64,000 nt of DNA from Azolla caroliniana (taxonomy: Eukaryota; Plantae; Polypodiophyta): the NCBI GenBank assembly GCA_043228905.1, contig JBHGNT010000001.1:5828001-5892000 (forward strand), in the 5' to 3' direction. Under the pieces are notes generated by a model. The model made no database searches and was not told where the DNA came from. It saw nothing but the letters and a program-made list of their open reading frames with translations. Position numbers and translations under genes: made by a program. Positions 1 to 64,000 of the stretch are shown piece after piece (position 1 is the first letter of the stretch; the number at the start of each line of letters is the position of its first letter).

Positions 1-31
1 CAAGTTTAACGTGATTACCATATTGCACAAT

Positions 32-223
32 TTAGCTAGTTGCATTTATAACATATTTGGGGTCTTCATGAAAGTAATCAAGAGGCAAACCCTTCAAATA
101 ATTGCATAGCCCATGATAGATTTGGTCCATTAGTGCTTCATTATCTAAAGGAATATCATATGCAAGAGGTGAAAATCTACTATTTAAAATGAGGTAAGCT
201 AATTTACTTATCACAATATGCAT
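32..223 (-). pseudogene. Degraded gag fragment of the Tcn1-like chromovirus family
   Basis: FSPLAYDIPLDNEALMDQIYHGLCNYLKGLPLDYFHEDPKY aligns to FRLLASDIPWDDQALMEQFRYGLRNDVKDLLLTFPEEPKSL of the gag at 12058-13215. Confidence 0.7.
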
Positions 224-239
224 GGTTCTCTAGAAAATG

Positions 240-1850
240 TTAATGCGAGAAGGAAGAAGCTTCTTCTCTTATGGAGAAAGTTGCCCCTCTTTGCAGTGTC
301 AGATCAAGGGCCTCAATGGAACTATTGACTTCCATGGACCCTTCCTTGAATATTAGTACACCATGGCAGTGTACATCAACAAATTCCAACACCCGTTACA
401 AGTTCCTATATTTGATCTTAGGATTATTGTACATCATTGTACATTTTAAAAGTTGGCAGCTTCTGGGCAGATAAATTCAAGTTATAGCCTTCGGGCGTCT
501 TTTTAATACTATTGAAGAAAATCTTTCAAAAAAAAACTTATCACAATCTTTGAATCTTGTTTATCTCTATTCTCATAATATATCTAAAGCTTCTTGATAA
601 AAACCATCAAAATTTCTAGCAATTTCAACTTCTTTTCTGGAAATGATGCAAACCAAGTTAGTGACATCACTCTCAATAAGGTTTAGCTAACCAATGGCCA
701 CATTCAACTCCATTACCTTGAAATCGGATTTTCATCAACTGTTGGATTTTCTTCTTTGATACTCTTCCTTGGCTCTTCTTTAACTCAACTTTCTGATTTT
801 TCCTACTAAGTCTCACACATTTTACATATCGCATGGTGCATCACATACCTTCATTGTATTTCTTAAATGATCATGTTAAGCTCCATCAAGAAAGTGTGCT
901 ATGATATTTGTAATGTGCACATGAACATCACGACTTGAAACTTGGGGTATAGGCTCATCTTTAGTCCCTATCTCAGATAAAAGATGTCAACAAAATATTT
1001 TATGTAATCATCGACCAAATCAGATCCTTTCTTCAAAATCCCATACAATCTTATCATGTAAAACTTCGTTCAATGCAATGTTACTCTCATGTTTGTCCCA
1101 TAAATTCTTCCACATCTTCACTTACATTCACATTTTAATTTACCAAAAAGTAAACACTATCCCCAAGTTGGTCACATTGTCGTGTGTATTCCTACCGATT
1201 GCATCCATTCTTGCATCTAATTCTACAACTTGAATCTAATTCTTCTATATGGAGAATTTTGTGCAATGAAACATCGGGATTTTTAAGCTTCCACTCACTA
1301 GAGTTGTGAGGTTCCCTTGTGAACTCCCTATGTGCGAAGAGCTACTCATTAGTTCATATTGACAACATGGTATTTGGCTCAGACTCGTGAGATATATTAA
1401 GTCTTGCAATGTGTTTTTCTTCTTATCCCGTTTTAATACCACTAGTTGGATTTAGGTAACTTGGAAATCCAACTAACCCCTTAAGACATAAATATTTAAA
1501 ACCATAACTACACAAAAGAAGATATAACAATGACAATGTTATGATAATGCGAAAACACTCAAAGATACAAATTATAAATAAAACACAATACCATCAAAGA
1601 CAGAGTCTTAACCATTTACAATGTTGTGGACAAGAGATCTCTCTCTTGGTACACAAGATGAAAAGGACCAAAAAGATCAATGCTCTCCAAACCTAAGTTC
1701 CTCATATATATTATACTTGGGCATTAAAGATTCACTATAGCCTCTAAGTTTTCCTCTATACATCACTTACAAGGTTCACATCGATTAGCTTGAGTTAATA
1801 GGTTATCCATACTAATAGCGTGAGACATTTATTCTCCTTAGTATATATTC
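240..1850 (-). mobile_element. Very old Ty1/copia relic (LTR, PBS and gag remnants)
   Basis: Minus strand has a degenerate tRNA-Met PBS-like AGTGGTATTAAAAC (about 1430-1443), followed by a copia gag-like peptide MWKNLWDKHESNIALNEV (about 1065-1116). Boundaries approximate. Confidence 0.4.
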
Positions 1851-3883
1851 TACACCTTTTCATGTTCCTCATATTTCGATTGAGCTAGAAGACATTGGCT
1901 TTCATTTGCCGCATGTAGTTTTCAAAGCCCCAAAAATGAAAGGTTGATTTCTCCTCAACCCTAGAGATAGAAAGTTGCATTTTTAATCACTATGTCCACT
2001 CGAGCTTCAAAATTAAGAACTAGTTTTTCCACCTCTTCTAAATTATATGATCAAATCTCCTTTCATGTCTAGGTACATGCTTAAATACATCTTTGCAGTT
2101 TCTTTTTTTTCCCAAAAAATGGGATACTTTCCCATTAGTAAGGAGAGAATGTTTGTAGTTCTTTTGAATCTTACTCATGACCATTGTCTATGTGTCCTAG
2201 GGCATCCATCAAGTGTAGATTCGGATTACTCCTTGATTCCAAAGATGATTGCTCAACTTCACATGTTATGCCTAGAAGATTTACGTTGGCACTAGTTAAA
2301 GCGCAAATGACCAATAACAATCTTGATTGCCTTATAATGGTGATTGTAGACACAACTTACAATAGGTTGATGGTGGATAACAAGAGAAAAAAGAAGATAA
2401 AAACACTTGTCTTTATAAATTTTAAAAGGAAATGACAGACAACCACTTTAGTACCACGATGAGGATATGGTAGTTTGGACTACAAAACAACATCACACTA
2501 ACTCACCACCAACGAAATGCCAAACAAAGTCACTTCCTCCAAGTTAAGTGGTTTGACACTCTTTAAATTCATATATGTCTAAAATCATGTCTTTCAATGA
2601 AGACAACCTTGATGGAAACTAACTCCATCTACAATGAGGCTAAGTTGAGAGATTGTCAAACTTGTGACTTCGATGGTTATAATTTGAAAAAGCAAGAGGT
2701 CGATTTTGTCCATGGCGGGGCTAGTTTTGACCTATGGGGCCAAATCAACGTATAATCTCATAGAGGGTTAGAGTTTAGAAACAAAGAAGAGGATTGTGAT
2801 TTTGAAGACAAAAATGAGAGAGTTGTGAAAGGGGATGAGAAAGAGGAGGGATTATTAAACTAGAGAGAAATAAAACATGCGTTCGTTAGTTCACAATATG
2901 TGCACACCTTTACAATGGAATGCCATTTTATCTTTAGGAGGTAAAATCATTTTCTTCACAACGATATCTTGTGCATATGTATGTTTACCTATGCTTGCTT
3001 TACTTTCTCCTCATATAAAACAATTTGTTGTTTGGCATAAGGAGGAGGAGGCACAATTAGTATTTGTGATATTTCTTACACATGTGAGTTAGAATACAAA
3101 ACACAACTTGAATCTAGTGATGAAGATGGTATGGAATGACAATTTTTGTTGGCTTACATCGTACATGGTGTTTGGTGCCTTGGGTCACCAAAATCTAGGA
3201 TGCGGTTTTGAAGATGCTAGTGGGGAATATTAGTACATGAATGAAATAAATAGCCTTTTGAGACCCATTGGTCCTCCATACATTAAAGAAAATTGATTGA
3301 TGAAGGGAAATGACTGGGATAATGGTGCCACGAGCATGTGTCTTGTTAAATTCAAGTGACAAAACATCTGTTTGTTAGGGGGGTGGGGGGCTATTTTTTT
3401 GCTCAATCATTGCCATAGAAAGTGGAGCAGTAAACTCGGGAAACATTGTAAGGTAAGATACGGCAAAGAATTTTCTGCGAATTGTGATATGATAGAATGA
3501 ACCAATTTTATGTGACCTACCATTTGTTAACCCCAATTTCATTTCCATCACATGTACTCTATGGTGGCAGCAGTAATAGTGAAAGTAGGCATCATTGGGC
3601 AATCATTAGGCACCCTACATCGAGGTGGTATCATTAGGCAATCGACTTCGAGGTGGTATGCGAGCAAATTTTAGATGGGCAAATTGTGTGGAAGAAACGA
3701 TAAAGGCAAGAGTATGATAGGCAAAATAGGTAGGCGATTTGTTCACATTGCTAAATGCCAAATAGAGAAAGGTAGGAGTAGTACTAGTAGTAGTAGTAGT
3801 AGAAGAAGAAGAAGCAGCAAGTAGTAATGAGAAGCCTAAATGAGTCCTCGTGTGTGTTTTAAAATTGGGTGGCAAGGGTTGGA

Positions 3884-3889
3884 CACGTG
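3884..3889. promoter_or_regulatory. G-box (CACGTG) upstream of LOX
   Basis: Exact CACGTG about 950 bp before the ATG. G-boxes are bHLH/bZIP (e.g. MYC2) sites; function here is unproven. Confidence 0.3.
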
Positions 3890-4187
3890 CATGATGGGTG
3901 GCGCTGAAAAAGCGTGATGCTGCTACAGCTGCTCTTTTTGGGAGGCAAATTAAACAAAATCCCCCCCCCCCAAAAAAAAAAACAAAAAAGAAGCAAAACT
4001 TGACAATCATATATTTGAAATGAAGAAAAACAGATCTTTATTGTGTGTGTGTTTTTTCCCCAATCCAATCATTAAAAATCGAACTGAGAAGAGAGAAATC
4101 GGCAAACAGAAAATACATAAAGGAGGACATCCAAAAAAAAAAAACATTTGTGGAAAATTTTAAAAAAAAAATTTGAGATGAAAAGGA

Positions 4188-4259
4188 TGGGGGGGGGGGG
4201 GGGGGGGTGTATGTGTGGTTTTAGTTAATTAATATAAAATAATTAATAAATGAAAAAAG

Positions 4260-4311
<52 letters not shown>

Positions 4312-4676
4312 TGAATGAGGAAAGGGCGAGCGAAAGAGAAGAAGGGAAGGGAAGGAAGAAAGGTAGGAAGAATGGATGAACGAGAAAGAGATGCGCGTTA
4401 AAGGCTGAAAGAAAGAAAGAGAGAAGGAAGAAGAATGAAGAATGAATAAATGAATGAATGAAGAAGAAGAAGAAGAAGAAGAAGAAGAAGAAATCCGTCG
4501 TTTCTCACCCCCCACGCCCCCCAGGGAGACCAGATCGCGTTCGAAGACCCTGAATGCACACCCACCCACCCACACTCTACTCACTTTTCGCTCACTATAT
4601 ATACGCCACCATCACCACTTCCTTCTTTACTTCACCCACCACCATCTCTCTCCCTCCCTCTCTCTCTCTCTCTGTC

Positions 4677-4702
<26 letters not shown>
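4188..4702 (+). repeat. Microsatellite-rich promoter/5'UTR: poly-G, (GA)n, (GAA)n, (CT)n
   Basis: G-run about 4189-4207, (GA)n about 4263-4306, (GAA)n about 4460-4492 and 4681-4701, CT tract about 4644-4673. Confidence 0.9.
4596..4603 (+). promoter_or_regulatory. Probable TATA box of LOX
   Basis: TATATATA followed by a pyrimidine-rich leader, 240 bp before the ATG. Confidence 0.5.
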
Positions 4703-4707
<5 letters not shown>

Positions 4708-4835
4708 CAAATCCCCCCCCTCTTAAAAAGACTGCCTCCCTCTCCTCCGCCTTCCCCTGCTTGCCCATTCCATTTTCTTCCATCCATATTCCAAACCCTC
4801 AGACATTCCTAGATTCATTTCCTCCTAATTGGGCC

Positions 4836-5358
4836 ATGTTTCACAGCTCAACCGCTTTGAGATCAGTCCCCCATCAGAACATCCCTCATTCCCTCCTCAA
4901 TCGCCATCATCCAAACAATACCAACACCATCTCTAACTCTACCTCTAGCACTAACACTAACACTAGCACTGCACAACCATTCCCTGACCTAAAACTCGGC
5001 GCCGCCGCTCGTTCCTACACCAGCGGCCCCAGCCATCAAAAGGCCAGCAATAATCCGGCGATCATCATCGAGCACCATAGCAGGCCGCAGCAGAGCCTGA
5101 GCGCAGCAGCGCCCGCACAGACCATCGGGGTGAAGAAGGTAAGGAGGACCACAGAGACCAACAGGCCAGCAGCAGGCGCCGCGCTCAGTACTGCGGCGGA
5201 CGCCTTGACCTTGACCTTGACCTTGACTGCGGTGGTGACTGTGCGACGGAAACGGCATCCATCGCCGAATGAGGTGGCCCTTGACCGGATCGATGCCATC
5301 GCTGACTCGGCTGGCCAAAAGGTCTTCCTGCAATTGGTCAGCGCTGACGTCGATAAGC
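4836..5358 (+). CDS. LOX: LOX exon 1 (transit peptide and start of PLAT domain)
   Basis: [10 protein letters not shown]...[15 protein letters not shown], donor C|GTAAGT. Confidence 0.85.
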
Positions 5359-8300
5359 GTAAGTATTACATTATTAACCCCCCCGGAACAAAAAAGAAAG
5401 AAAAATAAATAAAAATAAAAATCTTTTCTAATAATTCAAGTGACAAAAGACTATTATTTCTTTTACGGTCTTACACTCTATTTGGGTAAAAGAAAGACAC
5501 ATGTCTCTTTTACCCAAATAGAGTGTTAGGTGTGTATGCACTTGTTATTCATGTTTATCCCCCCATCCATTGGAAAAGAAGAAGAAGAAGAAGAAGAAGA
5601 AGGAAAAAATAAAACCCCTTATAGATAACGACTAGGTATTCGTTTTTTTATCGTGTATCATCCGATGTCAATGTCATGTGGACTCTACCACCCACTACCC
5701 ACTATAAAACATCATTCATTCCCCACATTGTTGATCGAGACATTGGGTATCTGTGCTAAATCATGCTAGAGGAGCCGAGGTTAGTGTAGTGTCTAATCCC
5801 CCCGCCCTCCCTTTGCCCGCCCTCCTTTTTCCTTTTCTTTTTCTTTTTCTATATGCTAGCCCCACCACAACATTGTATGTATGTACAGCTCCCAAAGTCA
5901 GAAGTCGAGAAAACCTCGTGGGTGCATGCGGAAAATGTGTTCTTTTGATCCCAACTAAAGGCCGCTAGCTTTGCTTCCCCTTCCTTTTGGGCTATATGTT
6001 TCCCTCGTTTTCAATTATGTCCTTCCCTTAATTGTTCTTTTAAGTTGTCGGTTTGCTTTAACCTCCCCTCCCCCCCCCCCCCCCCCCCGGGGTTCCCCTC
6101 ACCAAATAAAAACGTGTGTTTTGTGCTAAATTGGCTTTAATATGGTCCAGACACTGGCGTTGGAAAGAGGAGTAGCAAAGCTGCCCTTCAAGACTGGTCC
6201 CAAAAGGTGGACATCGTAGCGGACAAGATCCAATACATCGCTCGCTTTACTATCAACTCCAATTTCGGTACCCCAGCCGCGATCACCATCGAAAACAATC
6301 ATCAGAACGAGCTCTTCATCGAGACTATCGCGCTCACGGGGGTGCGCCCCAACTCGGCCGGCACCATCTTCTTCCCTTGCTACTCTTGGATCCAACCAAA
6401 GTATAAGACGAATTCGCGAGAGCGAGTGTTCTTCAGCAATGAAGCACTGCTGCCTTCACAAACCCCCGCCGGGTTGAAGGACTTGCGGGAGCAAGATAAA
6501 GCTTCGAAGCGTGGCAATGGGAAAGGGACCCGAAAAGAATGGGACACAATCTATGACTATGATGTCTACAATGATGTGGGTAATCCTGACAAGGACATTG
6601 GTCTAACTAGACCCATTTTGGGAGGCAGTGCCGAGTATCCATATCCTCGAAGATGCCGTACTGGCCGACGATCGACTAAGACATGTATGGATTCTTCGTA
6701 TTTTGGCTCTTATCAATCACAATATTGTCTTAGATACATATGTATTGCACAACCTGTTGGATATGCTTTTAACTTATTTGATTTGTGTATATTAGTAGCC
6801 AACGCAGAGCAACCCCTCGATGCCGGCACAAATTATTATGTCCCTAGAGATGAAGCTTTCCATGAGGTGAAGCAAGAGAGCTTCATTATGAATGTTCTGA
6901 AGGGAGCTGTACACCAAATGGTGCCTTTGGTAACGAGTAGCTTGAAAGAAGACTGCGATGATTTCCATTGCTTCCATGCCATCGACCAATTATACCAAGA
7001 AGGCATCAAACTAAGGAACTTTCAAACTGAGGAAAATGGGATAATCAAGGGATTGCCCATGTCCAGCACGATAAAGAATATTGAAAATTCGGCGAATCAA
7101 GTGTCAGAAGTGCTTCAATTTGCAGAGCCAAGTATTCTCTCAAGTAAGACCAATACTACACTTTTCAAAATGCAGATCATACAATATAATGTTCCCCCCA
7201 AAATCACATTGTAGATATGGAGATCGTGACACTGATGTTTGCAACTTTTAACCCATACAGGGGATAGATTTGCATGGATGCGAGATGATGAATTTGGTCG
7301 GCAAATGTTGGCCGGGGCGAATCCGGTGAACATTCAGCGATTGTCGGTACGCACACTAAGTCACACAAAAACAATGAAATTGTATTCTTGTTTTAAGTTT
7401 AAGCCTAACCACTAACTATGGTTTCACACAAATGTAGGAGTTCCCTCCTAAGAGTACATTGGATCCCGAGGTGTATGGACCTTCTACATCAGCAATTACA
7501 AAGGAACATTTCACTGGGCGTTTGGAAGGTCTTAGTGTGGAAGAGGTACACATTTATTATGGAATATGCTTTGCAAAAATGCTAGTATAACATTTCCCGA
7601 AAAAAAAAAGGTCATGTTGGTCAGAGATCTAAATGTTTCCTCTTTGGGTAACATATGTAGGCTATGGAGAAAGGGAAGCTATTTATCTTGGATTACCATG
7701 ATGCATATATGCCATTTGTGAACAAAGTGAATGCATTGGAAGGAAGAAAATTGTATGCAACTAGAACAATCTTGTTTCATACTAAGGCAGGAAGTATGCT
7801 TCCCCTAGCCATTGAGCTAAGTTTGCCTCCAGCTTCGAAAGGCAATACTAACGGAAGCCAAAGAGTGTTCACACCTGGCCAAGATTCAACTAGCCATTGG
7901 AAGTGGCAGCTAGCCAAGGCCCATGTGAGCTCTAATGATGCAGGATTCCACCAACTTGTCAATCACTGGTAAGCAAACGTGAGGAGAAGAAAACAAACAT
8001 AGGAATAATAAGTTTGTGATGTTAAGTGGATTTAGAGCATAACATGAATTATAGTTAGGATCATTAGTAAATCCTAGTACAAGTGATGTTTTGGTATAAT
8101 AGTAAATTTGTCTTTTGAATGTGCAATGCCTTAACCTTATGGGAGTATTAATGCCATGTGAATGTCAATAGATGTATAGGATTTTCTTGAAGTACATAAA
8201 GCGTTTTATATCTTCATTTATTTAGGTTAAGGAGTCATGCATCAGTGGAGCCTTATGTGATTGCAAGCCACAGGCAATTAAGTCGGATGCATCCCGTGTT

Positions 8301-9895
8301 CAAATTGCTCGAACCACATTTCCGTTACACACTAGAGATCAATGCATCTGCCCGCCAACTCCTTATCAATGCCGATGGAGTCATCGAGAATTGTTTCACA
8401 TCCGGTCCTTTCTCTCTTGACATCAGCGCTTATGCTTACTCTTCTCAATGGCGATTTGACCATGAAAGCTTACCAGCTGACCTCCTCAACCGGTAATAAA
8501 TAAAATCTAATTTATCTCTTCTTTTCTTTGACGTTTGGTTTCGTATACCTTAACAACAACTTTTATTTTTCTTCCCTATGTTCCTTTTCTTTAGTCTTTA
8601 GTTCTTTATATTGTTCTTCCCAATATAAAATGTAGATGAGTTATGTTGATCAAGTCATTTGTTTTAAACTTTCAAAGATACTGTCTTTTATTTTTCCCCT
8701 TCAATAGATTGGCTTGACTATAAAAATATCTTTAACTTTGCTAAATGATGGGCTTCCAACAATTTGGTTTGACCCCTGTAATATAGTAGACACGGAATTG
8801 AATTTTGACATTCTTTTCTTCATTAAATGTATGGGATTGACTTGACTACATTTTTATGCCCATAACATTTCTTCACACCATAAACGTTTCCCCTTTCCCA
8901 TATTTTTTTGATGAAAAACATTTATAGATTCCCAAACTGCCTACCAAAATGGTGGTTGTCTTCTAAATAACATTAAACAATTTATTGTATTCTACTTTTC
9001 ACAACTTTTACCCTCGTTTTTCTCATTCCTACATACCAAAATCCAAATGTCATTCACTTTTTTTACTTTATAATTTGTCAAATGTGATGGTGTACAAAAA
9101 AACAATACTATAACTCATTATAATTTCTTTGCTACTTGTAGAGGTATGGCCATAAAAGATGAGAATCAACCCAATGGTCTAAAGTTGGTATTGGAAGACT
9201 ACCCTTACGCGGCTGATGGGTTACTCATATGGAACGCAATAGAAATGTGGGTTGATGAGTACATCTCACTCTACTACGACAATCCTGAATCGATTGTGGC
9301 AGATGTTGAGATTCAATCATGGTGGGATGAGATAAAAAACAAAGGGCATCCTGACAAGAAAGATGAAGCATGGTGGCCAAACCTAAACACTCCTGAAGAC
9401 CTAAAAGGCATACTCACTACCATCATTTGGATAGTGTCAGGTTTCCATGCGGCTTTAAATTTTGGGCAATATGCCTATGCAGGATATGTGCCGAACCGAC
9501 CATCTATGACAAGGCGGCTAGTTCCTAAAGAGGGAACTCCAGAATATGATGAATTTTCAAGTAATCCTGAAGCTTTCTTCTTATCAACCATCCCTAACCA
9601 ACTCCAAGCTACAACCCTCATGACAGTTGTCGATTCCCTAAGCTCACACTCCCCTGATGAAGAGTATCTTGGGCAACGTGTGGCTAGTAAGTGGACTAAG
9701 GATCCACGTGTTATTGAGGCTTTTGAACGATTCTCTATGAGTATGGAAGTGGTGGAGCAAGCGATCAAATTGAGGAATGAAGACCCTTCACTAAAGAATA
9801 GGAATGGGGCTGGAGTAATGCCTTATGAGCTCCTCATGCCTACCTCAGGCCCAGGCAAGACTGGTAGGGGTGTCCCCAATAGCATCTCCATTTGA
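4836..9895 (+). CDS. LOX: Plastid-type (type II) linoleate 13S-lipoxygenase, 8 exons, about 975 aa
   Basis: Exons 4836-5358, 6151-6684, 6796(or 6799)-7143, 7261-7346, 7438-7545, 7661-7968, 8226-8492, 9142-9895. All introns are GT-AG and phases are consistent (2928 nt total). PLAT domain; IYDYDVYND and YPRRCRTGR motifs; iron ligands in [20 protein letters not shown] and C-terminal PNSISI. IENCF (Phe) indicates 13-LOX; Ala in EINASAR indicates S-specificity; the S/T/N-rich N-terminus resembles a transit peptide. Confidence 0.95.
5473..5526. repeat. Perfect 21-bp inverted repeat in LOX intron 1
   Basis: ACACTCTATTTGGGTAAAAGA (5473-5493) and its exact reverse complement (5506-5526), 12-nt loop. 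Confidence 0.9.
6151..6684 (+). CDS. LOX: LOX exon 2
   Basis: Acceptor CCAG|AC; TGVGKRS...FPCYSWI...YPRRCRTGR; donor T|GTATGG. Confidence 0.9.
6796..7143 (+). CDS. LOX: LOX exon 3
   Basis: YVPRDEAF motif; TAGTAG tandem acceptor; donor A|GTAAGA. Confidence 0.88.
7261..7346 (+). CDS. LOX: LOX exon 4
   Basis: 86-nt exon [24 protein letters not shown]. Confidence 0.92.
7438..7545 (+). CDS. LOX: LOX exon 5
   Basis: 108-nt exon [14 protein letters not shown]...LSVEE. Confidence 0.92.
7661..7968 (+). CDS. LOX: LOX exon 6
   Basis: KLFILDYHD...[22 protein letters not shown]. Confidence 0.93.
8226..8492 (+). CDS. LOX: LOX exon 7
   Basis: [19 protein letters not shown]...LPADLLNR. Confidence 0.93.
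9142..9895 (+). CDS. LOX: LOX exon 8
   Basis: GMA...DYPYAADGL...HAALNFGQY...GVPNSISI*. Confidence 0.95.
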
Positions 9896-10442
9896 AATAA
9901 ATTAACACTTAAGCTATATATTTAACCAACTGCGGCATTGTTGACCCCAAAAAAGGGATTAACTCAAATGCGAATCACGTGAAGTTATCCACAAACATTT
10001 CATATAACTTGTAACATTACACAACCTCTGATTTTTTGCGAGCCTTGGACCAAACATGAGGCCCAAATTCGGAAGGAGAGAGTATCGATGAATTGTCAAT
10101 ACGACATGTGATGTTCTCATGTCCTCTACATTTGAATATGGTTCAATTTTGATATGTAAATCAATCAAATAAATCTTTTACATTGGGCCCGTTTTCAGGA
10201 TTTGTGAAGGAGAAAACAATGCCATGAAGTATAATGTGTACACTATTGTATATCAATGATCATTTGTGCAATTTGTTCTAGCCATTGATTTTTATGGCTT
10301 CCATATTCTCACACATATAAATGTTCATATTCAATTGCATTGTTGTGGTCATTATTGCCCCAGAAGTCCAATTGTTTAGAAACATTAAAATAGGGCTCTC
10401 ACTTTCATAAACACTCTAAAACCTAAGATTTAGATTCATGTT

Positions 10443-10444
<2 letters not shown>

Positions 10445-10489
<45 letters not shown>

Positions 10490-10680
10490 ACGTCTTCTAA
10501 GACCAAAATTGGCCCATGAGATGATTGGTTTACAACAAAAATGGGGTATTTACCCATTGATCAAAAGTAAAATAAAAATAAAATAAAACTTAAGCTAAAG
10601 AGTTTTAGTAAAAAACATGTTCTATAAAGGAAATGGCTTTATAGTAGGCCTAGTTTCATTTCCATCCAAGTCTCTCGAAA

Positions 10681-10719
<39 letters not shown>

Positions 10720-10727
10720 TGTGTGTG
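10445..10727. repeat. (GA)n and (GA)n(GT)n microsatellites
   Basis: Runs at about 10445-10485 and 10685-10727. Confidence 0.9.
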
Positions 10728-11570
10728 TAGACTTTTGACACTAGAAGAAGATATTGTTTGCAACTTAGGTTCCAAGCATGATATGAGATTGTGGTTTGCC
10801 GTAGAGAATTTTTTTTTGTCACCTATACAAAAGAAAGTTTATGGGAAAAATGGGAGTGTTTGGCACATGTTGACATTTCGCTTGCCAAAGTGATGAAAGC
10901 TTAAAATAATAAATAAAACATATATTAGGATTCCCTAGGTCTCACTTTCTTAACAAGTAAACCTCCCTACCAAGACTCTCGTTTGAAAATTGAACTTCCA
11001 AGTTTGGTTCGCAAGACATTATACATATTGATATAAGTATATTTACATGTGAATTGGAATTTAAAGATATCCTTTGATTATGGGTTTTGTGCAATCCATT
11101 GACAATGCACAAGGTTATTTTTTAAATGTTGAATTTTAATTATATATAGAGAAAAGTTATGGAAACATGCATCTTATAATCAAACTTTACATTTACATGA
11201 TCGAGCAAAGTTAAGGTATTGTAAATGCCATGAAAAAGGTATTGAAGGTATTAGTGCATTGATTTGAATATTTCTTCCTTTCCCCTTCTTTCTTTATTTA
11301 TTTATGAAGGGTGACTATTCAACATAGTAACCTTTTTTCTCCAGAAACAAAACTCCTTCCATTAGTTATAAAATTTTACAGTTGTGAATGCTATATACAA
11401 ACCCCAAAAGGGACTCGATTGTTCCATCTTATGTGGAGGCCCACTAACTCAAGAAAGGGAGACGACAACCATTGTTGGATGAAGGCTAATTGTTGTCTTT
11501 CGGCTCCATTCAATCCGCCCGTGATGCCATCGTATTGGCTATGTAGCATCGCTACAACTTCACTTAATAT

Positions 11571-11859
11571 TGTCATGGCAAGACTCGAACCCATGACTTT
11601 ATGCTACATGGGTCGAGCTCTTACCATTAGATTAGGAATTGTATTTTGTAGGATATTATTTTCATTTATACTTTATCATTGAAAATTGATGTATATTCCA
11701 GATCTCTCTGGAACATTCTAGAAGCTTCATGATTATTCCTAAAAACACTATAAAAGGAGGCACAAGGCATTGTTTTGAACCAAATTGGTTCAACGCCAGT
11801 CTTAAGCCTTTTAGCCACCGTTGTATATTCTCTTCATATAATAAATATCTTTCTTATCA

Positions 11860-11898
<39 letters not shown>

Positions 11899-12002
11899 GT
11901 CTCGCTCACTTCTTCCTTCTCTCGAAGAAGTTCCACACCTCTCATAGTACTAATCCTTCGTTTAGTACTAATTCCTTCTCTGTCTCAGTACTGTTCATGA
12001 CA
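11571..12002 (+). repeat. 5' LTR of the Tcn1-like element
   Basis: Direct repeat of 16796-17227; TATAAAA at 11749. Confidence 0.97.
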
Positions 12003-12057
12003 GTTTGAACCAATTTTCCTACCTTCTGTCTCATCCTCCTACCCTTTCCCCTATACT

Positions 12058-13215
12058 ATGGCTACTGTTAGCGCCCAAGAATACCAATCCGTTTTCTCCG
12101 AGCTACAGTGCCTAAAAGAAAAGTTTGTTGCCCTGGAACAAGAAAACCAACGGCTGATAGGGGATCTGCAACAAATCGCTCTAGAAAAACAACAAACGCA
12201 ACAACAACATGGGGAGTTAGCGTTACGGGTACAACAACTCGAAGCAGCGTTGCAACAACAAGGATCCAGTCCCCAAGGATTTCATAAAGAGCCCAAGATT
12301 GGACTTCCTGTGAAATTTGATGGAACGCGTTCGCAATTCCGGGGATTCCTTAATCAGGTACGCTTAGTCATCCAGATGCATCCTTCCCGATATCCCACTG
12401 ATGCATCTCGAGTCGGCCTAATAGGCACGCTACTTAGCGGCTCAGCCTTGGCATGGTTTGCTCCGCTTCTAGAAAAACAATCACCCTTACTTAATAATTT
12501 TGAAGATTTTATTGGTGAGTTTAAAGCCTGCTTTGGAGACACCGACAGCATCAGGACGGCGATCAACAAGATCCGGCGATTGCGTCAAGGCGATCGTCCA
12601 GCCTCTGCCTACGCGGCGGATTTCCGCCTACTTGCTTCAGATATACCCTGGGATGATCAAGCACTAATGGAGCAGTTTCGCTATGGCTTGCGAAACGATG
12701 TCAAAGATCTACTTCTAACTTTCCCCGAAGAACCAAAGTCTCTTACGGAGGCAATCAGTCGAGCAGTTCGATGTGACAACCGCCTTTTTGAACGGCGTTC
12801 AGAACGTCAATTACAGATACCACGCTCGAGGCCAGAGCCCACTTACGCCGCAGTCGCGGCTAAACCGTTTGCACGAGACACACCTCAAGCAAATACTTCG
12901 ACACCGATGGAGATCGATACCATGCGTCGACGCGGCCCGTTATCGGAAGAAGAAAAGCAGCGACGACGTGCCAATCGATTATGTCTTTATTGCGGTGGAC
13001 CAGGACATATCGCCATCAATTGTCCCCATAGGCCAAGAAGACAGGTAAATCAAATCGTCGCCTGTACTAAACCCGAGTCAATTCTTCCCTTTGGAGTGTC
13101 TGATAGTATTAATAGTACTAATAGAGTGTCAGATAGTATTCATAGTACTAATAGCCCAAGTATCTCAAATAAATTTGAAATCCTTAGTCAATTAGATGAA
13201 GAGTTAAACGATTGA
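12058..13215 (+). CDS. gag: Gag (coiled coil, capsid, CCHC zinc knuckle)
   Basis: PVKFDG, LRQG..ASAYAADF, PMEID, CLYCGGPGHIAINC. Confidence 0.95.
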   Translation: MATVSAQEYQSVFSELQCLKEKFVALEQENQRLIGDLQQIALEKQQTQQQHGELALRVQQLEAALQQQGSSPQGFHKEPKIGLPVKFDGTRSQFRGFLNQVRLVIQMHPSRYPTDASRVGLIGTLLSGSALAWFAPLLEKQSPLLNNFEDFIGEFKACFGDTDSIRTAINKIRRLRQGDRPASAYAADFRLLASDIPWDDQALMEQFRYGLRNDVKDLLLTFPEEPKSLTEAISRAVRCDNRLFERRSERQLQIPRSRPEPTYAAVAAKPFARDTPQANTSTPMEIDTMRRRGPLSEEEKQRRRANRLCLYCGGPGHIAINCPHRPRRQVNQIVACTKPESILPFGVSDSINSTNRVSDSIHSTNSPSISNKFEILSQLDEELND

Positions 13216-16200
13216 GTCCAGCCAAAATAGGAGCCATTTGGTTGGACAGCAGCCCTAGATCTGTACAGCCCATTAGTGGTTCCATTCCTTCCAAGCAAGT
13301 TAGCAATGTGTTCCTAGCCCAAGTCATTGTTAGTACTAAAAGTACTCCCCCAGTACCCGTCCTAGCACTTTTAGATTCCGGAGCTAATTCCTGTTTCATG
13401 GATCGAAATTTTGCCCAAGCTTCTCAGATATCCTTAAGAAAACTTCCTTGTCCCGCATCTGTAGTGGTCATTGATGGTCGTCCCATTGCTTCCGGGAATA
13501 TTGTAGAAGAATCAGAACCCATTCAAGTTGTCCTAGGTAGTTTTGTGTGTATAATATCATTTAATATAATTAGTAGTCCAGAGCATCCCATTGTCCTAGG
13601 ATTACCTTGGCTTGAATTACATAATCCAGCCATAGATTGGAGAACAAGAGAAGTCCGATATCGACCACCCCAAGAATCAACTCACCGAGTTTCGACCATT
13701 TCACTCCATCAACTACGCGAAGAAGGACCCAAGGAGGCAATGTTCCTATTTGCCATATCAGTACATCCTTCTAGCACTATTAAGAAGGACTCCTCAATAC
13801 AACTTCCGGCAAAATATAATCCTTATGCCGATGTATTTGACAAGGTAAAAGCCGGTACCCTTCCTCATCACCGTCCCTATGACTGTCCCATCGATTTACA
13901 ACCAGGAACCGAGCCACCATGGGGACCAATTTACAACTTGTCACCCACCGAGTTAGAAGTCCTTCGAGCCTACATAGAGGAGAACTTGGCAAGCGGGTTC
14001 ATCCGTCATTCGAAATCTCCGGCCGGTGCACCCATCTTCTTTGTCAAGAAGAAAGATGGCTCACTTCGTCTTGTCGTTGATTACCGCGGATTGAATAAAG
14101 TCACCATCCGGAATAGGTATGCACTTCCTCTTATATCAAGTCTTTTAGAGCGAGTTAATGGTGCCAAGTTTTTTACTAAAATCGACCTACGAGGAGCGTA
14201 TAATCTCGTGCGGATCCGACCGGGAGATGAGTGGAAGACCGCTTTTCGCACGCGGTATGGGCATTTCGAGTATACTGTTATGCCGTTTGGCCTAACCAAT
14301 GCACCCGCAGTCTTCCAACACATGGCAAATGATATATTCAGAGACCTCTTGGATATCTGTTTGATCATTTATCTCGATGATCTGTTGATTTATTCGAAGA
14401 CCCAGGAAGAGCACGATTCTCATGTACTATTAGTACTAAAGCGACTCCGCGAGAATGGTCTTTATGCCAAGCTAGAGAAATGTAGCTTTGACTGCAAGCA
14501 AGTGGAATTTCTAGGCTACGTCATCTCCTCAAAGGGCATCGCCATGGATCCAGCTAAAATCCAAACTGTACTAGAGTGGCAAATTCCACGGTCGGTACGA
14601 GATGTACAATGTTTTCTAGGCTTTGCTAACTTCTACCGTAAGTTTATACAGGATTACTCGAAGATTATTTTACCTCTCACACAACTTACGAAGAAGGGCC
14701 AAGCATTTCTTTGGTCCATCGAAGCAGATATGGCTTTTCGGCATCTTAAGAAAGCCTTTACATCAGCACCGATTCTAGCTCATGTGGATACAAGCAAACC
14801 ATTCATCATGGAGGCCGACGCATCAGATTTCGCCCTCGGTAGCATCCTTTCTCAACAAGGCGATAAAGAAGAGTTGCATCCGGTGGCTTTCCATTCGCAC
14901 AAATTCAATGTCGCAGAAATCAACTACGAAATACATGACAAGGAGTTGTTAGCCATCGTGGATTCATTTGTACAATGGCGGCATTTCTTAGAGGGCTCTC
15001 CACATCAGGTCATCGTCTTTAGCGATCATAAAAATCTTGCTTATTTTCAGAACGCTCGCGTACTAAATCGACGGCAAGCTCGGTGGGCGCAATTCCTCAC
15101 GCGTTTCAACTTCGAAATCACATATCGACCGGGGAAGCAGCAAGGAAAAGCAGATGCACTATCACGGCGTTCATATCTTGCACCTCGTCCTGGTGACGCA
15201 ACATTTGATAATCAAAAGCAAGTAATCTTGGGACCAACACGATTGCACACGACGCGGATTTTTCACACCCCGATGGATTCACGGATTACCGATGACATAC
15301 GTGCAACCTTGAAGACGGATAGTTTTGCTCAAGACATCCTGGCGCACATTGATACTTCTCGAGCATCCTGTTCTCAGTCTCAACAACCAGGTATTGACTA
15401 CCGACAATTCGAATATCATGATGGGTTGTTATTCTTTAAAAAGCGCGTATATGTCCCCGATTGCTCCTGTCGCCTTCAAATCGTCCAACATTGTCACGAC
15501 ACCCATACGGCGGGACATTTCGGTAGTACCAAGACGTTGGAGTTAGTGCAACGATCTTTTTGGTGGCCCCACATGCGCCGTTTTGTCGACGACTACGTTC
15601 GGACCTGTGATGCTTGCTGCCGAGCAAAGATGCCACGACACCATCCATATGGCTTGTTGGAACCTTTACCAATTCCAAGTAAGCCATGGCAGTCTATTTG
15701 TCTTGATTTTATTACAGATCTGCCGGTCTCGAAGGGGTTCGATGCTATCCTAACCGTCGTCGATCGATATACGAAGATGGCACATTTTGTGCCATGTACT
15801 AAAGCCATCACTAGCGAGGAAACCGCCGCTCTTGTTATGCGTGAGGTATTTCGGCATCATGGCCTACCAGACAGTATTATCAGTGACCGAGGCCCGCAAT
15901 TTGTCTCCAAATTTTGGCAGCATCTCTTCAGGATGCTCAAGGTCTCCTGCAACCTCTCCTCCGGCTACCATCCTCAAACTGACGGACAGGCGGAACGAAC
16001 AAACCAAACGTTGGAGCAATATCTCCGGTGTTTCCTGAGTTATCAACAGGACGATTGGGCCGAGATTCTCCACTTTGCGGAGTTTGCGTATAATAATGCT
16101 ATTCATTCCTCGACTCGGGTCTCCCCATTTCTCGCTTATACCGGTTTCCATCCTCGCTGGTCGGTGATCGACACTCCGGAGCTACCTACCAACCCTCGTG

Positions 16201-16784
16201 CCGAGGACCATTTGGAGAGGCTACGCAAGATCCAGATGGATCTCTCTACTCACCTTCGTCATGCTCAAAACACACAGAAGACTTATGCGGATCGTCATCG
16301 GATTCCCTCCTCTTTTGCCATCGGAGATCGAGTATGGCTCTTACGTCGTCACATCAAGACTACTCGACCGTGCGACAAGTTGGATTATCGACGACTCGGT
16401 CCTTTCCGTATTACGGGGAAGATTAATGATGTCACCTTCCGCCTGGATCTCCCTCCGCAGCTTCAGATACATCCGGTTTTCCATTGTTCTCTTCTTGAAC
16501 CTTATAAAGCAAACACCATTCCCGATCGTGTGACACCACCGCCGCCCCCGCTGGAGTTGGACGCCGGCCCGGAGTATGAAGTTGCTGCCATCCTCGATTC
16601 CAAACTTGTTCGCAACAAACTTTATTACTTGGTCGATTGGCTCGGTTATAGTCCGAGCGAATGTACTTGGGAACCCGTCAAGAATGTTGCCAATGCACAA
16701 GATCTTCTTGCTGATTTCCACCGAAAGTATCCGGACAAACCCGGTCCGCAGTTAGCGCCGACTCGTTCCACTCGTCGTCTTTAA
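13200..16784 (+). CDS. pol: Pol (PR-RT-RNase H-IN-chromodomain), -1 frame relative to gag
   Basis: LLDSGA; YLDD; DASD...NYEIHDKELLA; HHCC and DDE integrase; GPF motif; chromodomain EYEVAAILD...YYLVDWLGY...TWEP. Confidence 0.95.
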   Translation, partial: RVKRLSPAKIGAIWLDSSPRSVQPISGSIPSKQVSNVFLAQVIVSTKSTPPVPVLALLDSGANSCFMDRNFAQASQISLRKLPCPASVVVIDGRPIASGNIVEESEPIQVVLGSFVCIISFNIISSPEHPIVLGLPWLELHNPAIDWRTREVRYRPPQESTHRVSTISLHQLREEGPKEAMFLFAISVHPSSTIKKDSSIQLPAKYNPYADVFDKVKAGTLPHHRPYDCPIDLQPGTEPPWGPIYNLSPTELEVLRAYIEENLASGFIRHSKSPAGAPIFFVKKKDGSLRLVVDYRGLNKVTIRNRYALPLISSLLERVNGAKFFTKIDLRGAYNLVRIRPGDEWKTAFRTRYGHFEYTVMPFGLTNAPAVFQHMANDIFRDLLDICLIIYLDDLLIYSKTQEEHDSHVLLVLKRLRENGLYAKLEKCSFDCKQVEFLGYVISSKGIAMDPAKIQTVLEWQIPRSVRDVQCFLGFANFYRKFIQDYSKIILPLTQLTKKGQAFLWSIEADMAFRHLKKAFTSAPILAHVDTSKPFIMEADASDFALGSILSQQGDKEELHPVAFHSHKFNVAEINYEIHDKELLAIVDSFVQWRHFLEGSPHQVIVFSDHKNLAYFQNARVLNRRQARWAQFLTRFNFEITYRPGKQQGKADALSRRSYLAPRPGDATFDNQKQVILGPTRLHTTRIFHTPMDSRITDDIRATLKTDSFAQDILAHIDTSRASCSQSQQPGIDYRQFEYHDGLLFFKKRVYVPDCSCRLQIVQHCHDTHTAGHFGSTKTLELVQRSFWWPHMRRFVDDYVRTCDACCRAKMPRHHPYGLLEPLPIPSKPWQSICLDFITDLPVSKGFDAILTVVDRYTKMAHFVPCTKAITSEETAALVMREVFRHHGLPDSIISDRGPQFVSKFWQHLFRMLKVSCNLSSGYHPQTDGQAERTNQTLEQYLRCFLSYQQDDWAEILHFAEFAYNNAIHSSTRVSPFLAYTGFHPRWSVIDTPELPTNPRAEDHLERLRKIQMDLSTHLRHAQNTQKTYADRHRIPSSFAIGDRVWLLRRHIKTTRPCDKLDYRRLGPFRITGKINDVTFRLDLPPQLQIHPVFHCSLLEPYKANTIPDRVTPPPPPLELDAGPEYEVAAILDSKLVRNKLYYLVDWLGYSPSECTWEPVKNVANAQDLLADFHRKYPDKPGPQLAPTRSTRRL

Positions 16785-16795
16785 GGGGGAGATAG

Positions 16796-17084
16796 TGTCA
16801 TGGCAAGACTCGAACCCATGACTTTATGCTACATGGGTCGAGCTCTTACCATTAGATTAGGAATTGTATTTTGTAGGATATTATTTTCATTTATACTTTA
16901 TCATTGAAAATTGATGTATATTCCAGATCTCTCTGGAACATTCTAGAAGCTTCATGATTATTCCTAAAAACACTATAAAAGGAGGCACAAGGCATTGTTT
17001 TGAACCAAATTGGTTCAACGCCAGTCTTAAGCCTTTTAGCCACCGTTGTATATTCTCTTCATATAATAAATATCTTTCTTATCA

Positions 17085-17123
<39 letters not shown>

Positions 17124-17227
17124 GTCTCGCTCACTTCTTCCTTCTCTCGAAGAAGTTCCACACCTCTCATAGTACTAATCCTTCGTTTAGTACTAATTCC
17201 TTCTCTGTCTCAGTACTGTTCATGACA
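16796..17227 (+). repeat. 3' LTR of the Tcn1-like element
   Basis: Direct repeat of 11571-12002. Confidence 0.97.
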
Positions 17228-18242
17228 AATATCTCCTGCAATAACATCGCCCGGTGCACAATTTTTTTAGAGAAGACCCGCCTATAACGTTGTTTGTAAA
17301 GAGTTCATAGTGTTATTGGGTTGACCAATTCCAAGACGACTTGATCTTTGGCATTGATGGGGGTTGAGTGAACATTGTCAATGGTGGAAAACAAGATATC
17401 TTGTGCCTTTATCACCAACGTCATCCCCTCCTAATTTTCGGATCTGACAATTGGGGGCTACCATGATAACCAACATACATTCCCCCTCTTGAATGTGCTT
17501 TGCACCTTACATAATTGCAATGGTCAGCCAACCCCCCTCCATATTCAACAAGTCTTTAGGTAGTCCCACAAAGCGTGTCGGATTCATTCTATTTCATTGG
17601 GGGATGCTACACAATTAGGAGAGGAAACAATCCTGCACTACCACACTCCAATTGATAGTGACCTATGTATTAATAGCCATTGAAATGTGGTAATTCGCCT
17701 AACTTCTTGTTGTTTCCATAATTGCGGCCAAAACTTGACAATACTCATATGAGGAACATGATATGTGTGCCTTATCTTTGTAGTAGTTGGTTCTCTATCG
17801 GTTTGAGTAGCTAGGATGTAGCGACCCAATTTAGTCGTGTATAAGAATGAAGGATCGAGTGACTTTGCTTCCTTGTCTTGTGTAAGGATTGCACCACGTC
17901 CATTGCAGAGAGTCCAACTGACGTTAAATAGCCATGTGTTTTCATGAACATATATGTATCATTCTAGTTGTACTTTGATCGGGTCAACATCTACAATCCA
18001 TTTACTACCTAGCAAGCACTCGAACCACCATGTCCACTATTGTTGGTTCCGCATTGCCTCGCAATTAACTCGTGGCCTTAAATCCTATATGGTGTTTCCC
18101 TACCTCTTGGAATCAAGGAACACTCCTTGTTGCCTATCCATTTCTCCATTGTCGTCCTTGGACTAGTAGCTTCACCAACATTCTATGCTATTTGTACAAA
18201 ATCGATGGTGATTCTTGTGCAGTGGAATAGGTTAGAGATGTG

Positions 18243-19054
<812 letters not shown>

Positions 19055-19700
19055 TGTTAGGAAACAGGTCCCTCCGGATGGGAAGTGAGAAGAACAGTGT
19101 TGATGAGCAACCGGATGACTCGTTGAGAACCGGATGTGGAGTACCTGGCAACGGAAGACTCGGTGAGAACCGGATGACGAGTACACTACAAGGAAGACCC
19201 GGTGAGAACCGGATGTTGCAGGCCCGATGAGAACCTCTCATCATATGGAACAGACATATATGTAAATATGTTCAAGAGAGCCCAATGGGGCTATATTTGT
19301 AAATAGCCTGAAAGTCATATTAGTATAAATATGACCTAGGGCAAACTTAATAGTGATGATGATGATAGAGTTATTGGTGTAACCTTTGTACAGTGCGTAA
19401 GAGAGAGAGAGAGAGCGACATATAGAGATTGTGTCTCTGTTGTAACCGCCGCTAGGCGAAGATTGTGAGCAAGAGGTCGTTGCCTCTGTGCTCCTTGTTG
19501 TATTACTTTACAGAGTGATAGTTTGGAGTCTGTGGACTCCCGTGGTTTTTCCCTCTCAGGGTTTTCCACGTTAATATCCTGTGTATTCTCTTTCTGTCTT
19601 GTCGACTTACCTCCATTCCCATTTCGTCTATGTTTTTGATTGTCATCAAGTGATCTACGCTTCGGTTGTGGCCGGAGATTAATCAGCGTATTCCGTGACA
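19055..19700 (+). mobile_element. Solo LTR, family C (copia-like)
   Basis: TGTTAGG...GTGACA; homologous to 63180-63854; flanks ATACG / ATAAG (TSD with one mismatch). Confidence 0.8.
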
Positions 19701-19706
19701 ATAAGG

Positions 19707-20897
19707 TGTCGTGAAGAAAACCGGCCCTAAGAGGAATCAAGGAATTAAAGGCGTGAACCCACTCCTGCACGAGTGTGCGCGAATTGATTCATTGTACATA
19801 ACTAGGAGTAGGACGACTGATGTAAATATACTAGGTATCAGATATTCATTAGCTAGGAAATCGATGCGTATCTCTGTCCAAAGGGACAGAGAATAAAGTT
19901 AACGTGTTTTGATGTAACGGCCTCCTCGACAACCTATAAAGGGAAGGGGAGAAGAAGAGGAGGTGCTGTCGGACAGGGAACCGAGCTCTCTCCTCCTCTA
20001 TCATCATTCTCTGTTGCAATTGTTGTAATATTCGCTGTTATTGAAATTGAATCTCTTGTTTTCGTCTATCTGTGTTTCTGGGAGTCTCCTCTTTCATTTC
20101 TCTCAAGTGTGCTTCTTGATTAAGTCGGTATACGCATTGGTGGTTCATTCAACGGGCAAGTGCTGACGGTTGCTGACAAGTCTAGCAGGCCTACACTTGC
20201 GTGCTTCTCACCTCCTCTTGTCTATCTTGCTCCTCGGTTCAGGGCCCCCGTGGTCCCGCCTTATTTCACACGCGAAAGCGAAACAACACGACATATTTGG
20301 TGAACCTGACGTGAAACAAGGCGGCAGAGGAGTGAAGATGAGGGGATCGGAGCTCGCCGAAGCCATGGCATGGCGGCAGCGATCGATCGGATAGTAAGTG
20401 TTCGCGAGGGCACGAGCGCCCTCGACAAGGCCATTGAAGCAATTGTCGGCACGATAGTCCGATTCGGTGGGAAGGAAGCCACGAGCTATTTGGTGGCCTA
20501 CCGAGCTGAGATGGTGATGAGAGACATTCCGGAGGACAAGCGTCTGGCCGGGTTCCCTCGGGTGGGGACATCGGGCATCCACACAGAGGTGCTCGAGGTA
20601 CAGGTTGCATGCCGAACCTAGGGAGAATTCGAAGCATGGCTCCTCGAAAGGTACATGCTTGATGACGCGCTTCGTTTATCGAAGTGGGACTTCATGGAGT
20701 GGGTGGAAACCCCCGAAAAGGGGAGGAGCTCCTTCGGGAGTTCGAAGAACGCTTCGCACGGCTCTCAATGCTTGACAGGACCGTGTTGGACACGAGCCGT
20801 GTCTTGTTGTTTGTCAAATCGGTGGACGTGCGGGATAGGGACCAGGTGGGTCTCCTGCTAGAGACAGATGATGGGTTGACGACCGACTGGGCCACGG
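19707..20897 (+). mobile_element. Family A copy A1: 5' LTR (19707-20293), tRNA-Trp PBS, partial gag
   Basis: TGTCGTGAAGAAAACC...CGACA; PBS TGGTGAACCTGACGTGA; gag MRGSELAEAMA, frameshifted and cut by B1. Confidence 0.85.
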
Positions 20898-22453
20898 TGT
20901 CGTGATGTTTTTCGTCCATACTAAGAAAACTGAGCGGGATAGAGAAACGGAGATGTGCAACATTGCACATGAACTTAGGGAAATTGTAACATAGGGAAAA
21001 ATAAGCAAACGTAAAGTGTAAGGAGTTAAGGTGCTCTACAAAGTTGTTAAGTGTAAATGTGATGTGCACTTTGTAGACTAGAGGGAGGTACATAGAGAAT
21101 GAGTGTAAGAGTGATGGGCATTGAGTAGGACGGCTAGAGGAGAGAGAGTTAAGGCCCATCAATCTCGAGATCGGGGCAAATATTCTCCTTTGAATGAAAA
21201 GGGGAGTTGACCACCCCTATTGTATTGTGCCTCACCCCTTACCACTATAAAAGGGAGTGAGGGGTTCCTTTTGAAGGGGTTGCCTATTTTGCGTATGAGA
21301 GGTATACCACTTAGTCTAGAGTTCTTACCGTTTTAGGGTTAGGGTTTCGTTTAGGGTTTCATTATTCATCTTCGGTTAGGGTTTTCTCATAGTCGTTTGG
21401 TGCGGCCCATGCGGCCACCATTGTTGTAATCATTCGTTTGTTTTAATATAACTTGTTGAGTATCTTGCCTCTACCGATCTCTCCTTCTATGTCATGGTCT
21501 TATTCTTTCCTCTTCTCCTCGTGAGCTAAGCTTCCATATCCTATCTTATTCTTTCTCCTCTACTCCCTAGTCCAAGACCCCCGGAGTGCGATGGAGGCAT
21601 TCCGAGAGTTTGAGCGTCGTTTCTCTCAACTCTCGGAGTGGGAACGGAGATCAGTGGGGGCGGACAAAGTCCTCCTATTTTTGAAGACTGTCCATCATGA
21701 GGAGAGGATGGACATCTTATTCGAGCTTCAAGATGATTATGGAAGACATGGTCTCACCGAGGAGTGGTCCGAAAGAGAATGGGTATGCTGGCAACATGAT
21801 GCGAGGCAGTCGGCCACAACACGCACTACTGCCGGAAGAGAGCTCAACGCAAAATGGTTCGGAGGAGCTCGACCTAGAAGCGCTAATGCAGGAGGCATGC
21901 GAGCTTGTGAAGGCGAAAATCGAAGCCGAAGAAGGGCTTATTATGGAGTCGAGCTGGAGCCGATCGGAGGATGCGGAGGAAGAAGCCTCCCTAAGCGTAG
22001 AAGACGGGGCGGGGCCTATACGGAGGCCGGGAGAGCATACGACGGAGACATGGGAAAGGGTGCGGAGCAAAAGACCCTCTTGCCTTGCGGTGAAGGGACA
22101 GCCATGGAGGCCGGTAATTACGGATTTGGGACATGGCAGCCTGAAACATCGAGTGGGGAGGAGACAAGCGGCGGTGCCACGACCTTAAACACACCGGTCC
22201 TAGAGGCTCCAGTGGTCGGCCCGAGTGCTGGCGTGAGACCTAGAGCGACAGGTGGTGGCGGCGGCAAGGCGGGAAACCGAGAAGATGACATGGAAGAGAT
22301 GGCGGCAAGCGTAATCGAGGCGTGCGCGATCGGAGGCGGGGTCGCCGCGGACAACGATGTCCCGACGGAGGCGGCTACAGACACAAAGAGCGGCGGTGCT
22401 GGGTCCTTACCCACACCGGTCCTAGAGGCTCTGGTGGCCGGCCCAAGTGCCGG
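20898..22453 (+). mobile_element. Family B copy B1: LTR (to about 21583) fused to a divergent gag-like ORF
   Basis: Starts TGTCGTGA; LTR homologous to 27296-27530; EFERRFSQLS..DKVLLFLK is homologous to family A gag. Confidence 0.7.
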
Positions 22454-25400
22454 TGTTGTGAAGAAAACCGAGCATAGGCGGAATTGGAGAAAAAGGCGCA
22501 TGAACTGGCTCTTACACGGATGGGCGCATGAATTGCTATTTTGATATTTTGTACATGATTCATAAGTGGATCGGCTGATGTAAATACTAAGTAGTACGTA
22601 TTTATTAGGGGATTGTGCGTATCTCTGTCAGAACGGACAGGGAATAAAGCGATTTGACTAGGGAGAAAGGGCACCCCTTTTTGGGGACTATTTGAGGAGA
22701 GGAGAGAAGGGAGACCAGGATCAGGCGTTGGCAAGGACGGAGTGCTGCTGCAGGACCGAGTACCTCTCTCTCTCCTCCTCAAATCGTTGTTCTCTGCGGG
22801 TCTCGAGAGTTCGTTGCCTCTGCCCCGTGGACAGCCTATGTGCTTCCAGCAGAGTCTCTCTCCTCCCCCTTTCCCCCTTGGTTTCTTCGAGTCGTGTGGC
22901 TATCGTCGGTGTGCGTGAGTAGGACCCGTGTCGGGTCCATTACCGGGTTCCCGGTTGTAAGCTGTTGACTATAGTAATCATATTCTTTTTTTCATTGCTC
23001 TTGATCTCTCTGTGTGTACTTGTCTCTCTCTCTCTCTCTCTCCTTGGTCCGAGACCCCCGTGGTCCCGCCTCCTTTTACACCCACGCGCGTAACAACGCG
23101 ACATCTTTGGTGAACCCGACGTGAATAGGCGGCAAAGGAGTCGAAAGATGAGGGGATCGGAGCTAGCAGATGCAATGGCGGTAGCCGTTGACCGGCTAGT
23201 AAGCGCTCGTGAGGGGACGGGTACCCTCGACAGAGCCATTGAATCGATCATCGGCACTATAGGCCGGTTCGGAGGGAAAGACGCCACAAGTTATTTGGAG
23301 GCTTACCGGGCTGAAATGATCATGAGGGATATCCCGGTGGACAGGCGGCTGTCCGGATTCCCTCGGGTGGTGATGCCGAGCATCCATACGGAGGTGCTCG
23401 AGGTGCTGGCCGGATGCCAGACTTGGGAGGAGTTCGAGCTGCAGCTCCTTGAGAAGTATAGGTTTGACGAATCGCTCTGGCTGTCGAGGCGGGACTTCAT
23501 GGCGTGGGTGGAAAGCCCCGGAAAGGGGAGGAACACGTCGGCGCTCCTCCAGGAGTTCGAAAAACGGTTTGCGTGGCTATCGACGCTAGACCGGATCGTG
23601 CTCGAAACGAGTCGAGTATTACTATTCGTCAAGTCAGTAGACGCGCTCGATAGGGAAAAGGTGGGTCCCCTATTGGACACGGACGAAGGGCTCACGGCAG
23701 ACTGGGCCGTGGTAAAACGGGTCTGCAGTCGTTTCGACAAACCGCACGATTGGAGCGACGGAAGCTCGTCGGGGTCAGGGCCGGTAGGAAGGAAGAGACC
23801 CGAATTTGGCTGGAGTCGGGGTCGGCATTGAATGACATAGTCAGAGGCCTATGCGGAGGAGCGGCTCTGGAGGAGCTGACACAGATGGTGCGCGACCTGC
23901 AGATCGCATAGGCACGAAGAGACAGCGGCGAACAACCTCACGACCGGAGGCCGCTGACTAGGCAGCGATGCATGTGGTGTGATGCGATCGGTCACATTCG
24001 GAAGGATTGTGCAGATTTCGCCGACACGCTCAAGTCCAACGTGGTGTACCTCTAGAATGGGCGGGTGCACGCGAGCAAGACCTGGAGAGCCCTAGAACTA
24101 AATACGGGGCGCAGCGGAATGAAGAGGTTGATGGAAGAGGCCGCGGCACGACATGTAGAAGCCGTTAACTACTCAGTTTTGGCGGGAATTCGGGTTGGGG
24201 GTGACGAGTCCCGGAAGGTGAAGGACTCCGGATTCTGGTCGCTAGTGCTAGAAGGCTTCTCCGGAGTTCGGCTGAAGAAGGAAGAGGCGGACCGCGCGGA
24301 ATAGCGGGTCCAAGAGGTCACCGGATGGGACGATCTGGTTGAAGAGAAAACGGGCTTCGTAGAAGCCACTTGCCAGAACTACGAGGTTTTGGTGGAAGAA
24401 AAACGGGCAGGAAAGGCCGGGGTGGTGGGTCCCCTGAGGTACGAAACCCGGTTTGGACCAAAACCGACCGGAGTCGGCAACCCAGGCGCGCCGGACGGAA
24501 AGAAGCAGGCGGGGTTTTGGTTGAGCACCGAAATCGAGAGAGCAACGGACCTACGGAAGGTCCTTGAAGAGTGGATCCTCAACAGTAAAGTGGAGCTGTC
24601 GTTGCGGGAGGTGCTGGGAATCACCAAGAGGGAGTTCCACGACTCCATCCTAGACTTGGTGAAGCGGAAGAGGCTCTCCACGGAGCCGGAACCGGAGAAG
24701 CCGGTGGAGGTGCGGACTACGCACTTAGAAGACGCGGCCGTAGAAGACCAGTTGGCGGAAAGCCACTACGCGATGCCGCATTGGGCAAAAGCAACTACGG
24801 ATATACCTATGCGGATCGGCGACGTTCCGGAACCGGTGGTGGCCTGGGTAGACCATGGATCCGAAATCAACCTGATGTCCATGGATTCTACAAGAAGGGT
24901 AAATGGCCGATCAACACCAAGCATGGGTGGAAGATACGCGGGGCGACGTGTGCTACGGAGGAGCTGCATGGTGCGTGCCCGAATGTACGCATAAAGATCG
25001 GTGACGTCAGGATAGATCAACATTTCTTCGTGCAGGAAACATCCTCGCACCCGGTGATTCTCGGCGAACCGTACATTACGGTAGCACGCATGGAGACGAA
25101 GGTGCTGGACAACGGTTCGGCGTACGCGCGCGTCAAGAGCTAAGACGGTCAGCATTCTGTCCAATTCATGACCGTACGTCCGAACCATGAGAGGAATTGT
25201 GAGACCCTCGACGGCGGCAACCGAGGGGATTTTTAGAGAGGGCTATCAAGGCGTGGGGCCGCGGTAGTCCGGACGTACCGGAAGAAGCCCACACATGTAC
25301 AGTAGGTAGGATGTTTTGGTTCTCCGAAAATGGAGGTTGTACTATATCCGGCGTCAGCGGACGGGAGAGGAAGCGAGTGGAGGAGCGGTTCAGGGGATGC

Positions 25401-27295
25401 AGAGTCCTCTCCCCCGACGAAGAAATCAACGGCGCCGTGGAGGCCGTCTCTCTTGACGACACCTTGGGTGAGTTGCGAAAGGTGATCGGTGAAGACCTTA
25501 GGGAAGACCGGACCGTTCCGGTTAGTTCGATGGGAATGTACGAAGTCATCGCAGACTTCGGGGAAAGGATCGGGTCGGATCGGACGACCTGCGTGGATAC
25601 AAAGTACAAGACTGTGGACCGGAAGGTGAGGCCAGTCGCAACGCCCTTGCCGGAGGGCAGCGAGGAGCGGATAAAAGGGGTCGCGTCAGACCCAAGTTTA
25701 CAGAATCTGGCTGGCATTGGGCACCAGTTCACCGACATAATGCTACAGGAGCTCAAGGTTGGTGGGGGTGGCTTTCTACTACCGGCGGAGGAGGACAGGT
25801 TTTGGAGAATGCTCGGAGGGAGGAGATCGGGTGCGTTCTCACCGGAGGAGATAGGGTGTGTGGACCCGACGATCGTCGAACCGATGGTGATCTTCACGGT
25901 ACCGCATGTACCGTGGAATCTCAAATCGATTCCGGTGCCGAGAGCTCACATCCCGAAGTTGATGGAGCTTCTGAATCAAAAGGTGGAGATGGGCATCTTC
26001 GAACCGTCGAGTGCCCCGTATTCGAATCGGTGGTTTACGGTGCCGAAGAAGAACGACACGCTACGCTTCATTCAGGACCTGCAACCGGTCAACAGGGTGA
26101 TCATCCGTAATGCAGGAATCAGACCAACCATAGACGAGTTCACGAAGGCCTTCGCTGGAAGGTCGATCTATTCGGTCGGTGACTTATACTCGGGGTACGA
26201 CCAGTTCCAGCTAGCCGTGGAGAGCAGGGATATCACGACGATGCGAACTCCTGTCGGCCTAGTATGGATGTGTACCCTACCACAAGGTGGGACGAATTTG
26301 GTGGCGCATATGGTGAACGCAATGAACGAGGTGCTGAGGGACTGCATCCTGGACATCACCATGCCATTCTTGGACGACATCCCGATAAAGGGGAGTCCGG
26401 TGGAAGATGCGAACGAGACTGTGGCGCCAGACGGATGCTGGAGGTTCGTCGTGAACCATATTAACGACTGCCAGAAGGTGCTGCAGAGGCTCGAGAGTGC
26501 ACGACTCACCTTCTCCGGAGAAAAATCGACGTTCGGGCAGTCGGAGATCCTGGTGGTCAGACACCTGTGCGGGCCTTACGATAGGAAACCGTCTCCGGCA
26601 AAGGTAGAGGCCATCTCCGCGATGAGGAACGATTGCAGGTTGGTTACGGAGGTTCGCAGATTCTTGGGTGCATGCACGTTCTACCACATCTGGATCCCGC
26701 ACTACGCACATTGAAAAGGGGGCGTAGCTTTGAGTGGAGGGTGGAGCACACAGAGTCGGTCTGGAGACTAAAGGAGGCGTTTACGGTAGTGCCGGCTCTC
26801 CGTAAAGCGGTTTACGGTAAGGGAGTCCCCATCTACGTGACGGTGGACACGAGCCCGACCGGGATCGGGTGGGTGATCAACCAGGAGGCCGAGGACGACG
26901 CACGGTTCCTGATCCGGTTCGAGGCGAAGGTATTGAGCGAGCGGCAGCGAGGATACGCCCAAGTCAAGCGCGAACTATGGGGTATCGTTTCGGCAGTCAA
27001 GGCCGACAGGGACTACCTGGTCAGGACGGAGGTAACAATCGAGATGGACTGCCTGCCGATACTCGGCATGGTGTCGGGTGCGCAACGCCGGACCTAGCAA
27101 TGCTCCGGTGGATAGTGTACATTAAGTCTCTGAACCCGGAGATACGACACATCTCCGGAAAGGATAACGCCATGGCCGACATGCTTTCGAGAGCGAGTTT
27201 CAATGACGAAGAAGACATGGTTTCGGATGACGAAGAAGTCGGCGAGAACTTCTTCGGGTCGGCTAATGTGATGACGAGGAAAGGGGACACTCCGG
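22454..27295 (+). mobile_element. Family A copy A2: 5' LTR (22454-23103), PBS, decayed gag-pro-RT-RH
   Basis: PBS TGGTGAACCCGACGTGAAT at 23108; CMWCDAIGHIRKDC; DHGSEINLM; LPQGGTN and PFLDDIPIKG; many stops. Confidence 0.9.
23108..23126 (+). promoter_or_regulatory. Primer-binding site complementary to the 3' end of tRNA-Trp
   Basis: TGGTGAACCCGACGTGAAT matches the reverse complement of the plant tRNA-Trp(CCA) 3' end as I recall it. The same motif occurs at 20298, 28190 and 52003. Confidence 0.8.
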
Positions 27296-27530
27296 TGTCG
27301 TGAAAATTTTCGTTCATAGGCGGAAACCGGGGTGAAAAGGGCAAGTCGGTGGTGTGCAACATGTGCACACGTGTACTAGGAAATGGTGTATAGAAATAAG
27401 AGGGGAAATTTTGTCCCACATTGTAAGGTCCCTCCCTCCTTGGGCTATAAAAGGAAGGGAGGGGTCACTTATGAAGGGTTGCCTATTTTGCGTATGAGAG
27501 GTATACCATTTAGTCTAGAATTCTTACCGT
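27296..27530 (+). mobile_element. Family B copy B2: partial LTR
   Basis: TGTCGTGAAAATTTTCG...CTATAAAAGG...TTCTTACCGT; matches the B1 LTR; interrupted by A3. Confidence 0.75.
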
Positions 27531-28077
27531 TGTCGTGAAGAAAACCGGCCATAGACGGATTCGGAGAGAAAGGCGCGTGAACCGGCTCTTACACGAATGG
27601 ACGCGTAACTTGATATTTTGTACTCGATTCATAAACAGATCGGTGGGTGAAATACGAGGCGGCACGCATTTATAAGGGGATTGTGCGTATCTCTGTCACA
27701 CGGAGGGGAGGACAGGGAATAAAAAGGGACTTGACAAGAAAAGAAAGATATCGCGCGCGAGGAGGAAGGGAGGGCTGCTGCAGAATGGAGGCCTGAGCTG
27801 TCTCTCTACTGCTCTCGAATCGTCGCTCTCTACGTGTGTCGGGAGGTCGCTGCCTCTGCTTCGCGCATAGCCCGTGTGCTTCCAGCAGGGTCGCTCGCCT
27901 TCCCCCCTTTTTTTTGTTTCCTCGAGTTGGGTGACTGTCGTCGGTGTGCGTGAGTAGGGTCCCCATGTCGGGTCCATCGCCGCCTTGTCGGTTGTAACTG
28001 TCAAAGTTTGTAAACTCTTGTCGTTATAATTAAGTGCTACGTTCTATATCTCTCTTTCTCGCTTCTTCATGTCGGTG

Positions 28078-28116
<39 letters not shown>

Positions 28117-31100
28117 TCTCGCTCCTCGGTCCAAGACCCCCGTGGTCCCGCCCCTTTCTACACGTACGCGCGTAACAACGTGACATCTTTGGTGAACCCG
28201 ACGTGAAAGGGCGGCAAAGGAGTTGAAAGATGAGGGGATCGGAGCTAGCAGAGGCAATGGCGGTGGCCGTTGACCAGCTGGTGAGCGCTCGTGAGGGAAC
28301 GGGTACCCTCGATAGAGCCATTGAATCGATCGTCGGCTCTATAGGCCGTTTCAGAGGGAAAGACGCCACAAGTTATTTGGAGGCTTACCGGGCCGAAATG
28401 ATCATGAGGGATGTCCCGGTGGACAGGCTACTGTCCGGATTCCCTCGGGTCGTGACGCCGGGCATTCATGCGGAGGTGCTCAAGGTGCTGGCCGGATGCC
28501 AGACTTGGGAGGAGTTCGAGCTACAGCTCCTCGAGAAGTACGGCTTTGACGACTCGCTCCGGCTGTCAAGGCGGGACTTCATGGCGTGGGTGGAAAGCCT
28601 CAGAAAGGGGAGGAACACGTCGGTGCTTCTCCAGGAGGTCCCAAAACGGTTCGCGCGGCTGTCGACGCTGGACCGGGCGGTGCTACTACTGTTTGTCAAG
28701 TCGGTGGATGCGCTCGACAGGGAAAAGGTGGGACCCCTATTGGAAACGGACGAAGGGCTCACGACGGACTGGGCCGTGGTAAAACGGGTATGCAGCCGTT
28801 TCGACAAACGGCGCGATTGGAGGGACGGAAGCACGTCGGGGTCGGGGCCGGTCCCGGGGAGGAGGCTCGAGGAGCCGGTTTCGGTGCCGGTTGGGAGGAA
28901 GGAAGAGACCTGAATCTAGCCGGAGTTGGGGTCGGCATCAAACGACGTGGTCAGAGACCCATCCGGAGAAGCGGCTCTGGAGGAGCTAACACAGATGGTG
29001 CGCGACCTGCAGATCGCATAGGCCCGGAGGGACAACGGTGAACAACCTCGGGACCAGAGGCCGCCGGCTGGGCAGTGGTGCATGTGGTGTGACGCGATCG
29101 GTCACATTCGGAAGGATTGCGCGGATTCCGCCGACGCGCTCAGGACCAACGTGGTGTATCGTTGGAACGGGCGGGTGCACGCGAGCGAGACCCGGAGAGC
29201 CCTAGAACTGAATACGGGGCGCGGTGGAATGAAGAGGTTGATGGAAGAGGCCGCGGCGCGGCACGTTGAAGCCATTAACTACTCGGTGTCGGCGGGAATT
29301 CGGGTCGGGGGTGATGAGGCCTGGAAGGCGAAGGACTACGGATTCTGGCCGTTAGTGCTAGAAGGCCTCCCCGGAGTTCGGGTGAGGAAGGAAGAGGCGG
29401 ACCGCGCGGAAGAGCGGGTCCGGGAGGTCATAGGTTGGGACGATCCGGTCGAAGAGAAAACGGGCTTCGTAGAAGCCACTTGCCAGAACTACGAGGTTTT
29501 GGTGGAAGACAAACAGGCCGGAAAGGCCGGAGGGGTCGGTCCCCCGCAGAGGTACGAGACCCGGTTCGGACCGAAACCGACCGGTGCGCCAGATCGGAAG
29601 AAGCAGGCGGGGTTTCGGTTGACCACCGAAATAGAGAGAGCAAGGGACCTATGGAAGGTCCTTGAAGAGCGAATCCTCGATAGTAAAGTGGAGCTGTCGT
29701 TGCGGGAGGTGTTGGGAATCGCCAAGACGGAGTTCCACGACTCCATCGTAGACTTGGTGAAGCGGAAGAGGCTCTCCATGGAGCCGGAACCGGAGAAGCC
29801 GGTGGAGGTGCGGACCACGCACCTGGAAGAAGAACTAGCGGGAAGCGACTACACGAAGCCGCATTGGGCCAGGGTGACTACGGAAACCCCTGTACGGAAT
29901 GACAACGTTCTGGAACCGGTGGTGGAAGACAAACAGGCCGGAAAGGCCGGAGGGGTCGGTCCCCCGCAGAGGTACGAGACCCGGTTCGGACCGAAACCGA
30001 CCGGTGCGCCAGATCGGAAGAAGCAGGCGGGGTTTCGGTTGACCACCGAAATAGAGAGAGCAAGGGACCTATGGAAGGTCCTTGAAGAGCGAATCCTCGA
30101 TAGTAAAGTGGAGCTGTCGTTGCGGGAGGTGTTGGGAATCGCCAAGACGGAGTTCCACGACTCCATTGTAGACTTGGTGAAGCGGAAGAGGCTCTCCATG
30201 GAGCCGGAACCGGAGAAGCCGGTGGAGGTGCGGACCACGCACCTGGAAGAAGAACTAGCGGGAAGCGACTACACGAAGCCGCATTGGGCCAGGGTGACTA
30301 CGGAAACCCCTGTACGGAATGACAACGTTCTGGAACCGGTGGTGGTGTCGGTAGACCATGGATCCGAAATCAACCTGATGTCCATGGATTTCTAAAAGAA
30401 GGGAAAATGGCCAATGAACACCAAGCATGGCTGGAAGATACAGGCAAGTACGCGCGCCAAGGAAGAACTACATGGGGCCTGCCCGAACGTACGAGTGAAA
30501 ATCGGCGATGTCGAGATCGACCAACACTTCTTCGTGGAGGAGACGTCCTCGCATCCGGTTATACTAGGAGAGCCATATATCACGGCGGCACGGATGGAGA
30601 CCAAGGTGCTGGACAACGGTTCAGCCTATGCAAGAGTCAAGAGCGAGGACGGGCGTCACTCGGTCCAGTTCCTAACGGTGCGACCAAACCACGAGCGTAC
30701 CCGCGAAGCCCTCGACAGCGAAACCCGAGGGGATTTTTAGAGAGGGCTATCAAGGCGTGGGGCCGCGATAGTCCGGACACCCGGGAAGAGCCCCACAAAT
30801 GTACAGTATGGAAGAAGACTTGTACCATAGGTAGGAAATTTTGGCTCTTTGACAACGGAGGTTGTGCTATAACCAGCGTCAGCGGTAGGGAGAGGAAGCG
30901 AGCGGAGGAGCGGCTCAGGGGATGCGGAGTTCTCTTCCCCGACAAGGACATCAGCGGCGCCGTGGAGGCGGTCTCTTTTGACGACACCTTGGGCGAACTG
31001 CGAAAGGTGATCGGTGAAGACCTTAGGGAAGACCGGACCGTTCTGGTAGGGTCACTGGGAATGTACGAAGTCATCGTGGACTTAGGGGAAAGGATCGGGT

Positions 31101-34100
31101 CGGATCGGACGTGCCGCGTGGATACAAAATACAAGACTATGGACCGGAAGGTGAGGCCAGTCGCGGCACCCTTGCCGGAGGGTAGCGAGGAGCGGATAAA
31201 AGGGGTCGTGTCGGACCCCAGTTTACAAAATCCGGCTGGCATAGGGCACCGGCTCACTGACATAACGCTACGGGAGCTCGAGGTCGGTGGAGACGGCTTT
31301 CTATTGCCGACAGAGGAGGACAGGTTTCGGAGAATGCTCGGGAGGCACGGGAAGGCTTTCGCATTCTCACCGTAGGAGATCGGGTGCGTAGACCCGATAG
31401 TTTTCGAGCCGATGGTGATCTTCACGGTACCGCATGTACCATGGAATCTCAAGCCGATTCAAGTGCCGAGAGCTCACATCCTGAAGTTGATGGAGTTCCT
31501 GAAGCAAAAGGTGGAGATGGGCATCCTCGAACCGTCGAGTGCCCCGTATTAGAATCGGTGGTTCACGATGCCGAAGAAGAATGGCACGCTGCGCTTTATT
31601 CAGGACCTGCAACCGGTCAACAAGGTAACCATCCGTAACGCAGGAATCGGACCGACCATAGACGAGTTCGCGGAGGCCTTCGCCGGAAGGTCGATTTAGT
31701 CTATCGGTGATCTGTACTCGCGGTATGATTAGTTCCAACTAGCCATGGAGAGTTGAGACATTACGACGATGCGGACTCCTCTTGGCCTAGTGCGGATGTG
31801 TACCCTACCACAAGGAGGGACGAACTCAGTGGCTCACATGGTGAACGCGATGAACAAGGTGCTCAAGGACTGTATCCCGGACATCACCATGCCGTTCTTA
31901 GACGATATCCCGATCAGGGGATGCCCGGTGGAGGAAAAGGACGAGGCAGTCGGGCCGGACGGATGTCAAAATTTCGTGGCGACTCACATCGATGACTGTG
32001 AGAAGGTGCTACAGAGACTAGAAGGTGCGAGGCTCACCTTCTCCGGGGAAACGTCGGCCTTCGGACAGTCGGAGATCTTGGTGGTCGGACACCTGTGCGG
32101 GCCCTACGGTAGGAAACCGTCTCCGGCAAAGGTAGAGACCATCTCCGCGATGAGGAACGATTGCGGGTCGGTCACGGAGGTCCGCAGATTCTTGGGGGCA
32201 TGCGCGTTCTACCACATCTGGATCCCGCACTACGCACATGTCGCGGAACCCCTCTATGGACTATTGAAAAAGGGGCGTAGCTTTAAGTGGAGGACGGAGC
32301 ACACAGAGTCGGTTCGGAGACTAAAGGAGGCGCTTACGGCAGCGCCGGCTCTCCGTAAAGCGGTTTACGGCAAGGATGTTCCCATCTGCGTGACGGTGGA
32401 CACCAGCCCGACCGGGATCGGGTGGGTAATCAGTTAGGAGGACAAGGACGGCGTACAATTCCCCATCCGGTTCGGGGCGAAGGTATTGAGCGAGTGGCAG
32501 CGAGGGTACGCCCAAGTTAAGCGCGAGCTTTGGCGTGTCGTTTCGGCAGTCAAGGTCGACAAGGATTATCTAATCGGGATGGAGGTGATCATCGAGACAG
32601 ACTGCCTGCCGATACTTGGCATGGTTTTCGGATGCGCGACGCCGGACCTAGCAATGCTCTGGTGGATAGCACACATTAAGTTCCTGAACCCGGAGATACG
32701 GCACATCTCCGGAAAGGACAACGCCATGGTCGACATGCTTTCGAGAGCAAGGTTCAACGACGAAGATGGCATGGTTTCGGATGACGAAGAAGTCAGCGAG
32801 GACTTCTTCGGGTCGGCTAATGTAACGACGAGGAAAGGGAACACTCCGGCGCTTAACGAATTTGACGAAAGTAGGTACGACGGGGAGTGGCTCAAAATCG
32901 GGAGGTTCCTACGGACGATGACGCCGGACGCACCATGGGCGAGAGAGGAGGCGAGCCGGATACGGAGGAAGGTGTACCGATTCTTCCTGCGAGACGGGTG
33001 CATATGGAGGCACCCAAAGAAGAGAAGCGGCATCCCACTCCGAGTAGTGGCAAAGAAAGAAGAGCAGGGGAAACTACTGGGGGCATTCCACGAGAGCCCA
33101 TGGGCCGGACAACGCGGAACGTGGGCCACGTTCGAGAAGCTGAAGGAGAAGTACTGGTGGCCGGGGCTATACGTGGACGTGCATCGGTTTGTAACGACTT
33201 GCGAAAGCTGTCAGGTGCACTCCGTAGTCCGACACCGGGACGAGCTACACCCGACCTACCTGCCTACGGTCCATTTCAAGTGGATGGTGGACTTGGTGAC
33301 GATGCCGATGGGGGTAGGATAGATGCGATACCTGGTGCTTGCACGGGAAGACTTAACGAACTAGGTGGAAGGCCGTGCACTCCAAAGCAAGACAACCGCG
33401 GCTGTATGCCGGTTCCTGATCGAAGAAGTAGTGTGTCGATACAGGTGCATCGGGAGGATCGTGGTGGACCGGGGAGAGCTGGATGCACGGGAAGCTGAGG
33501 AGTTGTTCGACCGGCTAGGCGTCAAACTCTCCCTCACTACGGCATACAATCCGGAGGCGAACGGAAAGGTAGAACGTGGGCACGGGCCGATCGTAAAGGC
33601 GTTGGTGCGTGCATGCAGAGGGCAGGTCGGGAATTGGCTGCGGCTCCTTCCTTACGCACTATGGGCGGACCGAACTACGCACAGTTCGGTGACAGGGTTT
33701 ATGCCGGTAGAGCAGATGTATGGACAGAAGCCGATCATACCGGTGGAACAAACGGTTTGTTCGTGGGCGGCGGTAGATTGGAAGGACGAGATGAGCCGGG
33801 AGGAGTTGCTGGCGGCGCGGATTCGGCAACTCGAACGGAGGCCGGAGGACATGAAACGGGCGAAGGAAAAGCTACGGGCGGCAAGGGAGCGGAACAAGAC
33901 CCGGTTCAACCGGACGCACCTGTTGCGACCGAAGAAGGTTGAGGAAGGCGACTGGGTCTTGGTATACGACAACAACCTCAACAATCAGCACAAGGGGATG
34001 CGAAAGTTCGCTAGGAGATGGTTCGGGCTCTACACGGTGACGAGTGCGAACGACAACGACATGTACTACCTCGCGGAGCTTGACGGGACACGGTTAGCGG

Positions 34101-34953
34101 TACCGGTGGCCGGGAAGCGGATCAAAGTGTTTAAGAAGCGGTTCGAAGACGAGCCAGAGCCGGCGAGCGAGAACGACGACGACGATTGGTTCGGGCCCGA
34201 CGAAGAATCGGAGAGCGACGAGTGAAGCCGGTTTTCTTCGGTATCTACCCATCTCTGGGGCATGCCGGTGGATGCGCGGTTTAGTGCTATTGGATGTCGT
34301 GAAGAAAACCGGCCATAGGCGGATTTAGAGAAAAAAGCGCATGAACCGGCTCTTACATGGGTGGACACGAGAATTGATATTTTGTACATAATTCATAATT
34401 AGGTCGGCCGATGTGAATACTAGGTAGTACACATTTATTAGGGGATTTTGTGCGTATCTCTATCGAAAGGGACAGGGAATAAAGCGGTTTGACTAGGGAA
34501 GAAGGGTCTCCCCTTTGCAAACTATTTAAGGAGGGAGAGAAGAAAGAAAAGGGATCGCGCGTTGGCGAGGACGAAGTGCTGCTGCAGAACCAAGGGCCGA
34601 GCTCTCTCTCCTCCGACCGTCGTTCTCTGTGGGTGTCGGGAGTTCGCTTCCTCGGCTTCGTGGACAGCCCGGGTGCTTCCAACAGAGGCTCTCTCTCTCT
34701 CCCCCCCCCTTTTTGTTTCTTCGAGTCGAGTGGTTGTCGTCTATGTGCGTGAGTAGGACCTCGTGTCAGGTCCATTACCGGTTTGCCGGCTATAACTGTT
34801 CGAGTTGTAAGCTACTGATTATAGTAATCGGATTCCTGTTTCTTGCTCTTATTTTCTTTCTGTGTATCTGCAACTCTCTCTCTCTCTCTCTCCTTGGTCC
34901 AAGACCCCCGTGGTCCCGCATCTTCCTACACGCGAACGCGAAACTTCGCGACA
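27531..34953 (+). mobile_element. Family A copy A3: full-length but decayed and probably chimeric (LTRs 27531-28185 and 34295-34953)
   Basis: Complete gag-PR-RT-RH-IN order with stops; the two LTRs are strongly diverged and the flanks do not match. Confidence 0.88.
29500..30345 (+). repeat. In-frame 420-bp tandem duplication inside A3
   Basis: Units start at 29501 and 29921; one substitution seen; TGGTGG microhomology at the junctions. Confidence 0.95.
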
Positions 34954-36300
34954 CCGAAAATCGTGGAGATAGCCAACCCGGAAGGCTAAACTTGTAAATA
35001 GTCGAAAGGTTACATAAGTATATAAGCACTTAGGGCAATCATGTTAGTTGTGTGCGTTATTGTAAAGTTACTGTTGACGAGGCTGTTGCCTCCGTAACTA
35101 TGAGAGTGAACGAGTGTGAGTGGAAGCGTGTGAGCTCCATAGCCACCTGTTGGTGAAGCAGGATCTCGAGGTCGTTGCCTCTGAGATCTCTAATTGTATT
35201 CCTTTCTCTCATAGTGTTCTATTTCGGAGTTTGTGGACTCCACGTGGTTTTTCCTAGTTTGGGTTTCCACGTTAAAATCTATGTCATTCTCAGTTTATGT
35301 ATTCTGTTTTTCCTTTCCATTAGATTGACTATTATTCCGCACACGAGAAACCAGTTGTGGCCGGCAATGATTTAACTTTCAGAGGCGTGGCCCGGAGCGA
35401 TCACGTACGAAGATGAGGATGCGAGGCCCGGAACGGGCATATGCAAGAGGACCGCTGGAGAGGACGGGAGCCGCAAAGAGGAGAGAGCCAGGGACCGACC
35501 CAACTGGAAGACGAAGAGGAAGAAGAGTGAAGCGGGGGCTAGTCAACTGGGCCCAAACCGAAAGAAGCCGGCAAGACCGGGATTGTTTGATCAACTCCTT
35601 ACCGGCAGGTTACAGTTACGATGGGGGCCGGAGAGAGCCAGAAGGAGGCTAATCGGGCACGACGAGTACGGATTAGTGAGAGGCTGAGAGCAAGAGGGAC
35701 CCTCCCCGCTTATTCTAGAGACTTCGGCAGTTGCGGATCAACATAAGACCGGAGAGACGGCAGGTGGCGGCGAGGAGTCGGAGACCAGAATGGGCGATGC
35801 TACCGGAACGGGTACCCGGTGTGTGAAGACGGACGAGCACAGCCAAGAGGGCCAAACGGAGACGGAAGGGTCTACGACGACAAAGGAAGAAGAGGCCAAC
35901 ATGAAGGTCGGGACCACGGCGAGTAAAGAGCGTGAAGCGGAGCATGCACTACGGTCGGAGAAGGGCTGAGAAGTAGTCATGCACCCGGAAGAGCCTTTGC
36001 GAGGAATGCACGCGGCGAGAGACGGAGCGGTGAGGTGCCAGTTTCGGCAGATGATCGGCGAGCACGGAAGGCTATGTCTTGGGAACCGGAGAAGGTACGT
36101 GGAGAGCAACGGGCTACTCATCGGGAAGAGGAAGTGCGACTTCCGTGTCGCATGCAAAGTCAAGCGGGCAAAAAGGGCGTGAGTCCGGATGAAGCGGTAA
36201 CGAGAGCCGCAAAGGACACCGACACGGAGGATGGGATCCAGGTATGCTCTACCGCGAGAGAGCACGATGAGCGAGGGAGAATCGAGGAGTGCGTAATGGG
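34954..36300 (+). mobile_element. 3' half of a family C-related LTR followed by degenerate, possibly copia gag-like sequence
   Basis: Shares TTGTAAATAG..TAGGGCAA, GAGGTCGTTGCCTCTG and GTGGTTTTT..GGTTTCCACGTTAA with the C LTRs; later peptide CLINSLPAGY resembles copia gag. Confidence 0.55.
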
Positions 36301-36301
36301 G

Positions 36302-36322
36302 TTTAGGGTTTAGGGTTTAGGG
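36302..36322 (+). repeat. Interstitial plant telomeric repeat (TTTAGGG)3
   Basis: GGGG-TTTAGGG-TTTAGGG-TTTAGGG-TT directly before the truncated A4 gag. Confidence 0.9.
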
Positions 36323-39300
36323 TTCTCGAGGTGCTGGCCAGATGCCAAACTTGGGAGGAGTTCGAGCTGCAGCTCCTCGAGCAGTACAGGTTTGACGACT
36401 CGCTCTGGCTGTCGAGGCGGAACTTCATGGTGTGGGTGGAAAGCCCCGGAAAGGGGAGGAACACATCGGCGCTCCTCCAGGAGTTCGAAAAACGGTTCGC
36501 GCGGCTGTCGATGCTGGACCGGATGGTGCTCGAAACAAGTCGAGTACTGTTGTTTGTCAAGTCGGTGGATGCGCTCGAATGAGAAAAGGTGTGGCCCCTA
36601 TTGGAAACGGACGAAGGGCTCACGACGGACTGGGCCGTGGTAAAACGGGTTTGCAGCCGTTTCGACAAACGGCGCGATTGGAGCGACGGAAGCACGTCGG
36701 GGTCGGGGCCGGTCCCGGGGAGGAGGCTCGAGGAGCCAGTTTTGGTGCCGGCTGGGAGGAAGGAAGAGACCCGAATCTGGCCAGAGTCGGGGTCGGCATC
36801 GAACGACGTGGTCAGAGGCCCATCCGGAAGAGCGGCTTTGGAGGAGCTAACACAGATGGTGCACGACCTGCAGATCGCACAGGCCCGAAGAGACAGCGGT
36901 TAACAACCTCGCGACAGGAGGCTGCCGGCTGGGCAGCGGTGCATGTGGTGTGACGCGATTGGTCACATTCGGAAGGACTGCGTGGATTTTGCCGACGCGC
37001 TCAAGACCAATGTGGTGTACCTCTGTAACGAGCGGGTGCACGCGAGCGAGACCCGGAGAGCCCTGGAACTGAATACGGGGCGCGCCGGAATGAAGAGGTT
37101 GATGGAAGAGGCCGCGGCACGGCACGTTGAAGCCGTTAACTACTCAGTGTCGGTGGGAATTCGGGTCAGGGGTGATGAGACCCGGAAGGCAAAGGACTCC
37201 GGATTCTGGCCGCTAGTGCTAGAAGGCCTCTCCGGAGTTCGGCTGAGGAAGGAAGAGGCGGACCGCGTGGTACAGCGGGTCCAGGAGGTCAGCGGTTGGG
37301 ACGATCCAGTGGAAGAGAAAACGGGCTTCGTAGAAGCCACTTGCCAGAACTACGAGGTTCTGGTGGAGGACAAACGGGCAGGAAAGGCCGGAGGGGTCGG
37401 CCCCCCGTGATATGAGACCCGGTTCGGAAAGAAGTAGGCGGGGTTTCGGTTGTGCACTGAGATCGAAAGAACCACAAACCTGCGAAAGGTCCTGGAGGAA
37501 CGTATCCTCGACAGCAAAGTGGATTTGTCATTGCGGGAAGTGCTAGGAATCGCCAAGAGGGAGTTCCACGACTCTATCGTAGACTTGGTGAAGCGTAAGA
37601 GGCTCTCGATGGAGCCGGAACCGGAGAAGCTGGTGGAAGTGCGGACCACGCACCTAGAAGACGGAGCCTTGGAAGATGAGCTGGCGGGAAGCCACTACAC
37701 GAAGCCGCATTGGGCCAGGGTGACTACGGATCGACAACGTTCTGGAACCGGTGGTGGCGTTGGTGGACCATGGATCTGAAATCAACCTGATGTCCATGGA
37801 TTTCTACAAGAAGGGTAAATGGCCGATCAACACCAAGCATGGTTGGAAGATACGGGCAGCGACGCGCGCCACGAAAGAACTACATGGGGCCTGTCTGAAT
37901 GTACGGGTGAAAATCGGCGATGTCGACATCAACCAACACTTCTTCGTGCAGGAAATGTCCTCGCATCCGGTTATACTAGGAGAGCCATATATCACAGCGA
38001 CACAGATGGAGACCAAGGTGCTGGACAACGGTTAAGCCTATGCAAGAGTTAAGAGCCAGGACGGGCGTCACTCGGTCCAGTTCCTAACGGTGCGACCGAA
38101 CCACGAGCGTAACCACGTAGCCCTCGGCAGCGAAACCCGAGGGGATTTTTAGAGAGGGCTGTCAAGGCGTGGGGCCGTGATAGTCCGGACACTCGGGAAG
38201 AACCCCACAAATGTACAGTACGGAAGAAGACCTATACCATAGGTAGGAAATTTTGGTTATCCGACAGCGGAGGTTGTACTATTACTAGCGTCAGTGGCAG
38301 GGAGAGGAAGCGAGCAGAGGAGTGGCTCAGGGGATGTGGAGTTCTCTTCCCCGACAAGGACATCAGCGGCGCCGTGGAGGCAGTCTCTTTTGACGACACC
38401 TTGGGCGAACTACGAAAGGTGATCGGTGAAGACCTTAGGGAAGACCGAACCGTTCCGGTAGGGTCAATGGGAATGTACGAAGTCATTGCAGACTTCGGGG
38501 AAAGGATCGGGTCGGATCGGACGGCCCGCGTGGATACGAAATACAAGACTATGGACCGGAAGGTGAGGCCAGTCGCGGCACCCTTGCCGGAGGGCAACGA
38601 GGAGCGGATGAAAAGGGTTGCGTCGGACCCAAGTTTACGAAATCCAGCTGGCATAGGGCACTGGTTCACCGACATAACGCTACGGGAGCTGAAGGTCGGT
38701 GGGGGCGGCTTCCTACTGCCGGTGGAGGAGGACCGGTTTCGGAAAATGCTCGGGAGGCACGGGAAGGCTTTCCCATTCTCACCGGAGGAGATCGGGTGCG
38801 TAGACCTGACGGTTGTCAAACCGATGGTGATCTTCACGGTACCGCATGTACCGTGGAATCTCAAGCCGATTCCGGTGCCAAGAGCTCACATCCCGAAGTT
38901 GATGGAGCTCCTAAAGCAAAAGGTGGAGATGGGCATCCTCGAACCGTCGAGTGCCCCGTATTCGAATCAGTGATTTACGGTGCCGAAGAAGAACGACACG
39001 TTGCGCTTCATCAGCACCTACAACCGGTCAACAAGGTGACCATCCGTAATGCAGGGATCGGACTGACCATAGACGAGTTCCCGGAGGCCTTTGCTGGAAG
39101 GTCGATTTATTCTGTCGGTGATCTGTACTCGGGGTACGATCAGTTCCAACTATCCGTGGAGAGCAGAGACATTACGACGATGCGGACTCCTCTCGGCCTA
39201 GTGCGGATGTGTACCCTGCGACAAGGAGGGACGAACTCAGTGGCTGACATGGTGAATGCGATGAAGAAAGTGCTCAGGGATTGTATCCTGGACATCACCA

Positions 39301-40515
39301 TGCCGTTCTTAGATGACATCCCGATGAAGGGATGCCCGGTGGAGAAAAGGGACGAGGCAATCGGTCCGGACGGATGTTAGAAATTCGTGGCGTCCCACAT
39401 CGATGACTACGAGAAGGTGCTGCAGAGACTAGAGCACGCGAGGCTCACCTTCTCCGGGAAAAAGTCGGCCTTTGGACAGTCGGAGATCTTGGTGGTCGGA
39501 CACCTGTGCGGGCCTTATGGTAGGAAACCGTCTCCGGCAAAGGTAGAGACCATCTCCGCGATGAGGAACGATTGAGGGTCGGTCACGGAGGTCCGCAGAT
39601 TCTTGGGGGCATGCGCGTTCTACCACATCTGAATCCCGCACTACGCACATGTCGCGGAACCCTCTACGGACTATTGAAAAAGGGGCGTAGCTTTTGTTAA
39701 CTCTTAGGGCCCGACAATGGCCTAACACAGGGTGTCTACGGAAAACACTTCACTAAAGGGGTGTTACGGCAAGAGGATTAGGCTCAACGATTAATCCGAC
39801 TTAATTAGGTCACTTATCAAGATCGTCCTTAATAATCACACGCGTAAGATATAACAGTGAATGCAGAACGGCAATTAACATAGAGATGAAAACACTAAGC
39901 TTCATTAATTATCCGCTGCTCATTACATTGTATCCGGGCGTTTAACTAGGTTTCCGGTTTGTAGTACAAAACGGTGTCATCCGCACCTATTCGGGAACGG
40001 TCCGTATCCGGAATGGCATACCAATTCCGGTCCGTTCGTCCACACTAATAGCTTACTTACAACCATTCCTTAATAATTAAATAGCTCCTTCGTTTCACAC
40101 TCTGGACTCCTATGCCGGCCGGTAACACATGGCATGCCCGTGGGACAGTACCTTGTACGTCGAATCCACCATCCGACCCTTGCTATTCTTCATCCAAAAT
40201 ATCCAGAATGCTTTGTTCGAGAGTCTCCAATGGTTCATCTGGAATTGGTTGTTGTTGTTGTTATGGTTGCTGCTGCTACTGTTGCTGCTCCGTTGATAGC
40301 TGCTGCGACTGGTCCTTTGGTGGCTGCTGCAGCTGCTCCTCCATTTGTTGCTCTAACACCGGCGTTTCCGTCGTTGCTCCCTCCGTCGTAGTGGTCTCCG
40401 GTTGACTGGTTCCGGCCTGGCCCTCGGCCGGCGACGGTTCCTCATCACTAAGGTTAATCGTTGCCGCTTCCCGTGCTTTTTCTTCCCGAACCCGGGACCA
40501 CCCGTAGCTCTCAAA

Positions 40516-42978
40516 CTAGATTTGAGCATCCAGCCTATCATCGTCTAGTTGAGCTACGAGTTGCCGGACCTGCACCAGCTGTTCATCCGCCAGGACTTGG
40601 AAGTCTTCAGCCAGCTCGTCCCGTAAGGCGGTGAAGTCCTCGTAAGTCAACGTGTAACAATCATCTCCTTCCTTCCGCCGGTTTTCCACGTCTGCCCGTA
40701 GCAATTGGAGTTCCGCCGTATTTTGTGCCCACTTTGTCCACCATCTTACGGAGCTTTCGTCAATCAAGCGTTTTGTCTGATTTAGCCATGCCCGGAGGAT
40801 GCACTAAATCCGGCTCGTTCCCATCTGCGATTTGATCTCCGCAGCTTGCCGTTCCTCCTTCAATTGCTTGATGATTTTGACGTTGTCTTCCACCTGGTCC
40901 TTGTAATGCGTCAATTGCCTTTGATATGTGCTTTGTAATTTTTGCAATACCGTTGTCGCTCTCTCCCTTTCTTCCTGCGGCTAACTCTGGAGCTCCATCC
41001 AGACCTTCTCCGCCTCGTCCAACTGTCTTGTATTTTCCGCTTGTTCGTCGGCGAGCGCCGTCGCAGCCTGATCAACTTCCTGTCGGAGCTCGGCCATCCG
41101 TTCCTTATGCTCCGTTTCCAGCCGTTTGTAGTCCCGGTGCAGGTGCTCAAAATCATTTGTCTTTTGCTTGAGCCGTACGTTGATCTGCCGACGGGTCCGG
41201 TCCTCGCGGTCCTTCTACTGGCGGAGCTCCTCCTTTAGCCGTTCAATTTCCGTTTCCGCCGTCTTCCGCAGCTTGTCCTTTTCCTGAAGCACTTTGTCCT
41301 TTTCCTCCCTTAGCCGGTCGTACACTTGATGGCCTTTCCGGAGGCTCTCCTCTGCCCGGTGGAGGTTCTCAGCAGTCTTCTTTAATTCTGCTTCGGCCGC
41401 TGTCTTCAATTCCCGTTCACGGCTCCTTAGCGCTTCTTGTGCGGCAAGTTCATCTCTCAATTCCGCAAGCTCCTGGGCTTGCGCCACATCTCTCTCTAGA
41501 ATAGTTTCCGTTGCCGGGGTCTTATTAGTATGTACAGGTTGCTCTGTTTCTTTATTCTGTACACTTACCGGAGTCATCGGTGATTGGATCTGTGTTGCCG
41601 TTAAGGCCATTTTGGCCATTTCTGCTGTGACCTGATCCAAGTCTTTTTCAAGGCACCGGATTCTGGACCGGGCCGTCTCTAGTTGTTCGGTTGTGACGAG
41701 AAACCGTTCGCTTTGCGCTCTTTCTTCCGCCTCAATATACCCCACTGCTCTAGCAATCTGTTCGCCTATCCACCAGAGCCACAGGCTACCGGTGCATTGT
41801 TGTTGCGCTTGCACGGAGGTTTGACGGATGGGCTCGCTTGTGGGTGGGTGGTCCCACCTGATTGTGCCGAGTTGCAATTCCGTTTCTGCCCGTGGAACAC
41901 CCTCCTGTCCTAGTTCCCCTTGCGCTTCTTCTTGGTTGGCCGAGGGAGGCTGCATTGACCTTTCCGGCTCTAGCGGAATGGGACTTGTTGGTGCTGCCGG
42001 TGGTGCAGGGGCTTCTGATTCCGGTGCCATGCGCACCGGTTTCGGTTCCTCCCTTGGCGTGGGAGTCTCAGTATGGGGAGCCGGTGTTCCCTCCGTCTAA
42101 GGGTCTGAATGTTTCCCGGCTGCCTCAACGGTCCTTGCCGACGATCGTCGTTGGAGGTGCTCCGTAGGCTCCTCCTCTATTTCCTCCTCATGAGTCCCAG
42201 CATTGAGTTTCGCCGCCAAGGGGTCCGCTTCTCTATTCACCGGTCGGCGGAGTGTAATCTTTACGGGCCGTACCGGTGGTTCCTCCTGCGCATCCGTTGG
42301 CCGCTTCCGGCTAGCGCTCTCCTTTCCCGCCTGTTCTGCGTTCGCCGCCTTCCCCTTAGTGTCCTTAGAAGCCAACAACTATTGTCTTTTGGAAGCAGTC
42401 TTTGGGGTGCCGTCCGCCACTCTTCCCCTTAGTGGCCCGACGGGTGGCACAAGCAAGGTGAGCCACTGCGTTACTGCGTGCCATATCCTCCGTCCTTCTC
42501 GGCCTTCTTTGCCGACTTTTCCTCTGACGATCTCGATTGCCGCACACAAACCATCTGCGATCAATACTGGCCAATCCACCTTGATCCCTTCATAGGTGGT
42601 GATGATCATCCCTGCCCGGTTCTGCGGCATGACAGGGGGTCTAGGGTACACATGGCCGTATTCATGGAGCACACGGGCAATCTCGTGGAACAACATATCT
42701 CTGCCGCCCTGTGTCCGGTAGCCCTTGCTGGCTAGGGAGTACTCACCAAAATACTTGATGAGTTGCTCCGAGGTCGGATTGTCGATCGTGAATATGCCTC
42801 CCTCCGGAAGGCTTGTTAACGCACGGATCGCCTCCGCCGTTATGACCTCTGTGTCGATTTCTTTGATCACCTTGTTGGCTTCTTTGTGTGGCGGTACCTC
42901 CATAATCGTGAAGAAGCCCTTGAGCCCGTGTTGCTTTAGCCATTTCTTGGCGGCTTCCGACAACGTTTGCAGTTCCAT
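40516..42978 (-). pseudogene. Extra ORF of family D (about 820 codons): globular N-terminal domain, P/E-rich linker, long coiled coil
   Basis: ORF pieces 42379-43200, 42097-42378, 41215-42036 and 40516-40767 are in one frame, separated largely by single TAG stops. Confidence 0.75.
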
Positions 42979-43369
42979 GTCTGTGTCGAGGTCGGATTGT
43001 GGTGGCGAGGTTGGATGGTGATGAGAGTGAGAGAGAGAGAGAGAGAGTTCAGAAAGCGGGGGTTCTCTGTGCGTAGGTTCTCGTATGGTGATCTTCCAAC
43101 GCCTTGGTGCTTCTGTGCTCCTGGGTTCGTGAAAGTAGAAGGTCTCCATGCACTGTGGTTTTTCTCTGTGCATTCTGGAGCCTTTTTCGAGCGTGTGCAC
43201 GTCGTGTCCTAAAATAGCATTATGTCCTGTGGCGGCACTTAAATGCCCACTACGTACCTTTTCGCTCCTCGCTCTCTCGTCCGTTCATACCTCGTTTTTG
43301 CATGATTACTTCGCTTTTTTCTTTTCTTTTATTATTATTATTATTATTATTAAAAAATGTAGTGTGAGG

Positions 43370-46300
43370 TTACTTGTCCGTTGGTCCAATCGAACCCTTA
43401 CCGGCCTCATTACTGTTTGTCGTCGCCTCATTTTCCTCAGTTACCAGCTTGCCGTTTGCTCCGTCTTGGTTGTTGCCGTTTCCCTCACAGGTTGTCGTTT
43501 CCGCACCGGTTCCCGATCCAGTGTCGGTCCTTTGCTCAAATGGGTTCTTGGGCATCGGTCCTCTATATGGCTTCAATCTGAATCCGTTGACCCATTTGCC
43601 TAGCACTTCGCCGGCAAGTGTCCCTAACTGGTATGACCCATTATACTCATGTGTCAGCCAATACGGGTCGGTCCATCTAAACCGTAGTTTACCCGGCATC
43701 TTGCCCATCCGGGTCTGAAATACTAACACCGGCTTGCCGATTTCGAACATTTTTTCATTTCCTTTCCTATGCCGGTCAACAAATGCTTTCCGTCGCCGTT
43801 GTTCCAATTCTAAATGCAGGATGCTTGCCAATCGTTGTTCCTCGAGTTCACACAGCGCTGTTAACCGTATTGCCTCCGACTCCTTCTTGTTCAGCTGTTC
43901 CCGTAGCTGGATCCGTAATCTTGGTTCTTGGAATTCCACCGGCATGACCGCCTCTAGTCCAAATGCTAATCGGAACGGTGTTCTTCGGATGCTCGTTTTG
44001 TATGTTGTCCGGTATGCCCAAAGCGCACTATGTAGCTTGGTATCCCAATCCGTTCGGTTTTCGTTGATGATCTTCCAGAGGATATTCTGGAGTGTTTTGT
44101 TCGTCGACTCAGCTAACCCGTTTGCTTGCGGATAGTACGGTGTGCTCCGTTTATGGACAACGGCATAGAATGTCATCAGGCTTTCAACTACTTGGCCGAG
44201 AAAGTGCCCCCCTTGGTCGCTTATTAATTCGATTGGGCATCCGTAACGGCACCAGATGTATTCGTATAGAAATTTGGCCGTTGACGCAGCGGTGTTGTCT
44301 CTTAAGGCTTTGGCCTCCACCCATTTCGTGCAGTAATCCGTCGCGACGATGATGTACCGATTACCTGTTCTCATTGCCGGTGGTTTGAACGCTCCAACAA
44401 AGTCTAGCCCCCACTTCTGGAATGGTTCGAGTGGTAGTACAGGCTGGTGTGGCATCCGAGCTTGCTCCGTTGGCTGGCCCATTCACTGGCATAGTTCACA
44501 TTCTTTTGCGTACCGTACAACATCTCTTAATGTAGTTGGCCACCATAGGCCACTTTGCCATATTTTCCTGGCCGTCGCATCTCCGGCATAGTGACCTCCG
44601 GCAACTCCGCAGTGGGCTTCCCTCAGTATGAGGTCTTTTTCATCGCTGCACACAGCCCGTCTCCAAATGTCGTCCACGCCCTTGTGGTAAAGTGTGTCTC
44701 GCAGTACGCAGAAATGTCGGCTTTGCACCGCCAGGCGTTTCCTATCGTCTCGGTTCATCTCCTCCGGAGGCAGTCCTGTGCTCAGAAACTGGTGCATATT
44801 TGTGAGCCACTGGTCTTCTTGTGCCACCGTCTCATCTGTTGTCATTTCCGTAGTGACTCGAAACAGCTCCGCATCCGAAAACTCGTCCGCTACTCCGTCG
44901 CCCGTCTCTCCGGACTCTAGTCGACTTAAATAATCCGCTACGACATGCTGTATACCGGGTCGGTGGAATATTTCGAACTCGAATTCCTGTAATAGTAAGG
45001 TCCACCGGGCCAACTTACCGGTGAGTGACGCCTTGGACACCAGGTAGAGGAGTGCCGAATGATCTACATGGAAGGAAAACTTCCTTCCCAATAAATAATG
45101 CCGAAACTTTGTCACACTGTAGATCATCCCTAGAGCTTCCCGTTCCGTGGTAGAGTAGTTCCGTTCCGCTTGGGATAGCTTTCGGCTGGCATAGTACACT
45201 GGCCGGTACCACTTTGGCTCCGTAAGCTGCATCAGTACGCTTCCGATTGCGATGTCGGAGGCGTCCACCAACACATGAAATTCTTTACTCCAATCCGGAG
45301 GCTGCACTATCGGTGCTTGCGACAATAGTACCTTGAGGGCCCTATACGCCCTATCCTCGATGTCGGTCCACTGGAATGGTGTTCGATGTACCGCGGCATG
45401 CAACGGTGTAGCCAGGTCGGCCAAGTATCGGAGCATCCGGCTGTGCCACCGGATCTGGCCTAAGAACCGGCTCAATGCCTTTGCCGTTGCCGGCGTCGGT
45501 GCTTCTAATATGGCTTTCACTTTGTCCGGGTCGACTGCAATGCCTTCCTGGCTCACAATATGTCCTAGTAGGGTTCCACTTGACACGCCAAATACACACT
45601 TCGCCGGATTCAAGCTTAGCCGGTACGCTCTACACTTTTCTAGACAAAGGCGGAGGTGCTACAAATGATCCTCTTCCTGGCTATAGACGGCGAAATCGTC
45701 AAGGAAAACCTGCATAAAAGCCGATATATATTCACCAAAGATTTCCATGATGATTCATTGGAATGTTGCCGGTGCCATTTTGAGTCCGAACATCATCACC
45801 ACGGCCACAAATACCCCCCATTCGGTCGTCGGGGTTCATCCGGATCTGATTATACCCGTTGAATCCATCTAGAAAGCTATAGACCTCATGGCCGGCGACA
45901 ACATCCAACACTCCATCTGTGAACGGAAGTGGAAACGCATCCGTTACCGTAGCCGCATTGAGTTTCCGGTAGTCCACACAAACTCGAATTTTTCCATTCT
46001 TCTTAGGTATGACTACGATCGGGCTCATCCATGTCGCTTTCTTTACCGGACGGATAAAGCCAACTCTTAGCAGTTTGTCGATTTCCTCCTTGACTTTGGC
46101 GGCATAATTGGGATTCATCCGGTACCGTCTTTGTGCCACTGGTTTTGCGTCCTTGCTCAAGTGAATCTGATGCTGGTATAACTGAGGGTCGAGCCCTCGC
46201 ATGTCTTCGTATGACCAGGCAAACACGTCGCGAAATTCCGTGAGAAGTGTGATCATCGCCGTTTTGTCGTCGGACCTCATCTCCTTGGCGATGTGCACTA

Positions 46301-48858
46301 GTTTTGCTTCGTCCGTGGTCCCTAGGTTCACCTCTTCCCGTTCCAACGCTTCCTGCGCTTGCCGTAACTCTCGGATTGTGTCCTTATCCGGTTCTGCTTC
46401 AGTCTCTTCCGGCTGTGGTAAGTATGGTGCTACTGCTTCGGCAATGTCAATTTCGAAGAGGGGTACGATCTTCGGGTTTTCCTGCAAGTACTGAGCTTCT
46501 TCTTTGTCAACTAACCCTTCTAGCATGTTGACGCACTCTGCATACAACGGTGTACATTCCTTGCCAGTGCTCGTCCTTGGCTGTGTTGGTACACGTACCT
46601 TGGCTGTGTCGTTTTCAACCACGGCCGCCCCCGCAATAGCGGGTATACGCCTTGTGCCTGTAATTGTAGCACTACTGCCGAGATGTGAAATGTATGACCG
46701 CCAACGGTGACTTCTAATTTTCGTATTAATCCTGTCGGCCGCACTGAGCTTGTATCGGCCATCCGTAACCAGAACGGACACGGCTCCCACTCGTGGATTC
46801 CCAGGGCATCACACGTCCGGATGCTTATTACATTCACACCGAAGCCTCCGTCTATTACTGTGTCGAGGAGTTCTTTCCCTTTTACAATGGCAGTAATTAC
46901 CGAACTATTGGTGTCCACCACCGTTGGTCCCTCATCCGGATTCGAGAAGAGTACCGGTGCCGGTGATGATTCTCCTTCCGTCATGGCTGTCTTCAGTCCT
47001 TCCGTGAATCTCGGCAGGAGCTGTAGGAGTCTTCCTAGTGGCAGCGTAATCTGGCATTCTTGCAACGCCTGCCATGTCTCGTTCTCGGAGTGACTGCCGC
47101 CGGCAAGCCCTATGGTGTTCTCCTTTTGCCGCTCTAAGTCTGTTACATTTTGCTCGTTTGCTTTCTTCACCCATTCCATCGCTTGCTTCCGGATGGTCTC
47201 CTGCGTCTCCCATTCCTTGGCCATGCCCTTTGACCTTGTGGTCACCTGCTGCAGATCTGCCACTTCAGGGACTACCATATTTACTGTCGGTCGTTTGTCA
47301 TAGCTCTTCGCTGGGCATTGATTACTATAATGGCCATCCTGTCGGAAGTAGTAGCAATAGGCTTTCTGGGTATTGCTGGATTCAGCATTTTTTGTTGTAC
47401 CCGGGGCAGGTCCTGTGGTAAGCGCGGGGTTTTGGGCCACTTGGTTGCTTGAAGCTGCTTGTTCCGGATCCCGTGGGTGGCCGCCTTTTTTGAAATGCCT
47501 TTTTTTGTTATAGTTCTTCTTATTGCGGTACTCTTGATGCGGTTGGTCGTTATATCTGCCGTATTCCTCCCATTGCTGACGATACCCGGGGGAGTGCTCC
47601 CGGTCATACTGTTCGTATCGTCTATTGTAATCCCGGTACCAATCATATCTATCGTCCCAATCGTAGTTATCCCGCCGATCACCGTATCGGACATCATTCT
47701 CCCGTCGATCGCCATACCGGACATCCTGTGCCGGTCGGTATCGGTCCATTTGCCGCCAACGTTCCTCTTCTTCATCCCGGCTGCTGCGTGGCTCTATTTG
47801 TCAGACGGGCGGTGCTTGCCGGTTCAATAGATTATACTCGCACCTATCCGTCGTATGGCCCTTGGATTGACAAATTACACATTGCGTCCTCATAGTGCAT
47901 TCTAGTACCGAGTGTCCGGAATTCAAGCAATTTGTGCACTGTATTGCTTGCCGAAACCGGAGGTCTTCATCGGACGGTAACGCCCGTTGGAGTGCTCCCA
48001 GTGTGAGCCAGGACCTTGTCTTTTCCATCTCTCTCACCCGGTCAATGACCTAGTCGATGGTACTTGCGCGGAAGTCAATTATCGTGCAAACCGTGCGTAG
48101 GGGTTCCCGGAGCTCATTTAGGAATATAATCCGTAATTCCTCCTCCGGGGGTACGCGGGCAAGCTGACTATGCATCCGTTGAAACCGGATGACAAACTGG
48201 GGAATGATCTCCCCTGCCTCTTGTCGGATGGTATAAAACAAGCCCACCATTTCTGTCTGGTCCACCACCTTTTGGAAAAAATGCAAGAATTTAGCTTTTA
48301 AAATCTGCGAAGGTGGTGATGGTAGACGGGTCCTGCGTCCGGCGCCATCTTGTTGCCGGTCCCTCCAATGTGACGCCAAATTCCGCTATCTTAGAGCGTT
48401 CCTCTTCCTCCAGAGTCAATCGCTGGGACACATGGTTTGCTTCCCATGTCTGTTCAAAGGCGTGAACATGAGCTTCCGCATCCGGATCATCTCTATACTT
48501 GGAGTACTGGAACGGCATGTCGTCGTCCGGTATCGGTGCGCGGGCTAGTGATGTTGGTGGTCGTTCCTGGTTTTTCTCCGGCGTCAGTGGTCTTTCCTAA
48601 TTTGTCTCCGGCGTCGGTGGTCTTTCCTCTTCTTTTGGTGACGGAGGCCTCTCGTCCTCGACTTCCGGTGTAGAAGGTCACTCTTCCTCTGCTTCTGGTT
48701 CTGGAGGTTCCAACCTTAGCACTTCCGGTTCCGGTGTCGGTAAGGTGTCTGCCCGGGGTTTCGTTGCTGCTACGGTAGTTTGTGTGCACGTTGTATTCCC
48801 CTTCAGAATCCGATTCATACACTGAAAAGGCTTCTGCTTCGCCTTCTCCGCTTGCCAA
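43370..48858 (-). pseudogene. Decayed gag-pol of family D
   Basis: Gag (48858-47800), zinc-knuckle-like CTNCLNSGH, PR VIDGG, RT with an internal deletion, RH, IN. Confidence 0.9.
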
Positions 48859-51360
48859 CGCCTAGAGAAGGGATTCGGTTTCTCGGAGGCTGCTTAGGCT
48901 GCTGCCGTCGTTCGGGTGCGATGTTTGCTGTAACCAGAGGGACTCCTCCGCTACTCTCCGGATTACGTTGGAAAACGAGCAATCCACTCTAGAATTTCCT
49001 GCGCTGCTTGCTGGAAAGCCTCACGTCTCCTTTGCCTTTCGGCAAGGTGTCGAGTTCGATCTGTAACCAAGTCGTGCGTTGATCTAATCATCCATTCGTG
49101 TCGTCGTTCGTTGCAAAAACAGGAATCGTGGTCGCCAAAAACTGTGTTAACTCTTAGGGCCGGACAATGGCCTAACACAGGGTGTCTACGGAAAACACTT
49201 CACCAAAGGGGTGTTACGGCAAGAGGATTAGGCTCAACGATTAATCCGACTTAATTAGGTCACTTATAAAGATCGTCCTTAATAATCACACGCGTAAGAT
49301 ATAACAGTGAATGCAGAACGGCAATTAACACAGAGAGATAAAAACACTAAGTTTCATTAATTATCCGTTGCTCATTACATTGTATCCGGGCCTTTAAATA
49401 GGTTTCCAGTTTGTAGTACAAAACGGTGTCATCCGCACCTGTTCGGGATCGGTCCGGATCCGGAACGGCATACCGATTCCGGTCCGTCCGTCCACACTAA
49501 TAGCTTATTTACAACCATTATTTAATAATTAAATAACTCCTTCGTTTCACAGTCTAGACTCCTATGCCAGCCGGTAATAGCTTTGAGTGGAGGACGGAGC
49601 ACACGGAGTCGGTTCGGAGACTAAAGGAGGCGCTTACGGCAGCGCCGACTCTCCGTAAAGCGGTGTACGGCAAGGACGTTCCCATCTGCCTAACGGTGGA
49701 CACCAGCCCGACCGGGATCGGGTGGGTAATCAGTCATGAGGACAAGGGCGGCGTATGATTCCCGATCCGGTTCGGGGCGAAAGTATTGAGCGAGCGGCAG
49801 CGAGGTTACGCCCAAGTTAAGCGTGAACTTTGGGGTGTCGTTTCGGCAGTCAAGGCCGACAAGGATTATCTGATTGGGATGGAGGTGATTATTGAGACGG
49901 ACTGCCTGCCGATACTTGGCATGGTTTCCGGATGCGCGACGCCGGACCTAGCAATGCTCCGGTGGATAGCGTACATTAAGTCCCTGAACCCGGAGATACA
50001 GCACATCTCCAGAAAGGACAACGCCATGGCCGACATGCTTTCGAGGGCAAGGTTCAACGACGAAGACGGCATGGTTTCGGATGACGAAGAAGTCGGCGAG
50101 GACTTCTTCGGGTCGGCTAACGTAACGACGAGGAAAGGGAACACTCCGGCGTTTAACGAATTTGACGAAAGCAGGTACGGTGGGGAGTGGCTCCAAATTG
50201 GGAGGTTCCTACGGACGATGACGTCGGACGCAGCATGGGCGAGAGAGGAGGCGAGCCGAATACGGAGGAAGGCGTACCGATTCTTCCTGCGGGACGGGTG
50301 CATATGGAAGCACCCAAAGAAGAGAAGCGGCATCCCACTCCGAGTAGTGGCAAAGAAAGAAGAACAGGGGAAACTACTGGCGGTATTCCACGAGAGCCCA
50401 TGGGCCGGACACCGCGGAACGTGGGCCACGTTCGAGATGCTGAAGGAGAAGTACTGGTGGCCGGGGCTATACCAGGACGTGCATCGGTTCGTAACAACTT
50501 GCGAAAGCTGTCAAGTGCACTCCGTAGTCCGACACCGGGACCAGCTACACCCGACCTACCCGCCTACGGTCCATTTCAAGTGGATCGTAGACTTGGTGAC
50601 GATGCCGATGGGGGTAGGACAGATGCGATACATGGTGCTTGCGCGGGAAGACTTAACGAACCAGGTGGAAGGTCGTGCACTGCAAAGCAAGACAACCACG
50701 GCGGTATGCCGGTTCCTGATCGAAGAAGTAGTGTGTCGGTACGGGTGCGTCGGGAGGATCGTGGCGGACCGGGGAGAGCTGGATGCGCGGGAGGACGAGG
50801 AGCTGTTCGATCGGCTACGCGTCAAACTCTCCCTCACCACGGCGTACAATACGGAGGCAAACGGAAAGGTGGAACGTGGGCACAGACCGATTGTAAAGGC
50901 GTTGGTGTGTGCATGCGGTGGGCAGGTCGAGAATTAGCCGCGACTCCTTACGCGTTGTGGGCGGACCGGACTACGCACAGTTCGGTGACAGGGTTTATGC
51001 CGGTGGAGCTAATGTACAGACAAAAGCCGATCATGCCGGTGGAACGAACGATTTCTTCGTGGGCGGCGGTAAATTGGAAGGACGAAATGAGCCGGGAGGA
51101 GTTGCTGGCGGCGCGGATTCGACAACTCGAGCGGAGGCCGGAGGACGTGATACATGCGAAGGAAAGGCTGCGAACGGCAAGGAAACGGAACAAGACCCGG
51201 TTCAACCGGATGCACTGATTGCGACCAAAGAAGATCGAGGAAGGCGACTGGGTCTTGGTATACGACAGCAGCCTCGACAATCAGCACAAAGTGGTGCGAA
51301 AGTTTGCTAGGAGATGGTTCGGGCCCTACATGGTGACGAGCGCGAACGGCTACTGCACGT

Positions 51361-54300
51361 TGTCGTGAAGAAAACTGTCCACAAGCGGAATCGGTGCACT
51401 GGAGCATAGGAACCGGCTCTTCATGCACGTACGCCTTATGTTGTACATAAGAGAGAATTAGGTACATAGAAGATCCTAGGTAGGTAGATTCGGTAGGTAG
51501 GAAGTTAATGGGAAACGGCTCCTTTCTTGCCTATAAGAAGAGGGAGACGAGAAGGAGGAAAGGGATCGACGATAGAGAGGACGAAGTGCTGTCGGGTTGT
51601 CGGCCGAAGGCTTCTCTCTCTTCCAAGCCCCGTAGCTTCTTTCTGTGCAGGTTTCGGGAGGCTCGCGCTTCTCTGAGGAATGCCCGAGCGCTTCCGGTAG
51701 CACCTCCAACCTACTCCTTTCTTTCTGTGCATTTACGAACAGGCATCGGCATCTGTTCGCCGGCCTGTTCAGTTGTAACCGACTTCGTGCTTCTTGTTGT
51801 TTGTCTTTGTTATTATATATATACATACATTCGTGTCTCTCTGTGTCGGTGTCCCACTCGCGTCTTTGTGTCGAAGGGCCGTGTCCCCATGAATCTACGC
51901 TCGCACGTAGTGGGTCCCTTCTCCTTTCTCTCTTGCTTTTCGGTGCAAGACCCCCGAGGTCCCGCCTCATTCCACGCGTCCGCGAGGAATACCTCGACAC
52001 CTTGGTGAACCCGACGTGAAGGAGGCAGCAGAAGAGCAGAAGATGAGGGGGTCGGATCTTGCAGAGGCCATGGCTTCGGCCGTGGATCGGATATTGAGCA
52101 CACGCGAGGGCACCGGCACCCTCGACAGAGCCATTGAGGTGGTTGTCGGTACGATCGGCCGGTTCAGCGGAAAGGATGCCACGAAGTATTTGGCGTCCTA
52201 CGGGGCAGAAATGCTGATGCGGGACATTCCGGAAGAGAGGCGTCTTGCTGGGTTCCCTCGAGTGGCGATGCCGAGCATCCATGCGGAGGTGCTCGAGGTG
52301 CGGGCGGAGAGCCGTACCTGGGAGGAGTTCGAAGGCCGACTCCTAGAAAAATACGGGCTGGACGACGTGCTCCGGCTTTCGAAACGGGACTTCATGGAAT
52401 GGGTGGAGGCCCCCGGCAAGGGAAGAAACGCGTCGGCACTCCTCCGGGAGTTTGAAGAACGCTTTGCGCGCCTTTCGGCGCTTGACCGAACCAGTCTGGA
52501 TACGAGCCGGGTCCTACTGTTCGTCAAGTCGGTGGACGAGCGGGACCGGGATCAAGTCGGCTCCTTGCTGGAAATTGAAGACGGGCTGACCACCGACTGG
52601 GCTACGGTTAAGAGAGTCTGTGGCCGTTTCGACAAACGGCGAGAATGGGCTGATAATGGGGCGGCCGGTGCGGGCTCTATCACAGCAAGGAGGCTTGAAC
52701 CGGCACCGCAAGGGCGAAGGGAAGAGACCCGGCAGTGGCTCGAAACCGGTTCGGCTTCGACCGGCATGGTCAATGGCTCGTCCGGAGGAGTTGACGCGGG
52801 CGATGAAGGATCTCCAGATCACCCAGGCTCGAAGGGAAGGCGACGAACCGGCTCGTGACCGACGGCCGGCAGCAGGGAACAGGTGCATGTGGTGGGACGA
52901 GGTCGGCCACATTCAGAAGGACTGCAGCGATTTCGCAGAGGCGTTGAGGAACCGGGTGGTGTACCTGTGGGAAGGCCGGGTGCACGCCAGTGACACCAGA
53001 AGGGCCCTAAACCGAAACGACGGGCGAGGAGGTAAGAAGAGACTGATGGAAGAGGCAGCGGCCCGACACGTGGAGACCGTCCACTACTCGGCGTCGGCCG
53101 GTATTCGTGTCGGGGACAGCGAGGCCCGAAAGGAGAGCAAAGCCGGATCCTGGTCGGAAATGTTGGAAGGCCTCGCCGGCGCACGACTAAGGAAAGATGA
53201 AGCGGACCGCGCTGAGAGACGGGTCTGGGAAATAACCGGGTGGAGCGACCTGGTCGAGGAGAAGACGGGCTTCGTAGAAGCCGCCTGCCAGAACTACGAG
53301 GCTCTGGTAGAAGACAAACGAGTGGGGAAAGCCGGAGCGGTCGGGCCCTCACAACGATATGAGACCCGATTCGGGCAACGACGGAACGAAGCCGGTGGAT
53401 CCAGCGCACAAGATAACCCCAAGAAGGGCGGATACCGACTGGGGACGGAAATAGAAAGGGCCATGGACCTGCGAAAGGTCCTAGAAGAACGGATCCTCGA
53501 CAGCAAAGTGGAGCTGTCATTGCGGGAGGTGCTAGGGATCGCCAAGAAGGAGTTCCATGACTCCATTGTGGACTTGGTAAAGCGGAAGAGGCTGTCGACG
53601 GAGACAGAACCAAAAAGACCGGTGGAGGTGCGGACGACGCACATCGACGACATGGCGCTGGAAGATGAGTGGGCGGAGAGCCACTATTCGAGGCCACACT
53701 GGGCCCGAGCGACCACGGAGACCCCAGTCAAGATCGGAGATGTTCAGGAACCGGTGGTGGCACTGGTGGACCACGGTTCGGAAATAAACCTGATGTCCAT
53801 GGACTTCTACAAGAAGGGTTTATGGCCGATCAACACCAAGCACGGGTGGAAGATACGGGCGGCGACGCGCGCCACCGAGGAACTGCACGGCGCCTGCCCG
53901 AACGTGCGAGTCAAGATCGGCGACGTCGAGATTGACCAGCACTTCTTCGTGCAGGAGACGTCCTCGCACCCGGTCATATTAGGGGAACCATACATCACGG
54001 CGGCGCGAATGGAGACCAAGGTGTTGGACAACGGTTCGGCCTACGCGAGGGTCAAAAGCCAGGACGGGCGCCATTCGTCCAATTTCTGATGGTGCGGCCG
54101 AACCACGAGCGAAACCGCGAATCCCTCGGTGGCGAGAACCGAGAGAATTTTTAGAGAGGGCTACCAAGGCGTGGGGCCGAGACAGTCCGGACACTCGGGA
54201 AAGACCCCACAGCTGTACGATAGAACCGAAACCGAAGAAACCTTGTACGATAGGTAGAAAATTTTGCTTCTCCAACAACGGAGGGTATATGATAGTCGGC

Positions 54301-57300
54301 ATCGTTGGCCGAGAAAAGGCAAGGGCGGAGGAGCGACTTCGAGCGTGCGGAGTTCTCGGCCCGGACGAGGAAATCAGCGGAGCCGTGGAGGCGGTCTCCT
54401 TCGACGACACCTTGGGGATGCTGAGGAAGGTAGCTGGAGAAGACCTTAACGAAGACCGGACGATACCGGTATGTTCCGAAGAGATGTACGAAGTCATCGC
54501 GAACTTCAGTCAGGGGCTCGGGTCGGATCGGACGGCCCGAGTTAGCACAAAGTACAAGACTGTGGACCGGAAGGTAAGGCCAGTCGCGGCACCCTTACCG
54601 GAGGCCAGTCGCGAGTCCCGAATCAGAGGGGTTGCGTCGAACCCCAGTTTACGAGATCCGTTCTGCATAGGACACACCTTCACCGACGGGACGCTCCGGG
54701 AGCTCAAGATCGGTGGGGGTGGGTTCCTACTGCCGGCGGAGGAAGACCGGTTTCGGAGAATGCTCGGAAGGCACGGGAAAGCCTTCGCATTCTCACCGGA
54801 TGAGATCGGGTGCATAGACCCGACAATCGTGGAGCCGATGGTGATATTCACGGTACCGCATGTGCCGTGGAATCTCAAGTCGATTCCAGTACCGAGAGCT
54901 CACATCCCGAAGTTGATGGAGCTATTGAGGCAGAAAGTCGGTATGGGCATTCTCGAACCGTCGAGTGCCCCATACTCGAACCGATGGTTTACCGTACCAA
55001 AGAAAAACGGAACATTGCGCTTCATTCAAGACCTGGAGCCGGTCAACAGAGTGACCATTCGGAACGCAGGAATCGGACCGACCATAGACGAGTTCGCGGA
55101 GGCCTTTGCCGGAAGGTCGATTTACTCGGTCGGTGATCTGTACTCGGGGTACGACCAGTTCCAGCTAGCCGTGGAGAGCAGAGACATTACGACGATGCGA
55201 ACTCCCCTCGGCCTAGTGCGAATGTGTACCCTACCACAAGGAGGGACCAACTCGGTGGCCCACATGGTGAATGCAATGAACAAGGTACTGAGGGATTGCA
55301 TCCCGGACATCACCTTGCCATTTCTAGACGACATCCCGATCAAAGGGTGGCCGGTGGAAGAGAAGGATGAGACACTCGGGCCGGACGGATGCCGGCGATT
55401 CGTGGCAACACACATCGACGACTACGAGAAGGTGCTACAAAGGTTAGAGGATGCGAGGCTCACTTTCTCCGAGGAGAAATCGGCCTTCGGACAATCAGAA
55501 ATCCTGGTGGTCGCACACCTATGTGCACCATATGGCCGGAAGCCGTCTCCGGAAAAAGTAGAAGCCATCTCCGCGATGAAGACCGACTGTAGCTCGGTTA
55601 CGGAGGTTCGGAGGTTCCTGGGGGCATGCGCATTCTACCACATATGGATCCCACATTACGCCCACGTTACGGAACCACTATACGGGTTGCTGAAGAAGGG
55701 GCGAAAATTCGAGTGGCGAGACGAGCACACGGAGTCGGTCCGGAAGCTGAAGGAAGCTCTTGTGGCAGCACCGGCGCTCCCGAAGGCTGTCTACGAGAAG
55801 GGTACCCCGGTATACATAACGGTGGATACGAGTCCGACCGGGATCGGATGGGTCGTCAACCAAGAAGACGAGGACGGCATTCGGTTCCCGATCCGATTCG
55901 GCGCGAAGGTCCTCAGTGAGCGACAGCGAGGGTACGCCCAGGTTAAACGCGAACTCTGGGGTATCGTTTCGGCAGTAAAGGCCGACAAAGACTACCTGAT
56001 CGGGACAGAAGTGATTATCGAGACGGATTGCCTGCCAATTCTCGGCATGGTTTCCGGATGCGCGACACCGGACCTGGCGATGCACAGGTGGATAGCGTAC
56101 ATCAAGTCCCTAGACCCGGAAATACGACACATTTCCGGAAAGGACAACGCCATGGCCGACATGCTTTCGAGGGCGAGGTTTGATGACGAGGGCGGCATGG
56201 TTTCGGAGGACGAAGAAGTCGGCGTGGACTTCTTCGAGGCAACGTAGGTGACGACCGATGGGACGGGCACTCCGGCGCTTAACGGCTTCGACGTGAGCAA
56301 GTACGACGGCGAGTGGCTACAGATCGGTGGTTTCTTGAGGACAATGACGCCGGATGCGTCATGGACGAGGGACGAGACCAACCGGATCCAGAAGAAAGCA
56401 TATCGATTCTTTCTCCGGGACGGATACTTATGGAAGCACCCGAAGAAGAGGAACGGCGTCCCGCTCCGGGTGGTGGCGATGAAGGAAGAACAGGAGGAGC
56501 TGCTGACGGCCTACCACGACAGCCCTTGGGCTGGACACCGTGGAACGTGGGCCACGTTCGAAAAGATAAAGGGGAAGTACTGGTGGCTGGGACTGTACCG
56601 GGACATGCATCGGTTCGTGACAACTTACGAGAGCTGTCAGATACACTCCATGGTACGACATCGGGACGAGCTTCACCCTACGTACCCTCCAACCATCCAC
56701 TTCAAATGGATGGTAGATCTGGTGACGATGCCGATGGGAGTAGGACAGATGCAGTATCTGGTCCTGGCTCGAGAAGATCTGACGAACCAGGTGGAAGGCC
56801 GAGCCCTTCAGAACAAAACGACCGTGGCCGTATGTCGGTTCCTGATCGAGGACGTGATATGCCGGTACGGGTGCGTCGGGAAGATCGTGGCTGATCGCGG
56901 GGAGTTGGACGCCGAAGAGGCCAAGGAACTGTTCGACCGGCTAGGAGTCAAGCTCTCGCTTACCACTGCGTACAATCCGGAGGCGAATGGGAAGGTGGAG
57001 CGTGGACATGACCGATCATCAAGGCGTTAGTTCGGGCATGCGGAGGTCAAGTCGGGAACTGGTTGCGGCTGCTGCCTTACACGTTGTGGGCGGACCGAAC
57101 TACGCACAGTTCAGTAACCGGATTCATGCCGGCAGAGCTCATGTTTGGGCAGAAGCCGATCATGCCGATGGAACGTACGATCTCCTCATGGGCAACCATG
57201 GACTGGAGAGACGAGATGAGCCGGGAGGAACTGTTGGCGGCGCGCATACGACAGCTCGAGCGAAGACCGGAGGACGTGGAGCAGGCTGCGAGAAAGCTTC

Positions 57301-58362
57301 GGGTGGCAAGGACGAGGAACAAAGCCCGCTTCGACCGAACGCACCGGCTCCGACCGAAGAAGATCAAGGAAGGCGACTGGGTGCTAGTCTACGACAGTAG
57401 CCTCGACCACCAACATCGAGCAACACGGAAGTTCGCAAGAAGGTGGTTCGGGCCTTACGTGGTACAAAGCGCCAACGACAACGGGACATACCATCTGGAG
57501 GAACTCGACGGCACGAGAATGGCGATACTGGTAGCTGGGAAGCGGATCAAAACGTTCAAGAAGCGTCACGACGACGAGCCGGATCCGGTTAACCTGGACC
57601 GCGACGACGAACGATCCGAAACCGAGGAAGAACCGACGGGCGGGGAATAAAGACTGGACCGGTTTTCTCCGTCCCAACTCAATTTGGCGCATGCCAGTGG
57701 ATGCGCGGTTAGGTGGGGGCGGATGTCGTGAAGAAAACCGTCCACAAGCGGAATCGGTGCACCGGAGCATAGGAACCGACTCTTCATGCACGTACGCCTT
57801 ATGTTGTACATAAGAGAGAATTAGGTACATAGAAGATCCTAGGTAGGTAGATTCGGTAGGTAGGAAGTTAATGGGAAATGGCTCCTTTCTTGCCTATAAG
57901 AAGAGGGAGACGAGAAGGAGGAAAGGGATCGACGATAGAGAGGACGAAGTGCTGTCGGGTTGTCGGCCGAAGGCTTCTCTCTCTTCCAAGCCCCGTAGCT
58001 TCTTTCTGTGCAAGTTTCGGGAGGCTCGCGCTGCTCTGAGGAATGCCCGAGCGCTTCCGGCAGCACCTCCAACCTACTCCTTTCTTTCTGTGCGTTTACG
58101 AACAGGCATCGGCATCTGCTCGCCGGCCTGTTCAGTTGTAACCGACTTCGTGCTTCTTGTTGTTTGTCTTTGTTATTATATATATACATACATTCATGTC
58201 TCTCTGTGTCGGTGTCCCACTCGCGTCTTTGTGTCGAAGGGCCGTGTCCCCGTGAATCTACGCTCGCACGTAGTGGGTCCCTTCTCCTTTCTCTCTTGCT
58301 TTTCGGTGCAAGACCCCCGAGGTCCCGCCTCATTCCACGCGTCCGCGAGGAATACCTCAACA
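51361..58362 (+). mobile_element. Family A copy A5: structurally complete and the youngest A copy
   Basis: 639-bp LTRs 51361-51999 and 57724-58362 (12 substitutions); 4-bp TSD ACGT; PBS at 52003; PPT AGGTGGGGGCGGA; gag-pro 52043-54153 and pol to 57650 with a few lesions. Confidence 0.95.
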
Positions 58363-59211
58363 ACGTACCACCTCGCGGAACTCGACGGGACACGGTTAGC
58401 GGTGCCCGTGGCCGGAAAGCGGATCAAAGCTTTCAAAAAGCGGTTCGAAGACGAGCCGGAGCCTGCAAGCGGGAGCGACAACGACGATCAGTTCGGGTCC
58501 GGCGAAGAATCGGAGAGCAACGAGTGAGGCCGGGTTTCTTCGATATCTACCCGTCTCTGGCGCATACCGGTGGATGCGCGGTTTGGTGGGGGTGGATGTC
58601 ATGAAGAAAACCGGCCATAGGCAGAATCAGAGAGAAAGCGCGTAAACCGGCCCTTACACGAATGGACGCGTGACTTGATATTTTGCACACGAACCGGTGG
58701 ACGTAAATACTAAGCCGCACGCATTTATTAGGGGGGGATTGTGCGTATCCCGGTCAGAGGGACAGGGAATAAAGGGAGGAGGACAAGGGAAAACGAGCAT
58801 CGCGTGCGAGGAGGAAGAAAAGCGTTGCTGCAGAACGAAAGAGGGAGCTCTCTCTCTTGGACGCGAATCGTCGCTCTCTGCGGGTGTCGGGAGGTCGCTG
58901 CCTCTGCTTCGTGGACAGCCCGTGTGCTTCCAACAGAGTCGCTCCCTTTCCCTTTTTGTTTCTTTGAGTCGTGCATCTATCGTCGGTGTGCATGAGTAGG
59001 GTCCCCGTGTCGAGTCCGTCGCCGCTTTGTCGGTTGTAACTGTCGGTGTTTGTAATCTCTGTCATTATAATTAAGTGTTACGTTCTATATCTCTCTTTCT
59101 AGCTCCTACGTGTCGGTGAATCTCTCTCTCTGTCTCTCTGTCTCTCGCTCCTCGGTCCAAGACCCCCGTGGTCCCGCCCCTGTCTACACGTACGCGCGTA
59201 ACCACGCGACA

Positions 59212-62200
59212 ACGGCTCTTGAGGAACTGACACAAATGGTGCGCGACCTACAAATCGCGCAAGCCCGGAGAGACAGTGGAGGGCAACCACGCGACCGAAG
59301 GCCACCGGCTGGACAGCGGTGTATGTGGCGTGACATGGTCGGACACAGCCAGCGAGACTGTGTGGAGTTTGCCAAAGCCCTCAGGGGTAATGTGGTGTAC
59401 CTATGGAACGGATAGGTGCACATTGGTAGCAGCGGAGGCACGCCATGTGGAGGCCGTCCATTATTCAGCATCGGCCGGAATCCGAGTGGGAGGTGACGAA
59501 GACTGGAAAACGAAGGACTTTTGCTTCTGGCCCTTGGTGCTACAAGGCCTCTTCAGCGCACGACTAAAGAGGGAGGAAGCAAGTCGCGCAGAGCAGCAGG
59601 TCCGGGAGGTCACTGGATGGGATGATCCGGTTGAGGAGAAGAGCCGTCTCGTGGAAACCGTGTGCCAAAACTACAAGGTTCTGGTAGAAGACAAGCGCGC
59701 GAGAAAGGCCGGAGGTGCCGGGCCCTCATAGCGGTACGAGACCCGGTTCGGGCAAAAGCAAAATGATGCCGGTAACCCCGGTGCACCGGACAAAACTAAG
59801 CGGGCCGGTTATCGGCTGAGCACGGAGATTGAGAGGTCAACGGACCTGCAAAAAGTCTTCGAAGAACGGATCCTCGACAACAAGGTGGAGTTGTCAGTAA
59901 GGGAGGTTCTCGGGATCACCAAGAAGGAGTTCCACGATTCCATCGTGGACTTGGTGAAGCGGAAACGGCTCTCGACAGAGCCGAAGCCAGAGCCGGAGAA
60001 GAGGTACGGACGACACACTTAGAAGACATGGGCCTAGAGGACGAGTTGGCGAACAACCACTATTCGAAGTTGCATTGGGCCAGAGCCACTACGGAGACCC
60101 CTATTCGGATTGGGGACGTTCCGGAGCCGATGGTGGCATTGATAGACCATAGATCCAAAATCAACATGATGTCCATGGATTTCTATAAGAAAGGGAAATG
60201 GCTGATCAACACCAAGCACAGGTGGAAGATACACGCGGTGGAGGAGCTGCACGGTGCGTGCCCAAATGTACGTGTAAAGATCAGCGACATCGAGATAGAT
60301 CAACACTTCTTTTTGTGGAGGAGACATCCTCGCAGTCGGTGATACTCGGCGAGCCGTACATTACGGCGGCATGTATGGAGACAAGGGTGCTGGATAACGG
60401 TTCGGCATACGTGCGCGTAAAGAGCGAAGATGGACGACACTTCGTCCAATTCTTGACTGTGCGACCGAACCATGAGCAGAACCGGGAAACCCTCGACAAC
60501 GACGAATGAGGGGATTTTTGGAGAGGGTTATCAAGGCGTGGGGCCGCAATAGTCCGGACATCCCGGAGGATCCCCACACCTGTACCATAGGTAGGAAGTT
60601 TTGGTTCTCTGATAACGGAGGTTGTACGATAGCCGTCATCATTGGCCGGGAGAAGAAGCGGGTACAGGAACGACTCATGACATGCGGAGTCCTCGACCCC
60701 GAAGAGGAAATTAGTGGCGCCATGGAGGCGGTCTCTTTCGACGACACCCTTTGGGAAATCAGGAAGGTGATCGAAGAAGGCCTCAGTAAAGATCGGATGA
60801 TTCTGGTTAACTTGGTGGGAATGTATGAAGTCATTGTCGATTTCGGGGAAAGGGTCAGGTCGGATCGGACGGCCTACGTGGATACAAGGTACAAGACTGT
60901 GGACCGGAAGGTGAGGCTAGTCGCGACACCCTTGCCAGAGGGCAACAAGGAACGAATAAAAGGGGTCACCGAGGACCCTAGTTTGCGGAATCCGGTCGGC
61001 ATAGGACACCAGTTCACCGACATAACGCTACAAGAGCTCAACGTCGGTGGGGGTGGCTTCCTATTGCTGGCGGAGGAGGAGAGGTTTCGGGTAATGCTCG
61101 GGAGGCACGGGAAGGCCTTTGCATTCACGCCGGGGCGTGAACCCGACGATCGTGGAACCAATGGTGACCTTCACGGTACCGCATGTGCCGTGGAATCTCA
61201 AGCCAATTCCAGTACCTAGAGCTCACATCCCGGAGCTGGTAAAACTGCTTAAACCGAAGTTGGAGATGGGCATCCTCGAGCCGTCGAGTGCCCCGTATTC
61301 GAACCGGTGGTTTACAGTGCCAAAGAAGAACAGCACGCTGCGTTTCCTTCAGGACCTGCAACCGGTCAATAAAGTGACCATTCAAAATGCAGGTATCGGG
61401 CTGACCATAGGTCGATCTATTCGATCGGGGATCTATACTCGGGGTACGACTAGTTCCAACTAGCCGTGGAGAGCAGGGATAGTACGACGATGTGGACACC
61501 TCTCGGCCTAGTGTGGATGTGTACCTGGCCACAAGGAGGGACCAACTCGGTGGCGCACATGGTGAACGCTATGAACAAAGTGTTAAGGAACTGCATCCCA
61601 GACATCACCATGCCGTTTTTGGACAATATACCGATAAAGGGATGTCCGATGGAAGATAAGGATGAGTCGGTTGCACTGGACGGTTGCCATAGGTTTGTTG
61701 CGGACCACATCAAAGACTGCGAGAAGGTCCTACAAAGGCTTGAGAGCGCACGGCTCACCTTCTCCGGAGAGAAGTCATCTTTCGGGCAATCGAAGATCCT
61801 GGTCGTCGGACACCTATGAGGGCCTTACGGCCGGAAACCATCTCCCGCGAAGGTGGAGGCCATCTCTGCGATGAAGGACGACGACAGGTCATTTACGGAG
61901 GTCTAAAGGTTCTTGGGGGCATGCGCGTTCTATCACATCTGGATTCCGCACTACGCACACATCGCGGAGCCACTCTACGGGCTACTAAAAAAGGGGCGTA
62001 AATTCGAATGGGGCAAGGAGCATACGGAGTCGATCCAGAGACTGAAGGAGGCGCTTACTGCGGCACCGGCTCTCCGGAAAGCGGTTTACGGCAAGGAGGT
62101 CCCAATCTACGTAACCGTAGATACGAGCCCGACCAGGATAAGATGGGTGATCAATCAGTTGGACGAGAGCGGCACGCGGTTCCGATCCAGTTCGGGGCGA

Positions 62201-64000
62201 CGGTTCTCAGTGAGCAACAACGAGGATACGCCCAAGTTAAGTGCGAACTGTGGGGTATCGTTTCGGCAGTCAAGACCGATAAAGACTACTTGATAGGGAT
62301 AGAAGTAATCATCGACACGAACTGCCTGCCGATCCTCGGTATGGTTTCCGGATGCGCGACTCCGGACCTGGCGATGCTCAGATGGATCGCGTACATTAAG
62401 TCCCTAGATCCTGAGATATGACACATCTCCGAAAACCACAACACCATGGCCGATATGCTTTCTAGAGCGCGGTTCGACGACGAGAACGGCATGGTTTCGG
62501 AGGACGAGGAAGTCGGCATAGACTTCTTCGAGTCAGCTCGCATAACGACAACGGCAGGGAGCACTCCGGCGCTTAACGAGTTCAACGAGAGCGAGTACGA
62601 CGGGGAGTGGCTCCAGATTGGAAGGTTCCTAAGGACAATGACGCCGAACGCGGCATGGACTAGAGAGGAAGCTAACCGTATCCTGTAGAAAGTGTACCGA
62701 TTCTTCCTACGGGACGGAAGTATATGGAAGCTCCCAAAGAAGCAAGGCAACGTTCCGCTTCGCGTAGTGGCAAGAAAGGACGAGCAGGACAACTTGTTAA
62801 CGGCGTACCACGAGAGTCCTTGGGTCGGACACCGCAGGACATGGGCCACGTTCGACAAATTGAAAGAGAAGTATTGGTGGTCGACTGCACTCCACATTCC
62901 GACATTGAGATGAGCTACACCCGACCTACCCGCCGACCGTCCATTTCAAGTGGATGGTAGACTTAGTAACGATTTCGATGGGGGTAGGTCAGATGCAGTA
63001 CTTGGTGCTTGCGCGGGAGGATTTGACGAACCAGGTGGAGGGCCGCGCACTGCAGAACAAGACGATTGCGGCGGTGTGCCGGTTTCTGGTCGAAGAGGTA
63101 GTGTGCCAGTACGGGTGCGTGGGAAAGATTGTAGCGGACCGCGGGGAACTGGATGCATAGGAGGCCGAAGAGTCGTTTGTGTTGGGAGACAGGTCCCTCC
63201 GGATGGGAAGAGAAACCATATGACGAGTACCCGGCTACGTAGAGCCGGATGGTGCAGACGCGGTGAAGACCGGATGAGGAGTACCCGGCTACGGAGAGCC
63301 GGATGGTGCAGACCCGGTGAGGACCGGATGAGGAGTACCCGGCTACGGAGAGCCGGATGTCGCAGACTCGGTGAGGAATGCTCTCCGGATGAAGAGACAT
63401 ATTCGTAAATATGTTTCTGAAGAGCCCATCGTGGCTATATTTGTAAATAGCCGAAAAGTCATATTAGTATAAATATGACTTAGGGCAAACTTTTAGATAC
63501 TGTTGTTGTTGTTGTCATTCTTGTTGGTGTAAGGGAGAGAGACAGTGCGTAACTGTGTACAAAGAGTGAGAGAGAGAGAAAGAGGTCGTTGCCTCTGTTG
63601 TAACCGCCGCCTATGGCGAAGATCGTGAGCACGAGGTCGTTGCCTCCGTGAACTCACTGTTGTACATACTAACCTAGTGATAGTTTGCAGCCTGAGGGCT
63701 GCTGTGGTTTTTCCCTAGTTTGGGGTTTTCCACGTTAAACATTCTGCGTACTCTTCTCTTCCATTGTGTCGTTCTTTATTTCCCGTTCTCTGTGTATGAT
63801 TCTAAGCTCGGTTGTGGCCGAGCGTTGCGTATAAGGAGCGTTGAGTTCCCGTCAGTTTGGACGGTTAGGGGTTAAACTCTCGCTCACTACGACGTACAAT
63901 TCGGAGGCAAACGGGAAGGTGGAGCGCGGACACAGGCCAATCGTAAAGGCGTTGGTACGGGCCTACGGAGGCCAGGTCGAGAAGTGGTCGCGGCTCCTAC
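59212..64000 (+). mobile_element. Family A copy A6: decayed gag-pol running off the window
   Basis: Starts mid-gag (TALEELTQMV); PR, RT, RH and IN fragments; interrupted by a C solo LTR. Confidence 0.88.
63180..63854 (+). mobile_element. Solo LTR, family C
   Basis: TGTTGGG...CCGTCA; perfect TSD GTTTG; inserted in the A6 integrase; 54-bp internal tandem repeat. Confidence 0.9.

What the first reader, a model, noticed from the sequence alone, without database searches (positions are those of the whole stretch)
19703..59215. Families A/B integrate at CpG: 4-bp N-CG-N target at every junction
Seen: A5 has a 4-bp TSD (ACGT at 51357-51360 and 58363-58366; removing it restores the host integrase frame), whereas the Tcn1, C and D elements here have 5-bp TSDs. 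The four bases next to the other A/B ends are ACGG (20894), CCGG (22450), CCGG (27292), CCGT (27527), CCGA (34954) and ACGG (59212). The A1 flank AAGG (19703) can be reconstructed as ACGG from the other copy of the C-LTR TSD (ATACG). All 8 sites are therefore (A/C)CG(G/T/A). Known parallel: Drosophila ZAM and tirant target CGCG-type sites. Inference: the integrase recognises CpG, perhaps methyl-CpG, so these CpG-rich elements preferentially insert into each other and avoid AT-rich gene flanks, without needing a chromodomain. I do not know of this being described for a plant LTR family.
Basis: partly seen in the sequence, partly recalled or inferred. Interest (0 to 1): 0.8.

Follow-up and report, generated by a model that had tools for sequence, protein, structure and literature searches.

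The report
Phygy-like retrotransposons inserting at CG
These plant jumping genes insert almost only at four-base sites with CG in the middle, but that preference is already published for the moss Phygy lineage, to which they likely belong, and whether the CG must be methylated is untested.

Summary
The motif is real; the novelty claim is not. All cited flanks are present: 7 of 8 insertion events read N-CG-N, the eighth is literally AAGG, and only A5 has a paired TSD. Among 80 distinct left flanks of related LTRs from metagenome contigs, 71 have CG centred, against 3.7% CG per position in the flanks; 8 more read TG/CA, as CpG decay would give. ACGT dominates (37 of 71), T first and A last are avoided, and nothing outside the four bases matters. 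Neumann et al. 2019 already list Phygy, a non-chromovirus Ty3/gypsy lineage of Physcomitrella, as '4 bp (100%) (NCGN)' for 186 elements. Families A/B share its 4-bp NCGN target, compact pol and lack of chromodomain; tree placement was not testable. Methyl-CpG reading remains an open, unsupported idea.

The parts
19703..19706 (+). Left flank of A1, literally AAGG; overlaps the right TSD copy (ATAAG, 19701-19705) of a C solo LTR whose left copy is ATACG (19050-19054)
   Evidence: ancestral state not settled
19707..20293 (+). A1 5' LTR, followed by a PBS
20894..20897 (+). ACGG half-site left of B1, inside A1 gag
   Evidence: paralogous empty sites ACGG, GCGG, GTGG, ATGA
20898..22449 (+). B1: LTR with a deleted end, then a gag remnant homologous to A gag (38% over 78 aa, E 7e-13)
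22450..22453 (+). CCGG half-site left of A2, inside B1
22454..23103 (+). A2 5' LTR, followed by a PBS
27292..27295 (+). CCGG half-site left of B2, inside A-family pol
   Evidence: five paralogous empty sites, all CCGG
27296..27530 (+). B2 LTR fragment; its last four bases (CCGT, 27527-27530) are the half-site of A3
   Evidence: B1 LTR has CCGT at the empty site
27531..28185 (+). A3 5' LTR, followed by a PBS
34295..34953 (+). A-family 3' LTR after a degenerate polypurine tract; no partner LTR in the window
34954..34957 (+). CCGA half-site right of that LTR, in C-like LTR sequence
51357..51360 (+). Left copy of the A5 TSD, ACGT, in the integrase region of another A element
51361..58362 (+). A5, the only complete A element (7,002 bp): LTRs 51361-51999 and 57724-58362 (98% identical), PBS 52003-52020, gag (DUF4100), RT, RNase H, integrase; reading frame broken in several places; no chromodomain
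58363..58366 (+). Right copy of the A5 TSD, ACGT
58597..59211 (+). 3' LTR of the A element that hosts A5
59212..59215 (+). ACGG half-site right of that LTR, inside A-family gag
   Evidence: four paralogous empty sites, all GCGG

Best explanation
Families A/B are Ty3/gypsy LTR retrotransposons without a chromodomain that insert at a 4-bp V-CG-B site (best: ACGT) and likely belong to the Phygy lineage, whose NCGN target is already published. Shown: 4-bp spacing, central CG in about nine of ten copies, T avoided first and A avoided last, no preference outside the four bases. Inferred: the integrase complex cuts the two strands 4 bp apart and kinks the target at the central pyrimidine-purine step, as retroviral integrases with 4-bp TSDs do; it would also read the C:G pairs, because the other flexible steps (TA, TG, CA) are not used as primary targets; the TG/CA exceptions would be later deamination of methylated CpG. 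Nesting would follow passively: CG is four times denser in these elements than beside the gene, and insertions into repeats survive selection.
For: 71 of 80 distinct left flanks CG-centred against 0.037 per position (binomial p 6e-91), 25 of 28 right flanks; CG sits at -3/-2 on the left and +2/+3 on the right, which only a 4-bp duplication explains. ACGT 37 observed against 4.1 expected among 71 CG sites; first base T in 1 of 80, last base A in 3 of 80; positions -14 to -5 flat. No TA centre in 80. TG/CA at 8 of 79 centres matches decay at the LTR's own CpG, 6 of 80 (Fisher p 0.59). Loose-end consensus in runs holding this window's gene ends in ACGT (X2, X3) or AC+GG (X1-X4). Phygy: 186 elements, 4 bp (100%) NCGN, tRNA-Trp PBS 81%, no extra domain (PMC6317226 text and Additional file 5). 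No chromodomain or second RNase H in A5 or five long relatives. Central YR step and T/A avoidance at positions 0/+3 for 4-bp TSD retroviruses (PMC4422553 passages). CG per position 0.079 in the nest, 0.020 on the gene side.
Against: No Phygy reference sequence could be obtained (Additional files 1 and 3 too large), so membership rests on shared features. A5 (7,002 bp) is below the Phygy size range of 7,656-9,968 bp. The tRNA-Trp identity of the PBS is recalled; two searches found no tRNA gene to test it. Only 3 of 11 solo-like contigs had matching flanks, probably because of chimeric assembly. Family B was tested only at its 2 window junctions plus incidental ones; the B pattern matched 0 of 119 loci. 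No biochemical or structural test of the integrase.
Confidence: 0.75

Rival explanations
1. The integrase, or a host partner, reads methylated CpG, so the element is steered to silenced DNA without a chromodomain.
For: All 8 window insertions are in other elements. At least 25 of 80 outside flanks are recognisable retroelement DNA, a lower bound. TG/CA variants show that the sites were methylated at some time. Phygy is among the families enriched in centromeric regions of a liverwort (PMC12885004 passage). A 1992 paper on CpG methylation and retroviral integration is listed in a review's references (title only, content not seen).
Against: Methylation after insertion explains the TG/CA variants equally well. 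29 of 31 AT-rich flanks carry central CG; one insertion (L059) interrupts a host methyltransferase-like frame. ZAM and Tirant choose CGCG in Drosophila, which has almost no CpG methylation (recalled). No methylation data were available.
Confidence: 0.12
2. A/B are a separate non-chromovirus lineage of non-seed plants that reached the same NCGN target independently of Phygy, or inherited it from an older shared ancestor.
For: Size below the Phygy range; RT-RH only 23-28% identical to the window's Tcn1 and D elements; closest named relatives are in Riccia and Adiantum, none named from Physcomitrium.
Against: Target, TSD length, domain content and probably the primer all match Phygy; the nearest alternatives do not fit (Selgy: tRNA-Ala, about 5 kb; TatI: extra aRH domain). 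TE proteins are often left out of annotations, so the missing Physcomitrium name means little.
Confidence: 0.11
3. The pattern is an artefact of CG-rich surroundings, mis-set LTR ends or survival of nested copies.
For: The nest is CG-rich (0.079 per position) and only one window element has a paired TSD.
Against: A5's two LTRs fix the ends exactly; 71 of 80 outside flanks, including AT-rich ones where CG is 1.7% of positions; the four 5-bp-TSD insertions in the same window show no such centred CG.
Confidence: 0.02

Closest known systems
Phygy (non-chromovirus Ty3/gypsy lineage of Physcomitrella patens; Neumann et al. 2019, PMC6317226, REXdb)
   Same: 4-bp TSD with NCGN motif; no chromodomain, no extra RNase H, coding region fills the internal part; PBS probably tRNA-Trp.
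   Different: A5 is 7.0 kb against 7.7-10.0 kb; the host is probably another non-seed plant (not identified); the edge bias (V-CG-B, ACGT best) is not given in the parts of the paper seen.
Drosophila errantiviruses of the ZAM subgroup (ZAM, Tirant; PMC5408687)
   Same: Sequence-specific integration at a palindromic 4-bp site with central GC-rich core (CGCG).
   Different: Their 4-mer is CGCG, which centres on GC in that register; they have env and AGT/AnT ends. A/B have TG..CA ends and no env, and GCGC is a minor site (2 of 80).
Retroviruses with 4-bp TSDs (PFV, gammaretroviruses; Serrao et al. 2015, PMC4422553)
   Same: Central pyrimidine-purine step; T and A disfavoured at positions 0 and +3.
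   Different: Their preference is weak and accepts any YR step, with signal outside the TSD; here it is near-absolute for CG and confined to four bases.
RLG1 / Tcn1 chromoviruses of mosses (PMC7466625, PMC6317226)
   Same: Occur in the same TE islands; a Tcn1-type copy lies at 11571-17227.
   Different: Chromodomain present, 5-bp TSD, no NCGN motif; RT-RH only 26% identical to A5.

Membership tests
Phygy | Clusters with Phygy in RT/RH/INT trees | not testable with these tools
   REXdb sequence file too large to read; no named Physcomitrium hit
Phygy | 4-bp TSD, NCGN | tested here: met
   A5 paired TSD; 71 of 80 left and 25 of 28 right flanks
Phygy | Ty3/gypsy order RT-RH-INT, no chromodomain | tested here: met
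   Pfam on A5 frames and 5 long relatives; integrase C-termini read
Phygy | No aRH domain and no extra ORF; coding region spans the internal part | tested here: met
   Frames run from 51911 to 57650 between the LTRs; one RNase H only
Phygy | PBS mostly tRNA-Trp (81%) | tested here: inconclusive
   PBS is the complement of a CCA-ended plant small RNA ('miR894', PMC5846777 table); the Trp identity is recalled; no tRNA gene found
Phygy | Length 7,656-9,968 bp (descriptive range from one species, not a criterion) | tested here: not met
   A5 is 7,002 bp; range
Selgy | 4-bp TSD without a motif, tRNA-Ala PBS, 4.4-6.7 kb | tested here: not met
   Strong NCGN motif and 7.0 kb length
TatI | aRH domain in the polyprotein (100%) | tested here: not met
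   No second RNase H
Tcn1 / RLG1 chromovirus | Chromodomain, 5-bp TSD | tested here: not met

The most novel reading that the evidence does not exclude
Phygy-type integrases read methylated CpG directly and so home to silenced DNA without a chromodomain: an epigenetic mark used as the integration target itself.
Probability: 0.12. Interest if true: 0.7.

Novelty: new member of a known kind. Interest (0 to 1): 0.2.

Why it matters
The target rule itself is known, so the finding adds little: a second data set for NCGN targeting, probably outside Physcomitrium, with a sharper consensus (V-CG-B, ACGT best) and evidence that exceptions are later CpG decay. A near-absolute 4-base rule is rare among plant LTR elements and makes this integrase a clean system for asking how such enzymes read target bases. 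Only if methylation proved necessary would it matter more widely.

Tried and rejected
No whole genome is held, so metagenome contigs replaced a genome-wide census. Laying four runs on the A5 left junction gave no usable flank list. Laying four runs on the A1 junction did not show which base is ancestral at 19704. Solo-like contigs were rejected as TSD pairs: 8 of 11 had unlike flanks, and one right flank recurs behind a PPT-preceded LTR in another contig, which points to chimeric joins. Of 120 pattern matches, 30 PPT-preceded 3' LTR starts and 10 duplicates were dropped before the count of 80; of 37 right ends, 8 PBS-followed and 1 duplicate were dropped before 28, and one of the three non-CG right ends (L044, minus strand) is a mis-called LTR start. 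A family-B pattern matched none of 119 loci. PBS and tRNA patterns found nothing in viral or prokaryote collections. Control-family LTR ends were not found in the loci. Cluster look-ups and the ESM Atlas gave no organism or lineage name. A 5-bp TSD was rejected by the motif offsets; alternating CGCG-type targets by the counts. Searches (listings only) showed no paper on methylation-dependent targeting by Phygy; subscription papers are not covered.

Full report
Setting. The window holds a lipoxygenase gene in AT-rich DNA (about 4.6-9.9 kb) followed by a nest of LTR retrotransposons. A Tcn1-type chromovirus with a chromodomain and named relatives of family A in Riccia and Adiantum (63-71% identity for the best of them) point to a non-seed land plant; the species was not identified. 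No whole genome was held.

The observation. They represent 8 insertion events. Seven read N-CG-N; at the local CG rate (0.079 per position) that has probability 1.5e-7, or 7e-6 after allowing for the choice of motif. The eighth, A1, is AAGG; its repair to ACGG depends on which copy of a C solo-LTR TSD mutated and was not settled. Only A5 has a paired TSD: ACGT on both sides, LTRs 98% identical, host frame continuous across the site. The other A LTRs are 62-82% identical to each other, so the nest has lost its partner ends and those flanks are half-sites. The Tcn1, D and two C insertions have 5-bp TSDs.

Wider test. A 25-letter LTR-start pattern found 119 loci in metagenome contigs. For the 60 loci with an alignment of 250 bases or more, identity to the window's A LTRs was 67-88%, median 74%, so they are the same family group in the same or a related plant. 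After dropping 30 PPT-preceded starts and 10 duplicates from 120 matches, 80 left flanks remained: 71 CG, 5 TG, 3 CA and 1 CT at the centre, against 0.037 CG per position in the same flanks. Right ends gave 25 of 28. CG lies at -3/-2 on the left and +2/+3 on the right, which fixes a 4-bp duplication. Among the 71, ACGT is seen 37 times against 4.1 expected; T is first in 1 of 80, A is last in 3 of 80; positions -14 to -5 are flat. The TG/CA share (8 of 79) equals decay at the LTR's own CpG in the same copies (6 of 80; p 0.59), so no primary TG/CA target is needed, although some LTR variants may be inherited. Contigs from runs that hold this window's gene give loose-end consensus ending in ACGT or ACGG (X1 and X4 may be the window's source, X2 and X3 are other samples).

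What is known. Neumann et al. [quoted passage not shown] Jedlicka et al. 2019 (PMC6911290, passages) also find 4-bp TSDs with GC-rich centres and list Phygy among 4-bp families. RLG1 has a chromodomain (PMC7466625, passages), so it is not Phygy. A/B match Phygy in target, TSD length, domain content and compact layout; the PBS is the complement of a CCA-ended small RNA (PMC5846777, passages) that I recall as the tRNA-Trp 3' end; A5 is shorter than the published range; tree placement could not be tested. B gag is homologous to A gag. The unread Additional file 1 lists TSD sequences and may already contain the edge bias reported here.

Mechanism. Shown: spacing, motif and edge bias. Inferred: retroviral integrases with 4-bp TSDs favour a flexible pyrimidine-purine step at the centre and avoid T and A at positions 0 and +3, with a modelled clash of the thymine methyl as the reason (PMC4422553, passages). 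The V-CG-B pattern fits that. Because TA is never used in 80 sites, bending alone is not enough and base reading of C:G is likely. Nesting needs no extra mechanism: CG is four times denser in the nest than beside the gene, and selection removes insertions in genes.

Self-nesting: 9 of 80 flanks match A/B elements, and at least 25 of 80 are recognisable retroelement DNA (Pfam was given the two longest open stretches per flank, 148 in all). AT-rich avoidance: 31 of 80 flanks are under 42% GC, and 29 of them have central CG; one insertion interrupts a host methyltransferase-like frame (L059). Short-read contigs favour unique flanks, so these counts understate nesting. Methyl-CpG reading: no data bear on the state of the target before insertion; Drosophila ZAM and Tirant select CGCG (PMC5408687, passages) in a genome with almost no CpG methylation (recalled). 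Searches (listings only) showed no study of this question for Phygy.

Verdict. A correct and well-spotted pattern that rediscovers a published property of a known lineage. New member of a known kind; interest 0.2. The methyl-CpG version stays possible (about 0.12) and would merit 0.7.

Noticed in passing
window 11571-17227: Young Tcn1-type chromovirus: LTRs 99.8% identical, open gag (404 aa) and pol (1194 aa) frames with chromodomain, AATAT TSD, about 1.7 kb downstream of the lipoxygenase gene.
   Followed up: partly
window 4554-9895: Lipoxygenase gene with PLAT domain; the last exon is only about 60-63% identical to named angiosperm lipoxygenases.
   Followed up: partly
window 36300-36325 and about 21334-21360: Plant telomere-like TTTAGGG repeats at a deletion junction before an A gag fragment, and a similar tract inside the B1 LTR.
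   Followed up: no
window 39695-49579 (minus strand): Element D, 9.9 kb gypsy with 5-bp TSD and two long frames after the integrase (41218-43284) with no Pfam match.
   Followed up: partly
window 52003-52020 and other A PBSs: The PBS is the exact complement of the small RNA annotated as miR894, which maps to gypsy elements in a conifer study.
   Followed up: partly
window 29500-30345: Tandem duplication of 426 bp, 99.8% identical, inside A3; recent event or assembly artefact.
   Followed up: no
window 22000-64000: The elements keep CpG observed/expected near 0.9-1.2 while the gene side is mostly 0.3-0.55, although TG/CA decay is visible in single copies.
   Followed up: no
L059:1355-1609: An A-family LTR sits at an ACGC site directly in a frame matching Methyltransf_29, a host-gene-like sequence.
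   Followed up: partly
L100:1-12071: The same flank and LTR start at both ends in inverted orientation; probably an assembly artefact.
   Followed up: no
L073, flank before the LTR (minus strand): The 40 bases before the insertion look tRNA- or SINE-like by eye.
   Followed up: no
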